Of a DNA stretch of 64,000 bases, positions 1 to 64,000 are shown in pieces; within the stretch, counting starts at the first letter, position 1; the number at the start of each line of letters is the position of its first letter. The notes beneath the pieces are model-generated. The model was not told where the DNA came from. It did no database searches and saw only the letters and a list, made by a program, of their open reading frames with translations. The DNA is from a virus: the IMG/VR virus record IMGVR_UViG_3300032291_003679, positions 1-64,000 of that record. The stretch is one strand, 5' to 3'. Position numbers and translations under genes: made by a program.

Positions 1-1
1 C

Positions 2-259
2 CAAGCAACAGAAATCTTTGACGCTGTTGACATTGGCGCAGTAACGCCAGAAGAAGCAGCACAACTTGTTGAAGCAGTGCAGGAGGCACCAACCGAGGTC
101 AGAGAAGCAATGGAATCTGAAATCAACGTATTCCAAGGGGCAATTGATACTTATATCCCTCTTGGCTCAAGCGTACCTGTCGGAACAAGAAGAGTAATTA
201 TTGGCGCTAGTGCTCTTGCTATTTTTTGTGCGCCCGTACCCGTATCTAGGAGAAGCTAA
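2..259 (+). CDS. C-terminal part of a protein that begins before the window
   Basis: Frame is open from base 2 to TAA at 257-259; stop overlaps the next ATG. Confidence 0.7.
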   Translation, partial: QATEIFDAVDIGAVTPEEAAQLVEAVQEAPTEVREAMESEINVFQGAIDTYIPLGSSVPVGTRRVIIGASALAIFCAPVPVSRRS

Positions 260-429
260 TGTTCAAAAAACTTAAAGATGGATTGAGCGACCTGTCATGG
301 ACTCTTGCTGGAACAGCACTTGTCTTAATAACACTCAGTGGGCAAACAAGAACCTATGGACTGTGGATATCTGGAATTGCTTTAACTGTTTACCTTTTTG
401 GGATGTTTATCAGCAGTAATGATGATTAA
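259..429 (+). CDS. small 2-TM membrane protein (56 aa, MFKKLKDGLSDLSWTLAG...)
   Basis: Translated by hand; AGGAG RBS; two hydrophobic stretches; TAATG coupling. Confidence 0.65.
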   Translation: MFKKLKDGLSDLSWTLAGTALVLITLSGQTRTYGLWISGIALTVYLFGMFISSNDD

Positions 430-482
430 ACCCAATAGCTATAAGTGCTAAAATTGACTATCCGTTTTCGAAAAGGAATATC

Positions 483-1001
483 ATGCCAAGAAAATACACT
501 GGAAATACTGATGGAAATTCAGGCAAGGCTCTTCCTGGAACACAAAAACTCCTAGAGCTCTGCAAGAAGAGATGGGGCTTTACGAATCTGGGGATATGGG
601 CCAATCGGTCGATGAAAAATCCTAAGGCTATTCCTGGCGACCCAAAGTGGCTCTCCGTTCACGCAACCGGCCGTGCAATCGACATGGGCTACACAGACCG
701 CAAGAAAGCCGTGGAAGCATGGGATTGGTTTATGGCCAACACCGCAGCCCTCGGCATTGAGGAAGTTCACGACTACGCATTTGACTCAAACGTAAAGGAC
801 AAGGTTCTTGGCTGGGGTCGCGGTTATAGATGCTCTCGCGGCGAAGGCTCCGACCCCAAATCTGTCAAGATTTATGATTCAAAAGAGAATGCTGGCTCGC
901 AAGGCGGCCGGTGGTTACACGTAGAGCTTTCTCCAGAAATGGCAAAAGATGCTGAGAAGTTTGAAGCAGCATGGCGCGCACTTCCTAAGCCTGGTGCATG
1001 A
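483..1001 (+). CDS. endolysin-like Zn peptidase (M15/VanY-like fold)
   Basis: SVHATGRAID matches the SxHxxGxAxD motif; C-terminal WLHVE; AAGGA RBS; followed by holin-like genes. Confidence 0.75.
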   Translation: MPRKYTGNTDGNSGKALPGTQKLLELCKKRWGFTNLGIWANRSMKNPKAIPGDPKWLSVHATGRAIDMGYTDRKKAVEAWDWFMANTAALGIEEVHDYAFDSNVKDKVLGWGRGYRCSRGEGSDPKSVKIYDSKENAGSQGGRWLHVELSPEMAKDAEKFEAAWRALPKPGA

Positions 1002-1007
1002 TTCTGA

Positions 1008-1235
1008 ATGGAAGCAATCACAGTTGCTCTCATAACGATGGTCGGTGCCGTAGTTGTTGCTCTTGTTGAAAAGGGTAGACGTGAAAACAAGGCAGACCAC
1101 GGTGTTGTTTCGGAAAAGCTAGACATCATTGGTAAAAACCTAGGTCGCTCTATTGACCGTGTAGAAGCAACTGTTGTTCGCAATGAAACAAAACTAGACC
1201 AGCACATTCGTGACCATGCAAAGGGAGATGTCTGA
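1008..1235 (+). CDS. holin-like membrane protein (N-terminal TM plus coiled coil)
   Basis: Hydrophobic N-terminus; position directly after the endolysin. Confidence 0.55.
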   Translation: MEAITVALITMVGAVVVALVEKGRRENKADHGVVSEKLDIIGKNLGRSIDRVEATVVRNETKLDQHIRDHAKGDV

Positions 1236-1444
1236 TGGCCGGCAAGAAACCAGCAAAACCAATAGCCGGGCAATCTAAACAGATTATTCAAGACCCTGCG
1301 ATATATGGCTCCATGATTAAGTTCGTAGGCTCAAAAAACGCATCATGCTCTTGTGCTAAATGCGGAAAACTAACAGTTCGTGGAATGGTTCGCTTAAAGA
1401 ACGACAACTACTACTGCTCATTGAGGTGCGCATCAGAGTCCTAA
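1235..1444 (+). CDS. small Zn-finger protein
   Basis: CxxC...YCSxxC; translationally coupled. Confidence 0.55.
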   Translation: MAGKKPAKPIAGQSKQIIQDPAIYGSMIKFVGSKNASCSCAKCGKLTVRGMVRLKNDNYYCSLRCASES

Positions 1445-1484
1445 CTAAACATATTTAGACACACAAGGAGAGAGGTGTGGGAAC

Positions 1485-3002
1485 GTGGAAACACGAGCTA
1501 AAAAATTAATTGGTGCAGTCTGTTTAGTTTTGGCAGCAATTTTGCCATTCGCAGTTAGCGTTGAAAAAAGCAATGATGGGATAATATTTGGTTCCCAGGC
1601 AAGCGCAACAACCGGCGGTGGGCCAATCGTCCTCGACGGCATGGACCCAATCTGTCATGCTGCATACAATGAAAATACTGACCAGTACATCGCAAAAGTA
1701 GTCAAAAGCGTTTATGACCAGTCTTCAATGCCTGGCAATAACGGAAAAATTGCAATACTTGGTACCGGCGCAACACCTGGTGGATGTGGCGGAAACTGGA
1801 CAACGTTACTCACAACTAAATTTTTAACTCAATTTGGAACGCTTGCTTCAGGACTCCAGCCCGAGGTTCAGTTTATAAACAGCACTACGGACTTGAATGC
1901 GTTTTTTTCTTCCGGGATAACATCGACTCCACCAAAAATGCTATGGATTCCAGATGACTGGTCCAGAAGCGGTGCTGTCAACTCAATATTTACCGCTAAT
2001 GCTGAAAAGATTGCTGACTTTGTTAACTCTGGCGGCGGTTTGTTCTCCAGCTACAACCCCTATGGATGGCTAACAGCATTGCTTCCCACTGCTGTTTTTA
2101 ACGACGGTGGATGCAACGGTGGCCCAGATGCAACAGCTGACGGAATAGCCGACTTTGGATTAAGCAACTCAATAGTTGCTGCATGTTGGCATGGTTACTT
2201 CACTGGAAACGTTGGAACACTCAAGACACTTGTTGACTACCCGTACCCAAGCCCAACTAGTACCCGTAAGGCTGTTTCAATCGGTGGTGGTTCAGTATCT
2301 CTTCCTAGCTCTTTCACGTTAGCAATCAGCCCTACTTCTCCAAACGCTGGAGAAGACCTGACGATTACTGCAACGGCTCAAACAATTGCCGGAGTTCCGC
2401 AAGCAGGTGTTTCAGTCACTGTAACCGTAAGCGCCGGCCCTGATGCAGGACAGACATTTACCGCAACGACAAATGCCAGTGGAGTAGCAACAATCACTGT
2501 CCGAACAAACTCTACTGGTTCAGCGACATATACGGCTACTGCTGTCGTTGCTGGAGTATCTAAAACAGTATCTGCGACTGTTTCTTGGAACCCACCAACA
2601 ACCGTTCCAACTACGGTTCCACCAAGCACTACAACTCAGCCAAGTACAACTACTACAAGCACTACAACTCAGCCAAGTACAACTACTACAAGCACTACAA
2701 CTCAGCCAAGTACAACTACTACAAGCGCTGCTCCAACCGCTACAACCGCTGCTCCGACTACAAGTGCTGCCCCAACTACTACACAGGTTGAAACTACAAC
2801 AAGTGTTGTTGTAGCGGCTCCGGAAACAACAACCACCCAAGAGCCAGTAGTACCAACAACGGTGCATGACCATAGCTCTCACTCACATGGTCCGCTTCCT
2901 CAGACTGGTTTAAACGCAAAAATTATTTACTTATTAGCACTTGGACTATTCGTTGTTGGCGTTTTATTAATCGGATTCACAAGGAGACAAAATGAAGCGT
3001 GA
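1485..3002 (+). CDS. secreted LPxTG cell-wall-anchored protein with Ig-like (Big_1-type) domain and Thr/Pro stalk
   Basis: Signal peptide; TATTNASGVATIT Ig-like motif; Thr-rich stalk; LPQTG plus TM plus RRQ tail. Confidence 0.8.
   Translation: METRAKKLIGAVCLVLAAILPFAVSVEKSNDGIIFGSQASATTGGGPIVLDGMDPICHAAYNENTDQYIAKVVKSVYDQSSMPGNNGKIAILGTGATPGGCGGNWTTLLTTKFLTQFGTLASGLQPEVQFINSTTDLNAFFSSGITSTPPKMLWIPDDWSRSGAVNSIFTANAEKIADFVNSGGGLFSSYNPYGWLTALLPTAVFNDGGCNGGPDATADGIADFGLSNSIVAACWHGYFTGNVGTLKTLVDYPYPSPTSTRKAVSIGGGSVSLPSSFTLAISPTSPNAGEDLTITATAQTIAGVPQAGVSVTVTVSAGPDAGQTFTATTNASGVATITVRTNSTGSATYTATAVVAGVSKTVSATVSWNPPTTVPTTVPPSTTTQPSTTTTSTTTQPSTTTTSTTTQPSTTTTSAAPTATTAAPTTSAAPTTTQVETTTSVVVAAPETTTTQEPVVPTTVHDHSSHSHGPLPQTGLNAKIIYLLALGLFVVGVLLIGFTRRQNEA
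2623..2726 (+). repeat. 33-bp tandem repeat x3 encoding STTTQPSTTTT
   Basis: Unit CAAGCACTACAACTCAGCCAAGTACAACTACTA repeated exactly. Confidence 0.9.
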
Positions 3003-3324
3003 GTTATTCGCAAACATTCTTATGAGAATTGTGGCTACTTTTGCCGCATCCGGCCTTGGCGTTATTGGTGCTGGAACAATTGCTGGTGTTCCTGTTTGGA
3101 AATCCGTATTTATGGCTGGCATCGCCGGCGTCGCAACAGTAATAGAAGGTCTTTCCAGAGCCTTCCTTGATGACGGTAAGTTGACTACAAAAGAAATAAA
3201 TGCTGTCTTCTCCCGTTTTGACAAAAAAGGTGCCGCAGTGAGCGACGAAGAACTGACAAACCATGAAGAAACTGTGGCAAAAAAAGTTCGCTCTAGCAAA
3301 AATACTTCTGCCTCAGTGGAATGA
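2992..3324 (+). CDS. holin-like membrane protein
   Basis: 2-3 TM segments; AAGGAG RBS. Confidence 0.55.
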   Translation: MKRELFANILMRIVATFAASGLGVIGAGTIAGVPVWKSVFMAGIAGVATVIEGLSRAFLDDGKLTTKEINAVFSRFDKKGAAVSDEELTNHEETVAKKVRSSKNTSASVE

Positions 3325-3404
3325 TAAGTGGTAATTTGTGAGTAGGCATTGCTGTCTGTAAAGGGACGTAGTGATTTTTTCAAATTTATCCGAACTGACT
3401 AAAT

Positions 3405-3749
3405 ATGGCAAAGCATCAGGAAGCTGAGCAGATTTGGCACAATGATGGACACACTCTTCAGCTCCGAATAAACAAAGGAGAACTAGAGGTCCTCGAAGTC
3501 ATCTGTCCTCACGAAGAAAACTCCGCATGCAAGAACATTGCAGGAGACTGTGCGGTGACATGGTTTATTAACCGTTTTGGGATGGAATGCAACGGGGGGA
3601 TATGTCCACCGAGCGAGTTCCTTGAAGTCTCATGGACCCTGGTTGGAGACATCAATAATTTTGATTCTTGCCAAGTCTGGTTCATGCCGCTAACTGACGA
3701 AATATTCAGAGCATGGATTGTGGCCAATACTGAAGCAATTGAAAGCTAG
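3405..3749 (+). CDS. hypothetical Cys-rich protein
   Basis: ORF track; natural composition. Confidence 0.6.
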   Translation: MAKHQEAEQIWHNDGHTLQLRINKGELEVLEVICPHEENSACKNIAGDCAVTWFINRFGMECNGGICPPSEFLEVSWTLVGDINNFDSCQVWFMPLTDEIFRAWIVANTEAIES

Positions 3750-4219
3750 CTCTTAATACCACTCTTTTTTCTTTGACGTCTCTTTATCGTCTCTTCAATC
3801 TCTTCAAGTATCAAGTCTTCAGCGTCAAGTTTTTCCATAATCCCCATATTGGTGGAGTGGATTTGACGTATCCGTTCGGCAGCATCTTCCATGTATTTAA
3901 TACTTGTTGTGCGTATCCTGAATTCACGGTAATAGGCAGCTGCAGAAATCATGGCAGATACGCCGTTGCGTGTGATAACCCACGTATCGTCGTTCACGCG
4001 CTGTAGTAGTCCAGCTTTTACAAGTCGTCCAGCTGGCTCCAGAAAATCTGTATTTCTGGTTTTATGAGGAAACAAGCCTTGAAAGCATGCTTTTATTTCT
4101 GATGTCTTGAATTCACCCTTACGTGACACACCGTAATAAAGAATCGTATATGCCTTGCTTCCGTATGGAAAGACTGGCCTTGCAACACTAAGAGTCCTAG
4201 ATGAAACCATGCACCGCAA
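3746..4219 (-). CDS. hypothetical protein, possible winged helix
   Basis: RLVKAGLLQRV..TWVITRNG resembles a wHTH wing. Confidence 0.5.
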   Translation of the reverse strand: MRCMVSSRTLSVARPVFPYGSKAYTILYYGVSRKGEFKTSEIKACFQGLFPHKTRNTDFLEPAGRLVKAGLLQRVNDDTWVITRNGVSAMISAAAYYREFRIRTTSIKYMEDAAERIRQIHSTNMGIMEKLDAEDLILEEIEETIKRRQRKKSGIKS

Positions 4220-4226
4220 ATGTTAT

Positions 4227-4676
4227 CTAGAAAGGCGCAGAATCACTACTGTTTTCTACAACCTCGTCAGAATGATTATTGCTATTCAACATCTTGATAG
4301 CGACCAAAAAGTTCTGTATATCAGGTTGTTCTAGAATCAATTTATTGTTGTATCGATAGACATTTTGTCGATTGACTTTTGTCTTTGTAATTAGGCCTGC
4401 ATTTATAAGCTGTTTGACTGTTTTGTCAATCATCGTTTCGCTCAAATCAAGATAAACAGAGATTGCCCTAATAGTCATGTTTGGGTCTTCAATTAAAGCG
4501 ACAAGAACTCTTCCGGAAGTAGACAGAAGACTTACTTCATGTTCCTTGTGGTAGCGAAGTATCTTCTTGCTGTCGAGAGTCTGCATCACCTTCTCTAAGG
4601 TCAGGTCGTTTCCACCCTGTTCAGCTATTGCTTCTTCAAGCGCTTTTTTAATGTCGTCGACTTTTTGAGACCTCAA
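4227..4676 (-). CDS. MarR/AsnC-like winged-helix transcription regulator
   Basis: MTIRAISVYLDLSETMIDKTVKQLINAGLI HTH. Confidence 0.75.
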   Translation of the reverse strand: MRSQKVDDIKKALEEAIAEQGGNDLTLEKVMQTLDSKKILRYHKEHEVSLLSTSGRVLVALIEDPNMTIRAISVYLDLSETMIDKTVKQLINAGLITKTKVNRQNVYRYNNKLILEQPDIQNFLVAIKMLNSNNHSDEVVENSSDSAPF

Positions 4677-4795
4677 GAGATACCTACACCCATGTAGTTT
4701 GATGGTGTACTATGAGAGCAACGGTGTGACCATCACTGAGAACACCAAACGTAAGAATAATCACAACTGCGACAATAGCAGGAAAAGGGGTAAAC

Positions 4796-5077
4796 ATGCT
4801 GAGGGATTCACTTCAGAAGTTAATCGACAATCCAGTCCGAGACAGAGACTGCAAACTCGGAAACATTATAAAGTCGCTTGACGAAGAGACTTCAGTAATC
4901 CTGGTTGGCGCGCTTAAAAGCGATGCGTCAACAATGGGGCTAGTTCGGGTACTGAAGGACGAGGGCATTCACCTCAGCAGAGAGTATCTAGGTGAAAAAA
5001 GAAACACATGTTTTAAGGGTGGCTCACAAAATTGCTGCCTTGCCGCTGAAGTCGAATTAAAGGAAAAGAGAAAATAA
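4796..5077 (+). CDS. hypothetical protein
   Basis: RBS; coupled to the next gene. Confidence 0.6.
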   Translation: MLRDSLQKLIDNPVRDRDCKLGNIIKSLDEETSVILVGALKSDASTMGLVRVLKDEGIHLSREYLGEKRNTCFKGGSQNCCLAAEVELKEKRK

Positions 5078-6291
5078 TGGTTGCCAAAAAAGAAGGCCTC
5101 AAGTCGACACTGAAGACAATGGCAGAAGGTGCAAACCGTGACGCCAACAATAAGAAGGTGCTCAACGACATCGCAGTCATGCTTGAGCGAAAGGGTATCG
5201 ACCCCAGCGAAGTCGGTAGTGTCCAGAAAGTTTCTCTTTATCAGTCAGTAACAAAGAACCCTGACACTGGTGAAGCAATCATCCACGACCTCCAAGCAAT
5301 TCAATTTAGTCCCTCATGGGATAGTGGACCGCAGTGGCCCGTTATGGAACAAGGGCCCAAAATACAAATACAAAAGACAAAGACAAAATCAGGGGCCCCC
5401 AAGGCATGGGAAGTGGCAGTTATCGTACCTGATATACAAATAGGTTTTTACCGCAAATCCCTCGATTCGGTGGAGTTAGAGCCCATCCATGACGAGGCAG
5501 CTATTGCCGTAGCCCTTGCTGTTATTGAAGAAATGAACCCAGACCAGGTGGTTTTGGTTGGTGACAACCTTGACTTTGCCGAATTGGGCAAATATCTGAC
5601 CGCTGCACCCTTTAAGCAGATGCTTCAGGCCTCAATTGATAGAGCGACAATGCTTTGCGCACAGCTTCGTACCGCTGCTCCAAACGCAAAAATCACCTGG
5701 ATTGCTGGAAACCACGAAGCCAGAATGGCCAGATATATCCAGACCAACGCAGAAGCTGCTTTTGGAATCACCCGAGGCAAGGCAAACGACGAACTCCGAG
5801 ACGGATGGCCGGTCATGTCTGTGCCGTTTTTGTGCAGAATGGACGAATTTGGCGTTGATTATCTTCCCGGATACCCGGAATCTGCTCATTACATCAACTC
5901 CAATCTTGTCGTTGTACACGGTGACAAAGTTGTTTCAAACAACTCAACCACTAAAAAGTACCTAGACAACGAAAGAATCTCGGTGATATACGGACACATC
6001 CATCGAAACGAGATGGCTTACCGCACTTATCGCACAGACCAAGGACCACGTACCATCATGGCCGCAAGTCCTGGTTGTCTCTGCAGGGTGGACGGCGCTG
6101 TTCCTTCCACGAAATCTGGAATGGATGAATTTGGTAGACCACTTCTCCAAGGAGCAGAGAACTGGCAGCAAGGTCTAGGCATCGTTACCTACCAGCCATA
6201 TGGGCAGGGGAACGAATGGTTCAACTACGAGCCAATGTGGATATACAACGGTCGAGGCATTCTCAGAGGAAAAGAATACATTGCCGAATGA
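5077..6291 (+). CDS. calcineurin-like metallophosphoesterase
   Basis: PDIQ, GDNLD, GNHE, HG and GHIH motifs. Confidence 0.85.
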   Translation: MVAKKEGLKSTLKTMAEGANRDANNKKVLNDIAVMLERKGIDPSEVGSVQKVSLYQSVTKNPDTGEAIIHDLQAIQFSPSWDSGPQWPVMEQGPKIQIQKTKTKSGAPKAWEVAVIVPDIQIGFYRKSLDSVELEPIHDEAAIAVALAVIEEMNPDQVVLVGDNLDFAELGKYLTAAPFKQMLQASIDRATMLCAQLRTAAPNAKITWIAGNHEARMARYIQTNAEAAFGITRGKANDELRDGWPVMSVPFLCRMDEFGVDYLPGYPESAHYINSNLVVVHGDKVVSNNSTTKKYLDNERISVIYGHIHRNEMAYRTYRTDQGPRTIMAASPGCLCRVDGAVPSTKSGMDEFGRPLLQGAENWQQGLGIVTYQPYGQGNEWFNYEPMWIYNGRGILRGKEYIAE

Positions 6292-6527
6292 GCGAAGAAG
6301 ATTCTTACGACTATGAGCGGTACACCGAGCAAGACCTGTACAGGGACCTAGAAGTCCTAAGAAAAGCAGGAATTATCCAAATTGAGGGTATTTCTGACGA
6401 TGGGCAATGGCTTTACGGCATGACCCAAGAAGGCAGAGACTTGATGGCTGGCACTGTCGGCATGAACTACGATGCCCTTGCAAGAGTGTTTGAGAATATC
6501 GAAAGAATCGATAAAGAAGGCGAGTAG
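6288..6527 (+). CDS. small acidic protein (paralog of 53944-54165)
   Basis: ATGA overlap; LRKAGIIQIEGISDDGQWLY. Confidence 0.65.
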   Translation: MSEEDSYDYERYTEQDLYRDLEVLRKAGIIQIEGISDDGQWLYGMTQEGRDLMAGTVGMNYDALARVFENIERIDKEGE

Positions 6528-6532
6528 CCAAA

Positions 6533-7165
6533 ATGACAACAGTAATCGGCATACAGGGAGACGGGTACGCAGTCCTCGCGTCCGACACAAGAATATCCTC
6601 TTTTTCGGATGATGGCCCTGCATATCAGGTATCGACACTGGGTCCAGGAATATCAAAGATAGCCACAAACGGCAAATACCTTATTGGTACTGCAGGAGAC
6701 CTAAGAGCTATCAATCTCCTGACTCACGCATTCTCTCCACCTCCTGTGCCCGCCGATATAAAAGGCAAGAAGCTCGACCACTTCATTACAGTTAAATTTA
6801 TCCCAGCTTTAAGAGCTTGCTTCGACCTACATGGCTATTCGCCCCCAGAGAACAAAGAGAACAAGAACCATAATGCCGAGCAAGGCTCATCAATCCTATT
6901 GGCTGTGAACGCAACCATTTACTTGATTGACAACGACTACTCATGGCTTAGTGATGCTTCTGGGTATTACGCAATAGGTAGTGGCTCAGACTATTCCCTT
7001 GGGGCAGTAACTGCCCTCGCCGGCGGTAAAAAGCTTTCTGCTATACAGGCTAAGAGCATCTGCCTGAAGTCTCTGAGTATCTCAGCAAAGCTAGACCCAC
7101 ACACCGGCTCCCCGTACCACACCTACATTCAGACAGTGGAGCCGAAGACTCCATCCAAAAAGTAA
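6533..7165 (+). CDS. HslV / proteasome beta-subunit-like Ntn protease
   Basis: N-terminal MTT nucleophile; ASDTR, K and AIGSGS motifs. Confidence 0.85.
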   Translation: MTTVIGIQGDGYAVLASDTRISSFSDDGPAYQVSTLGPGISKIATNGKYLIGTAGDLRAINLLTHAFSPPPVPADIKGKKLDHFITVKFIPALRACFDLHGYSPPENKENKNHNAEQGSSILLAVNATIYLIDNDYSWLSDASGYYAIGSGSDYSLGAVTALAGGKKLSAIQAKSICLKSLSISAKLDPHTGSPYHTYIQTVEPKTPSKK

Positions 7166-7175
7166 GTAGATAAGT

Positions 7176-7433
7176 ATGAACGAATCAACATGGACCTGGC
7201 TTTTATTCCTTATGGAAGTAATAGGTGTATACGGGAGCTACACCATAGGGAACAAGCGCTGGCAGGGGCACATGATTGTTGCCCTCCACTCATTCCCATG
7301 GGCTATTTATTCAATCGTCTTTGATAAGCCAGGCTTCATGGCTATGTGGCTACTCTGGCAGTGGGTCCACTGGCGCAACATGTACAAGTGGTTCAAAGAT
7401 GGAAAAGAAGGCCCTGTCCCACACGGACATTAG
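7176..7433 (+). CDS. small multi-TM membrane protein
   Basis: Three hydrophobic Trp-rich segments. Confidence 0.55.
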   Translation: MNESTWTWLLFLMEVIGVYGSYTIGNKRWQGHMIVALHSFPWAIYSIVFDKPGFMAMWLLWQWVHWRNMYKWFKDGKEGPVPHGH

Positions 7434-7592
7434 ATAAATCTATCTGCGATGAGACTCTTTGGGATACTCATCGCCGGCCTCAAATAATGAGATAAACGAG
7501 CGCCCAATAATCCTTCCACGTTTGCGAATTCCGCATAAGGCTCAAACTCTCCCTAGAGAGAGAACACCTAGTAGTAGATAAACACCTACCTT

Positions 7593-7745
7593 TTATCTGT
7601 GCTTCTTCAGATAGGCAGCAAGTGCGTCTTTGATTACCTTTGAGCTAGATATTTCTTGCTTTTCTGCAATCTTTGTAATCTCGTCCAGTGTCTCTTGATT
7701 GAGTCTGAAGGTGATGCGTGGGTACTGTGATTCTGTTCTGGTCAT
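7593..7745 (-). CDS. ribbon-helix-helix (CopG-like) protein, 50 aa, leaderless
   Basis: Hand translation MTRTESQYPRITFRLNQETLDEITKIAEKQEISSSKVIKDALAAYL; TATACT lies 6 nt before the ATG. Confidence 0.7.
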   Translation of the reverse strand: MTRTESQYPRITFRLNQETLDEITKIAEKQEISSSKVIKDALAAYLKKHR

Positions 7746-7920
7746 ACCTGCAGTATAACTAGCTATTGCGACAGTTACTCATCTGTGTCTCGCCGGTGAT
7801 ACAGACAATATACCTAATTGTATATATCCCCAATAACTACTAGACAGGCACGGGGACACATGTATCGGCTATAAATATAAAAGGAGAGAGAAATAAAGTC
7901 ATATTTCTCAGGAGAATTAA

Positions 7921-8271
7921 TTGTCAGACGCAGACAAAAACCCCCAACAAAAATTACCCAAAAATAATGCCCAACCAGATAAATCTAACGATATACCTCC
8001 TAAGTCTTGGTTTGACCTTGCTAGTTGCAAAGGAAAAACGGAACTTATGTTTCCCAAACAACATAAGGACATCACCTATATTGCACAGGCGCGGGCAATC
8101 TGCAAAACCTGTCCAGTCAAAGCAGAGTGTTTAGAGTACGCACTGGAGTTTCCAGCGGCAGATATGCATGGGGTATGGGCAGGGCTGACTAGTAGGCAGT
8201 TAGCGGCAGAACAACGAAGACGCAAGATAAAACCAATACGACCAACGCTCGCACAGATGTGGGGAGACTAA
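7921..8271 (+). CDS. whiB: WhiB-family Fe-S transcription factor
   Basis: Four Cys (C..CxxCPVxxxC) and GVWAG motif. Confidence 0.9.
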   Translation: MSDADKNPQQKLPKNNAQPDKSNDIPPKSWFDLASCKGKTELMFPKQHKDITYIAQARAICKTCPVKAECLEYALEFPAADMHGVWAGLTSRQLAAEQRRRKIKPIRPTLAQMWGD

Positions 8272-8409
8272 TGCTTGAAGCAGTTATAACAATCGGACTC
8301 ATCATCGCCGGCCTTGTGCTGGGTGAGAAATACCTCTTTAGAGATAAAGACAAGTAGCGGCTGGCATAGGGCGACACCATTTAATCCCCGTCCGCCGACA
8401 GGAAACCAC

Positions 8410-8484
<75 letters not shown>

Positions 8485-8661
8485 AAATGCCGAGGGAGTA
8501 ACCAAAGGTTCGAACAATGCCACCACCTCGACAGGGGAAATAGTAGCGCATTGGACAAACACTTCAAAGCCCAAAAAAGGTCGAAAAGTTTCCGCGCGCC
8601 TGGGTTTTTCAAAAAATTTTTATTTTTGTAGTTACCAATTGCTGATTGTCAAGAGTTGTTG

Positions 8662-9006
8662 CTACTGAATTCTCAGGTTGCAGGTCTCACAAAATTGCAT
8701 GTCATTTAATTGGGTTATTTTTTTATCGCACTCTCTTTTGCCGCAGGGCTGGAGGATATGTTCTCCCCGGACATACGCCAGGACAGTTTCCTCTACAGTC
8801 GGTATAGAGAATTGTGCGGAGCCGGCGAGGGGGATTCCTTTGTCAGCTCGGATAAATTCCCAGACGGCGTACAGGATGACATCATTTACCGCTAAATCTT
8901 TTTTGCGGGCATAGTCGATTATCTCGTTTTTCTGACGGCCCTTCATCCGGACGTTCAGTATGACGTACTTATCTACAAAGCGCGTCTTTTCTGCGCGCCG
9001 GCCCAT
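8662..9006 (-). CDS. RHH-like protein with C-terminal Zn finger
   Basis: LNVRM beta strand plus helices; CxxxxC..CxxC. Confidence 0.6.
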   Translation of the reverse strand: MGRRAEKTRFVDKYVILNVRMKGRQKNEIIDYARKKDLAVNDVILYAVWEFIRADKGIPLAGSAQFSIPTVEETVLAYVRGEHILQPCGKRECDKKITQLNDMQFCETCNLRIQ

Positions 9007-9170
9007 CAGCTGTCGCGTTCGACTAGGGCTTTGATGTAGTCAGTGAGGGTGAGGTCTACCGCCTGAGACTGGGCGATGAGTTTTTCTTTGAACTCTTTAC
9101 TGACGCGCAGGGTAAGAGTTACGACTGGCTGTGTTGGTGTAGAGACTGGTCGGCCGGGATTGCGTTTCAT
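9006..9170 (-). CDS. small RHH-like DNA-binding protein with GRP hook (54 aa)
   Basis: Hand translation MKRNPGRP..TLTLRVSKEFKEKLIAQSQAVDLTLTDYIKALV; TGATG coupling. Confidence 0.65.
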   Translation of the reverse strand: MKRNPGRPVSTPTQPVVTLTLRVSKEFKEKLIAQSQAVDLTLTDYIKALVERDS

Positions 9171-9349
9171 CCCAGAGAATTTACTGCAATACGAACAATC
9201 TCATTGCAGTAACTATCATCAATATTGCCGCCACTCTAAAGGCTATGTCAAAAGGGGAGTATGCCAGTTTCCAAATTAAAGTTGTGGAACAAATTAGGGC
9301 AAGTATTTTTAGAAACAACATTTAGGCAACTCCAAATGGGTAATTATTA

Positions 9350-9838
9350 TTAGGCAATCTTTTTTGACGGGGGGTCTGGTACAGCGTACTTGTCGGCCTC
9401 TAGCTCTGCAAGTACCTTTTCGTACATCGAGCAGAAGACGCTTCTGTCTGAGTTGGTGTGGAGGTTGTAGGCAGACTGTCCCAGTGAGTGGATAGTTTTG
9501 GAGAGTGCCTCTGATACCTCTATCGATGGAGGCATACCAGAATTGACCTCCTGGGATAGGGTAATCCATTTACCCCAAGCAACAAGGGCGTCATCGAATG
9601 GGGGTATTTTTGTGAGGGCATCAATGGTGGCCCTTCTGAGTTCCCCTGGTCTGGGCATGAACTCTCTAGTGACGGCCAGGTTGCGGAACGTGCGCTTTGT
9701 GTCCTGTAGGTCTAGGTCATGTAGGAGCTCATACCATGCATTGAGGACGGCTTTGACTTCGTCGTCCTTTGTGGGCATCTCTAGGCGGTAGGTGGCATAG
9801 GCCTGGTCTACTAGCTCGACTAATTCTTCTTTGGTCAT
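9350..9838 (-). CDS. replicative helicase loader/inhibitor (G39P-like)
   Basis: AWYELLHDL..EFMPRPGELR pattern; follows the initiator-like gene. Confidence 0.65.
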   Translation of the reverse strand: MTKEELVELVDQAYATYRLEMPTKDDEVKAVLNAWYELLHDLDLQDTKRTFRNLAVTREFMPRPGELRRATIDALTKIPPFDDALVAWGKWITLSQEVNSGMPPSIEVSEALSKTIHSLGQSAYNLHTNSDRSVFCSMYEKVLAELEADKYAVPDPPSKKIA

Positions 9839-10209
9839 TCGCTTGCCCAGTTAGATTTAGCTGAAGTGTTACCAGCGTCGTACAGTTCCTGGAACTTCTC
9901 TATTTGTGAAGCGTCTCTAAATATGAGAGAGATGTCGTTGTAGGCGGTCTTCTGTTTGTTCTTGCCCATATGGAAGTCTGAGAGTGCGCAGCCGGCGATG
10001 GCGTCTTTGCATCCCTCAACGCTGTATACAGCTATTGCCCACCGTATGTCTCTCTCGCGCTTGATATCGAGCTGTGCGCGTTTCTTTCCCATAGTGAGCT
10101 TCCAGTATTCGAAGACTTCTAGGACTAATGGGAACGCGACCTTTCTGCCGAGTTCTGTTTTGTTCTTATTGTGGGAGTTAGGCCCACGTCCCCTTTTTTC
10201 AGTACTCAT
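9835..10209 (-). CDS. phage replication initiator C-terminal-like domain
   Basis: VFEYW..AIAGCALSDFHMGKN..YNDISLIFR..IEKF. Confidence 0.6.
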   Translation of the reverse strand: MSTEKRGRGPNSHNKNKTELGRKVAFPLVLEVFEYWKLTMGKKRAQLDIKRERDIRWAIAVYSVEGCKDAIAGCALSDFHMGKNKQKTAYNDISLIFRDASQIEKFQELYDAGNTSAKSNWASE

Positions 10210-10217
10210 AATTCCCT

Positions 10218-10246
10218 ATTCTAATTGAGTCTTCCGCCACCGTCAA
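10218..10246 (-). promoter_or_regulatory. sigma-A promoter TTGACG-N17-TAGAAT containing the 16-mer motif
   Basis: Near-consensus hexamers with a 17-bp spacer, 8 nt before the ATG at 10209. Confidence 0.75.
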
Positions 10247-10767
10247 ACATTTGGACGATTTGATTTTGAACAGACTTTACCTTAAGTCCGTATTCATACT
10301 TTCGTTAAAGCTTCAGCTCTAGCAGGTTACGTGAATGGAAGTATTTGCGGCTTCGCCGTAGAGGATACTTTGGAGGGGGGTTCGGGGGGAACCTTTACAA
10401 ATGTTTTGCAAAAAGGCAACCCGAAAAACACCTCCCCTCGAAGGTGTCAGAAAAATTCTGTAGGTGTGACACTGGCCTGTGTCTGGAAATTTCCATCTTT
10501 GCTCTATTGAGCTAAGTAGTTTGAGAAGCTATCAGCTTCTTCCACCACCGTCAACCACTACCAAGGAATTTTTTATTTTTCTTTGGTCGCGGCCGGCGAT
10601 GCAGTTACGTTTTCACGAAACTTGCGAGCGCGGAGAATTACAATGTGGTAAGTTAGCGGGGCTTCTTGCGGGTTCCCCTTTCGCCCAAGAGAAGCGCGCC
10701 CCCGGGTTGAGATTGTTGTTGGGTTGGTAGGTGGCCTTCAACGACTCCCCGGGGGCACCTTCGCTTT

Positions 10768-11142
10768 TCACTCGCTGCCCCAGTAATTCTTGTCGCTGCC
10801 GTTCTGCTGCGGGAAGATTTTTCCCTGCCGCTGCGGCTTGGTGATTTTCGCGAGAATTTCTCGGGTCTCGCCATCCAGGCCGCCACCCACAGTTTTTGAA
10901 TAATTTGCTGGGTGTTCCATCCGGTTTCTGGCTTTTTCCTTAATCTCTTCTTCGAGAAGAAATTGCTGCAGCTCCAGCTCGAGTAGGTCCTGTGTATTTT
11001 TTTCAATATTTTTAGGATTGCTAGCTCGACGGTATTTAGCTCGGTCGACTGCGTCGTACCAGGCGTCAATGAAATAATCGGCGAAAATTACAATTGCCGC
11101 CATAGCTGTCAGAATAATTCCGAACGTTGCGAGTTCACTCAT
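10768..11142 (-). CDS. membrane-anchored hypothetical protein
   Basis: N-terminal TM; AAGGA RBS. Confidence 0.6.
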   Translation of the reverse strand: MSELATFGIILTAMAAIVIFADYFIDAWYDAVDRAKYRRASNPKNIEKNTQDLLELELQQFLLEEEIKEKARNRMEHPANYSKTVGGGLDGETREILAKITKPQRQGKIFPQQNGSDKNYWGSE

Positions 11143-11466
11143 GATTTTTTGTTCCTTTTTTTGTTTATGTAGCGCTTAAGCATGACTCTTCTGTAGTTGA
11201 ACCCAATTTGTAGTTCATCAAAAATTTCTTCAATTCTTCCGTCGTTAACGCGCGGCCGCAGCCAGAAGAAAAACCAGAGAACTAATCCCATGTATAGAAA
11301 AAAGAAAAATTTCATTCGCCGGCCTCGAGCTCATCCAGGTAAGCATCGCGCATCCCATCCATATGGTCCTGATAAAGAGAATTTATTTCAGCTTCGCGCA
11401 GCAGGTGGTCTTCCCGCTGCCCGTCGAGAAAATTTAAATATTCTGGGTCAGATGTCAGTGGAGAGC

Positions 11467-11739
11467 TCATCGACCCTCCGCTAGGAATTCTTCGTGTTTT
11501 TGTGAAATTCCTAGGTACGTCTCGACAACTCGCATAAAAGCAGAAAGCAGCAGGACACGTGCTGGCATTGCCATCTCTTCCATGTCTTCAAACAATTTTC
11601 CCATCTCGACGAGTTTTAAACGAATAACGTCCAAGCATCCTGCCCGTTCTTCTGGCGGCTGCAGTTCTCCAGTTTTTTCGTCAAATAGAACAGCTTCGAG
11701 CAGCTGAACTTCAAGTTCCTGAGTTCTCAAATCTTCCAT
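11467..11739 (-). CDS. hypothetical protein
   Basis: AAGGA RBS. Confidence 0.6.
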   Translation of the reverse strand: MEDLRTQELEVQLLEAVLFDEKTGELQPPEERAGCLDVIRLKLVEMGKLFEDMEEMAMPARVLLLSAFMRVVETYLGISQKHEEFLAEGR

Positions 11740-11991
11740 TTCTAGTATCCTTATCTTTTTAAAAACTTACCTACACCACGTCGCGGCGGCGAGAGAATTT
11801 TTTCTTTTTTTTGATTTTGTAGCCGGCGATATGCAGCTCATCAATAATGTGCTGGGGGATTCCCGCCCAGATAACTACACCTTTATGGATAAGTGCACGC
11901 GCAATTGCTGCTTGCTTCGGTCCCATATCCTCGATGTGCTGCATGTTAATGACGTTTGAATGTTGGTCTTCCACCACCGTCAATCCTTTCC

Positions 11992-12675
11992 TTAGTTCTT
12001 GGTTAAATCTAGCAGAAACCAACCCCGTTCCCACATCATCCCGATGGCTGAATAACCGATGATGTCGGTGTAGGTATCCGTTAGAGACTCATTGGCTGCT
12101 TGACCGCTGCGCATTAGGTGAAGATTTTTCAATCTTGCGATTTTGTCATGAGTCCTGACAACCAGGCCTCGGCGACCAAAGCGTGCAATATTGTGGTGAC
12201 CGTAATCTGATTGCTTTCGAATTAAAGTTTCTGTTATTTCTTCGCGCAGCATCCAGCTATCGAAGACTCCGGTAGGAGAAGCAGAATTATTTAAAATTTC
12301 TGGATGGCCACTGGGCCCGCCGCGGGAGGGAAATAAATTTCCGTTTTTTATCCCCGCAGCCGCTGCGCTAGAACCAAGAATTCTCCATTCTTCAACCCAG
12401 TACATCTCGTCTGCCTGAAACCAATCCATTGTTTGGACCATCCCCTCAAAATGATTATCAATAATCGATAAACCTTCGAGAATTAAATTCAAAAAACTGT
12501 CAAACTCGTCTGGGCCGGCAGCGCTAATAATTCGTTTTTTTGAATTTTCTGCAACGTTCTGAAGATGCTCCAGGGGTTGGTCTATTCGGTTAAAAATCTC
12601 AGAAACACATATGGCCGCAGCTTCTTGCCAGCTCCTTGGTTGCTCTGGTTCCATCTCTTCCACCACCGTCAACAT
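11992..12675 (-). CDS. protein with C-terminal DUF1599/Nmad1-like (nucleotide-modification-associated) domain
   Basis: RKQSDYG..DKIARLKNL..ESLTDTYTDIIGYS. Confidence 0.75.
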   Translation of the reverse strand: MLTVVEEMEPEQPRSWQEAAAICVSEIFNRIDQPLEHLQNVAENSKKRIISAAGPDEFDSFLNLILEGLSIIDNHFEGMVQTMDWFQADEMYWVEEWRILGSSAAAAGIKNGNLFPSRGGPSGHPEILNNSASPTGVFDSWMLREEITETLIRKQSDYGHHNIARFGRRGLVVRTHDKIARLKNLHLMRSGQAANESLTDTYTDIIGYSAIGMMWERGWFLLDLTKN

Positions 12676-12678
12676 TAT

Positions 12679-13143
12679 TTACTGCTCCCCTGTTAATAGT
12701 TCATCCCAGCTTTCGGGGGGATTGTTCTTCATCTCAAGTCTAACCATCTCGGCAAGACTCTCCAATTCGCCGACCCATAAAATGTCGCTAGCTCCTGGGA
12801 GCCCCGTTTTTTCCTGTACAGAATCAACGTTTTCTAGGCGCTCAGCAATGAAGTCTCGCGAGAAAGCTGCGATTATTGATTTTTCATTTCCGCCGCGCAT
12901 GAGTACTGGGCCGTTTTCTCCATTAAGAGATTCTGCTGGGACATGGATGCCCGTTACGACCAGTTGGTTATCGTCGGTAAAAATGAAAATTACGTTGTTA
13001 TTTTCCTGGTCTACCAGGGATAACTGGTTGGCTACTTCATGAGCGATGTCTATATCCGCTCCAGAATTTGTGAGCATTTTGACAAGTTTTTCTTTTTCAA
13101 ACGGGCTTGAATCTTCTGAAGACTCCCAGTATTCTCTTTTCAT
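12679..13143 (-). CDS. hypothetical protein
   Basis: GAGG RBS; operon context. Confidence 0.6.
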   Translation of the reverse strand: MKREYWESSEDSSPFEKEKLVKMLTNSGADIDIAHEVANQLSLVDQENNNVIFIFTDDNQLVVTGIHVPAESLNGENGPVLMRGGNEKSIIAAFSRDFIAERLENVDSVQEKTGLPGASDILWVGELESLAEMVRLEMKNNPPESWDELLTGEQ

Positions 13144-13352
13144 TTTTCCTCTTTTTTTGTAGGTTCCGCGGCCGGCGCGGCCAGGGAAGATTCTTTGTTT
13201 TTTCTAATCTCGAGGCCACAGAGCTCACATTTTCCAGTAAAGAAAGATATTGAACCGCACTCGATGCATTCGTAGGCTGGCAACTTTTTAGTCCTCCCCG
13301 TATTCACATCTTTGGCCATCACAGCTCCCGTATTGTCTGCAGAAAATTGCAT
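13140..13352 (-). CDS. small Zn-ribbon protein
   Basis: CxxC..CxxC. Confidence 0.55.
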   Translation of the reverse strand: MQFSADNTGAVMAKDVNTGRTKKLPAYECIECGSISFFTGKCELCGLEIRKNKESSLAAPAAEPTKKEEK

Positions 13353-13573
13353 AATTTAGACAATCGGGGTCACGTGCATCTGGGGTGTCTGGGGCGTCAC
13401 GTTCGGCTCGGCGACGTCCACGTGATTTGCCCACTTTGTAGGCGACAACATGGCTGAGTAATCCCATGCACGCAGCTTATCCACCACCGCACGTTTTGTC
13501 AACTGCTTTTTAAATCTTCTTCGTAAATAAAAAATGTGATTTCTGCCAGCACCGAACATACGTTCGTACTAAT

Positions 13574-13957
13574 GTGTCATCCATGGACAACACCACAAAA
13601 TTCAATTTGTACACTGAAGCTCTCGAGCAGTACATTTCAAAAAACGGAAATTCTAAAATTCCGGCAGCGCATATTGAAATTCTGAATGAAAAAGAAATTT
13701 CTCTTGGAGCTTGGGCCGGATATATTCGTCAAAGATTTCGTAAAAATCAACTTCCCGCAGCACGGGTAACCAGGCTTGAACAAATAAACGGCTGGAATTG
13801 GGGTCCTTTCCAACCAGGGCCGGCGACGGATTCTGTAAGAAACGAATCAATTCGTGAACTTCGTGGGCAAGGCAAATCTCTTCGGGAAATCGCCGATGAG
13901 TTTGATTTGTCTCGGCAGCGGGTTCATCAAATAATTAGAAAACTAAAAATCTCGTAA
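13574..13957 (+). CDS. helicase-associated (HA) domain fused to a sigma-70 region-4-like HTH
   Basis: LGAW..RQRFRKNQL..R..RLE..GWNW (HA); SLREIADEFDLSRQRVHQI (region 4.2-like). Confidence 0.75.
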   Translation: MSSMDNTTKFNLYTEALEQYISKNGNSKIPAAHIEILNEKEISLGAWAGYIRQRFRKNQLPAARVTRLEQINGWNWGPFQPGPATDSVRNESIRELRGQGKSLREIADEFDLSRQRVHQIIRKLKIS

Positions 13958-14006
13958 GACCGAAGGGTCTTCCACCACCGTCAATTGGTTAGCACGAGGA
14001 GAAGTA

Positions 14007-14330
14007 ATGGTTTCTGAAAACTGGAAACACACCCATAAATCTGGCAGCAGCTTTCCGCGTGCTTTCCGAGATTCTCAAAATTTCCCCACGGTTTCGCGCG
14101 GGGCTCCAACCCGAAAGAAAGACCGACAGGGCAGAAATGCATTTCTCGGATTTCTCATGCTGGTCACTCTGTACTCGGTCTTGCTGTGGCTCGCCGTGCG
14201 TGTTGCTGAATCGGCAGGAGTCGTGTCGTGGAGCGTGGGCGTGTGGGATTCACTGAAACTCGCAACGCTGTATGTCCTGTGGCAGTCGCTCTCGCTTGTG
14301 TCGTGGGGCAGTGTCAAGAGGAAGCAGTAG
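14007..14330 (+). CDS. membrane protein
   Basis: GAGGAG RBS; two TM segments. Confidence 0.55.
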   Translation: MVSENWKHTHKSGSSFPRAFRDSQNFPTVSRGAPTRKKDRQGRNAFLGFLMLVTLYSVLLWLAVRVAESAGVVSWSVGVWDSLKLATLYVLWQSLSLVSWGSVKRKQ

Positions 14331-14427
14331 GACTTACCTACACCTACTAGGTGCATGCATTGCTCATGCAAAGAGCATGCCGTGAGCATGCCTGCGAGAA
14401 CGAGCAGAACAAGTGTAGGTAAGTGGG

Positions 14428-14688
14428 TCACGACTGGTACTGCGCTTGCTGTGTGTCCAGTGAGTCAATGAGGTTTGCGAGAATCGGCAGAACACTCATG
14501 CCCTCGTTGCCTATGAGAGTAGAGAAGTCTCTCTCTGCCATTCGCACCGTGTACTCCTGTGCAATGTCACGCTTCATGCCTTCGTAGTAGTGACAGAGCC
14601 GTGTGAGTGTGTCGTACAACTCGTCCAGCAGTTCTTCTGTTCGTTCGCTTGTTTCTTTCATCGTGTGTCTTTCTAGTAACGATTCCAA
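14428..14688 (-). CDS. hypothetical protein
   Basis: ORF track; natural composition. Confidence 0.5.
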   Translation of the reverse strand: MESLLERHTMKETSERTEELLDELYDTLTRLCHYYEGMKRDIAQEYTVRMAERDFSTLIGNEGMSVLPILANLIDSLDTQQAQYQS

Positions 14689-14859
14689 GTTATCTAACTT
14701 TCCCCCTTCCCACTACCCCTCACGGAGAACCAAAGGAGTAAAGATTCTCAACGCTCGGGGCAGTGGTGGTACAGGTGTAGGTAACTCCTGTACCAACGCC
14801 TTTGGAGTGGCAGTGAGTGTCCAAGCCCACTGCCACCCCTTAGGGCGACTTACCTACAC

Positions 14860-16422
14860 CTACTCACGCTCGGGGAGTGGTGTTCCCATGTGTTCGTACC
14901 ACACCTTACGGAACATGTGAGGGTACACGCTGTGCGCTTTGCCGTTCACTTTGAGGTTGTGCAACTGCGTAATGGCTTCCTCAATGTGAGGAACAACGAT
15001 GTAGCCGTGCTGTCGTGCGTAGGTCATGCACTGCATGGAAAGCAGTTCAGAGAATCCGTCATTTGCTCCACACACTCCACCGTCTGTTACCCATACGAGA
15101 GGTGTGTTCTTGTATTGACGATTCTTTACGCCCCACTCAATCGCAGGGAAGTCCACGCCGTTGCCGTGTCCGTAGTCAATGTATTCCACATTCTCAACCA
15201 TGCGTCCCTTGTCAGCAACTACCCAAGCGTTTGGGTGTTCTCCACCTGCTCGGTAACGGTCACTGTAAATCATCACGGTTGCGCCTTGTGCGTTCTCAAT
15301 GATTTCTGCAATCTGTTCAGTAGTGAATGACATAGAACCACTTGCGTCAATGATGACCATGCCACCACTGCCACGAACGGTCTTGTCAAAGACACGCTTC
15401 GCAGGGTCGGTCATGTAACGGTGCAATCGGCGTGGTCTGCGTCCCATGTTCGTAGCAATGCGCTTCTTGCCCATTGAGCCGTAGTGATAACGAGGCAGAG
15501 GCTCACGACTGACAACCAGTTCTGCCCACCCTGTCGCTCCACCGTGGTCGGCTGGAACTACTTTCCCATGTGGGTTTCCGTCCTTGTCGCCTTCGCTGTC
15601 TCCGTCCTGATACTCGGCAGAGTGTTCACCTGTCTTGTCACCGTCATCGGACTTACCTACACCTTCGCCTTCGCCATTTCCCTTCCCCTTCTTAGGGTCG
15701 TTCTTGCGAGCCTTCGGTGGTGGGAACGAGGCGAGCCTGTCCACCCATTCTGCTAAACGCTCGGTGTGAACGAATCCGTATGGAGCAATGCCGTCATGGG
15801 TGTCGGTGCTTGCGAGTGTGCGTGACTGGTGCGACTTGCGCATTTCCTTCATTGCTCGCTTGCCAATGTCCAGCAGTGCGTCACCCCATGCTCGGTTGTG
15901 CCTGCGTACTCCGTTCAGGAATGGCTTGTGTCCAGCCGTGCCGACTGTGGCGATACAGGTTGCAACTGCACCTGCCCAATCGTTTGACTTTGCTAGTTGT
16001 TCGCCTGCTGAAAGTTCGTTTCCGTCTGCGAGGTGATTCTTCACATCAAAGCCAGCCTGCTGACAGAGGTAGTTCACTCGTAGTTCCTCAACAACTGTCA
16101 TGGCAGTAGCAGAGGCAATAGAGCGACTAACAAACACTTCCATTTGCTCGGGCGAGGGTGACACTTTCGCATGCATCATTTCATGCGCACGAACTACACG
16201 CTCTAACTCACCGTCTGCTGACGGAGCGAACATGACACGGTTGGCAATGTCTGTACGAGGCTCGCCACGCACTGCACGACAGTCCTCAACGACCCAACGC
16301 TCATGGGCTAGGTCTTTGCGACCAAGCATGTTCGGTTCGGCACGGCTTGCGCCCCTCTCCACATCTGACAGTGGAGAGGGAAACGACTTACCTACACCTG
16401 ATTTGGTGGGGTTAGTGGACAT
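14860..16422 (-). CDS. HExxH metallopeptidase-like plus VWA domain protein (CobT/MoxR partner)
   Basis: HEMMH; DASGSM MIDAS motif; VTDG; adjacent AAA+ gene. Confidence 0.8.
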   Translation of the reverse strand: MSTNPTKSGVGKSFPSPLSDVERGASRAEPNMLGRKDLAHERWVVEDCRAVRGEPRTDIANRVMFAPSADGELERVVRAHEMMHAKVSPSPEQMEVFVSRSIASATAMTVVEELRVNYLCQQAGFDVKNHLADGNELSAGEQLAKSNDWAGAVATCIATVGTAGHKPFLNGVRRHNRAWGDALLDIGKRAMKEMRKSHQSRTLASTDTHDGIAPYGFVHTERLAEWVDRLASFPPPKARKNDPKKGKGNGEGEGVGKSDDGDKTGEHSAEYQDGDSEGDKDGNPHGKVVPADHGGATGWAELVVSREPLPRYHYGSMGKKRIATNMGRRPRRLHRYMTDPAKRVFDKTVRGSGGMVIIDASGSMSFTTEQIAEIIENAQGATVMIYSDRYRAGGEHPNAWVVADKGRMVENVEYIDYGHGNGVDFPAIEWGVKNRQYKNTPLVWVTDGGVCGANDGFSELLSMQCMTYARQHGYIVVPHIEEAITQLHNLKVNGKAHSVYPHMFRKVWYEHMGTPLPERE

Positions 16423-16424
16423 GG

Positions 16425-17147
16425 TTATTTCACTCCGTCCACTGCGAGAGCGTCAAGAATCTGCTTTGCACGATTTCCGAAAGTGAGTTGGCATGCTCGC
16501 TCCATTCCGACTGCCTTGCGCAACTTGTCCAACGCCATGAAAGCACGGAGAGAGATACGAGCCTCGCCACCGTCAGCCATGCGAACGGCGTATCCACGCA
16601 GGTCAGGAGAAAGACGGAGAAGTGCGTTTGGGTGTGGTTCGTTGATACGAACACGAATCGGGAAACGGTCAGCGAGTGCTGTTGGCAGTTCGCTCATGTT
16701 CTCAATGTTCGTGGTCATCACGGCAGAGAATCCGTCAAGTGGACGGACGATTTCACCAGTCTCGGGGTGTTGGAATGTTGCAGATTCAGGAGAATCCAAC
16801 ATGGCAAGAAGTGTTGCGAACACATCGCCACCAGCCTTGTCCACTTCATCAACAATAAGACGACCACCTGTTGTGCCGTTGCCTTTCCATGCTTTGAGAG
16901 CAGAGCCGTCAAGCCACTGGAAGCCACCGTCTTTGCTAGGCATGAAGCCACCAGTTACATCCATGTTGGTCATGTCCTCGGTGCAGACCAAGCGATGTGC
17001 GCCAGCCTCAATGTTTCCGAATGAAAGACCAGCGTAGGTCTTTCCTGTTCCAGCAGGTCCGAACAGAATGATTCTGTCAATACCCGAGTCAAGTGCGTCC
17101 TTGACATCTTGCCAGCACTGTGGCAATACCTCTTGTGTTGTGTCCAT
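16425..17147 (-). CDS. MoxR/CobS-type AAA+ ATPase
   Basis: GPAGTGKT, IVDEVD, ALADRF; start reassigned to MDTTQ after AAAGGAG. Confidence 0.88.
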   Translation of the reverse strand: MDTTQEVLPQCWQDVKDALDSGIDRIILFGPAGTGKTYAGLSFGNIEAGAHRLVCTEDMTNMDVTGGFMPSKDGGFQWLDGSALKAWKGNGTTGGRLIVDEVDKAGGDVFATLLAMLDSPESATFQHPETGEIVRPLDGFSAVMTTNIENMSELPTALADRFPIRVRINEPHPNALLRLSPDLRGYAVRMADGGEARISLRAFMALDKLRKAVGMERACQLTFGNRAKQILDALAVDGVK

Positions 17148-17484
17148 TGTTTGCTCCTTTGTAAGCGATTGGTTAGGGACAAGCAAACCATACCACTCGT
17201 GGGTCAGACTTCCCAACTTCACTTGACACCTTGCAACACAAGGGATTTGGACTTACCTACACCTATTGTTCTGACGATTCCGTGCCACTTACCTACACCT
17301 CTTATGTGTGGTCTGTGCGTTCCGAGCCACCTGCCGTGCGCCCCAACGCCGAGCCAGCCCTTACCTGCCCTGCCACCCCGAGTGCCTGCGCCTTCTTCGG
17401 GTGGAGCCCCGCGTTGTTCGGCGAGTCGGGCGGGGCTTAGGCCGACTTACCTACACCTAATGGGGACTTACCTACACCTAATGG

Positions 17485-17970
17485 TTACTCGTTGTCTTTG
17501 GGGTCTGAGATTCGCCACAGCCCCTTCTTGACCTTGATAAAAAGTGGAGATTCGCTCACATACTTCAGTGTTGTCTGGTACGAGAACCCAGCAACCTCAA
17601 CGAGCTGGTCGGTGGTGTATTCCTCACCTCGGTGTTCGTCTACCCACTTCTCAAAAGTTCCGTATTTATCTTTGCGTCTCTCGGTCTTGATGATTCCGTT
17701 ATTCGCAGTGCTGATGTGGGTAAGATACTTCTTGACGAACTCATTTATTACATCGTCACTGACGGAGTAAAAGCGAAGCATTGATACAGGGTTCCCATTG
17801 CACCCTTCCCTTTGCCACTTCTCCATGACATACAGCGCACGGACTGTCTCTGCAATGCGCCACATTTCCTGATGGTTGGCGTATTTCTGTTGTGGCTTCT
17901 TGTACTTCTTATCAAACTCGGCATACAACCGTGTGTTTTCTTCATGCACGAAATCAATAGTAAAGTTCAC
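17485..17970 (-). CDS. hypothetical protein with C-terminal HTH-like segment
   Basis: GTG start after AAGGA; YTTDQLVEVAGFSYQTTLKYV. Confidence 0.6.
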   Translation of the reverse strand: MNFTIDFVHEENTRLYAEFDKKYKKPQQKYANHQEMWRIAETVRALYVMEKWQREGCNGNPVSMLRFYSVSDDVINEFVKKYLTHISTANNGIIKTERRKDKYGTFEKWVDEHRGEEYTTDQLVEVAGFSYQTTLKYVSESPLFIKVKKGLWRISDPKDNE

Positions 17971-18321
17971 TTCTTTTTCCTTATTTAGATGTACCTGCAG
18001 CGCAACCCGTATGGACTCTAGCACTCGTCATCCAGACTTCCCCAAGTTGCAAATAAAAAATGAAAAACTGTGTTGCCAGTAAGCCCTATGGCTCGACTTC
18101 CACCACCGTCAAAGGGAAACCAACTAGAAAATCCTGCCGCCGGCTCGAGAACTGTTTTTCAAAAAATCAAAAAATCTGACACCCCTTAGTTGCTACGTAG
18201 CATTTTGACCGTTTCGTGCGGGGCTCCATCCCCCAAATGGCGAGGAAAAGAAAGAGGAGTGTCACTGCCAACTGAACAGCGACACCCCTCTTGGTGTAGG
18301 TAACTGAAAGGGGGGACTTAC

Positions 18322-18531
18322 CTACACCTGACCTATAACTACGAACTGGTCTCCTGCTTCCTCAACAAGACCGAGGTTGCTTCCGTTGTCCCATTTGACA
18401 AACACCGTTCCGATGTCGTCCACAAAGTCCACCGTCCCCTCTTCTCCTGATTTGAGTTTCGTGTAGGGGTCTGTGCATGTGATTAGCCTGACCCTCTTGC
18501 CGACTAGGTGTTCGTTTCTTGCTCGCCTCAT
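18322..18531 (-). CDS. DUF4314-like protein
   Basis: GKRVRLI..DPY..GTVDFVDDIGTVFVKWDNGSNLGLV. Confidence 0.8.
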   Translation of the reverse strand: MRRARNEHLVGKRVRLITCTDPYTKLKSGEEGTVDFVDDIGTVFVKWDNGSNLGLVEEAGDQFVVIGQV

Positions 18532-18674
18532 GCTGGAACCTCGCTTTCTGTATTGGTGCTGATTAGTAGGCGAATGTCTAAGAGCAGGTCGGTCATCTCT
18601 ACTGATGACACAATGTCCCTGCCCGAGCAGTGCGCTATTGCTTTATCCACTAGGGCGACAAGTTCAGTATCCAT
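18528..18674 (-). CDS. small hypothetical protein (48 aa, MDTELVALVDKAIAHC...)
   Basis: ATG directly after a 14-mer copy; ATGA coupling to the next gene. Confidence 0.55.
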   Translation of the reverse strand: MDTELVALVDKAIAHCSGRDIVSSVEMTDLLLDIRLLISTNTESEVPA

Positions 18675-18681
18675 GACTTAC

Positions 18682-19377
18682 CTACACCCCCTTGTCTTTC
18701 TTTTTCGGAGCCTTGTCAAGCATGTCTTTGTAAGCAAGCGTCTTGGTGGCAAGGTGCATGTAGCCAACCGTGGCAAGTAAAGCGTCAGGAATACGACCAT
18801 TTGTTTCATGCTCTTTGTCCACTGTGAATGTGTTGCACATTGGTTCTTCGTCAAACTCGGGAACTCCGTGGTCGTCATAGCGATAGAGGCTCGCAATGCT
18901 CCACACATTCGTAGCGTTCCAATCCACGGCAGTCATTATGATTCCTTCACGAACATCAGAAAATGGATTTTCTTTGTAGTCCTTCTCAAAGTCGCCTCTG
19001 TCGTGGTTATGTGCCTCTTCTTCGGTCATCTCTGACTTTGCGTATCCCTCAACGAGTAGAACAATAAAGTCAAACGGACGAATCGGGAGTGACTTCACAA
19101 CATCTTCGTAAGCGTCAAAAATGTCCTCTTTGTGAATGAGAGGAATCATCGCCAAGTGGTATGGCTTTGAGAGTGAGAACTCATGTTGGTAGTCCACGCA
19201 TGCTTCGTGGTCGGGATTACTGTCATTGCTCTCAACGGCAACAAGGAACAGTGGTGGACTGTCTTGCATTGGCTCGTCTTTGCACATTTCTGTCTTTGCA
19301 AAGACGGCTCGGTTGAGCAAATCTTCCATTATTGCTCTGATGTCGTTGTCAATAACTTCATTCTCTTGTGGTGTCAT
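18682..19377 (-). CDS. hypothetical protein
   Basis: GAAAGGGG RBS; own promoter; stop codon lies inside a 14-mer. Confidence 0.75.
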   Translation of the reverse strand: MTPQENEVIDNDIRAIMEDLLNRAVFAKTEMCKDEPMQDSPPLFLVAVESNDSNPDHEACVDYQHEFSLSKPYHLAMIPLIHKEDIFDAYEDVVKSLPIRPFDFIVLLVEGYAKSEMTEEEAHNHDRGDFEKDYKENPFSDVREGIIMTAVDWNATNVWSIASLYRYDDHGVPEFDEEPMCNTFTVDKEHETNGRIPDALLATVGYMHLATKTLAYKDMLDKAPKKKDKGV

Positions 19378-19499
19378 TGGTTGCCCCTTTCAGGCGTTTT
19401 GTGTTCATTGGAAGCATACCACTTGTGGGACAGACTTCCAATAGTTACCTACACTGGATAGTGGGAGTCGGTACAAGCCCCCACATGCCAGCCATTTTT

Positions 19500-19724
19500 C
19501 TACTTCTCTCCGAGCAGTGTGTTCACCGATACTCCAAGAGCATTACTTACAGCGAGCAGTGTTTCCACACTCGGCGTGAACTGCCCATTCTCAATACGGT
19601 TCACCGTTTTTCGGTCAAGACCTGCACGGTTGGCAAGTTCCAACTGTGACCAGCCGTTCTCGCTTCTGTGAACTCGTACGATTTCTGAGATTTGCTCAAT
19701 GGATTTAGTTGATGATGTTCCCAT
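19500..19724 (-). CDS. XRE/Cro-C1 HTH transcription regulator
   Basis: WSQLELANRAGLDRKTVNRIENGQFTPSVETLLAVSNAL. Confidence 0.9.
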   Translation of the reverse strand: MGTSSTKSIEQISEIVRVHRSENGWSQLELANRAGLDRKTVNRIENGQFTPSVETLLAVSNALGVSVNTLLGEK

Positions 19725-19787
19725 GTTGGGATTCCTTCTTTCTTTATTGGGGGATTATTTGTGTGTGTGTAGTTACCTACACCTATT

Positions 19788-20528
19788 TCAGACAGACGAA
19801 ATGAATGTGCGTGGCGTTCTCCCTTCTTTATCGCAACGGCGAACATAGGCGAGGTGCTTCTTGTATTCGTTCATGCACAAAGACATGTCGGTATCGCATT
19901 GGTCTAAAAGGTGGTGGTTCCACTCGGAGTGTGCTTCCCACCATTCTTCCATTGCGTCATCGGGGGCGTCCTCTGCCTCTGCTTTTTCACAGAGTTTGCT
20001 CAACTCGGGGGTGAGATGTTGGGGGTCACGCTCGCCAGCCTCAATGATGATTCCATTATGAAACACTGACCAACAGATGAACGCCATTGACTCTTCATCA
20101 GAGCAGGTTCCAAAAATAAGATTTGGATAAAGAGTAGAAATCTTTTGGATTAGTCCGTCGGCAGGCGACCATGCAGATTCGTAACGCACAGAAATCGTGT
20201 TTTTTACAGGGGTTGTGTCGTCAATCTCGGGTCGGCATGCACCCCACTTACTTCCCCAAGTTTCGCAAGCGTCTAAGTACCCATCAAATCCATCACTTGC
20301 GCTAGTGAACGCAGTGAATGTAGTTTCTACTCCATCAGCGTTAGTCGTCTTGATTTCCTTTGACCCTCGTGGGTCTAGTGGTACGAGTTTATTCAGGTCG
20401 TACTCAACGGTAACTCGTGATTTATCTCCCTCAACTTTGACATCGGCAACTGTAATGTCTTTGACGAACTTGGCGAGTTCTCGCTTATTCCCCATGACGG
20501 TCATGTATGTGTAACACCAGTTAGGCAT
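19788..20528 (-). CDS. DUF1281/YubB-like protein
   Basis: MPNWC..WGSKW..ESAWSP motifs; GAAAGG RBS. Confidence 0.75.
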   Translation of the reverse strand: MPNWCYTYMTVMGNKRELAKFVKDITVADVKVEGDKSRVTVEYDLNKLVPLDPRGSKEIKTTNADGVETTFTAFTSASDGFDGYLDACETWGSKWGACRPEIDDTTPVKNTISVRYESAWSPADGLIQKISTLYPNLIFGTCSDEESMAFICWSVFHNGIIIEAGERDPQHLTPELSKLCEKAEAEDAPDDAMEEWWEAHSEWNHHLLDQCDTDMSLCMNEYKKHLAYVRRCDKEGRTPRTFISSV

Positions 20529-20811
20529 TTGATTTTCCTTTCGGTTTGGTAGATACACAGAGCGTACCACCCTCGGGACAAACTTCCCCGAGTTACCTAC
20601 ACCTCTCTTCCACCACCGTCAAAGGGTTTAGTGGGGTGGGCTACCTGCTGCGCCCCCCGTCACGCGAGACCTCTTGCCCCCGACCCCGACTTGCCTGCCG
20701 AGCACCCCCAACTGCCTGCTCGTGCTGGAGCCCCGGCCGACTCGGAGCATGCGGGGCTTCTTGTCAAAGTATCCAATCGGATACTTTTTGTGCTGGAAAA
20801 GTTACCTACAC

Positions 20812-21114
20812 CTAATCGGCTGGGTCGGCAGAGAGCAGGGAAACAGCCCTGACCCTGTGACCGACTCTCTTGGAGTCGTGAATGAATGTCAGTAGGTTGC
20901 GTAGGCTGGGAATGTAGGTAAATGTCTCGTCCACAGACCAGCCGTAGTCGTCAAATAGGGCTTCACTCTCTGGCTCGGGAGCGAAGGAAATGGTAAAAGT
21001 GTCATCACTGGTGTTGCCCGACCAGCGCACAACTATTGACGCCCCAACCAGCAACTCATGTCCTAAACGGACACGGCGAAAGTATGAGATAAGGAGAGAG
21101 ATGTACAGGAACAC
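20812..21114 (-). CDS. hypothetical protein
   Basis: Start and stop both overlap 14-mer copies. Confidence 0.5.
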   Translation of the reverse strand: MFLYISLLISYFRRVRLGHELLVGASIVVRWSGNTSDDTFTISFAPEPESEALFDDYGWSVDETFTYIPSLRNLLTFIHDSKRVGHRVRAVSLLSADPAD

Positions 21115-21124
21115 TTACCTACAC

Positions 21125-21631
21125 CTATCTTTCCCACTCCTTGTAGACCTGCATTGCTGGCTTGTGTCTGTCCTCGGCAGAGAGTGACCCAACGAACTTG
21201 GTCAGTTCGCCAAGAATGATGAGATAGTCCACTTCCGTCAGACCATGCTCGTCCACTATCCATTTCACGATGTTGTCGTAATCGTCCCAAAGAATCTCCA
21301 TAGCCTGAACTGCTGTTGTCGCCAGCGTGTAGTGGTTCTCCCACAGTAAGTCTCGCACTTCTTCTCTCATGTCTGGACTGGTCATAGACTTACCTACACC
21401 TTCTTTGTTGCATTTACACATGTCGGCAACATCACACTGACACCAGTCTGCTGTCATGTCGCAGTAGAAACAATAGCGAGTATTCTCGTCTTTCTCGGGA
21501 ATCAGTCCACAAGTTGGACAGAGTGGGCGATACATGTCGTCAAGAATCTCGGAAAGTCGTTTCATTTCTCCCATTTCAGTCCTCACATTCACAGTCGTAC
21601 AAATCTTCTCCACATTCATCGCAGAGGTCAA
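21125..21631 (-). CDS. hypothetical protein (Cys-rich N half joined through GVGKS to a second domain); true start probably near 21574
   Basis: ORF track; internal 14-mer followed by ATG at 21385. Confidence 0.55.
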   Translation of the reverse strand: MTSAMNVEKICTTVNVRTEMGEMKRLSEILDDMYRPLCPTCGLIPEKDENTRYCFYCDMTADWCQCDVADMCKCNKEGVGKSMTSPDMREEVRDLLWENHYTLATTAVQAMEILWDDYDNIVKWIVDEHGLTEVDYLIILGELTKFVGSLSAEDRHKPAMQVYKEWER

Positions 21632-21881
21632 GTTCGTCTAGTTCTACATCGTCAATGTCCAAACCTTTATCATGGGCAAACCATGTCATAACGGTCAGAA
21701 GTAGTTTGTCGTAGTCGCCAGAAGTTGCTTCCTTGTGGAACTCGTCCCACTCGTGATGAATCTTGTTCTGCTTCATGATTCGGCTCACTCGTCCGAGAAT
21801 GGCAAACGCATTGCCGTCCTCTCCAACAAGTGGAATGTTGATGTTTGGATACTTCGGGTTGATTATGGTGTAGGTGCTCAT
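21576..21881 (-). CDS. conserved phage hypothetical protein
   Basis: LVGEDGNAFAILGRV..EATSGDYDKLL motif. Confidence 0.75.
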   Translation of the reverse strand: MSTYTIINPKYPNINIPLVGEDGNAFAILGRVSRIMKQNKIHHEWDEFHKEATSGDYDKLLLTVMTWFAHDKGLDIDDVELDELDLCDECGEDLYDCECED

Positions 21882-22093
21882 TGTGACTGTTCTCCTGTTT
21901 CGTCGTTGATAGCAAATGCGTCATGAATCTTTGCCCCAGCAAGTTCTGCTTCCTGACGGGCAAACTCCCATGCGAGTTTCTTTGCTTCTGCCATGCTCTT
22001 GGCTTCCACTGTTGTGGATTCGTGCCATTCAGCAAGCCCTTGTGGTTCCTGCTTGGTCAAGAAGACCATCAGTTCGTATGTTTGTGTTGCCAT
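21878..22093 (-). CDS. hypothetical protein
   Basis: GAAAGGG RBS; own promoter. Confidence 0.7.
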   Translation of the reverse strand: MATQTYELMVFLTKQEPQGLAEWHESTTVEAKSMAEAKKLAWEFARQEAELAGAKIHDAFAINDETGEQSQ

Positions 22094-22460
22094 GATTTCC
22101 CTTTCGCATTGGCTTCGCCATCACAGTACCACACAGGGGACAGACTTCCCAAAGCACAGAGTTACCTACACCCACACGGTCTTCCACCACCGTCATTGTG
22201 TTGAGAGATACCTGCTGCGCCCACCCGTTGTTTTTTCATTTTTTTGTTTTTTCAGTTTTTTCGGGTTACCTGCTGCGCACCCCCACGCGTTCCAGCGACT
22301 GCTTCCCGAGGAAGCCCCGGCCCGATTCGTGGTCCGATTCGTAGCGGGGCTCCTACTCCAAAGCCCGACTCGGGAGTCACTTATCTAGCCGTGACCCGAG
22401 AGTTACCTACACCTATCCCCCCTCGCCCAACCGAGACGAGAGAGAACAGGTGTAGGTAAG

Positions 22461-22802
22461 TCAGAGCGTGAACTGACCACCTCGTTGCTCGTAACGCTGA
22501 ACGGCTGTTCCGACATGCTCGCAGTAGTCGCCGTCTGCCAGCGACCAGCCCTCGGGACGGTCATACGCAGTCCACACGGCGAAAGGGTGGAGAGAGTTGT
22601 GGGGCAGGTGGCACAGAACGAGCCACCAAGCGTAAGCGTCCACATCGCTGGAACGAACCAGCCAGCAAGCGAGAACGGTCACGGCATGCTCCATGCTCGT
22701 GGGCGTGATGACTTCGCCAGCACGGAGCATGCGCATGGGGTATGTGTCTGTCGGGGACTTACCTACACCTTCCACGGTCACTTCCCCTCTCCGTTGAGCC
22801 AT
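22461..22802 (-). CDS. hypothetical protein (true start probably near 22781)
   Basis: ORF track; contains GVGKS. Confidence 0.5.
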   Translation of the reverse strand: MAQRRGEVTVEGVGKSPTDTYPMRMLRAGEVITPTSMEHAVTVLACWLVRSSDVDAYAWWLVLCHLPHNSLHPFAVWTAYDRPEGWSLADGDYCEHVGTAVQRYEQRGGQFTL

Positions 22803-23227
22803 GCGTCAAACTGCTCGTCTGTCAAGGTTGTGACCTTTGGAGAGAGGTCAATGTCTGCGATAGTCGCTTTGACTAGTTCGCTTACTTCCTCATTAGCGAG
22901 GAACGCATGAGCCACTTCTACGAAACGGTCAGAGATGTACTGCTCGGGAACATCGTGGTTCTCTCCGTCGTACTCGCCTTCTTGGCTTAGTGCGCCAAGA
23001 ACGACCACATCGCCAACGAGAGGACGACCAAACAGAACGCTTGCGATGATGTTGGGAGCAAGTCCGATGAGCAGACCTTCGTCGTTCACATAGCCAACGA
23101 TGTCATCGTTGCGAACGCAGTCAATCCAGCCACCACATAGTTCATTGAGAACAAGATGACCTTCCTCGCTCGGAATGTCTGTTTGGTAGAGGTCGCCCTC
23201 TGCCGTGATTACTAGTGCATTTGCCAT
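22778..23227 (-). CDS. DUF3846-like protein
   Basis: GGWIDCV..YVNDEGLL..PN..LVGDVVVLG. Confidence 0.8.
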   Translation of the reverse strand: MANALVITAEGDLYQTDIPSEEGHLVLNELCGGWIDCVRNDDIVGYVNDEGLLIGLAPNIIASVLFGRPLVGDVVVLGALSQEGEYDGENHDVPEQYISDRFVEVAHAFLANEEVSELVKATIADIDLSPKVTTLTDEQFDAWLNGEGK

Positions 23228-23558
23228 TGCTAACCCCTTTCAGGTTGTGTATTGGTGGCGACCACAGCGTACCACTAGTGGTTCAGACTTCCACCCGAGA
23301 CTTACCTACACCTGTTGCGCAGGCTTGCGAAACCTACCTGCCGAGCACACCCGTGTTCTCTCCTCCCCCCTGCTGGGGGTGGGAGCCCCGTCTGTGGTCG
23401 GGCATCGGGCGGGGCTTCTGCCCCCAACCCTCGCCCCTCGGTGGAGTTACCTACACCTAACCCAACGCCTGAACCCCCTTGCGCCTCTCGGACACTCGGG
23501 GGCTGATAGGTGTAGGTAAGTGGGGGAGACTTACCTACACCCTTTCAGGCTCGGTTGG

Positions 23559-23960
23559 TCAGACTGCTTCTGACTTGGCAGTGGGCTTGACTGCGCCCTT
23601 CGCAGGGCGTACCAGCACTCGTACTGACGAGGTGACGGACACGACTGCTTTGATGACTTTCGCAGACACTTTGCCTTCCTTCACAGCCCTGTCCCACGCA
23701 GAGGTGTCCACAGAGGGCTTGGTGACGGTACGGAACAGAGGTGCGCTGATGAGGTCACGCAACTTGTCGGTGTCAAATGAACGACGGTCACTTGGGCTGA
23801 CCTTGATGTTGAGTTCTGCGTAATCCAGCGTTTCTACGCCGTGCTTCGCATAGACATTCAGCAAGAGTTCACGAGCCTCGTCGTGAGCCTGCTCTGCTTG
23901 TTCTCGGGCAGTGAGAGCGTTTAGAAACGCCTCGGTTGCTTCCAATACTTCCTTGTTCAT
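23559..23960 (-). CDS. hypothetical protein (coiled-coil N-terminus)
   Basis: GAAAGGG RBS; own promoter. Confidence 0.7.
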   Translation of the reverse strand: MNKEVLEATEAFLNALTAREQAEQAHDEARELLLNVYAKHGVETLDYAELNIKVSPSDRRSFDTDKLRDLISAPLFRTVTKPSVDTSAWDRAVKEGKVSAKVIKAVVSVTSSVRVLVRPAKGAVKPTAKSEAV

Positions 23961-24524
23961 TTGGACACCCTTTCAGTGGTAGATGAACGCCACACGCCGT
24001 GTTGCTTGTGGCTTGCCACAAGCATACACCCCCTCGGTCAGACTTTCCAACTTCGCTTGACGGACTTACCTACACCTAATCCGAGTTCCCCTTCCAGCCA
24101 GCACCTCTCGGATAGATTTACCTGCTATGCCCACCCGTGTTGCGCCCCCTTCCCTTTGGTCGGGTGGAGCCCCGCAGGTTTGTGGTCTAGGCCGGGGCTC
24201 CTGCCCCACAAGTGGTTCGGCAACACAGTCGGGGAAGCACGGCAGGTAATGGAGATTTATGTGTGGGATTACACGGGTCGGCTTGCTCGGATACGGCAAC
24301 TGACTGATGAGGCAAACAGGCTGACTGCTCTTGTTCGTGAAGCGAACGACAACACTCGTGCGAGCCTTCGCAGGGGGGAGTTCAGAGTTACCTACACCAC
24401 CTCTGCCGACCCTCTGCCTGAATAGGTGTAGGTAAGTCCAAGGACAAGAGAAAGGGGCTGACTCGCCTTCTTGGCAAGCCAGCCCCTCTCGGGTGAAGTC
24501 CCCTGTTGAGGTAGGGAAAGGGGA

Positions 24525-24968
24525 TTAGAGGTACTTCACCACGCTGTGATAAGTGCTTGTGGACACAACCTCTTGGTCGCTCATCTCCAACACTCGGATA
24601 GCGTTCTCCAACGCTTCCTTGTCGTTCTTGTATTCCCATTCACGGTATGTCTCAGGGCTTTCAGGCTGTTGTGCGAGCAGAGCCTTCGGAAGGGACACGG
24701 TGAGTTCTACGACTTCGTGAGTGTCGGGAACGGTGTTTCGGTGATAACCGACAATGGTGACATTGACAGGCTTCGCTTTGCCGTTCTTGACAGAAGCGAT
24801 TACTGCCTTCTCAAAGTCTGCTTTCCACTTGTCGTAAGCCTTCTTGTGGTCGGCTTCTTTCTTGTCGTTGTTGGCGAAGCGTTCCTCACGCTCTGCCAAT
24901 GCTTTACGCAAGGCTGTAAGCAGAACGCTCACTTTCACCTTGACGCTGATGTTGCTGTTTCGTGCCAT
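24525..24968 (-). CDS. hypothetical protein
   Basis: Start MARNSN after GAAAGGG; own promoter. Confidence 0.7.
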   Translation of the reverse strand: MARNSNISVKVKVSVLLTALRKALAEREERFANNDKKEADHKKAYDKWKADFEKAVIASVKNGKAKPVNVTIVGYHRNTVPDTHEVVELTVSLPKALLAQQPESPETYREWEYKNDKEALENAIRVLEMSDQEVVSTSTYHSVVKYL

Positions 24969-25056
24969 TGGTTTCCCTTTCGGTTGGAGTTGTAGGCACA
25001 CGAACAGTACCACTCGTGGTTCAGACTTCCGAGAGTTACCTACACCTAGATAGTAA

Positions 25057-25090
25057 GAAGCCCCCGTCAGGGGGGACTGACAGGGGCTTC
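25057..25090 (-). terminator. hairpin downstream of 25117-25587
   Basis: GAAGCCCC(C)GTCAG..CTGAC(A)GGGGCTTC stem. Confidence 0.5.
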
Positions 25091-25116
25091 CGACTTGGGG
25101 GAACTAGGACTGTGCG

Positions 25117-25587
25117 CTAGTTGCTCTTGGTTGCGCCTGACTGTACGAACTGCTGGATTGCGTTAGCGAGTGAACCACTTGCGCTACCTTCGTCAGTAAT
25201 CACATTATTTGGCTCGTCAGCGAAACGCAAGACGCTGGCAACGCTTTGACGGTTGGCGATACAGGCAAGACGAACACGCCTGCGCTGTGGGTGCTGTGAA
25301 GGTGCGCCTTCCACTTCGCCATTCTCACCAAGTGGGGAAGCCCAACCTGTCGTGACGATAAGTGTCCAAGCGTATGCGCTTGCTACCAATGCGTTGTAGT
25401 CATTGTCAAGCAGGTCATACACATCAGTATGAGACTCAATGAACACAAGTTTCGGTGCGCCTTCGGGGGTGTAATCCACGCCGTAAAGGTATGCGCCTTC
25501 TAAGGCGAACGGATTAGACTCGTCACCCTTTGAGAGTAGAGAATGTATCTCTGCCTCTATCTGTTCTGCTATTGCTACTGTGTCCAT
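25117..25587 (-). CDS. hypothetical protein
   Basis: GAAAGGG RBS; own promoter. Confidence 0.7.
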   Translation of the reverse strand: MDTVAIAEQIEAEIHSLLSKGDESNPFALEGAYLYGVDYTPEGAPKLVFIESHTDVYDLLDNDYNALVASAYAWTLIVTTGWASPLGENGEVEGAPSQHPQRRRVRLACIANRQSVASVLRFADEPNNVITDEGSASGSLANAIQQFVQSGATKSN

Positions 25588-25953
25588 TGGATACCCTTTC
25601 GGTTGGTTGTTAGTGGAACACCGTCAGCGTACCACGCTTAGTACAAACTTCCCGACTTACCTACACCTGTCAGGTCGCTTTCCACCACCGTCATTCATTT
25701 GAGGGGGTGTGCTGTTCCTCTCAAACGCCCTGACCTGCCTGCCGTACCCACCCGTGTTCCCACCCCGATAGTTGCGCTCGCAACCATCTTGGGCGTGGGA
25801 GCCCCGGCCTTTCCGAGCGTAGCGGGGCTCCTGCCCCGAAACCAGCCGAGTAGTGAATAGGTCGGGGACTTACCTACACCTCACATGAAAGGGGGGTGTG
25901 AGGTGTAGGTATCCCGAACGCCTAGCCCTGTGGGGTGGTGGGGCTAGGCGAGG

Positions 25954-26244
25954 CTAGGGGCGAGGCGAGGCTACGGGCAGGTGAATGGTCTGCCATGTGT
26001 CTAGGGTCGTGCCGTACATGTCCACGAGCGTGTCAATAACGGCAGACACCTCACCCGAACAATGACGGTGAGCAATGTCCCAGAACGTGTCTCCACTTTC
26101 CACATTCACGGTGAGGGTGTCGCACGAGAATGTCGGGGGCTTGACCGTCTGACGCAGACCCCACAGACCGACCCACAGTAGAGCGATGATGAGAGGCGTG
26201 AACACCACGAAACGGCGCACGGTGTACTTACCTACACCTCTCAT
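25954..26244 (-). CDS. membrane-anchored LysM-domain protein
   Basis: TM followed by VESGDTFWDIAHRH..TIHLP. Confidence 0.75.
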   Translation of the reverse strand: MRGVGKYTVRRFVVFTPLIIALLWVGLWGLRQTVKPPTFSCDTLTVNVESGDTFWDIAHRHCSGEVSAVIDTLVDMYGTTLDTWQTIHLPVASPRP

Positions 26245-26690
26245 GCCGTTACCTCTTTGAGTGCGATGCTCTCCCATGGGAAAGCGTTGTGATAGACCGT
26301 GACATCGTGACCATTCTCGGCTCGGTCAATGCGCCGAACTTCCAGCATTGTGTCGTGAATAATGTAAAGCCATTCAGCCCACGCTAGGTCTGTGTCGTTC
26401 TGGGTGAACAGGTCGCTGTCCTCTAATGTCACATCGGTGTGGGCGTATCCGTAGCCCTCTACTAATGCGTGTTGTTCATAGAGGTTAGGAACTCCACTCT
26501 TTGTGAGTGGCTCAATCTGTGACCATGACGGCGTATCGGTGATGAGGGTCTGAACGACCTTACCTACACCATCTCGGGCTACTAGTTCTCCCAAGACATA
26601 AACCATGCGCTCGGGATAGTTGTCCCAATGGGTGTAGCGACCTTCCCACCCTTCGTTAGTTGCTCTCGCAACTATTCCTCGTGTTGCCAT
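26241..26690 (-). CDS. conserved phage hypothetical protein
   Basis: MATRGIV..YTHWDNYPE motif; own promoter. Confidence 0.75.
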   Translation of the reverse strand: MATRGIVARATNEGWEGRYTHWDNYPERMVYVLGELVARDGVGKVVQTLITDTPSWSQIEPLTKSGVPNLYEQHALVEGYGYAHTDVTLEDSDLFTQNDTDLAWAEWLYIIHDTMLEVRRIDRAENGHDVTVYHNAFPWESIALKEVTA

Positions 26691-27102
26691 TGTTGTCCCC
26701 TTTCGGTTGGTGATGTAGTGGACACCTGAACTGTACCACCACACGGACAGACTTCCGACCCGACCTACCTGCCGAACCCACCCGTGTTGAGCCCCTGCCC
26801 TGCTTGTCCGTAGGGAGCCCCGTTGCTTTGCCGATTCGTAGCGGGGCTCCCACCCCCAAGCCGACCCCTCGGTGAACGGGTTGGCTCGGCAGGTAGCTCA
26901 AACATTCTGCTATTCCCTTTGTTCCTGTTTGTGAGGAGAGAATAACGGAGTTGTCTGTGTCGCCTCTCGCCTCATTCTGTGTCGCCTCTCGCCTCATTAG
27001 GTGTAGGTAAGTCTCGGGGGCAGTCTGCTGACAACAACATACCTACACCCAATAGGTCATCCCATTAGGTGTAGGTAAGTCTCGGGGCAGGGGCAGAGAG
27101 GG

Positions 27103-27366
27103 TTAGTCTAGGCAGATACAGGTCGGGAACTCGGATGTATGACCGTTCAGGTAGCGCACATGGAGAATGGCACAGTTGCGAGTCTTTGCTAACCACAGTT
27201 GAGTGGTGTCATCCTCTGCACGAATGAACTCCGAGGTGGACTCGCTAAAGATACCCCAACCGTTGATAACGCCTTCGGGCGAGATAACGGTGACTTCGCC
27301 TACGCAATACCAAGGAGTAGGCGTAGCAGGAGTAGGGGCTGTAAGTGGTGTAAGTAACTCTGTCAT
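27103..27366 (-). CDS. hypothetical protein, leaderless
   Basis: ATG 6 nt after the -10 hexamer of the promoter at 27373. Confidence 0.6.
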   Translation of the reverse strand: MTELLTPLTAPTPATPTPWYCVGEVTVISPEGVINGWGIFSESTSEFIRAEDDTTQLWLAKTRNCAILHVRYLNGHTSEFPTCICLD

Positions 27367-27446
27367 GTCATTACCGTACCACGCTAGGTACAGACTTCCA
27401 AACAGAGTTACCTACACCCAATCGGACTTACCTACACCCAATCGGG

Positions 27447-27860
27447 CTAGCCGTAGATGAGCGTTCCGAATACGGCGAACTGAATAATCACATCGCCTGC
27501 CTCTGCGTCAATGTCAAGGTCGCAATCGCCATCGCTGTAGTAATCAAAGCCGATGTCCTGTTTCTGCGCAGAACACGCCGAGATGTATCCGTTGTAGATG
27601 TCCTGCACCGTGAGAACACGATGAACAAGGTCAGAGTCATCATCGCCATCAGGGTCAATGACTGCAACTTTCAGGAAAGGCTGGTCATCGCTGTCGGGAA
27701 TGTTGTTGTAATCCACGCCGACCCACCAATCGTATGACTCCCACACGGAGTCAATGATTGCCGAGATGAACTCCGTGCGCTCAATGAGCGTTTCAGGCTT
27801 CACGGTTGGATAGTTGCGCTCAACCAATGTGGTTGAGTCAAGTGGGGTGAGTTCGGACAT
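27447..27860 (-). CDS. conserved phage hypothetical protein
   Basis: DAEAGDVIIQFAVFGTLIYG C-terminus; GAAAGG RBS. Confidence 0.7.
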   Translation of the reverse strand: MSELTPLDSTTLVERNYPTVKPETLIERTEFISAIIDSVWESYDWWVGVDYNNIPDSDDQPFLKVAVIDPDGDDDSDLVHRVLTVQDIYNGYISACSAQKQDIGFDYYSDGDCDLDIDAEAGDVIIQFAVFGTLIYG

Positions 27861-28247
27861 TGTGTGCCTGCCTTTCGGTTGGTGGTTGCTGGCGACACCA
27901 ATGTACCACGACAGGGTCAGACTTCCCACTCGGACTTACCTACACCTGTTGGGGACAACCGAGCGAAGCGAGAGCGTCAGACACCCCCGACCTACCTGCC
28001 GAACTCCCCCGTGTTACGCCCACGAGGGGTTGGGCGTGGGAGCCCCGGTTGATTTGCGAAGTGCAACGGGGCTCCTCCCCCACGCAGGCTTTGCGCTGTG
28101 AACGGGTTGGCTCGGCAGGTAGCGCACAAGTTTATTATTTTGTTCGTTCCTTTTTGTGGGGGGCAATACGACTCGCCTACACCCAACAGGTCTCCCCGTT
28201 AGGTGTAGGTAAGTCAGAGCGCAAGTTGTCGGGAGAGTTACCTACAC

Positions 28248-28649
28248 CTATTCGTCATCGGACTCAATGACTGGAACAACAACGCTTGCACTGCCCGTAG
28301 GTGCGTCATGGTGCGACAGAGAGAACTCAATGCGTTCCGTGCCGAACACTTGGTAACGGAGAGTCCATGCTGAGTTCACGGTGATTCCCTGAACGAAGTC
28401 ACGGACATTGTTGGCAGTGAACACGCCACCAACCTCACGATTCCACAGACGGATTCCTGAAACTCGGAAAGTATCGGACTCAGCGAGAAAGTACTGAATG
28501 GAGTTCTCAAAGAATCCCAAGTCCGTTTCGTAACAGTCTCCGAAACACTCAGGCGATTCCACGAACTCATGCGTTTCCTCATCGGCAATAAGACAGGTGC
28601 AGGTGTTGGTGAGTTCACCCCATGCAGTTGGAGTTTCGGTAATGGTCAT
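28248..28649 (-). CDS. hypothetical protein
   Basis: Start MTITET after GAAAGGA; SHHDAPTG motif. Confidence 0.7.
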   Translation of the reverse strand: MTITETPTAWGELTNTCTCLIADEETHEFVESPECFGDCYETDLGFFENSIQYFLAESDTFRVSGIRLWNREVGGVFTANNVRDFVQGITVNSAWTLRYQVFGTERIEFSLSHHDAPTGSASVVVPVIESDDE

Positions 28650-28903
28650 GTCCGTTCCTTTCGGTTGGTGGTAAGGGACAGCCACAGAGTACCACGCACG
28701 GGACAGCCTTCCCGACTTACCTGCCGTGTTCCCCCGTGTTGCGCCCCCCTCTCTTGCGAGTGGGAGCCCCGTTGCTTGCCCGAGCATGGCCGGGGCTCCT
28801 GCCCCCAAGACGACCCTCGGCAAACGGGTGAGCGCAGCAGGTAGGTGAGAAACTTTCTTTTTTTTGTTTGACATTCTCACACGCAACGACACTTCTACTA
28901 AGT

Positions 28904-29209
28904 ATGACTACCTATGGTTCACACACACCCCTTCCATACACGACCAAGCCACGCCACGAGTGGACACAGCGAGACTTCTTTGATTACGAGGTGGACTCGT
29001 ATTGCCGTTGCGCTACTCGTATTCGTTATCGCTCTCGTGAGTGGCACGAGTTCACGGAACGCTTCCTGCCGTATTGCGAGGATTGGAACGGTTGTTGGGT
29101 TGCAGAGGAAGCGTGGCACGAGTTCACGCTCTATCTCACTCTCCCTGAGGGCGAGTATGTGCCTGAGGAATACCCTAAGGGCTGGCACTTCCGTAGGGGT
29201 TACGACTAA
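28904..29209 (+). CDS. hypothetical aromatic-rich protein
   Basis: ORF ends next to a reverse-orientation 14-mer. Confidence 0.55.
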   Translation: MTTYGSHTPLPYTTKPRHEWTQRDFFDYEVDSYCRCATRIRYRSREWHEFTERFLPYCEDWNGCWVAEEAWHEFTLYLTLPEGEYVPEEYPKGWHFRRGYD

Positions 29210-29285
29210 CAGGTGTAGGTAACATTCGCAATACGCCACTTACCTACACCCATTCGCAACGGAATAGGTGTAGGTAAGTCGGGGG

Positions 29286-29594
29286 TTATTCGGACTCGCA
29301 ACGCCCACACAAGTAGTCAGCACCCCAAGCGTCACCAATGTAAGTGCCGTGCTTGCAGTAGAGACTCGCTTGGTATTCAGCCTCTCGTGCTTCACGAGCC
29401 TCGTAACGCTCGTAGTAAGCGTCATAGTGCTTCTCACAGCGTGGGAACACAACGAACGCACCTGAACGGCGATAACGCACAGGCAGAGTCATGTGATACT
29501 CCACAACGCCCTCACAAGGGCTGTCCTCGTGGTGGTGGTCTAAGCAGTCCTCGTGCGTGAGTTCTACTGTTTCTTCTTCGTGGTCAATGCTCAT
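29286..29594 (-). CDS. Cys/His-rich hypothetical protein
   Basis: ATGA coupling; 14-mer before the ATG. Confidence 0.65.
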   Translation of the reverse strand: MSIDHEEETVELTHEDCLDHHHEDSPCEGVVEYHMTLPVRYRRSGAFVVFPRCEKHYDAYYERYEAREAREAEYQASLYCKHGTYIGDAWGADYLCGRCESE

Positions 29595-29791
29595 GAGTTA
29601 CCTACACTCTTTCTTAGTTGTTCAGCGTTGTATTTACGGTCACGCTCAATGCCATTCAGCACGGCGAGTATTTGCTTCTCGGATAGAACGCCTTTGCGCT
29701 CAAACTGAAACAGCAGGTTGGCGTAGAACTTGTTGCGAGTGCGATTAGCGCACAAGTAGTCATACGCTCTGTCAAGGTCAGTCAGTCTCAT
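29591..29791 (-). CDS. small hypothetical protein
   Basis: FYANLL..KGVLSEKQ motif shared with 40912-41418. Confidence 0.65.
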   Translation of the reverse strand: MRLTDLDRAYDYLCANRTRNKFYANLLFQFERKGVLSEKQILAVLNGIERDRKYNAEQLRKSVGNS

Positions 29792-29982
29792 TGTCCTGCC
29801 TCATTGGCAAGTTTTTCGGCGTATCTAATCGCCTTGTCACGGTAAAAGAATGCAACTGTGCTTTGTTGTATGTACGGTTTTTTCTCTTGCATAAGAAACT
29901 TGCCGTTGTGCTGTATGTGGTAAGTCAGTCTCATTGGACAATACAAGACTGAATAGTTACCTGCTGTGTGGATTGTTTCCAT
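29788..29982 (-). CDS. small hypothetical protein
   Basis: GAAAGGGG RBS; own promoter. Confidence 0.65.
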   Translation of the reverse strand: METIHTAGNYSVLYCPMRLTYHIQHNGKFLMQEKKPYIQQSTVAFFYRDKAIRYAEKLANEAGQ

Positions 29983-30337
29983 GTGTTTCCCCTTTCAGTT
30001 GGAACGCCCTAACTGTACCACGCACGGTTCAGGCTTCCGATAGTTACCTACACCTCTTGGGGACAAACGAGCAAAGCGAGTGCGTCAGTCTCACAGGACT
30101 GAGTCACCTGCCGACCCGACCCGTCACGCCCCCCTCTTGGGGCTACCTGCCGAACCCACCCGTGTTGCTCTCTTGGGGGTTGGGGGTGGAGCCCCGGCGT
30201 GAGCGCACAGCGCGGGGCTCTTGCCCCAAAGTCGCAGAGCCGAGAACGGGGCAGAACGGCAGGTAGGTCGGAATGTCCGATTACCCGACTTAGGCAACCT
30301 CTATACAGATGAGAGCGAAAGAGCGAAAGAAACACAG

Positions 30338-30580
30338 ATGACAAACTCGGACAGATACGACAACTCACTAAGCGTTTCCAGAGTCCTTTACGACGAACTC
30401 CGTGACGGTTTCGTGTGCGCCTTCTGCCTAGACGACTTCACCTTCTCGCAACTCCACGCGACCTTCGGTGGAGACATTCTCCCAATGCCAATACAACTCA
30501 CCAGCAAGACAGCGAGAGCGTTGGCAAGCGAGCCGTGCCTTATTTGCGACTTGTCGTGTTCACGGTTCTTAGACGACTAG
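30338..30580 (+). CDS. small Cys-containing hypothetical protein
   Basis: CxxC..CxxC; ends at a 14-mer doublet. Confidence 0.45.
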   Translation: MTNSDRYDNSLSVSRVLYDELRDGFVCAFCLDDFTFSQLHATFGGDILPMPIQLTSKTARALASEPCLICDLSCSRFLDD

Positions 30581-30659
30581 GGACAGACTTACCTACACTC
30601 ATTAGGTGTAGGTAAGTCCGAGAGTCCTAGCGTTCGCGCTAACAGGAACGCTCGCGAGC

Positions 30660-31826
30660 CTACGAAACCAGTATGCGCGCCTTGCTTGGGCGTTTGTAGA
30701 ACCCAAAGCACTCATCACGGTCTGAACGCTCAACGCTCGCCGTGAACTCGATACGGTCACCCACGCTTGGGTCAAGCGCGCTAGGTTGCGAACCCCACAC
30801 GGTAAAGCCAGAGTCGTCACGCACGGTCATGACATAGCGCGTACCAAAGTCAGTATCTTTACTGTCCACCGATACAACCTTGCCGACTATCGTCACGCGA
30901 CCCACAGGGCAGGGTACGCGAACCTCATTAGCGCGTTCTTGCTCGCGTTCAGCCTTGCGCTCGGCAGATTCGAGGTGCTTGTCATAGGCACGAGCAAGGG
31001 ACACCAGCAAGCCCATGCGCTTGCTATCGGTCACGCCAGCAAGCACCACAGAACGCAGGTTCGCGAGATAGCCACTTTCATCAGTAGTTGCGCTAATCCA
31101 CTCGATAGCCAGCACAGCGCGCTCGTAATGCTCGCTAGTGGTCTCGACTTTCTCATCGCGACCTCTTGGGCGTAGAGCGTTATCTACTCGCATACGCGTA
31201 GTAATACCTTCGACACGATTACCGTCAGCGTCAGTAGAACTACGCCAGCCATGCGCCTCGATACACGCGAACGACAGCGCGACAATGCGTGTCAGGGACT
31301 CGCTCGAACCACCACCCGATGAACGGTAGTCATCACTCCACTCGCTCAAATCGTCATCGAAAGTTTCCCACACAGCAGGCAAATCATGACCAGTAAAGTC
31401 ACGCAAGCATGACTTACCTACACGATGACTAACGCCAGCCTCATCGCGAATAACTATCGTGAACTTGCGCGCACGATTATGCCCACAATGGTCACAGGTA
31501 GCAGGTGCGTTCAGCAGGTCAGTAGGTGCGTGTTCGCGAGCGTATGGTGCAACGCTCACGATGTTGCCCGTATCGAAATGCTCAACGCTTGCTACTACTT
31601 GCCAGCCACCAGCCAACACAGGGCGTTCACCGTGAACCACATACGCGATGAACGGCTCGACACACTCGCGACCCGACTCATCAGTACGCTTCTCGATAAA
31701 TCGACGCGTAATCTCGACTACGGGTGCAGATACACCCATGCGCTGGCAACGCTTCGCTAGAACGCGCTCGCGCTCGACTAACTCGGCTTCATAGTACGCA
31801 GGAACGATAATCTCGCTAGTGGTCAT
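30660..31826 (-). CDS. conserved phage protein with Zn-binding motif and C-terminal OB-fold
   Basis: CDHC..VGKSCL; GRVTIVGKVVS..GDRIEFTASV. Confidence 0.75.
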   Translation of the reverse strand: MTTSEIIVPAYYEAELVERERVLAKRCQRMGVSAPVVEITRRFIEKRTDESGRECVEPFIAYVVHGERPVLAGGWQVVASVEHFDTGNIVSVAPYAREHAPTDLLNAPATCDHCGHNRARKFTIVIRDEAGVSHRVGKSCLRDFTGHDLPAVWETFDDDLSEWSDDYRSSGGGSSESLTRIVALSFACIEAHGWRSSTDADGNRVEGITTRMRVDNALRPRGRDEKVETTSEHYERAVLAIEWISATTDESGYLANLRSVVLAGVTDSKRMGLLVSLARAYDKHLESAERKAEREQERANEVRVPCPVGRVTIVGKVVSVDSKDTDFGTRYVMTVRDDSGFTVWGSQPSALDPSVGDRIEFTASVERSDRDECFGFYKRPSKARILVS

Positions 31827-32120
31827 GACTTCCCCTTTCAGTAGGAACACCCAAACAATACCAGCACAGGTACAGGCTTCCCGATAGAGACTTACCTACA
31901 CCTGATGCGACTTACCTACACCTCTCGGACTTACCTACACCTAATCCGTCAGCAGGCGAACGAACAACAGCGTCAGCGTCAGCACGACCTACCTGCCGAC
32001 CCCACCCGTGTCGCGCCCCCTTCTGGGGGTTTGGGGGTGGGAGCCCCGAGGAAATCGGCGAAGTGCAACGGGGCTCCTCTTTCCAGCGCTGTCCCCACCC
32101 TCGCATGGTCGGGGACTTAC

Positions 32121-32288
32121 CTACACCTTCCTCTCTCGGAGTTCTCGGTATTGCTCTGCGAGGTCTTCCATAACAACTCGGGCACATGCGCCACAGAGTT
32201 GCTGGGAGACGCCCTCACAGGTGCAGTCGGGGGGAATCGGGAACTCGCCCGAATCGTCAGGAATCGGGGTGTTGTGAATCGCTCGCAT
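32121..32288 (-). CDS. small Cys-rich protein
   Basis: AAGGAG RBS; TAATG coupling; stop lies inside a 14-mer. Confidence 0.5.
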   Translation of the reverse strand: MRAIHNTPIPDDSGEFPIPPDCTCEGVSQQLCGACARVVMEDLAEQYRELRERKV

Positions 32289-32788
32289 TAGAACGCTCCT
32301 TCCTTGTCGGCGAGGAACTCCTCGTAACGCTCTGCGTCTGTCTTGTGCTCCTCGGAGACCCACTCGTGACCGTTGGAGCAACGCCAACCAACATCAACGC
32401 CGTTACGAAGAATGGGCTCAACTTCTCCGTGACAAGGAACAATGCTCCACAAGTCGGAAGGCTGGTCGGGCTCGGGATTGCCCGAAGGGACTTCCACTTG
32501 CCAGTCGCACAGTGGAGTCCAACCAACTGAATCGCAACGGAATGTCGTTCCGTCTACTTCCACTTCATCACGAACCGAAAGCGCCGTGTGTGTTCGGTTG
32601 TCCCACAGGAGAGGCTCAATGATGTCCCACAGCGAACCGTTGTATGTGTTCGTGTCGTGGAACACTCGCTCGCAAATGGCAAGCGCTGAATCTTCCGTGT
32701 CTAGGTCAAACTCAACCGATGTGATGTATTCGTTATGAATCACTGATTCTCCGAATGCCTTCCATGTGACTTTGATGTGCTTCTTCAT
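32288..32788 (-). CDS. hypothetical protein
   Basis: Start MKKHIK after AAAGGGG; RTHTALSVRDEV. Confidence 0.7.
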   Translation of the reverse strand: MKKHIKVTWKAFGESVIHNEYITSVEFDLDTEDSALAICERVFHDTNTYNGSLWDIIEPLLWDNRTHTALSVRDEVEVDGTTFRCDSVGWTPLCDWQVEVPSGNPEPDQPSDLWSIVPCHGEVEPILRNGVDVGWRCSNGHEWVSEEHKTDAERYEEFLADKEGAF

Positions 32789-33059
32789 TGGTGTGTCCCC
32801 TTTGTTGTTGGTGGGCTGCTGCCCACAAGCAATGTACCACGCACGGTTCAGACTTCCGAGGGTTACCTGCCGTTCTCCCCCGTTTCCGTGCCGTGTGCCG
32901 AGCAGGGGAGCCCCGTCGGTTGTCGCCGACTTTCGCGGGGCTCCTGCCCCCAGCGAGAACCTCTGGCACGGGTGGGTTCGGCAGGTAAGTGTGGAAGCCT
33001 GCCCCACGAGTGGTATCGTTTGGCAGGCCAACAAGGGCCGTACCTGAAAGGGGTATCCA

Positions 33060-33680
33060 ATGAAAGTAATAGAAGTAAGCGCACGAAAGGGTGGGGTCGG
33101 CACAAGCACTGTGGCCGTATCGCTCGCCGTTGCTCTCTCGCAGGCCAAGCCCAAGAGCGTTCTGTTGGTGGACACTTCACCAAACTCGGACACATGGGCT
33201 ATCGCAGGAGCCTCTACTCCTGTCGGCCCAAAGAAGTCCAGCACCACGCTCGGAGAGCATGAACTCTTGCTCATCAAGACAGGTGGCAACACTCTCGCCA
33301 CCTTGGAACACGATGACCTGTTCTCATTTGACTTCGTCGTTATTGACGCAGGCCTTTCACCAGCCTCTCACTACTTCGGCGAGACACCATTCCGTGTGTC
33401 CGTCGTGAACAACTCGTATCTCTCGCTTCGTGCGCAGGCGTTCACAGGTGGCCTCTACGCCGATGGGATTGTGTGCGTTCATAACGACGGCTTCGTTCTG
33501 AATGAGAAAGATGTCAAGAGTGTTCTCGGTGGTCGTTTCGTTCACTACTTCGGAGTGGACAACGCTGTTGCTCGTGCGATTGACGCAGGCCTCTACGCCA
33601 CATCACGCACCAACCTGTTCGCAGATTGGACAGGCTCGTTCATACAGTTTCACGAACTCGTAGAGCCTTCCAAAGTCTGA
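33060..33680 (+). CDS. ParA/MinD/CpaE-like ATPase with degenerate Walker A
   Basis: KGGVGTST, VLLVD, DFVVIDAG. Confidence 0.8.
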   Translation: MKVIEVSARKGGVGTSTVAVSLAVALSQAKPKSVLLVDTSPNSDTWAIAGASTPVGPKKSSTTLGEHELLLIKTGGNTLATLEHDDLFSFDFVVIDAGLSPASHYFGETPFRVSVVNNSYLSLRAQAFTGGLYADGIVCVHNDGFVLNEKDVKSVLGGRFVHYFGVDNAVARAIDAGLYATSRTNLFADWTGSFIQFHELVEPSKV

Positions 33681-33777
33681 CCAACTAGGTGTAGGTAAGT
33701 CTCACGGGAAGTCTGAACCGTTGGTGGTACATTCCTTCTGTCGGCAGGACCGTCTTGCCGACAGAAAGGGGCCACCA

Positions 33778-33969
33778 GTGGCACAGTTCATAATCACCGA
33801 GTTTCCGAGAGGCTCACGCAAGGCAAACGCCCAGTGGGAGTTCGCAACTCGTGCCGAGGCCGAGGCCTTCCGAGACGCAAAGGTAGCCGAGGGCAACGAG
33901 AGCGTGTCCTACCAACTCGCTCACCGTGACCGACCAGCAGGCCTAGCAAACCTGCTTCGCCGTCAATAG
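33778..33969 (+). CDS. small hypothetical protein
   Basis: GTG after GAAAGGGG; own promoter. Confidence 0.6.
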   Translation: MAQFIITEFPRGSRKANAQWEFATRAEAEAFRDAKVAEGNESVSYQLAHRDRPAGLANLLRRQ

Positions 33970-34189
33970 CCGACAGGCCGACAGACTTACCTACACCCTC
34001 ACGGCAATGGGTGTAGGTAAGTGGCTGACGGGGCACGGCTTGGGGGTGGGAGCCCCGGTGGGGGCGCTGGGCGTAGCGGGGCTTCTCCCCTCAAAAGCGT
34101 TCGTGAACACGGGTGGCACGGCAGGTGAGTCGGGAAGTCTGACCCATGGGTGGTACATTGTGTGTATCACCAACAAGAAAGGGATACCG

Positions 34190-34375
34190 ATGAACGAGCC
34201 AATCAATCACACAGAAACAGACTGGGACGCCATTCTCGCAGAAGAGGCTCTCGCCGAACAGGCGTTTGAGGAACTTGCTGCTTTCGGAGAAGGCGCGACA
34301 ATCGTGAATGTTCTGACTGGCGAGCGCTGGACAGCAGGGAAGCGTCAGCGTCCAACAACAAGAAAGAAGGCATGA
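34190..34375 (+). CDS. small hypothetical protein
   Basis: GAAAGGG RBS; own promoter. Confidence 0.65.
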   Translation: MNEPINHTETDWDAILAEEALAEQAFEELAAFGEGATIVNVLTGERWTAGKRQRPTTRKKA

Positions 34376-34728
34376 GAGAAATGAGCGAAGCACTCACTAA
34401 CTACTGGAACGACGTAGAGGAGGCAGTCAAGGGCTCACGCCTCATCGCGTGGGACACCTGCCACAAAATCTACATCGCGATGGACGAAGAGCAGGTTGAC
34501 TGGTTCAGCGAACACTACGCCCCCAACACGTTCACGGGGACAGCGAACGAAATGCTCGCAACGCTTCGTCAGTGGTACAGCGACTCGTGCCCACTGAAGT
34601 TCATCTCAGCCGTGACCACGAACCACGAAGACCCGAACGCAGGATTTGAGAGCCTCATTCCTCAGGGTGCTGAATGGGAAGATGAAGAAGACGAAGACGA
34701 AGACGACTACGAAGACGAAGAGGTGTAG
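34372..34728 (+). CDS. hypothetical protein with acidic tail
   Basis: WDTCHKIY; stop lies inside a 14-mer. Confidence 0.7.
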   Translation: MREMSEALTNYWNDVEEAVKGSRLIAWDTCHKIYIAMDEEQVDWFSEHYAPNTFTGTANEMLATLRQWYSDSCPLKFISAVTTNHEDPNAGFESLIPQGAEWEDEEDEDEDDYEDEEV

Positions 34729-34735
34729 GTAACTC

Positions 34736-35074
34736 ATGGCGACCGAAACAACACCCGATGAGTTCGCCCTCATGGACTCACGCAATGCGTTCGCGTGGAA
34801 CCTGCTGACCGAACTGCGCGAGCGTTCCACGAACCCCGAGGTCGTGGAGGCTTCCGAGATTCTGCTCGCGAACATCACCGACCCGACCGACTACGCCGTC
34901 ATCGTGTGGGCGAATGAGGACGACCTCTGTTCGTTTGACGAGACCGAGTGGGGAACGGACGAGAACGGTTATTGGAGCGACTGCTACGAGACCCCTCTCG
35001 TGTGGTGCGACCGACAGGACGAGCACTCGCTCATCGTCTGGTACTCAGCGAAGTACGGAGAGACAGAGGTGTAG
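34736..35074 (+). CDS. highly acidic hypothetical protein
   Basis: Start and stop both in or next to 14-mers. Confidence 0.65.
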   Translation: MATETTPDEFALMDSRNAFAWNLLTELRERSTNPEVVEASEILLANITDPTDYAVIVWANEDDLCSFDETEWGTDENGYWSDCYETPLVWCDRQDEHSLIVWYSAKYGETEV

Positions 35075-35270
35075 GTAAGTCCCCCACTTACCTACGCCCT
35101 CACGGCAATAGGTGTAGGTAAGTCGGCTGACGGGGTGGGAGCCCCGGCTGACGCCCTCACTTTGTTCGGTTGTCCTCGGCAGCAATGAAGGGAAGCAGGC
35201 GGGGCTCTTTGATGAAGTAAACCCCCTGACCTCTTTCGAGGGGGGGGTTACCTACACCTATCGGACTTAT

Positions 35271-35555
35271 CTACTTTCTTTCTAGTTCTCGCTCGGCCTC
35301 TTCGAGGTTGTCTGCGTGGAAGATGTCAGAGCATCCGTCTGGCAGCGTTGTGACAACGATGTACTCGGTGATGTTGAGAAGTTCTGTCCGATGCTCTCCG
35401 ACGGCCTCAACCTCGGCAACTCGCTTCCACAATGCCTTGCTGCCGTTCGTTATCAGGATGCTCTCATCACCCGTGTAAGTCCCAATGAACTCTAAGGATA
35501 CATCGGCTGCCTTAGCCCATTCCTCTGCCTCGAACCATTCGCTGAACTGTTTCAT
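35271..35555 (-). CDS. hypothetical protein
   Basis: GAAAGGGG RBS; own promoter. Confidence 0.7.
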   Translation of the reverse strand: MKQFSEWFEAEEWAKAADVSLEFIGTYTGDESILITNGSKALWKRVAEVEAVGEHRTELLNITEYIVVTTLPDGCSDIFHADNLEEAERELERK

Positions 35556-35802
35556 TTGCTGCCCCTTTCACTTGGCTGCCATAACAGTACCACAGCAGGT
35601 ACAGACTTCCCAAGACTTACCTACACCTACTAGCAGGCGTGACCTGCACGGCTTTGACTTACCTGCTGCCCTTCCCGTGTTGTTCTCTGCGACCTCGCTC
35701 TTCTCCCCTTCGGGGAGCCCCGTTTATTTTGGTTGCTTGCAAACGGGTCAGTACGGCAGGTAGCATTTCGTCATCAAGCCACATCACCTCAAGGAGAGAA
35801 CA

Positions 35803-36126
35803 ATGGCAACACCAAAGAAGAAACCAGTCGTAAAGAAAGCTCCGGCCAAGAAAAAGCCTGCAGCCAAGAAAGCCGTAGCGAAGAAGACCCCAGCGAAGAA
35901 GACCCCAGCAAAGAAAGCTCCTGCCAAGAAGACTGCAGCCAAGAAGGCATCGCCGGCAAAGAAGGGCACGCTCCCTCGTAAGAGCGCAAAGACAACCACA
36001 AGTGCTGCAACTGCTACTTCCACGACTTCTGTCACTTCACGTGTGAAGATTATCCCCATCACCAAGACCAGCGTTACCTCCACTGTTTCGGGTGCGAAGG
36101 TTACCTACAAGGTTAAGAAAAAGTGA
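35803..36126 (+). CDS. histone H1-like / HupB-tail-like Lys-Ala-Pro DNA-binding protein
   Basis: PAKK repeats; AAGGAG RBS. Confidence 0.75.
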   Translation: MATPKKKPVVKKAPAKKKPAAKKAVAKKTPAKKTPAKKAPAKKTAAKKASPAKKGTLPRKSAKTTTSAATATSTTSVTSRVKIIPITKTSVTSTVSGAKVTYKVKKK

Positions 36127-36398
36127 AAGAAATAACTCGGCAAGAAATCTCCGACATGTTTGAGGACATGGGGGAATCTGCGCTATTGATGGATGGATTC
36201 GAAAGTGCGTTCATCGGGCACAGCCAAAGAATCAACGAGCCGGTTCTCGCCGTCTACTCGAGGGCCAAGATGGTGGAAGTCCTTATGTCCCGTGACGGGA
36301 TGACAGACGACGAAGCAGAAGAGTTTATCGAATACAACTGCGTTGGTGCGTGGGTAGGGGAACAGACGCCAATCATTGTCAACGACTTCTTGGTTTAG
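36123..36398 (+). CDS. conserved phage hypothetical protein
   Basis: DGFESAFIG..EAEEFIEYNCVGAWVGEQTP. Confidence 0.75.
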   Translation: MKEITRQEISDMFEDMGESALLMDGFESAFIGHSQRINEPVLAVYSRAKMVEVLMSRDGMTDDEAEEFIEYNCVGAWVGEQTPIIVNDFLV

Positions 36399-36602
36399 TC
36401 GACTTTTCGACTAAGGGCAACAAGACCGGCGAGGGCCCTTGCGCAAACGCCGTGAGCTCGCTGCTTCAGAAACAGGGACAGCACGCGTCCGAAAAGATTT
36501 CTTCTCTTTGCCTTGTTCTTCTGGCTTCTTCTTTTCGTCCATAGACCCATTTTCCCACATTTTGCCAAACTAGACGGGGAGGTGTAGGTAAGTCGAAAGG
36601 TG

Positions 36603-36803
36603 CTAAAAAAGTGGAATGTCTGCGCTTGGAGCCTTAGAGGCGCAGAACTCATGCTTGTATTCATGAAGCTCCTCAACAACACGATTGACTGTCTTGCCGT
36701 TCGACTTCAGCCATACGATGGTTTTACGTTCTACCGTATTGTCTCCAGGGCGAAGCGAAAGTCCACAGATAGAGCAGGTGAATAGTGGTGGCAATCCAGC
36801 CAT
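36603..36803 (-). CDS. small Zn-binding protein
   Basis: GAGGGAGG RBS; CxxC..HxxC. Confidence 0.55.
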   Translation of the reverse strand: MAGLPPLFTCSICGLSLRPGDNTVERKTIVWLKSNGKTVNRVVEELHEYKHEFCASKAPSADIPLF

Positions 36804-36884
36804 GTCAGTCCCTCCCTCGTGGGGATTTCTTTAGAAGTAGATAAGTAAGCAAGAGCACTGCCAGTCCAAGGAAAGCGCTGCAAC

Positions 36885-37070
36885 TCACTTTCGCCAGTCC
36901 CTTACGAAACCGTCCATGTAGTTCTCCATGGCTTCGTCTGTGCCACACTCAGAGCAGATTTCCGTCTTGTTATCAAGGCGCGAAATAGCCCCCGGGTATG
37001 CCCCCGGCATTTCGTTGTTGGGAATAAATCCCTCACAACGGGGACAAATGTGCTTTGTCGCTGTGTGCAT
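36885..37070 (-). CDS. small Zn-finger protein
   Basis: CPRC..AISRLDNKTEICSECG; AGGAG RBS. Confidence 0.7.
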   Translation of the reverse strand: MHTATKHICPRCEGFIPNNEMPGAYPGAISRLDNKTEICSECGTDEAMENYMDGFVRDWRK

Positions 37071-37254
37071 TGTTTCTCTCCTGTGTCTAGGTACATGAGG
37101 AATAATAGCCCCACTTATGGAATCTTGCAACAGTTTGCTGCAGCAGGTCATTATGTGACTAGTATGTGCCTAGGACCGGTGGGGCTCGCGCAACCTCTCT
37201 CCTTTCGGTACATCCCCAGTGCGAGCCTCGCCGGTTTCTACTATTCTAGAAACA

Positions 37255-39171
37255 ATGAGGTTGTACCTAGATAAGAATGAGATAGTGCTGGACTTTCCCT
37301 ACGACCAGCATCAGGTTTCCGAACTGAAGCAGATTCGTGGAGCACGGTGGGATAAGCAGACGAAGTTGTGGCGTGTACCTATTACGTCTCTTGCAGAGGC
37401 ACGTGAGTTTGCTATCAAACATGAGTTCGACGTAACAATCGACGTACTTACATTCAGTGCCCCCAAGCCACGCACCGGCACAGCGAAGGTGTACCTCGAT
37501 GAAGACATGATTGCTGTTCGTGTTCCGTACGAACGCGTCATAGTAAAAGCAGTGAAACAGATTCCGGCAGTGTCGTGGAATGCGAAGAAACATTATTGGC
37601 AGGCACCAGCGTCATCTGTTCTCAATGTAATGGAGTGGGCAGAGAAGTTCGAAGTACCCGTAGAGCCCGAAGTATCTGCGATGTCGAGCGAAGTTACTGC
37701 ACGCATGAATCAGTTCATTGAGGCATCACGCTCAACAGAGGCAGAGATAGAGATACCTACACTCCAAGGAGAACTGCTGCCATACCAGCGCGCAGGTGTT
37801 GCCTACGCATCGAGTGCCAAGCGCACATTCATTGCTGACGACATGGGATTAGGCAAGACGCTGCAATCAATAGCAACGCTCGAATACGTGTGGGATTCGT
37901 ATCCTGCTGTTGTCGTGTGTCCTCCAAGTCTTGTACTCAACTGGGTAGCAGAATGGAATCGATGGCTTCCGAACAGAAGAATCGCTCACGTGACGAACCG
38001 AAAGGATTTCCCTGAACGTGGTTCGTATGACGTCGTCATTGTTGGATACAGCAACATTGCTCATTGGGAGAAGAGACTCGCCGGCCATCGTGCTTACATC
38101 TTCGACGAGAGCCACTATGCGAAGACTCCAACTGCACAGCGCACAAAGGCAGCAGTGAAGATGGCAAAGTCTGCGCACAAAGATGGAATAGTTTTGTGCC
38201 TCACTGGAACACCCGTGACTAACCGACCAAACGAATACGCATCACAGTTAGAGATTCTCGGTCGTCTCAAAGACTTCGGAGGACTATGGGGTTTTTATCG
38301 TCGTTATTGTGCTGCGTATCAAGACAACTTTGGACAATGGAACATCAGTGGCAACTCACATCTCGATGAACTAAACGAAAGACTGCGTGGCACGTGTTAC
38401 ATACGTCGAACAAAAGACCAAGTTCTATCAGAGTTGCCACCCGTAATACATAGTCGTGTTCTTGTCGAAGGAAGCTCGACAACGATGAAAGAATACGTCA
38501 AAGCAGAGAAGGACATTCTTCTTTACATCGCAGAGAGAGCACGTCAACTCGCTCTCGAACAAGGAAAGCCATCGTATGGAGCAGCGATTGCAGCGATGAT
38601 TCGTGCAGAAGCAAATGAGCATCTTGTACGACTATCAGTACTGCGCAAAATTGCAGCAAAAGCAAAAATGGAAGTAGCAGAGGAATGGATAAATGCGCGT
38701 ATCGAGAATGGTAAGAAAGTCGTTGTCGCTGCTCACCACCGTGACATCGTTGATGAACTCGCTCGTAAATACGGCAATCTTCGAATTCAGGGTGGCATGT
38801 CGGTCGAAGAGGTGGAAGAGAATAAGCGTCGCTTTCAGACCGAGAGCGTGGAAAGCGCACCTGTCATTGTTCTTTCGATTCAGGCTGCAAAAACGGGACA
38901 CACACTAACAGCAGCAGAGGAATGTCTATTCTTGGAACTTCCGTGGACGCCTGCTGATGTTGACCAAACTTATAGTCGGCTCCATCGTCTTGGACAAAAA
39001 GGCAGCGTAACGGCGACTTACATGTTGACGTCAGGAACGATTGATGAGGAAATCTATGAAATCATCGAAGCAAAGCGTTCTGTTGTAGACGCAGCAGTCG
39101 AAGGTGGAAGTGTAGGTAACTCTGACTTGTCTACAAAGATGATTATGAGTCTGCTCGACAAACTTGCTTAG
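37255..39171 (+). CDS. SNF2-family helicase with N-terminal HARP-like repeats (SMARCAL1-like)
   Basis: DDMGLGKT, DESH, LTGTP, QTYSRLHRLGQ; two W..W HARP-like repeats; leaderless. Confidence 0.9.
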   Translation: MRLYLDKNEIVLDFPYDQHQVSELKQIRGARWDKQTKLWRVPITSLAEAREFAIKHEFDVTIDVLTFSAPKPRTGTAKVYLDEDMIAVRVPYERVIVKAVKQIPAVSWNAKKHYWQAPASSVLNVMEWAEKFEVPVEPEVSAMSSEVTARMNQFIEASRSTEAEIEIPTLQGELLPYQRAGVAYASSAKRTFIADDMGLGKTLQSIATLEYVWDSYPAVVVCPPSLVLNWVAEWNRWLPNRRIAHVTNRKDFPERGSYDVVIVGYSNIAHWEKRLAGHRAYIFDESHYAKTPTAQRTKAAVKMAKSAHKDGIVLCLTGTPVTNRPNEYASQLEILGRLKDFGGLWGFYRRYCAAYQDNFGQWNISGNSHLDELNERLRGTCYIRRTKDQVLSELPPVIHSRVLVEGSSTTMKEYVKAEKDILLYIAERARQLALEQGKPSYGAAIAAMIRAEANEHLVRLSVLRKIAAKAKMEVAEEWINARIENGKKVVVAAHHRDIVDELARKYGNLRIQGGMSVEEVEENKRRFQTESVESAPVIVLSIQAAKTGHTLTAAEECLFLELPWTPADVDQTYSRLHRLGQKGSVTATYMLTSGTIDEEIYEIIEAKRSVVDAAVEGGSVGNSDLSTKMIMSLLDKLA

Positions 39172-39620
39172 TCGTTGTTCGGCTTTGACTCAGTCGTGTC
39201 GACACCCGAGATTATTTCCTGAGCAATCAACTTCGCATACTTTCTGCGAAGACGCCAAATCTTTCGATTCATCTCAATCAGTTCTTTGCTCATGCGAGCC
39301 TTGATGATTGCGTCGTCATCGAATACGCCATGAATAGTAAACAGCGCATCGTGCAGTTCTGTGTCTTCGATGAGAATGTCTGAAATCCACCCAGCACGAT
39401 TGTCGATTGCCATCATCAATTCACACATTCCCTCGACACCAAACTCGTCGAAAAGTCTGTTTACGACAATGTTGCAGAAGTGTCTTCTGTACAACCTTTG
39501 GGCCTTCTGTGATTGAGACATGAACTCTGACAGCCATACTGCAAGTTCTGCGCTCGAACGTTCATCTCCACTTTCATAGGCAGAGTCGATGAAGTCGTCA
39601 TCATCTTCGTCATCATGCAT
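39168..39620 (-). CDS. hypothetical protein
   Basis: GGGAGAGG RBS. Confidence 0.65.
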   Translation of the reverse strand: MHDDEDDDDFIDSAYESGDERSSAELAVWLSEFMSQSQKAQRLYRRHFCNIVVNRLFDEFGVEGMCELMMAIDNRAGWISDILIEDTELHDALFTIHGVFDDDAIIKARMSKELIEMNRKIWRLRRKYAKLIAQEIISGVDTTESKPNND

Positions 39621-39673
39621 GACGCCTCTCCCTTATGTCCGGAACTCTACCCAAATGATAACAGCAGTAGACA

Positions 39674-40699
39674 TTACACTGCTGACAAGAGATGGTCTTG
39701 CGCTTTTACCTTTGCTCGTGACACCCATGAATTCGCACTCATCGAAGCAAGCGCACGTTCTGTCAATGTTGCGTCACGATAGTGGTCAAGGTATTCACCA
39801 ATCGCATTGACAAGCGACCAGCCGTTATACCCATAGTTCTTTGCGTTGTTGTCATTCGCATACACGGCACGAACTAGCGCAACTACCTCTTCACGGTTCT
39901 TTTGCTGACGTTCGGTTGCATCTTTTGCTAATGGAAACACGGCGTCAAGAGTCTTGTCGAGAATAGGTGACGATGCAGGGACATTGATTGATAACAGTTG
40001 TTCTGCTGTGCGAGAGAACTCACGAGCCCATGCGCTAGAAATGTTGAGAACTTCGTTTGCCTGTTCCATTGCTCTATCTGCATTGCGTGTATGTCTTGCA
40101 GTGAATACTCGCTTCGCTGACGAAACGCCAGCAATCACTGTGTTTTTACACACGGCACGAATGCTTGTGTTTGCGAACGTGATTGCCGTCTTGCCGTCGT
40201 GACCGTTATGCACTAGCAGGTAACGCTCGATTGAGTCGTTGATACCCATGGGGTCGATGATGAGGGAACCCATGTCAATAGATGCAAAGAACTCTCGACC
40301 ATCATGCAGGACTCCACACGTATCTACAACGGCGTCTCCCCCCGATGCGCCAACGATGTCGAGCGCATAGTCAAGACATTCACGATTTTGCTGAACGACA
40401 TAGCGTGTACCAACGGTGGCGAGACCGTCGAACGAACCGTCTGCGTTCACCCGTACGGTTGCACGGGAATCGGGAACAAGAATCGTAGTGCCATCAGGCT
40501 GACGAATCGGCTCACCGGTATCGTCACATACGGCAACCCGTGTTGTCACTACGTCGAAATCTGCCTGCGCTGCTTGGAGCATTGCCTCTGCTGTTTGCAG
40601 ACCTTTCATGGCTGTACCCATTCGGTGCCACGGGATTTCTCGGTCTACATACGCCATGCGTACTGTGCCGTCTTCGTTGATTTCTAACTGATGAGCCAT
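39674..40699 (-). CDS. DUF932/DUF945-family phage/plasmid protein
   Basis: PWH.G, YVVQQN, NGHDG, IRAVCKNT, RHT, NAIGEYLDH. Confidence 0.85.
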   Translation of the reverse strand: MAHQLEINEDGTVRMAYVDREIPWHRMGTAMKGLQTAEAMLQAAQADFDVVTTRVAVCDDTGEPIRQPDGTTILVPDSRATVRVNADGSFDGLATVGTRYVVQQNRECLDYALDIVGASGGDAVVDTCGVLHDGREFFASIDMGSLIIDPMGINDSIERYLLVHNGHDGKTAITFANTSIRAVCKNTVIAGVSSAKRVFTARHTRNADRAMEQANEVLNISSAWAREFSRTAEQLLSINVPASSPILDKTLDAVFPLAKDATERQQKNREEVVALVRAVYANDNNAKNYGYNGWSLVNAIGEYLDHYRDATLTERALASMSANSWVSRAKVKAQDHLLSAV

Positions 40700-40911
40700 A
40701 GTGTCTCCGTCTCTCTATCGTGTAGATAAATCTATCTGAAAGATGTGTCGTGTAGGGGAAGTGTAGGTAAGTAGTGCGGGGCTCCCGAAGGGAGGAGGCT
40801 CACCTGTGCGCTGTGAGACGGGTGAGCACGGCAGGTGACTCGGGAAGCCTGACCCACCCGTGGTACTCTGTGGGTGTCGGGGGGAAAGTCTCCCCGACAA
40901 AGGAGTTCATC

Positions 40912-41418
40912 ATGTTCCCAGCATCTATCCACCAAGCACTCACAGGCGAGGCGACCACCGACCTCGGTAACGGGGCATACTCTGTGGGGCAGGTTCCCAC
41001 AGAGGCAGAGGCGTTCGTCAAGTCGTACGAGCCATGCGAAAACTCACCCGTCCATACCGTCCCCACCGACCCAACTGTCGTCACGCTCGCCGAGGTGACC
41101 ACCTACCTGCGCCTCGTTGCCGAAGGTACAAGCAAGGACGCAGGATTTGCAGGGAGCCTCGTGGCATACGCCGAGCGCACGGGAACGCTCACCGAGAAGC
41201 AGGCGAAACACGCTCGCCGACTCTACGCTAAATGGCACCGTGCCTGCGAGTGGCTCGCTCGCCACAAGAACGGACAGCACGCGTGGAAGTACGCAGGGAC
41301 AAAGTGTCACAACAGCAACTACGACCTCGGCACCTACGCCGAAACCTCGTACTACCAGTGCGAGCAGTGTGGGAAGTGGAAGTCGCAGTACACGAACAAG
41401 AACTACTCGGGGGACTGA
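40912..41418 (+). CDS. hypothetical protein
   Basis: AAGGAG RBS; own promoter; C-terminal CxxC. Confidence 0.7.
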   Translation: MFPASIHQALTGEATTDLGNGAYSVGQVPTEAEAFVKSYEPCENSPVHTVPTDPTVVTLAEVTTYLRLVAEGTSKDAGFAGSLVAYAERTGTLTEKQAKHARRLYAKWHRACEWLARHKNGQHAWKYAGTKCHNSNYDLGTYAETSYYQCEQCGKWKSQYTNKNYSGD

Positions 41419-41450
41419 CCCGAAGAGGTGTAGGTAACCCAAGACGGACA

Positions 41451-41512
41451 GCCCCCACCCCACGCCCCCACCCCACGCCCCCACCCCACGCCCGAACACC
41501 CACGCCCCCACC
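41451..41512. repeat. 13-bp C-rich tandem repeat (GCCCCCACCCCAC) x3 plus degenerate copies
   Basis: Seen directly in sequence. Confidence 0.8.
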
Positions 41513-41672
41513 TGCCTCCGAGAGCAGAGGGCAAGCCGAGCGAAGCGAGACGGGAGAAAGCGAGGAACCAAGCGGGGCTCCTACCCCAATGACGGTGCAT
41601 GGGTGCATACACGGGTGGGCACGGCAGGTAGTCCGATTTGGAAGTCTGAACCGTTAGTGGTACATTTATGGC

Positions 41673-42881
41673 ATGACCGAAGTTTCATCTGCCTCAATCG
41701 CCTTTGACCTGCACACGCGATACTTGGAATATCGCAAGAGCCACCCAACGATGGACAGGCTCTTACATCTCGGATACTTTCGCGCCATGTGGGCAGACGA
41801 CGATACGCCTATTCTGACCCGTGAGGCATTAGAGAGCGAAGCAAAAATGGGCGCAGTTCATCACGAAGTACATCGCGCACTAGACGACACAATCATCGCA
41901 CTCGGTGACACCGTGTTTCTCACTGACGACTTGCGTGAGTTGGTCAAGACGGCAGAAGTAACAATGCCTGATGAGGTGTTATTTGAGACGGACATTTTCA
42001 CCCCGTGTGGATTCATCGTGATGGAGACTCCACTGCCACAAACGGTGAAGTCGCTTATCAAGGCCGAAGATTTTGACGAAGTGCTAACACTCTCAAAAAA
42101 GTACGGCGCAATCATCACTGGAACGCGCAACGACACTGAACCTGACGAAGATGGAAACTATGTAGGCGTAGAGAACTGGGAAGTGCAGGCGTTTGCATGG
42201 GCTGACGCGAGCGCAATAACACCCGAAGCACTTTCGGAAATAGAGAGACGGTTTGGGAAAGACAGCAACGAGTACGCCTTCGCTCAAAACATTTCTAAGA
42301 ACTCAGGAAATGACAGTGCCATTCAGGTGCGTGTTTTCGGAACTCTTATCTCTACCACTGTCAATGGGCTAACGATAGAAGTTCCACAACTACACCTTGC
42401 CCCTTTACGACTAATGGATATGTACGCGTTCTTCTACGGCGAAGATGGAATGGAAATAGAACGCGAAGTAAGTGGTGTAGGTAACTTTTCAGAGGCCGAC
42501 CTGAACGAGTCCTCATGGGAACGAAGCAGAGAAGTGCGCCGATTTCTTGTTGCTCTGTTCCGTCTCATGGACGAGTATGTGGACATTGACAGGCACGGCC
42601 TGCATCGCGCTTTCGGAAAGCGAGCAACCCGTGGTGGCCGAACAGGTGACACGAAGAATGTCACGATTCTCTCACTGCGTCGTGCGCTCGGTGATGATGA
42701 AGAAGGAATCGGTGCAGGAGCGAAGGTGACGCTCGCGCATCTCGTCCGTGGCCACTGGCGCAATCAGTGGTATCCATCACAGAAGATGCACCGTGCGAAA
42801 TGGATACGCGCACACCGTCGTGGTGGCAGTGCTGGTGATGAAGTGACTGCACGGCCTCGCATCATCAAGGTGGACAGATAG
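41673..42881 (+). CDS. conserved phage protein with C-terminal VRGHWR motif, leaderless
   Basis: HLVRGHWRNQWYPS..WIRAHRRG; ATG 6 nt after TACATT. Confidence 0.8.
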   Translation: MTEVSSASIAFDLHTRYLEYRKSHPTMDRLLHLGYFRAMWADDDTPILTREALESEAKMGAVHHEVHRALDDTIIALGDTVFLTDDLRELVKTAEVTMPDEVLFETDIFTPCGFIVMETPLPQTVKSLIKAEDFDEVLTLSKKYGAIITGTRNDTEPDEDGNYVGVENWEVQAFAWADASAITPEALSEIERRFGKDSNEYAFAQNISKNSGNDSAIQVRVFGTLISTTVNGLTIEVPQLHLAPLRLMDMYAFFYGEDGMEIEREVSGVGNFSEADLNESSWERSREVRRFLVALFRLMDEYVDIDRHGLHRAFGKRATRGGRTGDTKNVTILSLRRALGDDEEGIGAGAKVTLAHLVRGHWRNQWYPSQKMHRAKWIRAHRRGGSAGDEVTARPRIIKVDR

Positions 42882-42947
42882 AACCTGTGGACTTACCTAC
42901 ACCCGTAGCAGGCTCGCTATCAGGTGTAGGTAAGTCCGTTGGCCGTA

Positions 42948-43139
42948 TTAGTCTCGCGTTGGCGTGATTGCGAAACTGACTGAACGCTCGTCGTTGCGAG
43001 TCTCTGGAAAGTAGAACGCAAGACCGAGCCACGCTTGCGCTTCTCGCTTGCTGGCGAAGCCCGTGGCCTCAACCGTTGAGCGAGAGCGTCCGTTCGCGAG
43101 AACGGCAACGCGTGTGATGGTGAATGTGGAATGTGCCAT
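42948..43139 (-). CDS. small hypothetical protein
   Basis: GAAAGGGG RBS; own promoter. Confidence 0.6.
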   Translation of the reverse strand: MAHSTFTITRVAVLANGRSRSTVEATGFASKREAQAWLGLAFYFPETRNDERSVSFAITPTRD

Positions 43140-43378
43140 GATGAACCCCTTTCGTTCGGCAACACACACAGAGTACCACCGATGGAACAGACTTTCCAAA
43201 AGTGCATGATTACCTACACCTATTCGGCGCAACACTCGCACTCTATGCGAGGACAACCGAACGAAGTGAGGGCGTCAGCACCGGGGCTCCCACTCTCCAA
43301 CCATGCATAAGCACCGTGCCGAGACTTACCTACACCTAGTAGATGAGTGCCGACACGGTGAATACGCCGTGTACCGAA

Positions 43379-44083
43379 TCAGTATGCGTGTGGCGCGTCT
43401 ACTTCCATAGGTGCACGACACACATGACAGAGTGGGGACTCTGAACCGTCCTCACCGAATAGAGGTGTTTCGTCATCAGCGAGCGAGTACCCATGAGACT
43501 GCGAAAGCATTTCACCGTAGTTGCATTCCACTGAATGTTCTTCATCGTTCGGGCAAGTGAGCGAGTAGTTTGCGTTGTCGTATGGGAACGACTCTGCCAT
43601 GTCTACCGTGACACGGAATGCACGAGGACGCGTGTAGCCACCACGAACATCGCAACCCCCGTGAATCTGCAAGAGCACGAACACTTCACCACCGTCCGAG
43701 AATGTCACGCCCTGCAATGTCTGCGCGAGTGAGTCCTCTCCGTTGTATGTGTTCCATGTGTGTGCACTGTCGTCCTTTTCTGTTGCGAACTCTTGTGCGA
43801 GACCGAGCCACCCGTCATCAGGGTTCTCTTCACAGAACGCACGGAACTGCTTGTCCAAGAGTGGTGCATACTCCAATCGTTCTGAAAGGTAGTGATAGAC
43901 CGAGAGCGTCACGCCCCACTTGTCTGCCCATGCGCGAGGTTGCGCGTCCCACTCTGCGAGTGTGCGACCTGCGTTCTGTTCCCAGTGTCTCCCGTAGGCT
44001 CCACCACTGTCCAAGATGTGTCGTCCCGTAGGCTCCGTGAGCATTTCTGCGATTACTTCGCGTGTGCGTGTTGTTGTCTTCAT
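43379..44083 (-). CDS. conserved phage hypothetical protein
   Basis: HILDSGGAYGRHW; HGGCDVRGGYT. Confidence 0.75.
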   Translation of the reverse strand: MKTTTRTREVIAEMLTEPTGRHILDSGGAYGRHWEQNAGRTLAEWDAQPRAWADKWGVTLSVYHYLSERLEYAPLLDKQFRAFCEENPDDGWLGLAQEFATEKDDSAHTWNTYNGEDSLAQTLQGVTFSDGGEVFVLLQIHGGCDVRGGYTRPRAFRVTVDMAESFPYDNANYSLTCPNDEEHSVECNYGEMLSQSHGYSLADDETPLFGEDGSESPLCHVCRAPMEVDAPHAY

Positions 44084-44397
44084 GACTTACCTACACCCTT
44101 GTAAGGGTATGACGGGTGTGCCCGTCGCCCCTTGTGGCGAAGTGTGGCGATTTCGTTGCGTGACCACAGCGTGAGAAGTGTGCTGACAATCGTGCCAACA
44201 ATGGTGACGAACAATCCTGCGAAAGTATCGTACGCAGTGTGACTCCAATAAGAGAGAACAACAAGGTACGCACCAAGCGTGGTCACGAGATACGAAGCCC
44301 CCGTGATGAATCGGTAGATGAATGTTGGATAGTTGTCGTCCAACCAGTTAGTAGCCCGTGCGTCTGCTCGGTCTAGTTTGTCAATAATGTTTGCCAT
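44080..44397 (-). CDS. 2-TM membrane protein
   Basis: Start MANIID after GAAAGGG; ends GVGKS. Confidence 0.65.
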   Translation of the reverse strand: MANIIDKLDRADARATNWLDDNYPTFIYRFITGASYLVTTLGAYLVVLSYWSHTAYDTFAGLFVTIVGTIVSTLLTLWSRNEIATLRHKGRRAHPSYPYKGVGKS

Positions 44398-44568
44398 GTG
44401 GATTCCCTTTCCGTTTGAGTTGGCAAGATGAGCGTACCACAGTGGGGACAGACTTTCCGACCTACCTGCCGTGCCTCCCCGATGTGGCGAGGGGTGGGAT
44501 ACTTCCCCTGCTGGGAGCCCCGTTGTTTTTGACTCTTCTGTCATAACAGACACGAGTCGGTGACTTAC

Positions 44569-44826
44569 CTACACCTCGTCATCACCACGCAGGTAGTTGG
44601 CACGCATCACTTCCGTGCTGGCCTCACCTGTTTGGTCAAGCGTCGTGATGTCGTACACAGCACCACAGCGATAACACAGGTACGAAAAACCGTCCCATGC
44701 ACCCGTGGCGTCGGGGGCGATTATCTCTCCTGTTGGGAGACACGAGTAGAAGCCGTCGATGTCAGGTTCATTACCACATTCACAGACGAGCCAGTCTGCT
44801 GTAGTGCGTTCGAGATTGAGTGTCAT
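44569..44826 (-). CDS. small Zn-binding protein
   Basis: CECGN..CYRCG; stop lies inside a 14-mer. Confidence 0.7.
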   Translation of the reverse strand: MTLNLERTTADWLVCECGNEPDIDGFYSCLPTGEIIAPDATGAWDGFSYLCYRCGAVYDITTLDQTGEASTEVMRANYLRGDDEV

Positions 44827-45302
44827 GATGGTTCCTCTTGATGGGTGATGGAAGATACATCATAGGGGTTTTCTTCAGGGTCGTCATGCCACACGCCATC
44901 AGGCCATGCAGTACGTGTGTGTACTCCATGAACGTTCTTGCCGAAGATGTCAGTGGCCTGCCATGCATGTGTGCAACACGGCACTGGGGTGTCTCGTGAG
45001 TCAGGGTGACAGTTCTGTCCAATGTCTTGAGCGAGTAGAGGGAACGTAGCGAGGAACTTGGCAACACAGTCATGACAAAGAATCCATTCACGTGTACGCA
45101 GGCTTCCTGTCAGTACACGAACGTTGTCATCGAATCCACCGTAGTAGCCGAATGTGTCAAAGGGTAAGACCCAACCATTGTCAGGGTATGACTCCTGTTG
45201 TGTACACGGCACTGATGCACAGCATGCTGAACATCGTGCGTGCTTGACGACTGGTGTAGATGGTGTGATGAATGGTGACTGTGTGTCAGGCGTATCGCTC
45301 AT
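44823..45302 (-). CDS. Cys-rich hypothetical protein, leaderless
   Basis: ATG 7 nt after TACTCT. Confidence 0.65.
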   Translation of the reverse strand: MSDTPDTQSPFITPSTPVVKHARCSACCASVPCTQQESYPDNGWVLPFDTFGYYGGFDDNVRVLTGSLRTREWILCHDCVAKFLATFPLLAQDIGQNCHPDSRDTPVPCCTHAWQATDIFGKNVHGVHTRTAWPDGVWHDDPEENPYDVSSITHQEEPS

Positions 45303-45396
45303 GCGAGAAAGAGTACCAGTATGGGGACAGACTTACAACGTACCTGCAGTGCAACCCATGAGACGCCCGTGGCACTTGCGTCGTTCATGCTGATGG

Positions 45397-45762
45397 TCAG
45401 GTGACGATGTGTCCTGATGTCATGCGATACAGCACTGCGTAGCAGAAGCGTCTGCGCTGTGTGATGCTCCACTCCACCTGATAACGATGGTGTCTGTTGA
45501 GCATGTCGATGTCTGCCTGCGAACGGTGTATGCCTAGTTCCATCTCTGTCTCTATCATGATGGACATGATGTTCACCTCACTACCCGTGGCACTGCGAGG
45601 CGTCACACCTGCCTCTCGGCACGCCTGAAACACCTTGGTCATGAACATCGAGCATGCGAGCATGTGCTCAAGCTCTTCATCGTCAGTGAGGTAGTCATTG
45701 GTCAAGCGTGATACACGAATGGCCTGATGTACCTTGCGCTTAGGTATGTAGATGCCTGACAT
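45397..45762 (-). CDS. hypothetical protein
   Basis: ORF track. Confidence 0.55.
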   Translation of the reverse strand: MSGIYIPKRKVHQAIRVSRLTNDYLTDDEELEHMLACSMFMTKVFQACREAGVTPRSATGSEVNIMSIMIETEMELGIHRSQADIDMLNRHHRYQVEWSITQRRRFCYAVLYRMTSGHIVT

Positions 45763-45974
45763 GAGGCAAGGGTATCACTCACTAGGTGAGCGTGTCCCCT
45801 ATCCCCATTTGATTTCTTTCGTCTGTTTCTCTTGGGGCTCTACTGCTACTACATCAAGCATGCTCCCCTGATTGAGTAGAGAGTGAACCATTGAGATTGC
45901 TTCGTCAATGTTCATTGGGGCGTCAAGGTCACTGCGCTTACGCACTGCGACGGTGATTCTGTATGTATCCATGC

Positions 45975-46193
45975 TTAGCACCATACAGCCTTCCATAGTC
46001 GCGCAACGCTTTGTGCTTGCTGAGGTGATTGACAAGGGATACGTCTGATGGTGTGTTGCGTCCCCTCTGATGAGGGTAGGGACAACCACACCTCCACGTC
46101 ATCACCAATGGCATTGACGTGAGTGACTGTCCCCTCTGATGAAAGGTCAGTGATGTGAGAGGTGAGTAGGTCTAGTGATGTCATGAGGGACAC
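45975..46193 (-). CDS. small hypothetical protein
   Basis: ORF track; followed by a second small gene at about 45799-45972. Confidence 0.45.
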   Translation of the reverse strand: MSLMTSLDLLTSHITDLSSEGTVTHVNAIGDDVEVWLSLPSSEGTQHTIRRIPCQSPQQAQSVARLWKAVWC

Positions 46194-47243
46194 AGTACAT
46201 CAGGGGTGGTACATAGTCAATGGGGTGACGATGATGTGGGGTAGCGATGTTCAGGGGGGTATGGTGTTACTCGTATGACACCCGTGACACCTCGCAAACA
46301 TTCACGCTCTCACTCACCTATGGCACGCCTATGGCAAGGGTGGTGCGACCTCTATGACAAGTGGTGGTCACGATGGTCACGATGGAGCAATGGCATAGGG
46401 CTTGACCCCTTTCCTCTCGCAATCGCAATCGGGTGTGTGGTGATGGCACTGCTCACACTGCTGTCTATTGGTCGTGTGTAGTACACCCGTGGCCCCCTGC
46501 GATTGACCTTACCTACACCTCAGGCGAACAGGTACGGCTTGACCTACTGGCCTTGCGCTTGTGGCATAGACGACACGCTTGCTTGCCTCATACATTGCGA
46601 GCATCACGCTATGCGCTTGCCTCACTAAGACATACGTCATTGGTAAACGATTGACGCTTGTCTGTTGTCTGCTTTGATTGGGCTATGTGCTTTCGCATAG
46701 CGTCAAGCACAACTCGGACAGTGCTCTCGCATAAGTCGTATGACCCACAGAACCCGAGAACCCGAAGGACCCGAAAACCCGAAAGGCATTGCGCTGACCT
46801 TGCTTGTATGAAAGGCAACGACGAACGACCAACGCACTTCGTGTGCGTGCGTCATTGAGTGGTGAGAGCAGGGGTATGTGTGTGTTTCTCTGTGTAGACA
46901 AGACACTGCTAGGGGCGAGACGAAGGGTGGCGTTTGGTTGTGACGTTCGCCTTCGCTGTGCTCCTCTATTGACGAGATACCTGCTGTGCTTCCCCACTCT
47001 TGGCTCTGCTCTGCTTGCTTCGTTCTGTCCACAGTGGTCGACGATTGACACGGTCACGCCTCTGTCCACAGAACTGACCATCGACGCCACCAGAGAGAAG
47101 GCACCCCCTTGGAGCCCCGCCGGCTTTCAGTCGAACCCCCAGCGCCGGGGGGAGCTAAAAATCAAATTTTTATGGCCACCTTTTTTTATCTTAATTTATC
47201 CAAACCGCTTGTGTTCGTCCCCAGGGCTGTGTACTATGTGCTC

Positions 47244-47501
47244 ATGAGTACTATTTACAGCTATGACGAATTCCTGGTTTTTGTTGCTCAAGAGCATCAT
47301 CAGCTCAAGGCCGGCGACCCCACTGTTCGCCTCGGTCAGACGTATTTCAACTGTTTGTGGGAGTTTCGTCCCAGCATTGCCAATGCAATCCGAGCTACCA
47401 AGTATGACCCTTTTCACAAGGAAGAGGTCCATCCTGACATCCACGTCCATGTGAATGACCTGTGGGATGAGATGAACACTAAGGTGTTGTCAGAGGAATA
47501 A
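47244..47501 (+). CDS. conserved phage hypothetical protein, leaderless
   Basis: RLGQTYFN.L..DPF motif; TACTAT 6 nt before the ATG. Confidence 0.7.
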   Translation: MSTIYSYDEFLVFVAQEHHQLKAGDPTVRLGQTYFNCLWEFRPSIANAIRATKYDPFHKEEVHPDIHVHVNDLWDEMNTKVLSEE

Positions 47502-47511
47502 GTGTAGGGTT

Positions 47512-47724
47512 ATGGATTACCTGCTTCTTGTGTTTCTCGGTTTAGGGGCTCTGTGGGGTGTGGGAGCCCTTCTAGGGACCATGTTCACCGAGGAGCCCTG
47601 TGAGGCCTGTGGGAACTGGGATGCAGCTAATCGCATGGTAGTAGGCACAAACGGCAAGCTCTACCATCCTTCTTGTTACCAGCTCAGCGATAGCGTTGAG
47701 TCCCCCCATTCTCCCAGCGAATAA
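47512..47724 (+). CDS. small membrane-anchored Zn-finger protein
   Basis: TM plus CxxC..HxxC. Confidence 0.5.
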   Translation: MDYLLLVFLGLGALWGVGALLGTMFTEEPCEACGNWDAANRMVVGTNGKLYHPSCYQLSDSVESPHSPSE

Positions 47725-48062
47725 CTAACTAACTCTCCAGTTGGATGTCCATCTAGCTGTTCTCAGCCCCCTCGTGGAGGGAAATAAGGCCGCCCGTTAA
47801 TTTTCCTAGGCTGGATATTGCCTACCCCCTATATATTTTGAGGTCCTGCAGCATGCTGGGATAAATTTATCCAAAAGAGGGTGTGCGAAAAAAAAATCGC
47901 GTTGGGTTGTCTCTTTTCTGTTTATTGGAGTCCCCGGCGGGGTGGGGTTGTGGGGGGCGCGTTTGGAGGCTAGGGTGTCTAGATGGTAGAATTAATTACT
48001 GCCAAATATGAACCCGCTGTTAACAGGGTTGTCCGTATCCGCCGAGTACAGGAGCACGTATA

Positions 48063-49277
48063 GTGAAACCACACCGACTGATTGCCACTGCATTGTCCTT
48101 TTTAGTCTTAAGCCCTGCTGTGCAGGCTCAGGCTACCCCTGATGGGGAGACAGTAAAGGAGGTAGTTAGTCGGTCGGCGTTTACAGTGCAGACAGCAGGT
48201 TCACCTGTTGCTCACTCAGCTCTTGGCCTTCGACAATCGTCCGTACCGCGCGCTCATGCTTATGCCACTGAAGAATTTTGGGACAAGCTAGCGCAGTGTG
48301 AAACGGCCAACAATTGGCAGGACAAGGGCACCTGGGCAGGTGGTCTTGGTATTTACACCAAGAGCAAATTCCCGAAGGCCGCAATGGGGACGTGGGAGCG
48401 TTATGGTGGCGAGCAGTTCGCTTCCTCTCCAGATAAAGCGACTCGCGAAGAGCAGATAATTGTGGCTAACCGTATTTCGGTTGAGGGCTACAAGCAGATG
48501 GTTCATCGCGACCCAGATTGGGCTCGTCGACAGGGTGTTCCAGCTACGTATTTGTGGGACCAGAAACCAGTGGGGCTTGGTGGCTGGGGATGCTATAAGT
48601 CCAAGTCCACGGGTAAGTACAGAATGTCTAAGCCAAAGATGTACTACTACGAAAACTACAAAGATGTTGTTTTGTTCTCGTTTAAATTTAACGAAAGAAG
48701 CAAGGCTGTTCATGACTTGCAGATGTTCCTTGGAATAAAAGTAGATAACCACTACGGTAAGAAAACCAAGACTGCTCACATTAAGTACTTGAAGAAAAAG
48801 AAACTTCCTCTTGATGGCATTCCCGGAATGGCACCGAAAATTGAAAGCACGGGAACGGTCAGTGCTCAAAGTGTTGGGTCTGGCGATTCAACCGAGAAGA
48901 GTTGCCCTAAGTGGGAAAAACTTCTGAAGAAGTACAAACTTCCAGTTAAAGAATTCTCTTACATTATGTGGAGAGAAAGCAGATGCCAGACGATGGCTAT
49001 TGGATGGAACTATAAAAAAGGTTATGGACCTTCTAATTGTCGACTTGACGTGGCAAAGGTCTACAAGAACTGTCATGCTGTGCGTTCTTACGACATTGGC
49101 TTGTTGCAAGTCAACTCAAGTTGGAAGACCGTTACCGCGAAGGTGTGTAATCGACCTATCCGTCAGATAATAAAATCTCTAACGAATCCTGAGTGCAATG
49201 TAAAGGTCGCCCGCTATCTCTACGACAACGGCGGCATGCATCACTGGAAGGCAACGTCAGGCCGAGGTTCAAGATAG
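48063..49277 (+). CDS. secreted muralytic protein: Rpf-like domain, PG-binding-like segment and SLT transglycosylase
   Basis: Signal peptide; WDKLAQCE..W; ATREEQI.VA; LQ..LGI.VD..YG; RESRC..GLLQVN..N..A..LY..W. Confidence 0.8.
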   Translation: MKPHRLIATALSFLVLSPAVQAQATPDGETVKEVVSRSAFTVQTAGSPVAHSALGLRQSSVPRAHAYATEEFWDKLAQCETANNWQDKGTWAGGLGIYTKSKFPKAAMGTWERYGGEQFASSPDKATREEQIIVANRISVEGYKQMVHRDPDWARRQGVPATYLWDQKPVGLGGWGCYKSKSTGKYRMSKPKMYYYENYKDVVLFSFKFNERSKAVHDLQMFLGIKVDNHYGKKTKTAHIKYLKKKKLPLDGIPGMAPKIESTGTVSAQSVGSGDSTEKSCPKWEKLLKKYKLPVKEFSYIMWRESRCQTMAIGWNYKKGYGPSNCRLDVAKVYKNCHAVRSYDIGLLQVNSSWKTVTAKVCNRPIRQIIKSLTNPECNVKVARYLYDNGGMHHWKATSGRGSR

Positions 49278-50114
49278 CAGTTTGGCTATAAGTCTTTCCA
49301 TCGGCACTAGATGATTGTCTAGCAGTGTCATTCCCTCGTCTTCCATTCTCTTGTTAGCGAGAACGGAGTTGAGTGGGCGTAGTGCTGGTCTCTGCGTGCG
49401 GATGGTTACATTTTTTATAGGTTTTACTGGTATGTCGATGCCGGCGAAATCTATAACATTCTTGGCGAATTCGTACCAAGATGTAGAGCCTTGATTTGTG
49501 ACGTGCCAAATACCTGATGCGCTATTTGTTGCGAGCTCAAGTATTCGAAGAGATGCATCATCTGCGAACGTTGGGTTACTGAACTGGTCATCAACAAATG
49601 AAAGCTCGGATGATTCTTTTGCAATTTTTAAAATTGTTTTAAGAATGTTCTTGCCGTTTTTTCCGCAAACAGAAGAAACGCGAATTACTGCGTCAGTTGG
49701 ACGCATGCATGTTTCTCCTTGAAGTTTGGTAAGTCCATAAGCAGAGATTGGAGAAGGAGAGTCATACTCTTCGTATGGAGAATCTTTTTTTCCATCAAAA
49801 ACGTAATCAGTAGAAATATAGGTGACGTGTGCCCCTACTTCTGATGCAGCCCGAACGATGTGTATTGCTCCGTCAGCGTTTACTCGCTCTGCCTTTATTT
49901 GATTGCGCTCGCAACCATCTACATCTGTCCATGCTGCACAGTGAATAATGTGCGTTGGTTCGTGTGTATGGATAGCTTCCGTAACTGCCGATTGGTTTGA
50001 CACATCAAGGCTTTTGTGGTCCATGGCAACAATTTCGTAGGCATGCTCATCGGCTCTTTCTACAATCTCTGAACCAAGTTGGCCGGTTGCGCCGGTAACA
50101 AGAATCTTAGGCAT
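49269..50114 (-). CDS. rmlD: dTDP-4-dehydrorhamnose reductase
   Basis: GATGQLG, STDYVFDG, YGLTK. Confidence 0.93.
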   Translation of the reverse strand: MPKILVTGATGQLGSEIVERADEHAYEIVAMDHKSLDVSNQSAVTEAIHTHEPTHIIHCAAWTDVDGCERNQIKAERVNADGAIHIVRAASEVGAHVTYISTDYVFDGKKDSPYEEYDSPSPISAYGLTKLQGETCMRPTDAVIRVSSVCGKNGKNILKTILKIAKESSELSFVDDQFSNPTFADDASLRILELATNSASGIWHVTNQGSTSWYEFAKNVIDFAGIDIPVKPIKNVTIRTQRPALRPLNSVLANKRMEDEGMTLLDNHLVPMERLIAKLLS

Positions 50115-51072
50115 TTTTAAGCGGTTCCCACCACCAACGGTTTGACCTGTACCAAGAAATTACGTACCAAAGTTCATCTACGAGAATGTGCTTTTTTACC
50201 CAGCCAAGCTTCTGAACTTTATCCGTATTAACAGAATAGCGACGGTCATGTCCTTTTCTGTCTGCAACATATTCAATAGAGTCTTCTGGAAGCATGTCCA
50301 TGTATTCGAGAATCATGTTAACTATGTCAATATTTGGAGTTTCGTTACCGGCACCAATATTGTAAATCTCTCCATCAGCTCCGCTTGTTAGAACTTTATA
50401 AACCGCAGAGCAATGGTCCTCGACGTGAATCCAGTCTCTCTCATTCAGGCCGTCTCCATAGAGAGGTATTTTCTTCCCTTGAAACAAGTTTGTTATAAAG
50501 AGCGGAATTGCTTTTTCTGGAAACTGAAATGGGCCAAAGTTGTTTGTGCAGCGCGTTACAGAAACTGGAAGTCCGTGGGTGTGGAAGTGTGAAAGCGCGA
50601 GAAGGTCTGAACCAGCCTTAGAAGCAGAATATGGCGACCTAGGCTCCAATGGGTCGGTCTCCAGAGAGGAGCCAACTTCTACAGAGCCGTACACTTCATC
50701 TGTTCCTATGTGTACTATGCGCTCAGCTTCAATAAAGCGAGCAACATCCATCACGGTGTCCGTCCCTAGGCAGTTTGTGCGAACGAATGTGTCCGATAAT
50801 GAAATTGAGCGGTCGACATGGCTTTCTGCAGCAAAGTGAACTACGTAATCAGAACCTTTCATTGACTCAACAAGCTTGTCTTTATCGCAGATATCTCCGT
50901 GAACAAAGGAAACACGCTGAGAATCTATAAAATCTTGCATTGTTGACATGCGTCCGGCGTACGTGAGAGCGTCGTAGACAACCACATTGTCGTCTGTGTT
51001 TTGCAAAACATAACGAACGTAGTTTGAGCCAATAAATCCAGCTCCACCAGTGACAAATTGTTTTTTTATCAT
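50107..51072 (-). CDS. rmlB: dTDP-glucose 4,6-dehydratase
   Basis: GGAGFIG, AAESHVDRS, TDEVYG, YSASK. Confidence 0.95.
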   Translation of the reverse strand: MIKKQFVTGGAGFIGSNYVRYVLQNTDDNVVVYDALTYAGRMSTMQDFIDSQRVSFVHGDICDKDKLVESMKGSDYVVHFAAESHVDRSISLSDTFVRTNCLGTDTVMDVARFIEAERIVHIGTDEVYGSVEVGSSLETDPLEPRSPYSASKAGSDLLALSHFHTHGLPVSVTRCTNNFGPFQFPEKAIPLFITNLFQGKKIPLYGDGLNERDWIHVEDHCSAVYKVLTSGADGEIYNIGAGNETPNIDIVNMILEYMDMLPEDSIEYVADRKGHDRRYSVNTDKVQKLGWVKKHILVDELWYVISWYRSNRWWWEPLKNA

Positions 51073-51638
51073 GTTCTAGAACCGTACTGCGGCTTCAGGT
51101 GTGGCGGTATGTCTTTTATCAGCGGATTCTGCATATCTCGTGCTGATAGGTTTGGCTTGCGATACATCCAGTCGGCTTTTATCTCTGGGTCGGACCACAA
51201 GATTCCAAGCTCATCATTCGAGTTGTAGTAATTATCCACCATGTATGTAATCGTCATGTCTGTTAGGGCAACAAAGCCGTGAGCGACTCCAGGGGGTATA
51301 AATACGCCCAGATGAATAAATTCTGGCTCCGTGATTACCGCACCGACATCAATTGTGAGTGTGTTTCCGTATGTTGGTGAACCCTTACGAATGTCGTGAA
51401 GAACTATTCGGCATGCTCCGAATGGGATATACCAGTAGTCGGCCTGATGAAGATGGTAGTGAAGACCAACTACCGAGCCAGCGATGCGGTCAGCCCTGTT
51501 CCCTTGAACCATCTCTCGCCCGAGAGGCAGCCACTGTCTACGATATGTCTCAAGAAACATTCCACGGTTGTCTTTGTGTGCATCTAAATGAACAAGAACT
51601 ACGTCTTTAATTTCTTCAGACTCGGTAATTAATGGCAT
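51069..51638 (-). CDS. rmlC: dTDP-4-dehydrorhamnose 3,5-epimerase
   Basis: DNRG.F.E, GLHYH, IPPGVAHGF, LSARD. Confidence 0.92.
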   Translation of the reverse strand: MPLITESEEIKDVVLVHLDAHKDNRGMFLETYRRQWLPLGREMVQGNRADRIAGSVVGLHYHLHQADYWYIPFGACRIVLHDIRKGSPTYGNTLTIDVGAVITEPEFIHLGVFIPPGVAHGFVALTDMTITYMVDNYYNSNDELGILWSDPEIKADWMYRKPNLSARDMQNPLIKDIPPHLKPQYGSRT

Positions 51639-52711
51639 TACTCAACCTCAACTATGCTTTGGTCACTTATCATCAGTTTTAAGGCTGACGGTTTTTCTTC
51701 TGAACGATGCACGACAGCGCCTTTTCCAATTAGTGAATCACTAATGCGGCTAATATCGCGAATCACATTATTTCCTAGGAGAACAGAATTCTGTATCTCA
51801 GAGTTTTCGATGACACATCCATGTCCAACGGATGTATAGGGGCCGATATACGCATCACGAATTACGCATCCATCAGCAATACTTGCTGGACCAACGATTC
51901 GCGAGTTGTATATAAGGGAGTCTCCTATGACGACTCTTCCGTCAGCCGTAAACGAGTTATTGTCGTTTTCGTATATTTTTCGCTCGATAGTGTTAAGAAC
52001 CAAACGGTTGCACTCTAATAGAGGGTCTTTTTTTCCTGTGTCAATCCACCAGCCATGAAGCTTATGACACGTAACAGTTTCTCCTGAATCAAGAAGGTGC
52101 TGGATGGCGTCCGTTATTTCCAACTCCCCTCTATGTGATGCCTTAATAGAATTAACCGCTTCATGTATGGCCGAAGTAAAGAAGTAAACACCAACCATTG
52201 CGAGGTTTGATTTTGGTTCTTTTGGTTTTTCCTCAAGACGAACTAGACGTCCCTTTTCGTCTATTTCTGCGACTCCAAAATGCTCTGGGTTATCGACGGG
52301 GGTGACAAGTATTGAAGCTGCAGGTTTATCTACTGAGTAATGAATTGGCTCATAGAAATCACGAATGCTTTTTTGGAGCATATTGTCTCCAAGGTACATT
52401 ATGAAGTCGTCGTCGCCCAAAAAAAGACGAGATACTGCTACGCAGTGAGCAAGGCCGAGTGGTTGAGTTTGCTCGATGTATGTAACTTTTGCACCAAACT
52501 TAGAACCATCTCCAACGGCGCTTCTAATCTCTTCGCCTGTTTGTCCGATTACAATGCCAATCTCTGTTATCCCAGCATCTACCATTGACTCTATTCCGTA
52601 AAAGAGAATTGGCTTGTTCGCAATTGGAACTAACTGTTTTGCTCCAGTGTAGGTAATAGGCCTGAGCCGAGTTCCGTTTCCACCGGAGAGAATAAGTCCT
52701 TTTAGGCTCAT
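51638..52711 (-). CDS. rmlA: glucose-1-phosphate thymidylyltransferase (long form)
   Basis: GG.GTRLRP.T, KQL.P, EKP, RGELEITD, W.DTG; C-terminal hexapeptide region. Confidence 0.95.
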   Translation of the reverse strand: MSLKGLILSGGNGTRLRPITYTGAKQLVPIANKPILFYGIESMVDAGITEIGIVIGQTGEEIRSAVGDGSKFGAKVTYIEQTQPLGLAHCVAVSRLFLGDDDFIMYLGDNMLQKSIRDFYEPIHYSVDKPAASILVTPVDNPEHFGVAEIDEKGRLVRLEEKPKEPKSNLAMVGVYFFTSAIHEAVNSIKASHRGELEITDAIQHLLDSGETVTCHKLHGWWIDTGKKDPLLECNRLVLNTIERKIYENDNNSFTADGRVVIGDSLIYNSRIVGPASIADGCVIRDAYIGPYTSVGHGCVIENSEIQNSVLLGNNVIRDISRISDSLIGKGAVVHRSEEKPSALKLMISDQSIVEVE

Positions 52712-53415
52712 GGTGCTACCTTTCCATTATCAATCCATGCTTGGTAAGTTACAGGCATCACGTCTTTGAATAATTGCTCGACAGCATCAGCGTATTCACG
52801 AATCTCAAGCTGAGCATTTTTATCAGTGCGCAGTGATAGGAAGTTCATTAATGAACGCGCATTGACTGTCCAGTAAAACTGAGTGAACATGGAAACTGGC
52901 AGCACCATTCGCGCTACTTCTTTAGCAATCCCAGCCTCAACCATCTCTTTATAAATTTTGTAAGAAGCAATGTTATTTGAATTGATTGCCGTCATCGCCA
53001 TACTAACCCGTGGGTCAGATGTGTCTAGCTGCTCAAAATCATAAGCACCAGGTTTTCCTGTCTGCGTGCGTATGTGTTCTGGAAGAGGAACATGAAACTC
53101 GTTTGGGACTTCAGAATATCTAGCAGAGAACTCGTTGAACGACCCCACTCTGTGGCGAAACCATTCGCGAGCAACAAACATCGGGCACTTAACGTGAAAC
53201 CTAAAAGAGTTGTGCTCAAAAGGTGTTCCATGCCGTTCTCTCATCAGAAATCCGATTAGCCCCTTGTCTTTGCCGGACAAATCACTATGCAATTCTGAAG
53301 AGTGCTGAGCAAAAGAAACTCTTGCTGAGTTAACGACAGACATGTCGTCGGCCATATAACCGTCAAGCCTTACGAATCCACCGCTGCCAGGCATTACTTC
53401 AATGAGGTTCCCCAC
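52708..53415 (-). CDS. thyX: FAD-dependent thymidylate synthase
   Basis: HGTPFEH; RHRVGSFNEFSARY; NARSLMNFLSLR..AQLEIR. Confidence 0.95.
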   Translation of the reverse strand: MGNLIEVMPGSGGFVRLDGYMADDMSVVNSARVSFAQHSSELHSDLSGKDKGLIGFLMRERHGTPFEHNSFRFHVKCPMFVAREWFRHRVGSFNEFSARYSEVPNEFHVPLPEHIRTQTGKPGAYDFEQLDTSDPRVSMAMTAINSNNIASYKIYKEMVEAGIAKEVARMVLPVSMFTQFYWTVNARSLMNFLSLRTDKNAQLEIREYADAVEQLFKDVMPVTYQAWIDNGKVAP

Positions 53416-53461
53416 ACTCGCTCCTATTTGTATCTTTTTGCCAATCCTAAAACTAGCAGGG

Positions 53462-53537
<76 letters not shown>

Positions 53538-53943
53538 TCATGGAGGGTTCGGCTTCTTTCGCAACGCTTCCCGCTGGCTTCAAAACAACGCTCAAACAAG
53601 GTGTTGGCTAAAACTCCAACTTTCGGTACACGACCTTAATATGCCTCTAACGTTAATCTCCACCTTGAGTACTAACATTCTTACTTGCCTCATTTAACTA
53701 ACAGCTGTACATGCTGCAAGCCCTCTGGCGAAATTTACTTATATTGATGTTTCTTCATTGCTTGCTGCGTTTATTGCGTTCAAGTGTCTTGTCGGCAAGT
53801 AGTTTAACGCCGTAACAATTAGTTGCACAAAACGCCTATCAACGGTTCCTATCTCTTCCCAGCCATCCACCTCTTGGGTTGAGCAGAGAAGCGTACACTC
53901 CGAAGGATTATCGGCTTTGATGGAATAAGCGTAAGTGGGTTTA

Positions 53944-54165
53944 TCAGTCAACTTGGTCTTCCCCCATCAAGCGAAGAAGCTCCTCCTGGGTCATGGTTTT
54001 ACTTTTTTCGGTCGCCGCCCACAGCCATTGCCCGTCCGGGTTTACGCCGATTACTTCAATTAGGCCAGCTTTGCGGAGGAATTCCATGTCGTCGTGGAGG
54101 TCCTCGGGTGTGTATTCATCTTCCATGCCAGAAGAGTAGCCGCTGGTTACATCTCTGTCAAGCAT
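53944..54165 (-). CDS. small acidic protein (paralog of 6288-6527)
   Basis: LRKAGLIEVIGVNPDGQWLW. Confidence 0.6.
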   Translation of the reverse strand: MLDRDVTSGYSSGMEDEYTPEDLHDDMEFLRKAGLIEVIGVNPDGQWLWAATEKSKTMTQEELLRLMGEDQVD

Positions 54166-54389
54166 TTAAACATTTTCTAACAAAAGTTTTTCGATAAGAA
54201 CAACGGCATCACTCGCATTTGGGTGGTCTTTGTGTTTCGTGAGGAAGTCTCGTTTTTTACGCCGAAGCATTCGGGTCTGCATCGCTGGATGCACGGGTAC
54301 GACTGTTTCTATTGTTGAAAGTATTGCATTTAACTGAATCAAGAGTGTGCGCTGCTCTATTGATGTCATTGTTTTCTTTCTTTATTTAG

Positions 54390-54468
54390 TGGGCTTGGAG
54401 GGACTCGAACCCTCACTCCGAAGAACTGGTACCTAAAACCAGCGCGTCTGCCATTCCGCCACAAACCC
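54390..54468 (-). tRNA. tRNA-Leu(UAG)
   Basis: GGCGGAATGGCAGACGCG D-arm; loop TTTAGGT; variable arm; CCA not encoded. Confidence 0.88.
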
Positions 54469-54672
54469 GGGTTTTGAGCCCATCTAGCGCTTGGATGCTT
54501 CTTCTATCGCCATACAGTAGGAGCACCGAACACCGTACTCGCAGTTATCGTCATGATACGGCAGCGTGAGGCGATAAGCAATGTCGCGCCACTTATTCAG
54601 CTCTTGTTGCATTTTTGCTATGCGCTCGGTGAGTACTTCGTGCGTTTCCATGGTACGCAAGATAATACACTA

Positions 54673-54749
<77 letters not shown>

Positions 54750-54958
54750 GTGAATGTTTTATTTCTTGACCTTAAGAACACACCCTTGATGAGTATGTAC
54801 GGATTTCCCTTTTTCATCAACATGGTGGTTCATGTATTCTTCAGGTCCAAGATTTTTACAGACAGCACACTTTTTTGAATCAGTAGAGAATCCGATAAGC
54901 ATAAGAATGCCAGCAGCTCCCATAATAAAAGACGAGACTATGGCGAGATTATCAATCA

Positions 54959-55123
54959 TTACTTTGAACCCTTTTTCTCTGAGTTTTCTAAATAGTCCCC
55001 GATTGCTTTTCTTATTACAGAAGCAACAGAGAGTTTGTTTCTTTCAGCAGCAGCTAGAAGCTTATCGTGCAGTTCTCTTGAAATATGCATAACAAGTTTT
55101 TCAAAGTCTTTATCTTTTGACAT
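54959..55123 (-). CDS. ribbon-helix-helix protein (54 aa)
   Basis: Hand translation ..LVMHISRELHDKLLAAAERNKLSVASVIRKAIGDYL; AAGGAG RBS. Confidence 0.7.
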   Translation of the reverse strand: MSKDKDFEKLVMHISRELHDKLLAAAERNKLSVASVIRKAIGDYLENSEKKGSK

Positions 55124-55135
55124 TTTTCTCCTTAG

Positions 55136-55210
55136 TGCTGGAGGCGGGATTTGAACCCGCGTGCACCCCTACGGTTTCCACACTTTATAAGAGTGAGCCG
55201 ATACTCCAGC
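55136..55210 (-). tRNA. atypical D-armless tRNA-like gene, anticodon UAU (Ile)
   Basis: Perfect acceptor GCTGGAG/CTCCAGC; T-arm GCGGG-TTCAAAT-CCCGC; anticodon arm CACT-CTTATAA-AGTG; no D stem. Confidence 0.6.
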
Positions 55211-55229
55211 CATCGCGTATTAGATATGC

Positions 55230-55559
55230 CTAATCGGCGATGGCTATTCGTATGTTCTCAATAATTCGACTCTTGTTGAAACCGCCCGCCAAGGCTACGC
55301 GGCCAATTGGCGAGCCGTCCTTCAAAGCAACTAAAGCAGGTATTGATTTGATGTCGTATCGGATTCCGAATTCAGGAAACTCCTCGATATTGAGTTTGGC
55401 AAATTTTACTTCACTCTCCATCTCGGTTGACAGCTCATCAATGAGCGGCGCAATAATTTTGCATGGCCCGCACCACGGAGCCCAGAAATCTACAATTACA
55501 GGAATGTCGGAGCTGTTGACAAACTCGTCGTATGTATCTGCTGTTAGTTCTACTGTCAT
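55230..55559 (-). CDS. trxA: thioredoxin
   Basis: DFWAPWCGPC; SIP. Confidence 0.93.
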   Translation of the reverse strand: MTVELTADTYDEFVNSSDIPVIVDFWAPWCGPCKIIAPLIDELSTEMESEVKFAKLNIEEFPEFGIRYDIKSIPALVALKDGSPIGRVALAGGFNKSRIIENIRIAIAD

Positions 55560-55595
55560 GGTGAAATACTACCTTCCTTTGAGATGAATGCTACA

Positions 55596-56045
55596 TTAAT
55601 CATAAAGTTCGTTGATGAGCAAATCCTTGACATCGTCAGCCATAAGCAAAAAACCTCTGGCTGGGTTGTCTGCTCCACCAAGGGATATTTTCGTTGACTC
55701 GTTAAATTTGTCTTTGTTTGCTCTTAGGTATCTCTTTAGACGGCCTACGTCAATTACCACAAAACCTTGACCTGGGGAAAAAACGTAAACCCACCATTTG
55801 GCGGTTGTTACATTGATTCCGCTCTTGTGCCAAATTGGTTCGCCGTCTTGGTTGCGTACGCCACGTGGATTTTGGTCTGTTTCCACAACCATCCGACCGT
55901 TTCTATAGCGGTCTGTTTTTACTTCGAATGCTCCGTCAGACAGGTCATCAAGGAAACTTGATATTTCCTTCTCGCTCTGTTGGCCAAACTCTAAGTCAGC
56001 TTTGAAATCGAACTTGCGTCCGGGAATATCAAATGCTGAACTCAT
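55596..56045 (-). CDS. PD-(D/E)xK nuclease-like phage protein
   Basis: FEVKTD..GRMVVE..SGINVTTAKWW. Confidence 0.6.
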   Translation of the reverse strand: MSSAFDIPGRKFDFKADLEFGQQSEKEISSFLDDLSDGAFEVKTDRYRNGRMVVETDQNPRGVRNQDGEPIWHKSGINVTTAKWWVYVFSPGQGFVVIDVGRLKRYLRANKDKFNESTKISLGGADNPARGFLLMADDVKDLLINELYD

Positions 56046-56274
56046 CAGGAACAGCCTTAGTAAGTGTGGCTTCTATCTCGCCTTTTTCGTTCGGTCCATC
56101 GTTGACCGTAAGTCCGATAATTCCAAGAATACTTTCGGCCGCATCTTCTGTTGTAAGACGATTTTCTCTGTCTTCTTCAGGGCTCACATCTTCGTTATCT
56201 AGAAACTCATAAATTGTGTTTGCTATTAAATCATTGAGTGAAAGTCTTAGTTCAGCAGAACTTCTATTTGTCAT
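56029..56274 (-). CDS. hypothetical protein
   Basis: ORF track. Confidence 0.55.
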   Translation of the reverse strand: MTNRSSAELRLSLNDLIANTIYEFLDNEDVSPEEDRENRLTTEDAAESILGIIGLTVNDGPNEKGEIEATLTKAVPDEFSI

Positions 56275-56346
56275 GGTTGACAGGCTACCACTATGGGTGT
56301 AGTCTGAACATGCCTTAGGGCGAACTTATAGAAAAGAGACAAACCA

Positions 56347-56823
56347 ATGAATTTGGCACCAGTGACAATCATCGGGAATCTGACAGCAGACCCCGAACTC
56401 ACCTTCACAACAACAGGACAGGCGAAGCTCAGCTTCTCTGTTGCAAACACCCATATCTGGTACGATGCAGCCGGTGAAAAGCAGGAGAAGACCAGCTACT
56501 TCAACGTAACAGCATGGCGTTACCTTGCAGAGAACTCAGCACGCACCCTTGAAAAGGGAATCGGAGTTGTTGTTTATGGACGCCTTGAGCAGCGCAGCTA
56601 CGAAGACAAGGAAGGCAACAAGCGTTCAATTGTTGAGCTCGTAGCAGAGGAAGTTGCAATTTCGACAAAGTCCCTTGAGACAATCGAGCGCCGTCAGCGC
56701 AGCGAAGGTGGCGAAGGTGGAGCACCTCGTGGAGGTTCAGCACAGCCACGTCGCTCACGTCCAAGCACAGCCAAGGTCCCAGCAGGCGGACTCCTTGAGG
56801 ACGCAGACTCAGAACCGTTCTGA
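56347..56823 (+). CDS. ssb: single-stranded DNA-binding protein
   Basis: GNLTADPEL, VTAWRYLAEN, GRLEQRSY; acidic PF tail. Confidence 0.95.
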   Translation: MNLAPVTIIGNLTADPELTFTTTGQAKLSFSVANTHIWYDAAGEKQEKTSYFNVTAWRYLAENSARTLEKGIGVVVYGRLEQRSYEDKEGNKRSIVELVAEEVAISTKSLETIERRQRSEGGEGGAPRGGSAQPRRSRPSTAKVPAGGLLEDADSEPF

Positions 56824-56871
56824 GCATTAATTAGCCGTTAAGAGAGCCCGAGAGGCTCAACGGACAGCAAG

Positions 56872-56907
56872 CCCGGCCCTAGGGAAACCTAGAAAGGCCG
56901 GGTTTTT
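56872..56907 (+). terminator. intrinsic terminator after ssb
   Basis: CCCGGCC..GGCCGGG stem followed by TTTTT. Confidence 0.75.
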
Positions 56908-56965
56908 GCATTTATATGGCAGTTATGGATAGAAAAACATTTCAAAAAAAAATCTGAGAAAAGTG

Positions 56966-56994
56966 TTGTCAAAGTAAAACCAGCGCCTTATGAT
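56966..56994 (+). promoter_or_regulatory. sigma-A promoter TTGTCA-N17-TATGAT
   Basis: Near-consensus hexamers with A-rich UP region. Confidence 0.6.
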
Positions 56995-57023
56995 TTCCTT
57001 ATCCCATTCACCTACTTATAAAC

Positions 57024-57284
57024 ATGGAGATACAAATGTCGGAATATAACAAGCTTCGCGAAAAAGGAATCAACCGAGGTCGGCCTCGTCATAGCCCTGA
57101 GCAAAAGGCTGAATCACAGCTTCGCAACTCGCTTCGCCAAGAGGCTCGTCGTCGCGCTCATCTTGTCCTCAAGGCTCGTCACACAGACGAGTTCAATGAG
57201 ATTTACGAGACAGAGATGAAAGACCTCATTAAGCAGGCAACAGCAGCAGAAACTGCTAAACCAAAGAAGACACGTAAGTCTTAG
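57024..57284 (+). CDS. basic hypothetical protein with GRPR AT-hook-like motif
   Basis: RGRPR; true start probably 57036. Confidence 0.65.
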   Translation: MEIQMSEYNKLREKGINRGRPRHSPEQKAESQLRNSLRQEARRRAHLVLKARHTDEFNEIYETEMKDLIKQATAAETAKPKKTRKS

Positions 57285-57811
57285 TCTTTTTCTTCTTGTT
57301 CTTCTTTGGACTCACCAGGACGAACAAATTCCTTAAGAAAACTTTTGGCCCATTCCCGGCGCTCTTCATCGTTCTGATTGAAGATGTCGTCGGGAATTGG
57401 TCTTACTCGGGGCAGTCTGCTATTCGACATCGTTTTCTACCGCTTCATCTTCTGGGAATACTTTTTCGCCCGTCTTAAAGGCCATTTTTCTACGAATATG
57501 TTCGTATGAAGCAATAAGGTCTAGCGCCCGCTCTTCACCTTGTGTGTTTCTTTTTGCATCGATTGCAGCAATATCTGCGAGGAGCTTAATGTCTCCGTCA
57601 AAACCAGGGAATGTCATCTTAAAAGTCCTTATCTCTACCCTTGCGCACGTTACGCTTAAGTGCTTTGCGGCGTGAACTACCATATTCTATCTCAAGCCAT
57701 TCGTCAAAATCCTCATACGTCCCAGGACTCGCTTGTATGTATCTTTCATACTGCGCTAAAAGCTTGAGGTAATCTTCATCATCCGCGTCAAACTGTGATG
57801 GCATAACAATT

Positions 57812-58309
57812 CTATCCTTTTCTAACTTTCCTACCTGCTGCCGCGGCAGATTCTGTATTGGAAACAAATTGTCTCCCTTTCCTGCTACCAAGAATTTTTT
57901 TTCTATTGGTGGCTGCTCTTTGTGACGGCGTCAATTTTGACCAAGCCTTTGCTGGAAGGTACCTACGCGTGCCGCCTTTTCTTATGGCTGGCTTGCCGTC
58001 TGAAGTAGTCCACTTCTCACGAGTCCACTTCTTAAGCGAGCGCTGTGATTTTTTAGGAGCGCCTCTATATCCACCACCAGCTTTGCGGTACTCCATCGCA
58101 AGAAGCTGAGCTTTTCTTGCACTCCACTGACCAGGTTTTCCTCCACGTGAACCAGCCATAATGCGATTCTTAATTCGTTCACGGACTTCAGGCTTCGTGT
58201 AAGACATTTTGGCTGTCTTTTCAAGCATTGTGGGGGCGTCTTCAACAAACTTGGAGATAGAGTCTTCAACCCATGCCGGGCACTCTGGGGAATTTTTGTT
58301 TTCTCTCAT
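57812..58309 (-). CDS. basic conserved phage protein
   Basis: PGQWSARKAQLL..YRKAGGGY..RYLP.KAW. Confidence 0.7.
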   Translation of the reverse strand: MRENKNSPECPAWVEDSISKFVEDAPTMLEKTAKMSYTKPEVRERIKNRIMAGSRGGKPGQWSARKAQLLAMEYRKAGGGYRGAPKKSQRSLKKWTREKWTTSDGKPAIRKGGTRRYLPAKAWSKLTPSQRAATNRKKILGSRKGRQFVSNTESAAAAGRKVRKG

Positions 58310-58548
58310 TGCTTGTCTTCTGCTTCTTTTTTGGCCTGATTAATTATCCATGTTGTTTCTGCGTTCATATTGTCAAGCCACGGGTGTGATTTAGCGAAAT
58401 CCGCCACTTGTTTAGCGCCGTCTTCTGCAGAATAGTCAATGCCAATCTGTCTAAACAGGTCGTAGATGTCTTCACATTCAGGAATGTCAAGTGTTCTGAA
58501 TTTTATAAAGTCTGCATTTTCTTGCGAATTGTCTATATTCATTGTCAT
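58306..58548 (-). CDS. hypothetical protein
   Basis: ATGA coupling at both ends. Confidence 0.6.
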   Translation of the reverse strand: MTMNIDNSQENADFIKFRTLDIPECEDIYDLFRQIGIDYSAEDGAKQVADFAKSHPWLDNMNAETTWIINQAKKEAEDKQ

Positions 58549-61500
58549 ATCATTACCGCCACTGTTTTATCGCCCATCTGAATTCCGACTCTTGATAGGT
58601 CATTTGAAAATCCGTATAGATTTGCCATACCCGAGGTGAGGCCTCTATTTTTGTGTTCTTTAGAGACTTTTGCTTTACCAACATTGCGTCCACCAGCAAA
58701 CGACATAGACGCAACTGGCTTGGTGTTCTTCGCTTCAAACATGCTTGCCAGAATGTCTGACTGTGTTGACATCTTGTCAAAAAGCCCTTGTATTTTTCTG
58801 TCGCGAACCTTGAGGTATTGTTCGTGGGTAAAGACTTTGACCATGCCGTTTGTTCCAGCAACCATCCAGTAATCTTGCTTTTCTCCAGTTGCAAAATCAG
58901 TATTGCGAACTCTACGAGCTCCAGACACTGGTCCTTTTGTGAACTTCTTCGTGTTGCCTATCCTCTTTAGCTGCATTGAGCCGGTGTTGAACTTGTTCGA
59001 ATTAAGGTCACTCAGGGCTGCGCTAACTCGCTTTACGGATTCTTCATCAAGCGTAAAACCACCAGTTCCACCAGAATCTATAAACGCTGGACTGACATCT
59101 TCTCCACTCTCAAGAAGTTCCCAAAGTTTATTAAGGTTAGTTACTGCAATCTGGTCCTCTCCTAGTCCCATATCTGCAGCTTTGGTAAGGTTTTCTTCAG
59201 TATTTGGATAAACATCTACTACGTCAAGATAAACGGTTCCATCAGATACCCATCCACCGATTGTGGTTTTTTCAGCACCAGACTTAGGTTCCATAAAGGT
59301 CTTTGGTCCGTGGAAGTCCATCCAAGCCAAGAACGTGTCAACCAGTTCGTCTGATGGGTTTCCCTCGGCATCAAAGTCAGCCACTGCATCTACCTTCATG
59401 CCGTGCTTATTACGAGCAATCGCTATGCCTTCTTTGATGTCGTCCATTCGGTCGACCTCTACAGTGAAGCCACCCATAAACCCCTTTGTCAGAGTCGACT
59501 TAACCGCTGCAACGCGTTCTGGGTCTCTATTAAACGTGACTTTTATGTCGGCAGCTCGCATGCGCGCTTCAACAAAGTTGTACTTGATTACTTTTCCTGA
59601 AGAAAGACGATTTGAATTCTTCGAGGGAACAGGTCCAATGTTGTCTATTGCGTTGTCGTAAGTGTCTATTGTCGAACGGTAGGTTTTATTTTTTTGTATT
59701 TTAAGAATTTCTTCGTCGCTCATGTTGTCCAACAAAAGCATCTCGTTGCTTATGAAGTCTAGGAATCTAGAAAAATGCTCGCCTAAGTAGTCGCCACCCC
59801 TGCCGTCAATATGTCTGGACTCGTATAGTTCATTTGCATCATAAGTTCTGTTTTTTAGATACTGACGAACAACACCTGCATCTGACATTTCTGATTCTCT
59901 ATAGGCTCTCCCTACTTCTTTCCTAATTTCAGATATCGGCGGAATGCTTCTCTTGGCTCTAGCCCCAGAAGAAAGTTTTGCCGTTTGGCCCGTCATGGAG
60001 TCAAATTCTGTTTTAAATTCGTCAATATCGAGTGCTGCAAGCCTGTGATATGGCGGGTTTGTTTGTTTGTCTCGGTCGCTAAAGCTTGCGTTGATTAGTT
60101 TTACAAATTCTTTATCTTCATCGCTTTCAACACGCTTAAGCACCTCGGCGGGGAAAAATACAGATGGTGGCGTCATCATCATTGCTTCGGTCGGGCGACC
60201 AAGCAGAACTACTTCATCTTCGCCCAGACATCCAAAGCCGGTTAATGGATTTGAGAATATATTCTCGATAGGGACATACGCTTTAATAAGAATATTGTCG
60301 TCAAATAAATCTGGGTTGTCTACTTTTCCTGTCAACGATGTAGCGAAAGCCTGTGCCATGGAGCTGTTTGTTGTCCATGAAGAAAGAGGACGCATAGAAA
60401 CAGTATCTGCTTTTAGCTCTCCTCTAGGTACGCGCATTTCTGGAGTACCCTTCATGCCTCTCCATACCGCAACATGGGTAACGCCTTTTGTTTTGTAGTA
60501 ATGCTGTGTTGCTTCGTATATTGCAGACACCACAGAACGAACGGCTGCGCGTTGTTTTTCACTCAAAGACGGCGCGTCGTCGAATTCTAGGGCTGTCAAC
60601 TCTCCTCTTTCTTCAGGGTCAACTGCATCACCAAACCCGCTACCGGAACGAGGCAAGCCGCGAATGCCGCCATTCCATCCAACTGCTTCATCAAGTCCAA
60701 ACATTTCTCTTGCTTCGTGCTGTATAGCCAAAGCAACCGGGTTTGAGTTGTTCGCAGAAATAGCCCATGTATGAATGATGTCTGAAACTATCGCTGCCGC
60801 TGCTTCTCTTTCCCCCTCAGGGGTGTCGATATCAAAAAACGAAATACCTGAAGTGTATTCATATCTGTTCTTAAAATCTTCAGCAAAACCAGCAGAAGCT
60901 CGCAGCCTATTTATTAGAAAACCTTTAAATAGCTCTTTTGTTTCTTCGGAATCGATATTGGATTTATCAACAGTGATTATTCCCGCTTCAGCGATTTTTC
61001 GAAGGTATTCGTCAGTAAACCCGAGTTCCGACACAACCTTGACATAAGCTTTTCGCTGTTCCGGCGTTTGTTCGCTATCTGGAATTATTTTTCCATCTTT
61101 AATTACTGATTTTAGTAATTCAATCGGCTCACGCGGAGATAAGCCTAGTTTTGAAATTATGGCGTAACCATTTTTTCCAGTGGTAGGGTCAACCTCTCCT
61201 ATGGGGGAAAAAGCTACGACTAAGTCACTGCTTCCTCGTAGCTCTTCTCCACTCCGTATTCCTTTTGAGAATTCTTGAAGCATGTCACGTATGCGTAGGC
61301 CGAGCTCCATTTGTTTTTTAATGTCGTCTCCACCAACTTTAGTAAGGAGGTATGGAGTAAATATCGACTTCTCATCACCTATGTATATGTTGGTTAAGGC
61401 GTCCCACTCTGGACCAAAAAGTTCATCAAAAGAACGAGCTTCTAGTTGGTCAATCATTTCGTCAAAATAAAAACGACGTTGAATTATTTTGTCATGCTCT

Positions 61501-63929
61501 GTAACGGACACTAGCGACCCTGTAACTCTATCTACAGCAAATCTTCTAGCCTTTTTGCGTTCTTCATCTGTTTGAGCTTTATCTACTGCTTCAAAAACAG
61601 ACATTAACGCTTTAAAATTGCGAGCCGCCGAAAAAAACCGTCGCTGCAGTTGAGCGTCAGATATTCCAGAGCCTGTTATCTCGGCTTCAGAAAAAGCTTG
61701 TATAAATTCTCTTGGTTTAATTTTTGCTGTTTGAGAAAGGTTTAGGGAAATCATTCGTTTTGCAGCAGAACTTGCCTTGCGGTCCTCCATTGGGGCAAAC
61801 ATACTGACGCCAAAACCATGAATTTTATTTGAAGATTTTGCCCCTAGCTCTTTAAGTATTGGGTCTTCAGGAATTTGGGCAACGTCATTTTTTAGTTCAT
61901 CGCTAAGGTTGTATTCTCCCGGAACAGGGAGGGACTCACGTAATTGCTCTGATGGTTCTGAAGCGAAGGAGACCAAGGACTCTGGGCGCTCTGGGGCCTC
62001 GAAGGTGTAGTCGGGTTTGCGTTTCGACGGCTCTTCCTGTTCTGAAGATTCGTCCCCAGCCCCAACCAATTGACGAAGCGCTCTAGAAATACGACCGCGG
62101 CGCTTTTCTCTTCCTGGCTTTGCCTCCGCGCCAGAGGACAACGACATGCTGATTGATGGGCGGCCATCGGGACGCGCTTCCCACGGAAGGTTGTCTGGGT
62201 TAACCCCAGCTAGTGCGTAAATATCACGGCGAAGCTTGGGGCTCAGTATGTTTTTTGCCAAGTCCTTGTTTGGGTGCATGATTGCAACAAAAGCTTCAGC
62301 GATTGCTTCACGCTTGTTTACATTTCCATAAGATGTTGCAAGGAGAGCTTTGTCTGGGTGCGTCTTAAACATCTCGCCAGCATCACGGCCGGTTAGGTCA
62401 ATGAACTGAGAGTAAATTTCAATTGCTTCGTTATCAGTATCGGGATTTGCGTACTCTTCAGCTACGTCTAGGGCTGCACGGTACATAGGGTCGTCGAGCT
62501 TGCCACTTCCATAATACGTTTTTGACCCCCCAGAACTATTCGTTTCCAGGTCACGTATTGCTCTGTAGTGAAGCCAGTGGCCGTACTCGTGAATCAACGT
62601 CCCATGGAGCGAGCGGTCGATATGCGCCTCTCTGAGTCCTGGTTTCCGATTTGGGTCAAGCTCTAGTGGATACTTGGCCCCTACGTTGTCGTACGATTCT
62701 CTGTCGATAAGTGCGCGTGGCGTTAGGCCGACAAAACCAAACTCGCGAGATGCGAGTCCACTAACAAATGGAGTTTTTTCCATGCCACGCTGCTGGCGAA
62801 GAAGCTCCATTCTTTCCTTTACGTCAGGACGCCCCTCGTACTCGTTCATTGCATCTCTTGTAAATACACCAACAAGTGGTGCGCCAAAATTTTCAAACAT
62901 CCACTTCATTTGTGGAGAAGAATCAAGCATGCTGCGAACCAGTTCTCGAGACGCCTCTAGCCCTTCTGGAGAGTAATCAATTCTCAAGGCATTTTCATGT
63001 CCATCGAGCTGGTCGTAGTACTGCTTTAGATATTTTCTGTACTTTCTGTCTTTGTTCCAGCCAGTTCCAGCCAGGTCATCAGCCCACATCTCAAAATGCT
63101 CTTCTTTACTGGAAGGTACAAGAGCAAGAGACATTTCCTCGGATGTCATTCCTGCTAGCCATTTTGTTGAAGACCTACGTACTTCTTTGCCCGAGGCGTC
63201 TGCTTGCCCGTAGCCCTTAACTCCACGCTTGCCTGGCTCTACTGGTGTGCGTTCTGACACTCTTCTCATTGGAATAAGCGGGCGTTGTCTTCCGGAGCTT
63301 AGGCTTTGATTGTCGTCATCTGAGATGCGGCCAGAAGAAAGACGGTCGCTTTTTCCTAATGCGTCATGCGCAAGGGCAAGCTCAACATCTTTGGCGTCGG
63401 CTTCATAGATTGACTTGCGTCCAGAAGATAATTTCCCGCTAGTAGATACTGCATCAAATTTCTTAACAACCGAATCAAAATCACCGGCATAGACGCGTAC
63501 CGCAACGCCCGTATCAGGGCTTGTCATATCAGTAATATCAAATACGCTTCTTGGTCTATTACGAAACGACTCTGATTCTCTTTGGTTTTGCTCCTGCTCG
63601 TCAAGCCTGCCTGTATGCAGCATCCGCTGAGCCGAGTACATCATATAGGTGAGATGCTTTACGGCTAGTTTTTCTTGCGGCGTCAATGGTGAGTCCGGAT
63701 GGTCAACGATAGAAAACATCGCTAAGTCATTGGCCCATTCTCCATGACGGTCAAAAGCTCTTCCGGTTCCGAGGTGTCCAAATAAGTCATGGGAAGCCTG
63801 AAGTGCTTTACCATCAAGCCCCATATTGAATTTAGACGGGTCGGTTATGCCACCGATGTACCCACGAAGATAAGTACTCGTGCTGGTGCTAATTCTGGAA
63901 CCTGGAACAAAAAGCTCCTCGTCGCCCAT
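58545..63929 (-). CDS. 1794-aa multidomain protein with zincin metallopeptidase and R-S-E ADP-ribosyltransferase-like domains
   Basis: HEYGH..SYG..REAIAEAF; VWRG..LSSWT..EDEVV; six LSSG linkers. Confidence 0.75.
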   Translation of the reverse strand: MGDEELFVPGSRISTSTSTYLRGYIGGITDPSKFNMGLDGKALQASHDLFGHLGTGRAFDRHGEWANDLAMFSIVDHPDSPLTPQEKLAVKHLTYMMYSAQRMLHTGRLDEQEQNQRESESFRNRPRSVFDITDMTSPDTGVAVRVYAGDFDSVVKKFDAVSTSGKLSSGRKSIYEADAKDVELALAHDALGKSDRLSSGRISDDDNQSLSSGRQRPLIPMRRVSERTPVEPGKRGVKGYGQADASGKEVRRSSTKWLAGMTSEEMSLALVPSSKEEHFEMWADDLAGTGWNKDRKYRKYLKQYYDQLDGHENALRIDYSPEGLEASRELVRSMLDSSPQMKWMFENFGAPLVGVFTRDAMNEYEGRPDVKERMELLRQQRGMEKTPFVSGLASREFGFVGLTPRALIDRESYDNVGAKYPLELDPNRKPGLREAHIDRSLHGTLIHEYGHWLHYRAIRDLETNSSGGSKTYYGSGKLDDPMYRAALDVAEEYANPDTDNEAIEIYSQFIDLTGRDAGEMFKTHPDKALLATSYGNVNKREAIAEAFVAIMHPNKDLAKNILSPKLRRDIYALAGVNPDNLPWEARPDGRPSISMSLSSGAEAKPGREKRRGRISRALRQLVGAGDESSEQEEPSKRKPDYTFEAPERPESLVSFASEPSEQLRESLPVPGEYNLSDELKNDVAQIPEDPILKELGAKSSNKIHGFGVSMFAPMEDRKASSAAKRMISLNLSQTAKIKPREFIQAFSEAEITGSGISDAQLQRRFFSAARNFKALMSVFEAVDKAQTDEERKKARRFAVDRVTGSLVSVTEHDKIIQRRFYFDEMIDQLEARSFDELFGPEWDALTNIYIGDEKSIFTPYLLTKVGGDDIKKQMELGLRIRDMLQEFSKGIRSGEELRGSSDLVVAFSPIGEVDPTTGKNGYAIISKLGLSPREPIELLKSVIKDGKIIPDSEQTPEQRKAYVKVVSELGFTDEYLRKIAEAGIITVDKSNIDSEETKELFKGFLINRLRASAGFAEDFKNRYEYTSGISFFDIDTPEGEREAAAAIVSDIIHTWAISANNSNPVALAIQHEAREMFGLDEAVGWNGGIRGLPRSGSGFGDAVDPEERGELTALEFDDAPSLSEKQRAAVRSVVSAIYEATQHYYKTKGVTHVAVWRGMKGTPEMRVPRGELKADTVSMRPLSSWTTNSSMAQAFATSLTGKVDNPDLFDDNILIKAYVPIENIFSNPLTGFGCLGEDEVVLLGRPTEAMMMTPPSVFFPAEVLKRVESDEDKEFVKLINASFSDRDKQTNPPYHRLAALDIDEFKTEFDSMTGQTAKLSSGARAKRSIPPISEIRKEVGRAYRESEMSDAGVVRQYLKNRTYDANELYESRHIDGRGGDYLGEHFSRFLDFISNEMLLLDNMSDEEILKIQKNKTYRSTIDTYDNAIDNIGPVPSKNSNRLSSGKVIKYNFVEARMRAADIKVTFNRDPERVAAVKSTLTKGFMGGFTVEVDRMDDIKEGIAIARNKHGMKVDAVADFDAEGNPSDELVDTFLAWMDFHGPKTFMEPKSGAEKTTIGGWVSDGTVYLDVVDVYPNTEENLTKAADMGLGEDQIAVTNLNKLWELLESGEDVSPAFIDSGGTGGFTLDEESVKRVSAALSDLNSNKFNTGSMQLKRIGNTKKFTKGPVSGARRVRNTDFATGEKQDYWMVAGTNGMVKVFTHEQYLKVRDRKIQGLFDKMSTQSDILASMFEAKNTKPVASMSFAGGRNVGKAKVSKEHKNRGLTSGMANLYGFSNDLSRVGIQMGDKTVAVMI

Positions 63930-64000
63930 CAGTTCTCCAGCGCGACGTGAAAGCTCTCTAAGAAACTGGCTGTGTTTTTTCCATGCCTCAAGATATGGTG

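Follow-up and report, generated by a model that had tools for sequence, protein, structure and literature searches.

One block in the genome of a large, uncultured freshwater phage is rich in copies of an asymmetric 14-mer that are oriented with transcription, linked to promoters and matched, at the same places in related phages, by each relative's own variant of the word. This comparative result is the new aspect of the present analysis, and the per-lineage variants point to a private DNA-binding regulator, much like that of the L5 stoperator system. Our preferred interpretation, to which we give slightly less than an even chance, is that the 14-mers are sites of a putative phage-encoded monomeric regulator, and that they would serve as operators at promoters and, in a stoperator-like manner, as polar blocks at gene ends.

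The genome is a single contig of 158,021 bp (g0), and the window, i.e., the whole stretch of DNA analyzed, corresponds to its first 64,000 nucleotides. The core word TTACCTACAC has 76 exact matches in the window, 52 on the plus and 24 on the minus strand, where shuffled sequences are expected to contain 0.11 and contained at most 1. The first-pass annotation had counted about 75 copies (52 forward and 23 reverse) and placed them at 14.3 to 46.5 kb; 74 of the 76 are indeed found there. A whole-genome scan located all copies of TTACCTACAC between 11,767 and 52,647 and none in the region from 53 to 158 kb, and no similar density was seen elsewhere in the genome. The full 14-mer AGGTGTAGGTAAGT is present in 38 exact copies, with one mismatch in 22 others and with two in a further 16; all of them are at 11 to 47 kb, and the remainder of the genome contains none at up to two mismatches. 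As for the two outliers noted previously, the copy annotated at 11765 is a true member, since g1, one of the relatives, has its own variant at the aligned place, and the hit in rmlA, the copy at 52647, looks like a chance match, because it is antisense within a gene and the relatives lack the motif there. The block, in which the copies amount to about one per 430 bp (Table 1), has a GC content of 0.50 to 0.57, as compared to 0.43 to 0.47 in the rest of the genome; its coding fraction is only about 65 to 68%, and its approximately 48 genes are mostly small and arranged in self-promoted cassettes. Strong enrichment and confinement to a single block were observed in g0 and in four complete relatives. 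Conservation of the flanks stops about 5 nt upstream and about 3 nt downstream of the word, indicating that the copies did not arise through duplication of longer segments and that the word itself is the selected unit.

Table 1. Coordinates, in the window, of the motif block, selected copies, and associated features
Feature	Position	Strand	Remarks
Outlying true copy	11767..11776	-	Left of the block; word reads on the minus strand
Protein with HA domain and sigma-70 region-4-like HTH	13574..13957	+	Left block edge
Motif block	14331..46520		Carries 74 of 76 copies
In-gene copy	15653..15662	-	GVGK in a 520-aa protein; g1 orthologue has GVDK from its own variant
Double tandem (21 bp)	17447..17477	-	8 nt past the stop codon of gene 17485-17970
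Inverted pair, 11-bp arms, 24 bp apart	18294..18327		Strong terminator-like hairpin follows (18292-18252)
XRE-type HTH protein	19500..19724	-	Inside the block
Inverted pair, 21 bp apart	23510..23540		
Typical promoter unit	25004..25045	-	Copy 25036-25045, 5 nt, then GGAAGTCTG-N9-TGGTACTGT
In-gene copy	26560..26569	-	GVGK; g1 orthologue has GVDK
One-gene cassette	27376..27943	-	Elsewhere and inverted in g1; ends 37 and 2 nt from copies
Double tandem (20 bp)	27408..27437	-	Directly after a stop codon, 8 nt upstream of a promoter box; forms one end of cassette 27376-27943
Triple direct tandem (20 and 19 bp)	31892..31940	-	Ends 10 nt upstream of promoter box 31881-31855
Two back-to-back same-class promoters around a palindromic module	32831..33019		Variant CAGGTAAGT/CAGGTAACC in place of the 14-mer
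ParA-like P-loop protein	33060..33680	+	Block divergence point; Walker-A KGGVGTST
Stop-codon copy	34723..34732	+	Overlaps one gene's stop codon, ends 3 nt before the next ATG
In-gene copy	39110..39119	+	SVGN, near the C terminus of an SNF2 helicase; g1 orthologue has EVDN
Probable chance copy	52647..52656	+	Antisense inside a sugar-nucleotide gene

The word is in the sense direction of the nearest gene in 57 cases and antisense in 17 (n = 74; p = 3e-6), in agreement with the transcription-oriented arrangement proposed earlier, and 11 of those in antisense belong to inverted pairs. Fully intergenic copies number 58 of 74, compared to the 32% expected (p = 6e-16), and all 16 copies that touch a gene (11 within genes and 5 overlapping a stop codon) are in sense. 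Both biases were reproduced in other genomes, with sense-to-antisense ratios of 70:22 in g1 and 54:19 in g3; for copies within genes, the ratio was 11:0 in g0, 11:1 in g1, and 8:1 in g3. The orientation flips with each local gene, single inverted genes included. Ten inverted neighbor pairs lie 17 to 47 bp apart, and the direct tandems, which the first-pass annotation had correctly reported at 19 to 21 bp, have spacings of 21, 20, 20, and 19 bp, which places the copies on one face of the helix.

Relatives that are syntenic with g0 through the block possess 0 to 1 copies of the g0 word, together with 70 to 100 copies of their own variant. At least 10 such variants, referred to as dialects, were found (e.g., GAGTAGATAAGT, AGGTAGATAAGT, and ACTAGATAAGT); common to all is TAGrTAAsT, and every one of them keeps TAG and TAA in two frames. 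At 40 of the 46 alignable g0 sites, g1 has its dialect, a two-base change, at the same position, and the dialect of g6, identical to that of g1, occurs at 28 of 32 sites. This replacement extends into coding sequences, as illustrated by three genes in which Gly is replaced by Asp following the dialect (Table 1), implying that selection acts on the DNA word; g3 has no motif at the place aligned to the first of these, 15653..15662. Uniformity of a dialect over 70 to 100 sites would be maintained by selection to match the lineage's own protein. The concerted, position-for-position change, in genes as well, and the tie to the -35 zone of block promoters described below provide strong though indirect support for the earlier proposals that a sequence-specific factor reads this region alone, in a directional manner, and that stoperators are the closest precedent.

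That the host reads the word, as a Chi-like or uptake-like sequence or as the site of a host transcription factor, with the variants reflecting different hosts, is the least probable of the interpretations considered. The uptake sequences of Neisseria and Haemophilus provide a precedent, being short oriented words present in very many copies and in lineage-specific variants; dialects are known for them too. However, they are genome-wide, often form inverted pairs in terminators, and are read by the cell's competence protein, whereas the word studied here is limited to a single block of viral DNA, about one fifth of the genome, and is registered to promoters. Furthermore, contigs whose shared genes are 89 to 94% identical carry different dialects, and the orientation follows the local gene rather than a genome end or replication; in view of the latter observation, the previously suggested role in protecting or pulling newly injected DNA is not supported either.

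The promoter form GGAAGTCTG-N9-TGGTAYnnT occurs 21 times, always inside the block, and we propose that these are host-type, sigma-A-like promoters with an extended -10 element. In g0, a copy is positioned 4 to 13 nt upstream of 13 of them. In g1, 16 of 18 promoters have a copy at a nearly fixed distance of 2 to 3 nt from the box, and in g3, 14 copies themselves supply the box in the -35 zone, 10 of them with a TGGTA -10 element at a fixed offset (GTAGATAAGTCTG-N9-TGGTA). According to the preferred interpretation, a putative phage-encoded, sequence-specific protein, which probably binds as a monomer given the asymmetry of its site, would control this block of host-type promoters, and the copies abutting or overlapping the -35 zone would be operators on about 13 to 21 promoters. 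Alternatively, the word could be an activator box, i.e., the upstream element of a phage promoter class, MotA-box or class II-like, at which an activator recruits or remodels the host RNA polymerase, with copies away from promoters acting as reservoirs or weak promoters. We consider this unlikely, although it is the strongest of the competing explanations. The nearly fixed spacing in g1 fits an activator equally well and counts against our reading. Further points in favor of an activator are the replacement of the box by the word in g3, the reach of the conserved box (-33 to -25) into the spacer, farther than a simple -35 contact usually extends, and the resemblance of the 3' half of the word, TAAGTC, to the box sequence GAAGTC. 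Tens of T4 middle promoters, which depend on sigma appropriation, likewise combine a conserved box at -35/-30 (the MotA box) with an extended -10 element. However, MotA boxes occur at promoters only and at a fixed distance, whereas only about 15 to 20% of the copies analyzed here are at promoters and the g0 spacing varies. An activator leaves the remaining sense-biased copies at stop codons or in genes unexplained, and convergent inverted pairs and triple tandems would be odd for promoters. By analogy with actinobacterial promoters in general, the unaided host holoenzyme would be expected to initiate at extended -10 promoters like these, which would favor negative control; promoters of the TGn-TAnnnT type should need no activator.

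With respect to the copies away from promoters, we suggest that those in sense, whether at stop codons, between cassettes, or in genes, would block elongating RNA polymerase, or insulate against it, in an orientation-dependent manner. For 16 of 48 genes, a copy is present at the stop codon or within 12 nt after it. The strict sense bias, this proximity to stop codons, and the TAG and TAA retained in two frames would also suit a signal in RNA, where the transcribed word is read by a phage RNA-binding protein or nuclease for processing, termination, stabilization, or translation. This possibility, which we regard as quite improbable, draws further support from the partly Shine-Dalgarno-like AGGTG and from the inverted pairs, which could form hairpins with stems of 11 to 13 bp; in addition, 3 to 5 copies sit 3 nt ahead of an ATG, a ribosome-binding or start context that counts against the preferred interpretation. 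However, a fixed register with the -35 and -10 elements, as seen in g1 and g3, is a DNA feature, the tandem phasing is helical, and no Rfam family was found in the block. Moreover, perfect copies occur after terminator-like hairpins but before the following transcription start, a placement that speaks for a function in DNA.

In the stoperator systems of Cluster A mycobacteriophages, a monomeric repressor with two DNA-binding domains recognizes an asymmetric 13-mer at operators and stoperators whose orientation is tied to transcription, and the motifs vary between related phages, tracking repressor distance (PMC9283540, PMC6550527). The resemblance to these phages (L5 gp71, TipsytheTRex repressor) and to R4-like Streptomyces phages comprises a many-copy asymmetric word of 13 to 14 bp that follows transcription, different word versions in related phages, and sites found not only at promoters but also in the narrow gaps between genes, close to start and stop codons (PMC9283540, PMC6550527, PMC10276819). 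There are also marked differences. Stoperator arrays have approximately 20 to 36 sites and one early promoter, whereas here 75 to 100 sites and about 21 promoters are limited to one 32- to 36-kb block of a 150- to 170-kb genome; the site density is about 4-fold that of L5, as had been anticipated in kind. In addition, the word can supply the -35 zone. Judged by its gene content, the system falls outside the L5 family, since a gp71 homologue and an integrase were not found in this phage. Resolvases and other tyrosine or serine recombinases are also absent, and its genes thus give no sign of lysogeny, the usual setting of stoperators.

None of the binders suggested by the first-pass annotation gained support, which weighs against the preferred interpretation: over at least 7 dialects, the recognition helices of the HA-sigma4, XRE, and MarR/TrmB proteins are invariant, and WhiB, too, is conserved. 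Nor does the dialect follow the variable residues of the HA domain, since those distinguishing d1 from d2 do not hold up in a further contig that has the d2 core (S66/E41); that contig encodes no ORF markedly closer to g1 than to g0. The ParA-like protein at the block center shares 45% identity between g0 and g1, as compared to about 80% for its neighbors. If its partner bound the word, the copies could be centromere-like or condensation sites that segregate or organize the block or a plasmid-like prophage, a very improbable scenario. The absence of an integrase would be in line with it, and type Ib centromeres consist of short repeats arrayed in direct or inverted orientation, but 75 sites that extend over 32 kb and take the direction of each gene resemble no known centromere. 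None of the ParA-like orthologues has the Walker-A lysine, and there is no small conserved partner gene after parA, the downstream genes differing between genomes.

The earlier suggestion that copies provide recombination joints was borne out in part: homology breakpoints and shuffled cassettes end at copies, but no integrase or resolvase is present. Between g0 and g1, 11 of 24 homology ends are within 30 nt of a copy, with a median distance of 36 nt versus 163 nt for random positions, a value reached in none of 2,000 random draws. One cassette has been moved and inverted, with copies at both ends (Table 1), and the cassettes of contig G011 follow one another in a different order than those of g0, their promoter-side ends lying at copies. 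The location of copies at gene ends confounds the breakpoint signal, as does the termination of alignments by dialect mismatches, and the effect vanishes in the comparison with g3. As an explanation of the word itself, cassette boundaries made of word, promoter, and hairpin that shuffle early genes by homologous or site-specific recombination, without a dedicated regulator, appear improbable; homologous recombination needs no sequence uniformity, and joints cannot account for the two-base change at 40 orthologous sites, those in genes included. They are nevertheless compatible, as a side effect, with the sites of a regulator. The precedent is the promoter-early stem-loop (PeSL) of T4-like phages, repeated intergenic promoter and stem-loop units between small early genes of a plastic region, at which indels and swaps between relatives end (PMC2839356, PMC4122927). 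PeSLs differ in that they are recognized by the host polymerase and act through homology; a lineage-specific short word with concerted change has not been described for them, whereas the 14-mer also occurs at sites remote from promoters, namely within genes and at stop codons. One protein encoded in the block additionally resembles a protein with a RecT-like annotation, which would be in line with joints.

The core 10-mer TTACCTACAC matched 76 times in the window, against 0.11 matches expected, with 52 matches on the plus strand and 24 on the minus strand, as in the strand count of the first-pass annotation. All 76 copies lay between positions 11,767 and 52,647 of the 158,021-bp single virus contig (genome g0), of which the window is the first 64 kb, and 74 of them fell within 14.3-46.5 kb, hereafter the block. 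The earlier claim that the motif belongs to one region depended on its density elsewhere, and it holds: the whole-contig count gave no copy in the other 105 kb. The full 14-mer AGGTGTAGGTAAGT was present in 38 exact, 22 one-mismatch, and 16 two-mismatch copies, all at 11-47 kb. A per-position count yielded the consensus (a/t)tAG-GTGTAGGTAA-(G/C)TC, and the flanks were random, so that the word itself, not a longer duplicated segment, is the repeated unit; it contains TAG and TAA, in two frames. As an observation, the array is real and very strong. A literature search with the words themselves returned nothing relevant, and a search of IMG/VR with an exact 15-mer returned at least 119 matching stretches, each of the 80 loci listed having one match, which corresponds to chance.

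The G+C content of the block was 0.50-0.57 versus 0.43-0.47 elsewhere, and its coding fraction was only about two-thirds. The genome encodes a portal protein, tail fibres, WhiB, and regulators of the MarR/TrmB and XRE types; the coordinates of the main features are compiled in the table. For the host, the WhiB protein points to an actinobacterium. Among cultured phages, the closest portal proteins were those of Brevibacterium and Gordonia phages, at 44% identity, and no close DNA or protein relative among cultured phages was found for the block, a 520-aa protein, or HA-sigma4. The DNA was found in lake and other freshwater metagenomes, and the public runs listed for it included no RNA data set. 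GTDB contained only two short MAG contigs, one from an Actinomycetota bin and the other from a Gammaproteobacteria bin, with no integration context. Rfam detected tRNAs only. The block genes encode an AAA ATPase, an SNF2 helicase, DUF932 and DUF3846 proteins, an XRE regulator, an H1-like basic protein, a ParA-like protein, and many unknowns (most of the ~60 block and flank proteins had no family in Pfam and PHROGs), and from this content the block looks like an early or host-interaction region. A 107-aa Lys/Ala-rich protein matched the histone H1-like HC2 weakly and may be a non-specific DNA-coating protein made from within the block.

Coordinates of genes and repeated features in genome g0 (G000)
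Feature	Position	Strand	Remark
MarR/TrmB-type winged-helix protein	4227-4676	-	left of block, highly conserved across family
WhiB-family protein	7921-8271	+	left of block, highly conserved across family
HA-sigma4: HA (helicase-associated) domain fused to sigma-70 region-4-like HTH	13574-13957	+	
Repeat TTGACGGTGGTGGAAG	20600-20640, 22175-22200, 25680-25700, others		
Palindromic module, ~125 bp	within 20728-34083, e.g. 26763-26889, 27990-28120, 32861-32990		intergenic
133-aa protein	23559-23960	-	
396-aa protein (phrog_2319)	30660-31850	-	
ParA/MinD-like protein	33060-33680	+	Walker A KGGVG(T/V)(S/T)T in all orthologues
107-aa Lys/Ala-rich protein	35803-36126	+	
Two Cys-rich proteins, 66 and 88 aa	36603-37151 (66 aa: 36603-36803)	-	lower-GC part of block
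3479-aa ORF	58545-68984	-	
2391-aa ORF	85000-92175	-	
3020-aa ORF	93877-102939	-	

With gene calls that are approximate (ad hoc coding-potential caller), 58 of the 74 block copies were fully intergenic (p=6e-16), and this bias was reproduced in two related complete genomes, g1 with 156 kb and g3 with 151 kb. The proposed orientation with transcription was also confirmed: relative to the nearest gene, 57 copies in g0 were sense and 17 antisense (p=3e-6), 11 of the antisense copies belonging to inverted pairs, and the predominant orientation recurred in g1 (70:22) and g3 (54:19). Among gene-internal copies, the sense-to-antisense ratios were 11:0 in g0, 11:1 in g1, and 8:1 in g3; adding five stop-overlapping copies brought the gene-touching copies of g0 to 16:0. 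A sense copy lay over the stop codon or at most 12 nt 3' of it in 16 of 48 genes. Tandem copies were 19-21 bp apart and ten inverted pairs were spaced by 17-47 bp, some of the latter being followed by strong terminator-like hairpins.

The intergenic gaps had a recurring order. Read on the coding strand, a stop codon and a copy were often followed by a hairpin, GGAGCCCCG-N15-22-CGGGGCTCC, within the palindromic module, then by a second copy and the promoter GGAAGTCTG-N9-TGGTAYnnT, and finally by a short leader carrying GAAAGGGG and the ATG. The module consists of outer arms TACCTGCCGA.../...TCGGCAGGTA and inner arms ACCCGT/ACGGGT around that hairpin, the core of which was kept in all relatives; the module at 32.8-33.0 kb feeds two back-to-back promoters. 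The hairpin GAGCCCCG...CGGGGCT gave 21 matches (both strands counted) at ~13 distinct loci, all in the block. The element GGAAGTCTG-N9-TGGTAYnnT, which in form corresponds to a sigma-A promoter of actinobacteria with an extended -10, was present at 21 sites in the 158-kb genome, all of them in the block (17187-44457). Conservation extends from its -35 box into the spacer, suggesting the binding of a second factor that does not depend on dialect. The repeat TTGACGGTGGTGGAAG was seen shortly upstream of some promoter-proximal copies and is also the top k-mer of the relative L250.

Thirteen g0 copies end 4-13 nt upstream of the -35 box, and at the other g0 promoters the related word CAGGTAGGT occupies the place of the 14-mer. 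In g1, the word of that genome ends 2-3 nt before the box at 16 of 18 promoters, and the related contig L221 has the same register. Fourteen of the g3 copies contain the box within their own sequence, as GTAGATAAGTCTG, which implies that TAAGTC (the 3' half of the word) and GAAGTC (the box) are interchangeable; in 10 of these 14, TGGTA follows as the -10 at a fixed offset, so that the word supplies the -35 zone. The word is thus placed where a bound protein would be expected to touch or exclude sigma region 4. This promoter register, the helical phasing of the tandems, and the perfect copies in presumably little-transcribed stretches together point to a predicted function at the DNA level. An activator box of the MotA type is a possible but less likely reading. 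Each copy of such a box would keep one distance to its -10, whereas only 13 of 76 copies in g0 and ~16 of 98 in g1 are at promoters, and the spacing in g0 was 4-13 nt. Use of the word as a promoter by a phage polymerase or sigma factor was also rejected, as no PF00940 (the control for which also matched nowhere) or PF04542 domain was detected; neither a T7-type polymerase nor sigma region 2 was found in the genome, and Pfam identified no polymerase domain in the three giant polyproteins. An RNase T-like exonuclease domain was found in the 3479-aa ORF, and in the 3020-aa ORF a prohead protease is fused with ArdC-N, zincin peptidase, and UvrD-like helicase domains.

The comparison with relatives, of which IMG/VR contains ~270, revealed that the word exists in lineage-specific variants, or dialects. 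The genomes g1 and g3 are syntenic with g0 throughout, the GC-rich block included, and contain 0-1 copies of the g0 word. Their most frequent 10-mers were GAGTAGATAA(G)T in g1 and AGGTAGATAAGT in g3, and these own-dialect copies, ~70-100 in number, were restricted to the syntenic block. Further contigs use AGAGTAGATAACT, CTAATAGATAACT, ACTnACTAGATAAGT, AATAGATAAGTC, and several odder forms, resulting in at least ten dialects built on an invariant TAGrTAAsT; the words of two of them, d1 and d2, are AGGTGTAGGTAAGTC and GGAGTAGATAAGTC, respectively. In two other complete genomes (G007 and G008), the motif was likewise limited to one block. The g1 dialect stood at the same position for 40 of the 46 alignable g0 copies, and a relative with the g0 dialect retained it at 28 of 32 sites. 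Three genes contain a copy that is translated as Gly-Val-Gly-Lys/Asn in g0 and as Gly/Glu-Val-Asp-Lys/Asn in g1, indicating that the protein follows the DNA dialect; the more distant g3 had no motif at these three places. Judging from these alignments, independent drift cannot have fixed the same two substitutions in dozens of orthologous sites whose flanks are random, and gene conversion of 14-bp tracts is an implausible source. Selection to match one predicted trans-acting reader is therefore the economical explanation that we propose for the concerted change.

The same logic is found in L5 and other Cluster A phages, where a monomer with two DNA-binding domains binds an asymmetric 13-mer at promoters and in short intergenic spaces, where a transcription-tied orientation is needed for the block of transcription, and where motifs vary between related phages, tracking repressor distance (PMC9283540, PMC6550527). 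Such a system also occurs in R4-like Streptomyces phages (PMC10276819). By this analogy, an operator/stoperator-like array would be the most likely reading, one that we hold tentatively. The array resembles those of Cluster A in its asymmetric 13-14-bp site, its more than 20 copies (76 here), its location at promoters and in short intergenic spaces, and its one predominant orientation. However, Cluster A sites are spread over the whole genome, whereas the present ones are confined to 11.8-46.5 kb of 158 kb, are four times denser, and serve ~21 promoters. No significant match to the L5 repressor gp71 was obtained by tblastn and phmmer in g0, g1, g3, and g6, a relative with the g0 dialect (best E=0.5, to an HTH). 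Cluster A phages are temperate, with an integrase or parABS; no PF00589 or PF00239 (integrase/resolvase) domain was found here, and the only candidate lysogeny gene detected was the atypical, fast-evolving ParA-like gene. Its Walker A sequence lacks the P-loop lysine, and the g0 protein was 45% identical to its g1 orthologue and 34% identical to that of g3, compared with ~80% for its neighbours; the genes 3' of it differ between genomes, with an 87-aa winged-helix-like protein in g1. Given these differences, the array would be a functional analogue and not a member of the Cluster A family, in a previously unstudied family of large lake phages.

The first-pass interpretation, in which a protein reads the word directionally with stoperators as the closest precedent, is thus retained in outline but not for the binders that it named, as the recognition helices of HA-sigma4, XRE, and MarR/TrmB were identical over all dialects. 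The HTH and basic helix (YIRQRxRK) of HA-sigma4, which lies at the block edge, were invariant in 38 relatives; positions 41 and 66 of its HA domain separate d1 from d2, but the relative G011 combines a d2 core with S66/E41, and S66 also accompanies three other dialects. Its AF2 model has two helical domains and a disordered linker, for which Foldseek returned weak HTH matches only, and no homologue was found in cultured phages. HA-sigma4 is accordingly an improbable dialect reader, but a good candidate for the reader of the conserved promoter box. XRE, MarR/TrmB, and WhiB were rejected as dialect readers because their DNA-reading parts are invariant; the targets of HA-sigma4, XRE, and MarR/TrmB are probably elements that do not vary, for example the box or the palindromic module. 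A screen for ORFs with similarity following dialect rather than genome (g0/g6 versus g1/G011) gave nothing convincing, and no protein co-varying with dialect was found among the candidates and in this screen. The block also encodes a pair of small Cys-rich, zinc-ribbon-like proteins that all relatives conserve and that match no family. The 66-aa one, a Cys/His protein, was rejected: three variable tail positions are common to g1 and G011, and contig c8, of another dialect, has two of them.

We also found that homology between g0 and g1 ended within 30 nt of a copy in 11 of 24 cases. The median distance from breakpoint to copy was 36 nt versus 163 nt at random for g1, an effect that was absent with g3, in a test for which both gene ends and the dialect mismatches are confounders. 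One cassette has moved and been inverted in g1, with copies at both ends, and in G011 the cassette order is permuted, with promoter-side ends at copies. The notion that breakpoints fall at copies was thus supported against g1 and G011 but not against g3, and the block is, by such alignments, a mosaic, hyperplastic region. T4 PeSLs are similar composites of promoter and stem-loop that are repeated between early genes, and indel or swap breakpoints coincide with the repeats (PMC2839356, PMC4122927), as was the case here for g1 and G011 but not g3. In contrast to PeSLs, host promoter/terminator function and homology alone are insufficient here, since the 14-mer changes in concert between relatives that all share one promoter and hairpin, and since in-gene copies change the protein. 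Shuffling alone cannot generate the dialects and is probably a side effect or second role of the repeats.

A wider reading, which we consider rather improbable as a whole, is that a family of 150-170-kb freshwater actinophage-like viruses tags every self-promoted early cassette with a lineage 14-mer, that a new, predicted monomeric binder unrelated to gp71 switches the block, and that the tags are joints for the exchange of cassettes between phages, the incoming cassettes then being rewritten to the resident dialect. Were it true, it would amount to an integron-like cassette economy without integrase, combined with lineage-specific, immunity-like control. If a lineage-specific regulator reads the sites, no known operator/stoperator-type array would be as dense or as sharply bounded, and it would be the first case beyond small temperate actinophages; its carriers are lake viruses that are abundant and uncultured. 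The dialects, at least ten, form a natural data set in which orthologous sites, codons included, are rewritten from one to the next; they allow the joint change of DNA-binding specificity and ~80 target sites to be studied, and bear on how phages keep early programmes private in co-infection. Cassettes of word, promoter, short leader, and gene could also be of use in Actinobacteria, as control parts that are portable and orthogonal.

Two further observations concern the exchange of genes. When the relatives L222 and G011 were compared with positions 20000-43000 of the window, cassettes were permuted, and single genes were common at 82-89% DNA identity. The 396-aa protein resembles a Tunturiibacter phage protein annotated as RecT-like annealing, and the 133-aa protein faintly matched a RecE-like one; recombination functions may be encoded within the block itself.

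Follow-up and report, generated by a model that had tools for sequence, protein, structure and literature searches.

A 32-kb array of promoter-led gene units and lineage-specific 14-mers in a lake phage, a candidate early host-takeover region

What organizes a phage region in which small gene units each carry a promoter of their own, and how do such units come and go? The question is raised by the window, a 64,000-nucleotide stretch of the 158,021-bp genome of an uncultured lake phage, a large myovirus with a likely Actinobacteria host, which contains a 32-kb array at 14.3-46.5 kb (Table 1). The array comprises 25 promoter-like modules (M2), about 15 long hairpin modules, and repeats of a 14-mer (M1), and its GC content is 50-58% versus 42-49% in the flanks. 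The units contain one to a few small genes, mostly without known function. Intergenic DNA makes up 30% of the region, and 71% of it is no more than 45 bp from a motif. The promoter, hairpin, and 14-mer counts bear out the original prediction of about 25 self-promoted units of small genes. The layout proposed there, in which each promoter follows a symmetric module or a 14-mer, holds for most units but not for the promoters at 17191 and 18019, which have neither upstream. The phage of this window (WIN) was compared with genomes G001, G002, G003, and G004, and with the pair A/B.

Table 1. Positions of the array, its repeated modules, and the genes discussed
Feature	Position	Strand	Remarks
Array, ~25 promoter-led units	14331..46520	.	
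HA-domain + sigma-region-4-like HTH protein	13574..13957	+	left border; HTH invariant, all lineages
520-aa protein + AAA_5 (MoxR-like) ATPase	14860..17147	-	conserved; array's first operon
XRE-type HTH protein	19500..19724	-	all lineages have it, with an invariant recognition helix
388-aa cassette (gene with 5'UTR and core promoter)	30652..31878	-	normal TCGA/CGCG content
ParA-like P-loop protein	33060..33680	+	GGCC not avoided; 34-46% identity in relatives
SNF2-family helicase	37219..39171	+	HARP match sub-threshold; conserved backbone gene
DUF932 protein	39674..40699	-	conserved backbone gene
M2	17191..17213	-	no M1/M3 upstream; leads AAA_5 ATPase + 520-aa genes
M2	18019..18041	-	no M1/M3 upstream; M4 at 18098
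M2	19417..19439	-	
M2	20565..20587	-	M4 and M1 before it
M2	22127..22149	-	M4 and M1 before it
M2	23270..23292	-	
M2	24025..24047	-	weaker match
M2	25008..25030	-	
M2	25630..25652	-	M4 and M1 before it
M2	26734..26756	-	directly after M3 arm of symmetric module
M2	27377..27399	-	after M1 doublet; ATG 6 nt past -10 (leaderless)
M2	27904..27926	-	
M2	28690..28712	-	
M2	30016..30038	-	
M2 of 388-aa cassette	31859..31881	-	after M1 triplet
M2	32835..32857	-	half of divergent pair around symmetric module
M2	32993..33015	+	partner of 32835..32857 in divergent pair
M2	33707..33729	+	
M2	34133..34155	+	
M2	35588..35610	-	upstream M1 (35615) in divergent intergenic region
M2	40843..40865	+	
M2	41640..41662	+	ATG 11 nt past TA of -10 hexamer
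M2	43174..43196	-	
M2	44435..44457	-	
M2	45314..45336	-	weaker -30 box
Hairpin module, one M3 arm	23335..23430	.	
Symmetric module	24125..24290	.	weaker fold, z -1.05, not significant
Hairpin module	25747..25850	.	
Symmetric hairpin module	26758..26902	.	inverted M3 arms around GGGAGCCCCG/CGGGGCTCCC; -81.7 kcal/mol, z -6.35
Symmetric hairpin module	27985..28130	.	z -4.3
Symmetric hairpin module	28714..28848	.	
Symmetric hairpin module	30140..30270	.	
Hairpin module, one M3 arm	31986..32082	.	
Symmetric hairpin module	32855..32995	.	between divergent promoters; z -3.7
Hairpin half-module, M3 arm	41573..41635	.	ahead of promoter 41640
Hairpin half-module, M3 arm	44463..44522	.	ahead of promoter 44435
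Anti-M1 / M1 / anti-M1 cluster	26990..27095	-	behind gene end; 17-bp hairpin, z -4.35
M1 starts	11765, 14332, 14412, 14774, 14848, 15651, 16386, 17251, 17287, 17445, 17466, 18293, 18316, 18676		
M1 starts	19771, 20591, 20800, 21113, 21388, 22160, 22401, 22449, 22757, 23300, 23445, 23509, 23529, 24064		
M1 starts	24386, 24425, 25034, 25655, 25868, 26226, 26558, 27000, 27037, 27068, 27406, 27426, 27934, 28202		
M1 starts	28236, 29238, 29267, 30042, 30587, 30605, 31412, 31890, 31910, 31929, 32115, 33688, 33985, 34010		
M1 starts	34722, 35068, 35086, 35111, 35615, 36581, 40760, 42474, 42891, 42923, 43324, 44085, 44563, 46507		

M2 has the form GGAAGTCTG-N8-GTGGTAYnnT, and its 25 copies (17.2-45.3 kb) all point the same way as the gene that follows, with a fixed distance to SD and ATG. 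Over the 25 copies, the extended -10 sequence is invariant or nearly so at TG, TA, and the final T, and G001, G003, and G004 have the same design at orthologous positions. About 20 of the 25 modules lie ~33-65 nt upstream of an ATG that is preceded by GAAAGGGG; three others directly abut an ATG, suggesting leaderless transcripts. Judged from its sequence, M2 would be a promoter with a host-type extended -10 element (TGnTAYnnT) and, in place of the normal -35 element, a lineage-conserved 9-bp box at about -30, GGAAGTCTG. The unit leader would be short, with the ribosome site GAAAGGGG, or absent, and hairpins would lie at the unit end. The M2 promoters do not fit the E. coli promoter consensus, which gave 3 matches versus 10 in shuffles. 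The symmetric modules of the original prediction are real: about 15 consist of a GGGAGCCCCG...CGGGGCTCC hairpin between inverted ACGGGTGGGnnCGGCAGGTA arms (M3), and three of the four that were folded give hairpins of ~140 nt (z -3.7 to about -6.4), the fourth (z -1.05) not being significant.

M1 was counted as the 13/14-mer GGTGTAGGTAAGT[C] at ≤1 mismatch. By this measure, ACTTACCTACACC is present 70 times in the window versus 0.07 expected, and these copies, between 11,765 and 46,519, are all that the whole 158,021-bp genome contains. M1 marks unit borders and is also found between and inside genes; 12 copies overlap stop codons, 4 lie directly next to a start codon, and ~8 are intragenic. 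At 23 of the 25 promoters, its core site lies upstream, at a variable spacing of 2-16 nt. Inverted M1 pairs fold into 13-17-bp hairpins, and the relatives do not retain the tandem 19-21-bp spacing that M1 shows in the window. The orientation of the motif is strict, with 38 unpaired sites co-oriented with transcription versus 1 anti-oriented. This sense orientation, together with the stops in two of three frames, the stop-codon overlaps, the hairpins, and the AGGT at SD distance in the four sites that abut ATG, would be expected if M1 acted in RNA, as a processing, stability, or translation signal in early transcripts. Its reader would then be a nuclease, an RNA-binding protein, or a complementary RNA, and the inverted pairs would be hairpin terminators or stabilizers. 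The SAS motifs of Cluster K, oriented 13-mers with a proposed translational role, provide a precedent (PMC3203893). Nevertheless, such a role is unlikely. Only 4 of the 70 sites are ≤12 nt from a start codon, and at 23/25 promoters the core site is just upstream of the transcript rather than within it. Furthermore, the M1 copies at 35615 and 40760 and the M3 arms at 32864/32979 lie upstream of promoters in divergent spacers and in no sense transcript, and in G003, the promoter's -30 box incorporates M1.

Comparison of the lineages reveals six variants of nnnTAGrTAAsT, each lineage having its own spelling, and no genome compared has the motif outside its array. The core is AGGTAAST in WIN (74 in its array versus 0 in those of G001 and G003) and AGATAAST in the sister lineages (96 in G001 and 74 in G003 versus 5 in WIN). 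Of ~50 aligned sites, about 45 have orthologs in G001, and every one has changed from GGTGTAGGTAAGT to GGAGTAGATAAGT. Thus, the alignments indicate that M1 sites keep their positions and change in concert, as maintained signals rather than scars of recent insertion. They also indicate purifying selection: WIN and G002, two genomes with the same variant, are 92% identical in M1 columns versus 77% in the remaining intergenic DNA. The repeats might instead be selfish MITE-like elements, spread through the spacers without a role for the phage; the terminal inverted arms of the symmetric modules, the presence or absence of a hairpin module at an orthologous spacer, and the different M1 copy numbers of the lineages are consistent with that idea. 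It is extremely unlikely, given sites that are orthologous, follow the direction of transcription, exceed their surroundings in conservation, are joined to promoters at short distances, and switch variant in concert, and given that no transposase was seen.

By analogy, M1 is most likely a stoperator-like site for a DNA-binding protein, which would be a lineage-specific phage factor. The operator/stoperator sites of Cluster A mycobacteriophages are 13-bp, asymmetric, transcription-oriented, and lineage-specific (PMC6550527), and the mode of action of their repressor is the one proposed here for M1. Most simply, the factor would repress the promoters and block read-through after the early program ends. 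The variable spacing between M1 and the promoter is easier to reconcile with a roadblock or an operator than with a phased activator, but proves neither. A search for the factor found no homolog of the L5 repressor and no protein with the pattern WIN=G002 versus G001=G003 expected of an M1 reader. Three HTH proteins were seen, and none fits, their recognition helices being invariant across lineages; the XRE-type protein is thus no obvious reader of a variable 14-mer. The length, asymmetry, orientation, and few-position lineage switch of M1 also resemble promoters of single-subunit RNA polymerases, and the promoters of T7, T3, and SP6 co-evolve with their polymerases. M1 could then be a promoter or a pause/termination signal for a putative, co-evolving phage-encoded RNA polymerase, and giant virion proteins with unassigned modules are indeed present. 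This alternative is very improbable. Neither an RNA polymerase nor sigma region 2 was detected, although the T7-type search matched no control either and proves little, and the three giant proteins matched no RNAP family in PHROGs. In addition, M1 copies follow genes, lie within them, form inverted pairs, and immediately precede a separate, good host-type promoter.

How the units come and go is seen in the relatives. Backbone gene order is kept, while lineages differ by the gain, loss, relocation, or inversion of single units, and the homology ends of these differences fall at repeats. Relative to G003, 6/31 adjacencies are broken in the array versus 4/90 outside it. The 388-aa cassette, which is absent from G001, G003, and B, has 89% nucleotide identity to a distant lineage, where it occupies a neighboring slot; each lineage has its own M1 on both sides, and the homology begins just after M1, between M1 and the -30 box. 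One clean one-unit indel has its junction in M1-M2, and in the pair A/B (88% identical) 3 of 4 clean indels lie away from motifs. With spacers full of motifs, it is partly trivial that homology ends at a conserved one, and the distance from breakpoints to repeats is no shorter than for intergenic positions in general. The reshuffling foreseen in the original prediction is therefore observed at the level of units ending at repeats, rather than a conserved order with repeat-avoiding breakpoints, but on a stable backbone and with no excess over intergenic DNA. Recombination would be the cause, and the comparison with the PeSL cassettes of T4-type phages is apt, the promoter/hairpin modules here being likened to them as recombination substrates (PMC2839356, PMC4122927).

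The array had also been called integron-like, which implies a dedicated enzyme that uses the 14-mers or symmetric modules as sites to excise and insert cassettes. Such a system would account for cassette-sized lineage differences that stop at the 14-mer and for the 388-aa cassette flanked in its other slot by that lineage's own 14-mer, and a site that differs between lineages implies a reader that does too. However, the absence of an integrase, already noted for the window, extends to the 158-kb genome, in which no tyrosine or serine recombinase was found, and the cassettes are self-promoted, unlike those of integrons; the term thus fails. M1, an asymmetric 13-14-mer, is also unlike the folded attC-type site, most sites are orthologous and stable, many lie inside operons or genes, and several indels are off the motifs, making site-specific insertion highly doubtful. 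The HARP-SNF2 helicase and DUF932 protein had been suggested as shuffling enzymes. The SNF2 domain and DUF932 are solid, but the HARP match (E 2e-4) is below the Pfam cut-off, and nothing ties either protein to recombination at the repeats.

The array is further distinguished by oligonucleotide usage. Between 14,331 and 30,600, TCGA is observed 2 times versus 81 expected, CGCG 5 versus 52, and GGCC 6 versus 52; at 30,660-31,826, TCGA (14 versus 11) and CGCG (21 versus 20) are not depleted, nor is GGCC at 33,060-33,680 (6 versus 4). These counts agree with the earlier observation that neighboring units differ in their use of the three tetramers. Over all 4-bp palindromes, observed/expected is 0.29-0.47 at 16-36 kb, rises to 0.54-0.69 at 36-48 kb, and is 0.75-1.09, about 1.1 at most, outside the array. 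The depletion is specific to the array and is also seen in G001, G002, and G003. In other phages, leading regions are variable and govern restriction sensitivity (PMC12455610, PMC10644984). The 121-bp 'terminal repeat' of this genome is an assembly overlap and so does not define the true genome ends; the array is probably first exposed on entry and would be expressed early. Its position, its small genes of unknown function, and its avoidance of palindromes suggest a role in host takeover or anti-defense.

On balance, we lean toward an early host-takeover region of moron-like units, with M1 as a factor site and the modules as recombination substrates. A factor bound to M1 would control the whole region at once. 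The promoter, 14-mer, and hairpin modules, being repeated some 25-90 times, would double as substrates for homologous or short-homology recombination, which would add, delete, move, and invert whole units between and within lineages.

The spacers of the array, a stretch of about 25 promoter-led units between 14.3 and 46.5 kb of the window, are occupied by four repeated elements, M1 to M4. Intergenic DNA makes up 30% of this region, an unusually large share for a phage. The regular, cassette-like architecture with shared repeats described by the original prediction is real, with 70 copies of the oriented 13/14-mer M1, 25 copies of the promoter-like module M2, and hairpin modules whose arms are M3; its statement that the units differ in oligonucleotide usage is also right. 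Most of the array genes have no Pfam or PHROG function, and all of the modules lie within 14-46 kb.

The M2 element, GGAAGTCTG-N8-GTGGTAYnnT, has a TG, a TA, and a last T that are invariant, or nearly so, across its copies. This anatomy is that of an extended -10 element (TGnTAnnnT) with a 9-bp box at about -33 to -25, making M2 a candidate promoter. Every copy faces the next gene, and about 20 of the 25 are located roughly 33-65 nt upstream of an ATG that has GAAAGGGG before it. At three copies (listed in the table) the ATG lies within a few nt of the -10, implying leaderless mRNAs, which are typical in Actinobacteria. A scan with the E. coli consensus promoter yielded 3 sites versus 10 in shuffled sequences, i.e., fewer than chance, and thus, the promoter assignment rests on the anatomy of M2 and not on a -35/-10 match.

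For 23 of the 25 promoter-like modules, a core site belonging to either M1 or M3 lies 2-16 nt upstream. M3 (ACGGGTGGGnnCGGCAGGTARGT) has the core AGGTAAGT in common with M1 and is found as inverted arms enclosing a GGGAGCCCCG...CGGGGCTCC hairpin. Of four modules that were folded, three form hairpins of ~140 nt (-69 to -82 kcal/mol, z -3.7 to -6.4), and the fourth is not significant (z -1.05). Symmetric modules are present at about 15 places, and inverted pairs of M1 at about 13. In the related uncultured phage genome G001, a spacer whose counterpart in the window is short holds four tandem copies of GTGGGAAA, with an M1 pair on one side and a hairpin module on the other.

M1, GGTGTAGGTAAGT(C), is present in its 70 copies at ≤1 mismatch, compared with 0.07 expected, and a scan of all 158,021 bp of the record finds it confined to 11,765-46,519. 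Among the 45 unpaired sites, 38 are oriented along local transcription, 1 is against it, and 6 are in strand-switch zones; nearly all anti-oriented copies belong to inverted pairs. Because orientation tracks gene direction rather than the genome ends, Chi-like end protection was rejected. Helical phasing of tandem copies (19-21 bp), present in the window, is absent in the relatives, and this argument was dropped. The word itself carries TAG and TAA, in two of the three frames. Overlap with a stop codon is seen at 12 copies and direct contact with an ATG at 4; about 8 are intragenic, and the remainder are intergenic. This placement indicates that M1 is not primarily a translation signal like the SAS of Cluster K phages. 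The SAS/ESAS (PMC3203893) is also an oriented, asymmetric 13-mer limited to the non-structural part of the genome, sometimes includes the upstream stop codon, and has inverted repeats with a subcluster-dependent consensus. However, SAS sites lie 3-7 bp before start codons and have an SD core, whereas just 4 of the 70 M1 sites come within 12 nt of a start codon.

The relatives, a family of 130-160-kb IMG/VR contigs, were found by protein-guided locus searches; a scan of IMG/VR for the exact 14-mer gave only single chance matches among the matches listed. Every near relative has its own high-copy word, restricted to the equivalent 30-40-kb region (see table). The core counts follow an all-or-none pattern: AGGTAAST occurs 74 times in the array of the window and 0 times in the arrays of G001 and G003, while AGATAAST is found 5 times in the window's array, 96 times in G001, and 74 times in G003. 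When the window and G001 are aligned, ~45 of the ~50 aligned M1 sites bear the G001 word at the same position, some of them within coding sequence. Between the window and G002, which have the same word, identity is 92% in M1 columns, 77% in other intergenic DNA, and 79% in genes. That tens of orthologous, selected sites have changed in concert argues for the existence of a trans-acting reader whose specificity has changed. In addition, the word in G003 is fused into the promoter, with its AAGTC falling in the -30 box, and in divergent spacers core sites are located upstream of promoters where no sense transcript runs. These arrangements suggest that at least the promoter-proximal copies of M1 act in DNA.

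Repeated words and located features (positions in the window or whole record unless stated)
Feature	Position	Strand	Word or remark
Word of the window and G002			GGTGTAGGTAAGT
Word of G001			GGAGTAGATAAGT
Word of lineages A/B			AGAGTAGATAACT
Word of G003			AGGTAGATAAGT
Word of G004			TAATAGATAAGT
Word of a further clade			AATAGATAACT
M4 sites	10232, 10540, 11969, 12658, 13970, 18098, 20608, 22182, 25680	-	TTGACGGTGGTGGAAGA
M2 with ATG directly after the -10	27377, 41640, 45314		at 27377, 6 nt after the hexamer
DUF1599 protein	11992-12675	-	directly left of array
HA+HTH protein	13574-13957	+	left border of array
XRE HTH protein	19500-19724
Stretch with no minus-strand gene	30050-30660		600 bp
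Conserved frame	30221-30580	+	kept in G001, G003, G004
388-aa gene	30,660-31,826
Unit-42-like gene	32288-32788
Histone-H1-like protein	35803-36126	+	short tandem repeats (AKKxP)
Small acidic protein	53944-54165	-
Small acidic protein	56029-56274	-
LuxR-like protein, 222 aa	69330-69998 (L274:11330-11998)	-	adjoins primase gene
Tandem GTGGGAAA copies	G001 local 16440-16480 (L264+L265)

The closest precedent for M1 is the operator/stoperator system of the Cluster A mycobacteriophages, whose 13-bp asymmetric sites are found at promoters and between genes, are oriented with transcription, and are syntenic and lineage-specific (PMC6550527). Like the L5 gp71-type sites, tens of which lie at promoters and in the short gaps between genes (PMC6550527; PMC9283540), M1 is an asymmetric, oriented, multi-copy site with syntenic positions and a lineage-specific consensus. 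The differences lie in number and setting: 70-96 sites in 32-40 kb of a 150-160-kb myovirus versus 20-30 over a 50-kb temperate siphovirus, with many inverted pairs and tandem copies in the former. Furthermore, no gp71 homologue, integrase, or repressor was found here, nor was an HTH protein that covaries with the word found in G000, the whole record. In the Cluster A system, a bound repressor stops both initiation and elongation. By this analogy, M1 is best described as a stoperator-like, lineage-private 14-bp word read by a putative factor.

Several candidates for this reader were considered. The XRE HTH protein, the HA+HTH protein, and the LuxR-like protein were each rejected as obvious candidates, because the recognition helix is constant between lineages. 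A screen for identity contrast singled out two small acidic proteins (56029-56274 and 53944-54165), which are 81% and 75% identical to their G002 counterparts and 53% and 57% to those of G001, unlike the genome average; neither contains a known domain or a DNA-binding domain. In a genome-wide screen of site patterns, the pairings were balanced (346, 314, and 396 sites) and no small protein was prominent, the only yield being a mosaic structural block. A search with L5 gp71 (L303:832-1383), run without a positive control, gave no match in G000 at E≤10. An N4-like virion RNA polymerase was dropped, as the giant proteins contain no polymerase match.

The invariant HTH proteins fit better with M4, a separate word whose nine co-oriented copies span 10.2-25.7 kb. 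M4 is invariant in all lineages, including distant ones, where no 11-mer is more frequent. At 10232 it provides a TTGACG -35 element, and TAGAAT follows 17 nt further downstream. The HA+HTH protein, which is small and combines a helicase-associated (HA) domain with a sigma-region-4-like HTH, may be the reader of M4; its HTH is the same in every lineage. The LuxR-like protein, which has an N-terminal LuxR/sigma-r4/Mor-like HTH, is a candidate middle or late activator.

The array also stands apart in its palindrome content. Summed over the sixteen 4-bp palindromes and using a second-order expectation, the observed/expected ratio is 0.29-0.47 at 16-36 kb, 0.54-0.69 at 36-48 kb, and 0.75-1.09 elsewhere. 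The trough matches the array in G001 and G003 and in the broken ends of G002. GATC, with ~400 sites expected, has 0 in all four 145-158-kb genomes (G000, G001, G002, and G003), an absence far exceeding the mild avoidance that other palindromes show outside the array. In other phages, the region injected first governs restriction sensitivity; it varies greatly and harbours anti-defence genes (PMC12455610; for T5-like phages, PMC10644984). Together, the palindrome trough and these precedents suggest that the array may be a leading or early region. Like T5 first-step-transfer DNA and the leading region of Autographiviridae (PMC10644984, PMC12455610), it contains variable small genes that would be early, and just as restriction-site content in those regions is weightier than in the remaining genome, here palindromes are depleted solely in the array. 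The array, however, is 32 kb, ~20% of the genome. The DUF1599 ("nucleotide modification associated domain 1") protein hints at a DNA modification that could shield the remainder of the genome. Within the array, a Lys/Ala/Pro-rich, histone-H1-like protein has a sub-threshold HC2 match, and the conserved plus-strand frame in the stretch devoid of minus-strand genes may be a genuine antisense gene or, alternatively, a conserved non-coding element.

The window covers the initial 64 kb of an uncultured virus record that is complete at 158,021 bp and whose terminal overlap is only ~121 bp, so that coordinate 1 is arbitrary. The gene content of the record (tail sheath, portal, collagen-like fibres, ribonucleotide reductase, primase, and three giant multi-domain proteins) identifies it as a large myovirus; by megablast, it has no match among GenBank phages. 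The best cultured-phage matches to its SNF2 helicase are in Arthrobacter phages (~32% identity). These helicase relatives, together with an LPXTG anchor, an Rpf-type transglycosylase, and the leaderless starts, indicate that the host is probably actinobacterial.

The original prediction held that the array is reshuffled by recombination among its repeats. Comparison of unit order bears out the variability: on a backbone whose order is retained in the window, G001, G003, G004, and lineages A/B, single units have been gained, lost, duplicated, moved, or inverted. In G001, unit 35 sits elsewhere and in inverted orientation; units 30, 31, and 25 occupy different slots in A/B; some lineages carry units 27, 42, 47, 73, and 93 in duplicate or inverted; and in G005 the order is largely scrambled. 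Relative to G003, 6 of 31 adjacencies are broken within the array and 4 of 90 outside, while relative to G001 the array is no different from the outside. A hairpin module is present or absent at one orthologous spacer. A and B, which are 88% identical, differ by the presence of one whole unit, whose junction falls within M1-M2; the other three of the four clean indels are away from motifs. Differing genes flanked by modules include this A/B unit, a 388-aa cassette, and units 30, 31, and 35. Of 29 edges of non-homology, 14 are near motifs, a larger share than for random positions (30%) but no larger than for intergenic positions (71%). Enrichment of breakpoints at motifs (p 0.03 against the whole region) is not significant against intergenic DNA and was not used, and for homology to end at a shared motif is partly trivial.

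The clearest case of apparent exchange is the 388-aa cassette. The window and lineage A are 89% (nt) and 92% (aa) identical over this cassette, compared with a lineage A backbone that is mostly 66-82% identical to the window, although two neighbouring stretches (28.9-29.8 kb) are also ~89%. The cassette is absent from B, G001, and G003. Its homology starts between M1 and the -30 box and stops ~8 nt past the stop codon, and in both the window and A it is flanked at both sides by that lineage's own M1 variant. In A, it is found on the opposite side of the unit-42-like gene. Within the palindrome trough the 388-aa gene has a normal content of TCGA and CGCG, as expected for a recent arrival.

An integron-like array, as originally proposed, would share with this one small gene cassettes with a repeated element between them. 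However, the observation that no integrase is visible in the window extends to the complete 158-kb genome, which has no match to PF00589 or PF00239 (controls matched in 14/14 and 13/14 genomes), and thus, there is neither a tyrosine nor a serine recombinase. In an integron, an IntI-type tyrosine recombinase adjoins the array, promoterless cassettes share a single promoter, and each cassette ends in attC, an imperfect inverted repeat. Here, the cassettes are self-promoted, with 25 promoter-like modules, the shared element is an asymmetric 13/14-mer rather than an attC-like folded site, and most sites are old, orthologous, and stable. For the SNF2 helicase (its HARP match being sub-threshold) and the DUF932 protein, put forward as candidate enzymes, no link to the repeats was seen; both are backbone genes.

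The units more closely resemble morons, which Juhala et al. in 2000 reportedly described in lambdoid phages as single genes with their own promoter and terminator, located between backbone genes. The likeness lies in the anatomy of the units and in a composition that deviates from that of their neighbours; lambdoid morons, however, are scattered, whereas the array is a contiguous set of ~25 units with one common promoter design. A second likeness is to the PeSLs of T4-type phages (Arbiol et al. 2010, PMC2839356; Comeau et al. 2014, PMC4122927), composites of an early promoter and a stem-loop that are present in tens of copies. As with PeSLs, the modules lie in spacers of a plastic region ahead of small ORFan genes, with M2 copies next to hairpin modules, some genes that differ between relatives are bordered by modules, and the units carry a promoter, whose activity is predicted, and a terminator. 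Several features set the array apart from PeSLs. Its promoters depart from the host sigma-70 consensus and instead combine an extended -10 with a -30 box; its hairpins form palindromic modules of ~140 nt; its phage lineage is not related to the T4-type phages and probably has an actinobacterial host; and the lineage-specific oriented 14-mer adds a layer with no PeSL counterpart. The sequence evidence for shuffling is of the kind and strength first offered for PeSLs (PMC2839356, PMC4122927), and falls short of a mechanism.

Taken together, the array is best described as an early or leading region of moron-like units with a common promoter design, whose PeSL-like modules would allow cassette exchange. 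As such, it is a variation on known kinds and not a new type of system. A more ambitious reading seems improbable: that a reader (protein or RNA), acting in trans and rapidly re-specifying, has the 14-mer as its address and both switches the whole palindrome-free leading region on or off and sets the borders of cassette exchange between co-infecting lineages. If true, it would constitute a recombinase-free, "addressable" cassette system with a private code for each phage lineage, a code that would insulate the early programme from that of relatives (cf. heteroimmunity) yet permit the capture of their genes.

Leading or early regions hold anti-defence and host-takeover genes, and beyond a handful of model phages little is known of how they are regulated and diversified. 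A very regular case is offered by this lineage of uncultured 150-160-kb lake phages, which combines in one place a common promoter design, hairpin modules, a lineage-private oriented word at 70-96 orthologous sites, palindrome avoidance, and cassette exchange. The private code and the regional avoidance of palindromes are the aspects most worth pursuing. The six natural spelling variants of one regulatory word provide a means to find and test the reader, and the ~60 small unknown genes of the array are candidates for an anti-defence screen. More broadly, the ideas of PeSL shuffling and stoperator-like silencing would extend past the phage groups in which they were first described.

Follow-up and report, generated by a model that had tools for sequence, protein, structure and literature searches.

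A 33-kb block almost free of short restriction-type words in an uncultured lake myovirus, possibly exposed early in infection

The genome of an uncultured myovirus from a lake (158,021 bases, complete, and coding for the portal, terminase, sheath and major head protein of a tailed phage) contains a 33-kb block from which about twenty short words are all but missing. The avoided set matches the targets of Type II enzymes that read double-stranded DNA: 4-bp palindromes, 5-bp interrupted palindromes and CCGC in both orientations. On balance, we favour the reading that the block is an early island exposed as unmodified DNA to active Type II enzymes, while the remainder of the genome (the backbone) is shielded, likely by staged entry. 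The window analysed is a stretch of 64,000 nucleotides (positions 1 to 64,000 of IMG/VR record IMGVR_UViG_3300032291_003679). Its main regions are as follows:

1..14,099, no strand: left backbone flank; palindrome content normal except that GATC is 0
14,100..47,150, no strand: the whole restriction-word-free block; 33 kb, 21% of the genome, GC 53% versus 46% in the backbone
14,100..30,200, minus strand: sub-block B, in which ~25 small genes form a leftward array; its list of avoided words is the longest
30,200..47,150, no strand: sub-block C, short divergent gene units; AT-palindromes and AGCT still absent, CG-words patchy
47,151..64,000, no strand: right backbone flank; palindromes normal except that GATC is 0; contains an Rpf-like transglycosylase, an RmlA-D operon, ThyX and three tRNAs

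Both edges of the block, at 14,079-14,098 and 47,153, are sharp to ~100 nt and lie at gene boundaries. Across the whole block, observed counts over Markov expectation are 4/80 for AATT, 1/36 for TTAA, 2/39 for ATAT, 4/32 for TATA, 8/112 for AGCT and 8/97 for CCGC. The first five of these words, with 19 copies in 33 kb, stay near-absent up to 47,153. In the 14.1-30.2 kb half, TCGA, ACGT, GGCC, CGCG, CCGG and CCGC are near-absent as well, and the observed/expected ratio is 0-0.15 for 10-11 palindromes; CG-containing words reappear only past ~30.2 kb, in patches. In the backbone, the ratio is 0.8-1.0 for all words but GATC and GGCGCC, against values near zero in the block, and a scan of the rest of the 158-kb genome found no second region with such depletion.

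The initial annotation, a manual reading of the letters, had described ten 4-bp palindromes as almost absent between 14.3 and 30.6 kb, and the counts agree with it. At 14331-30600 there are 0 copies each of AATT, TTAA and ATAT, 2 each of TATA, AGCT, TCGA and ACGT, 5 of CGCG, 6 of GGCC and 8 of CCGG, whereas the flanks, which were said to contain these words freely, hold 31-102 copies of each. CATG, GTAC, TGCA, GCGC and CTAG persist, also as described. Markov-corrected counts, which were to refute the observation if they showed no regional difference, do show one: for 14001-30600, with maximal-order Markov expectations, observed/expected is 2/84 for TCGA, 2/76 for ACGT, 1/48 for AATT, 3/57 for AGCT, 6/54 for GGCC and 0/23 for TTAA. 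The limits given for the region are too narrow, the block running from 14,100 to 47,150. The exceptions had been placed mainly in regulatory modules and in a patch at 18040-18290, where they are indeed found, in the patch and in a recurrent hairpin:

18,040..18,290, no strand: intergenic patch with otherwise forbidden words (TCGA, CCGG, ACGT and CCGC at 18,093-18,218)
20,727..20,761, no strand: one copy of the recurrent GC hairpin GGAGCCCCG-N-CGGGGCTCC

Further copies of the hairpin lie near 17,400, 22,310, 24,165, 25,798, 28,038, 28,762 and 30,187, and together they hold most of the residual CCGG, GGCC and GCGG words. An Rfam search of the block, this patch included, gave no match.

The loss of words resides in the arrangement of codons and not in composition, because both the Markov expectations and synonymous shuffles predict many more words than are seen. 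The shuffles preserve the protein and the codon usage, and control words came out unchanged. For sub-block B, the AT-set has 1 copy versus 97.7±8.8 after shuffling and the CG-set 3 versus 146.6±8.6; for sub-block C, the corresponding values are 12 versus 113 and 166 versus 222. A shift in GC content was considered as the cause of the loss and rejected, as codon-usage-preserving shuffles and Markov expectations still predict hundreds of words. By a rough estimate, purging the words lifts GC by ~0.7 points, not 7; thus the GC shift requires a separate explanation. GC3 is 0.56 in the block versus 0.45, and codons read by phage tRNAs are under-used (block versus comparison: AAA 0.33 versus 0.57, AGA 0.11 versus 0.33, ATA 0.12 versus 0.31). 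Such GC-rich third positions and under-use of phage-tRNA codons would be compatible with early expression.

The list of avoided words includes 11 of the 16 4-bp palindromes. Also purged in the block are CCGC/GCGG (both orientations), GGWCC, GGNCC, CCNGG, GCSGC and GGATG/CATCC, with observed/expected counts of 0/38 and 1/31 for CCWGG and 0/29 for TTSAA; GANTC, TCNGA, ACNGT and GTNAC are spared. Generic avoidance of palindromes does not describe this list, in which five palindromes persist, the non-palindromic CCGC and GGATG are avoided and membership varies by lineage. A cause at the RNA level is dismissed, since each avoided word is avoided together with its reverse complement.

Two words behave differently. 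GATC, which the initial annotation did not mention, has 0 copies in all 158,021 bases versus ~405 expected, and both GATC and GGCGCC are avoided genome-wide, backbone included. Staphylococcus phage K is likewise GATC-free, and T7 is site-poor. The genome-wide absence of GATC is avoidance of the classical kind, which has been treated as a property of whole genomes (Rusinov et al. 2018, PMC6286503); the under-representation of Type II palindromes against Markov expectation, by which target avoidance is recognised, is common to the classical cases and this phage, but here the strong avoidance of many words gives way, within ~100 nt, at two borders between genes. A GATC-free genome would also be compatible with a GATC nuclease carried by the phage, and the block might evade the phage's own nucleases for destroying host DNA rather than enzymes of the host. 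We consider this very unlikely: a genome search found no DpnII- or MutH/Sau3AI-type nuclease, ~20 specificities would demand ~20 nucleases, the word lists differ between close relatives, and the restriction of the avoidance to one fifth of the genome would be left unexplained.

Comparison with relatives indicates that ongoing, lineage-specific purifying selection holds the words out. The analysed genome (G000) and its relative G001 differ by 20% at the nucleotide level (1302 substitutions in 6.5 kb), and the forbidden words number 17 and 10 where identical substitutions placed at random give 171±12. Absence of the words at such divergence argues that selection is ongoing. The purge of CCGC/GCGG is private to G000, with 4 copies versus 44 in G001 (null 46). 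Six whole genomes each contain one block of 30-38 kb between the same flanking genes, with differing word lists and GATC at 0 in all. The same one-sided depletion is found in the five related genomes and in 33 of 36 related loci. In the 36 loci, which are non-redundant, words are depleted only on the block side in 145 cases, on both sides in 24 and only on the backbone side in 3, the split to be expected if the block is under stronger constraint than the backbone. In all, 80 loci are related by a marker gene (32-87% identity), and the trait reaches relatives of ~45% marker identity. One genome, G006, breaks the nesting: AGCT and TCGA are partly depleted in its backbone and not in its block. 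Synthetic or recoded DNA was discarded as a source: diverged relatives, assembled independently from metagenomes, have the block with the same junctions.

The block could instead be a historical relic, brought in from an element with avoidance of these words along its whole length and under no present selection in this phage. Its different GC content and codon usage, the patchiness of depletion from module to module and the unrelated block and backbone lists of G006 would all suit such an origin. We hold it to be extremely improbable, and the comparison with G001 appears to have largely refuted it: the words are absent at 20% divergence, a distance that also excludes recent recombinants with a common import; the CCGC purge postdates the split; in G000, G002 and G003 the edges hold the same position with respect to the flanking genes; and the trait is found in distant relatives.

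Under the favoured explanation, the block would be an island of pre-early or early genes that lies as naked, unmodified double-stranded DNA amid the active Type II enzymes of the host. The target words of the enzymes of the host population would have been removed from the island by synonymous rewriting and then kept out by selection. The remaining 125 kb would be beyond the reach of the enzymes in that interval, most likely because they have yet to enter the cell, as in T5 with its two-step transfer, or otherwise shielded until restriction is neutralised. The neutralisers would be encoded by the island or would enter as proteins together with the DNA. The backbone tolerates thousands of the words, which argues that it is out of the enzymes' reach at that time; GATC and GGCGCC are avoided genome-wide, so the reader of those two words would not be neutralised. 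The data show the depletion with its word list and edges, the ongoing lineage-specific selection, the one-sidedness across the family and the separate codon usage; from these we infer selection by restriction enzymes, first expression of the island and staged entry.

Staged entry can be dispensed with if the whole genome enters at once and only the early block has to last until it is transcribed, cuts elsewhere being tolerated, or repaired after the takeover proteins come into action. This race would fit avoidance limited to the block, codon usage of an early type and the lack of any sign of fixed ends. We judge it quite unlikely in view of the backbone, where ~3,900 copies of the ten words of the initial annotation in 125 kb should yield pieces of tens to hundreds of bases; simultaneous exposure would then leave fragments that one infecting genome could not rebuild.

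Another way to spare the backbone is chemical: its virion DNA may carry bulky or unusual modifications, with the early block left unmodified, perhaps to allow immediate reading by host RNA polymerase, and dependent on the absence of sites. The RmlA-D sugar-nucleotide genes adjoin the block, and DUF1599, a domain linked to nucleotide modification, is matched weakly (24.4 bits, under the curated cut-off). In phages of Actinobacteria, though, the role of Rml genes is presumably more often in cell-wall or virion glycans. A genome-wide search found no methyltransferase, DpdA or ThyA-like hydroxymethylase, and thus none to shield the backbone chemically; ThyX is present. In addition, the avoidance of GATC and GGCGCC extends to the backbone, whose DNA should thus still be readable by sequence-specific enzymes, and we know of no mechanism that spares one 33-kb stretch from replicative or general post-replicative modification. 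Differential protection of this kind seems unlikely.

The closest known parallel to early exposure is T5. To our knowledge, no statistical purge of about twenty 4-5-bp words has been reported for it. T5-like phages resist Type I, II and III systems unless a site lies within the first-step-transfer DNA (T5 and BF23; PMC10644984), a protection whose mechanism the 2023 BF23 paper describes as undetermined; the restriction work on T5 pre-early DNA is that of Davison and Brunel (1979), as cited in PMC10644984 and PMC12455610. As in T5, BF23 and Tequintavirus, where only sites in the early segment lead to restriction and the rest of the T5 genome is rich in sites yet resistant in vivo, sites here are tolerated outside the block and not inside it. 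The T5 early segment also consists of small genes mostly without assigned function in transcription units of their own. However, T5 is a siphovirus; its segment spans 8-10 kb within a long terminal repeat and is bordered by a non-coding stop region rich in repeats. The present block takes up 33 kb of a myovirus genome known from circular assemblies, and neither such a stop region nor A1 or A2 homologues were found. Murciaviruses (Autographiviridae) are restricted only via motifs in the first-injected region, and selection by restriction-modification is focused on a first-exposed, hypervariable early sub-region, much as proposed for the block; that case concerns one Type I motif in a podovirus of ~40 kb and was shown by experiment, unlike the many Type II-like words here, for which exposure is deduced from sequence (PMC12455610). 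The likeness to T7 suggested in the initial annotation, where the early genes would all point away from the leading end, helps little: sub-block B is one leftward array, sub-block C has mixed orientations, and a single orientation thus holds for half of the block only.

DUF932 proteins and SNF2 helicases, both encoded in the block, are common in the leading regions of conjugative plasmids, which are reportedly the subject of work by Wilkins (1996, 2002). We compare these regions, which adjoin oriT and the relaxase and enter the cell single-stranded, by analogy only, as the element here is a complete tailed phage. A 2026 survey found the target-depletion signal not to be consistent across plasmid leading regions (PMC13478746).

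The proposal in the initial annotation that this is DNA exposed to restriction before the rest is protected gains from the Type II-like words, the ongoing selection and the coherence of the block, which has small genes, its own repeats and its own codon usage. It is weakened by the G006 exception, the lack of a stop region and a polarity that is not conserved. Around the edges (13.1-14.9 kb and 45.7-47.4 kb) we found no repeat-rich non-coding stop region, only short two-copy repeats at chance level; a stop signal of another kind may be present. An entry gradient inside the block was considered and dropped: the part with the longest list lies at one end in some relatives and at the other end in others. 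Every contig is a circular assembly, with overlaps of 121-127 bp. Deriving the genome ends from the contig ends of relatives failed, as breaks are scattered and end overlaps are k-mer artefacts. The nearest cultured relatives of the terminase are 42-43% identical, psiM2 among them, and do not settle the packaging type. psiM2 packages by headful; such packaging would make the first-injected DNA random, which counts against staged entry. It also counts against the favoured explanation that we know of no single function that neutralises all Type II enzymes.

More tentatively, a large family of uncultured freshwater actinobacterial myoviruses may share staged genome exposure, with a pre-early island of 30-38 kb encoding a broad switch-off of Type II restriction, akin to the protection of T5, and a word list that reads out the enzymes of the host population. 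We found no printed description of such a restriction-word-free block. If the explanation is right, the block would provide a sequence-only marker of first-exposed phage DNA, usable on uncultured phages without infection experiments, and the island or co-injected cargo would encode general protection against Type II restriction. Candidates can be approached by comparison, since a gene core (a VWA/AAA+ pair, SNF2 helicase and DUF932) is conserved across dozens of diverged relatives whose lists differ. By comparing the list of each lineage with host methylomes, one could link phages to hosts and map restriction pressure in lakes. The block is also a clear positive case of the depletion signal sought in plasmid leading regions (PMC13478746).

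Block genes are mostly small and of no assigned function. The conserved ones are:

14,860..16,422, minus strand: family-wide marker gene at the left block border; 520 aa, VWA/CobT-like by language-model neighbours
16,425..17,222, minus strand: MoxR/CobS-like AAA+ ATPase, partner of the border gene (PF07728 AAA_5, E 4e-12)
37,219..40,699, no strand: module of SNF2 helicase, small gene and DUF932
37,219..39,171, plus strand: SNF2 helicase (PF00176, E 4e-26)
39,674..40,699, minus strand: DUF932 (PF06067, E 3e-38)

The marker protein has no match in Pfam; it matches phrog_33218, and its ESM Atlas neighbours carry VWA/CobT_C. The ATPase is kept in 6 of 6 genomes. The SNF2/DUF932 module is found in all relatives (53-95% identity) and retains TCGA (7-14 per kb) and ACGT, with most AT-palindromes gone. 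Searches of ~40 block proteins against PHROGs, 10 of them also against Pfam, found no known anti-restriction family and no homologue of T5 A1, A2 or dmp. By megablast against cultured phages, the block has no match and the right flank matches only in tRNAs.

RmlB shares 60-71% identity with genes from Acidimicrobiia/Actinomycetota MAGs, a similarity that hints at a host in this group and is the sole pointer to one. Several small proteins of the block are strongly acidic and are candidate DNA mimics. All 76 copies of the 14-mer AGGTGTAGGTAAGT fall within 11.7-46.5 kb.

The initial annotation had named ten four-base palindromes as nearly missing from window positions 14331-30600 and five others (CATG, GTAC, TGCA, GCGC and CTAG) as persisting there, and the counts agree on both points: each of the ten occurs 0-8 times, versus 31-102 times per flank, and the five persist. 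The depletion also holds in Markov-corrected counts. With a maximal-order model, the observed/expected values for 14.0-30.6 kb are TCGA 2/84, ACGT 2/76, AATT 1/48, AGCT 3/57, GGCC 6/54, CGCG 8/54, CCGG 8/44, TTAA 0/23, ATAT 0/16 and TATA 2/15; thus, the cause is not base or trinucleotide composition. The same model gives 6/49 for CCGC/GCGG, which is not a palindrome.

The limits of the depleted stretch need revision: the true block is 14,100-47,150. AATT, TTAA, ATAT, TATA and AGCT total 19 copies within these 33 kb and are back only from 47,153. Past ~30.2 kb the CG-containing words come back unevenly: 30-32 kb has CGCG and TCGA, 33-34 kb has GGCC, and an SNF2/DUF932 module at 36-41 kb has TCGA and ACGT throughout. 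CCWGG is purged in both block halves (0/38 and 1/31), as are GGWCC, GGNCC, CCNGG, GCSGC, GGATG/CATCC, TTSAA (0/29) and GGTACC (0/8) from the block, where GANTC, TCNGA, ACNGT and GTNAC stand at normal levels. The block-type pattern was not found anywhere else along the 158-kb genome. With TTAA, TATA and other AT-rich words gone from 14100-47150, many stop codons are missing in non-coding frames; as a result, both strands carry numerous long spurious ORFs that overlap one another, and ORF-based annotation can be misled. The block holds ~65 genes, mostly small; apart from the proteins with recognizable domains, about 30 have no annotated PHROG function. The recognizable domains are:
14860-16422, left border: VWA/CobT-like protein, 520 aa
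Neighbouring the VWA/CobT-like protein: MoxR/CobS-like AAA+ ATPase
Module at 36-41 kb: SNF2 helicase
Same module: DUF932 protein
In the block: ParA-like match (weak)

Leftover forbidden words cluster at two kinds of place, both located as the initial annotation had said: a patch between genes at 18.09-18.22 kb, and the junctions of stem and loop in a hairpin that recurs.
17400-30220, ~8 copies: GC-rich hairpin, GGAGCCCCG-N12-20-CGGGGCTCC
CCGG, GGCC and GCGG survive in the block chiefly at this hairpin, whose function presumably outweighs site avoidance.

The constraint acts on the DNA itself. Synonymous codons were shuffled gene by gene, preserving protein and codon usage. In genes of the leftward array at 14100-30200 (the B half), avoided AT-type palindromes number 1 versus 98±9 in the shuffles and CG-containing ones 3 versus 147±9; control palindromes are unaffected (172 against 179). 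Genes of the backbone, that is, the remaining genome, are close to expectation (340 against 405 and 274 against 317, respectively). A related 145-kb IMG/VR genome, G001, is collinear with the present genome (G000) at 72-80% nucleotide identity, and the 1,302 substitutions over 6,511 aligned block positions can be re-placed at random. Random placement yields 171±12 forbidden palindromes; G001 actually has 17 and G000 has 10, and control words and a backbone control match the null. Continuing purifying selection thus excludes the words. A historical relic is contradicted by this test and is hardly credible. CCGC/GCGG is purged in G000 (4 copies, null 46) and sits at the null level in G001 (44 copies), so one specificity was gained or lost after the split.

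The avoided set is reverse-complement symmetric, word-specific and made up of classical Type II target shapes. These features point to restriction enzymes as the natural selecting agent. Avoidance of targets of the phage's own nuclease would be a very improbable alternative, as no such nuclease was found.

Two further words are avoided well beyond the block. GATC, overlooked in the initial annotation, has no copy in the 158,021 bases of this genome against an expected ~405, and none of five relatives with genomes of 140-156 kb has it either (6/6 genomes free of GATC). GGCGCC occurs once in the backbone versus 22 expected, and likewise in the relative G004. The genome has neither a DpnII- or MutH-type nuclease gene nor one for a Dam-type methylase. 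This backbone-wide avoidance sits badly with the idea that the backbone alone is chemically modified, leaving the block open to cleavage. An Rml operon and a weak DUF1599 match leave room for such modification, but methyltransferase, DpdA and hydroxymethylase genes were not found in the genome, and no mechanism is known that would spare one stretch of the molecule; we consider it unlikely.

A single cut anywhere kills a phage. For avoidance in one fifth of the genome to be sensible, the remaining four fifths must therefore be unreachable while the enzymes are active. A pure race with no staged entry would leave ~3,900 cuttable backbone sites exposed, and is quite unlikely. Experiments show that Type I, II and III systems restrict T5-like phages only through sites within the first-step-transfer DNA, and the protection of their remaining genome is described as not yet explained (PMC10644984); in murciaviruses the same rule was demonstrated for a Type I motif (PMC12455610). 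Together with the confinement of avoidance to one fifth, these experiments favour an explanation in which block DNA would be exposed to active restriction enzymes and the backbone would meanwhile be kept out of reach through staged entry or shielding. The T5 analogy is weakened on four counts: neither block edge has a repeat-rich stop region, the block proteins scanned include no A1/A2-like or known anti-restriction families, the nearest cultured relatives of the large terminase, at 42-43% identity, give no clear indication of the packaging mode, and the polarity of depletion within the block is not conserved among relatives.

The block is a family trait. Using the 520-aa border protein as query gives 80 related loci at 32-87% identity. 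Four more complete genomes were fetched, making a set of six with G000 and G001. All six carry one block of 30-38 kb between the same flanking genes, with GC 3-9 points higher than their own backbone. In G000, G002 and G003 one edge lies 0.8-1.0 kb past the border-gene stop and the other 0.9-1.0 kb ahead of the transglycosylase gene start. Of the related loci, 36 are non-redundant and have 5 kb or more on each side; there, depleted words fall on the block side only in 145 cases, on both sides in 24 and on the backbone side only in 3. The block side has the lower pooled observed/expected ratio at 33 of these 36 loci. In this set the effect weakens in those distant relatives in which GATC is present.

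Word lists vary between genomes. G004 purges TTAA, ATAT, TATA, CATG, TGCA and CGCG and keeps AATT and AGCT; the G006 block (~102-138 kb) is purged of CATG (7/177) and TTAA. G006 also shows a reversal, its backbone but not its block being partly depleted of AGCT (81/255), TCGA (92/321), ACGT, CCGG and GGCC, which breaks the nesting of word lists.

The SNF2/DUF932 module occurs in 6/6 genomes and, judged from that distribution, is old. It retains TCGA and ACGT in G000-G003, and the B half excludes both. This suggests more than two exposure tiers; a mosaic history of the modules could account for the difference equally well. In G002 (~120.0-124.6 kb) and G003 (~52.3-60 kb) the module is only partly purged of AT palindromes, forming a leaky island within the blocks. 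A 13/14-mer, GGTGTAGGTAAGT, has 70-76 copies in G000 (window 11765-46520) and 38 in G001; 75/76 copies of the 14-mer, whose full range is 11.7-46.5 kb, are inside the block. G002 has one near-match and no array despite a 95% identical terminase, so this regulatory repeat of the block turns over faster than the backbone.

Codon usage also differs, GC3 being 0.56 in the block and 0.45 in the backbone. The genome encodes five tRNAs:
Window 8410-8484: tRNA Thr-UGU
Window 53462-53537: tRNA Lys-UUU
Window 54389-54468: tRNA Leu-UAG
Window 54673-54749: tRNA with anticodon CAU
Genome 76644-76719: tRNA Arg-UCU
They read ACA, AAA, CTA, AGA and probably ATA (or AUG), fitting the A-ending codons favoured by the backbone. 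The block uses each of the five matched codons less often than the backbone does (AAA 0.33/0.57, AGA 0.11/0.33, ATA 0.12/0.31), a pattern consistent with block genes being translated before the phage tRNAs exist. Some small block proteins (22778-23227, 27447-27929, 34372-35074 and 36123-36398) are strongly acidic (pI ~4.1, Asp+Glu up to 26%). Strongly acidic composition is a feature of DNA-mimic anti-restriction proteins.

The principle is already published for T5 and murciaviruses, and it has been put forward as a hypothesis for the leading regions of plasmids. In a 2026 survey the latter were GC-rich and codon-adapted, with palindrome depletion not consistent (PMC13478746). In the literature searched, no account turned up of a phage family whose conserved genome architecture includes an island of 30-38 kb cleared of some twenty specificities.

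The window covers bases 1-64,000 of a 158,021-bp contig. The two contig ends overlap by 121 bp, indicating a circular assembly, and portal, large terminase, tail sheath and major head protein genes indicate a complete genome of a tailed phage with a contractile tail. About 2 kb past the right edge of the block lies an operon:
Window 49269-53415: complete dTDP-rhamnose-type operon (RmlA, RmlB, probable RmlC, RmlD) with ThyX
RmlB is 60-71% identical to genes in Acidimicrobiia/Actinomycetota MAGs; with a phage-encoded Rpf-type transglycosylase and LPXTG-anchor protein, this hints that the host is perhaps one of the Actinobacteria. Outside the window, genome positions 144000-148000 have an odd composition (GC 0.52; in 4 kb, GCGC 40, ACGT 1 and AGCT 1) and include one long ORF:
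Genome 144738-148475: 1245-aa ORF, probably a repetitive tail-fibre-like gene
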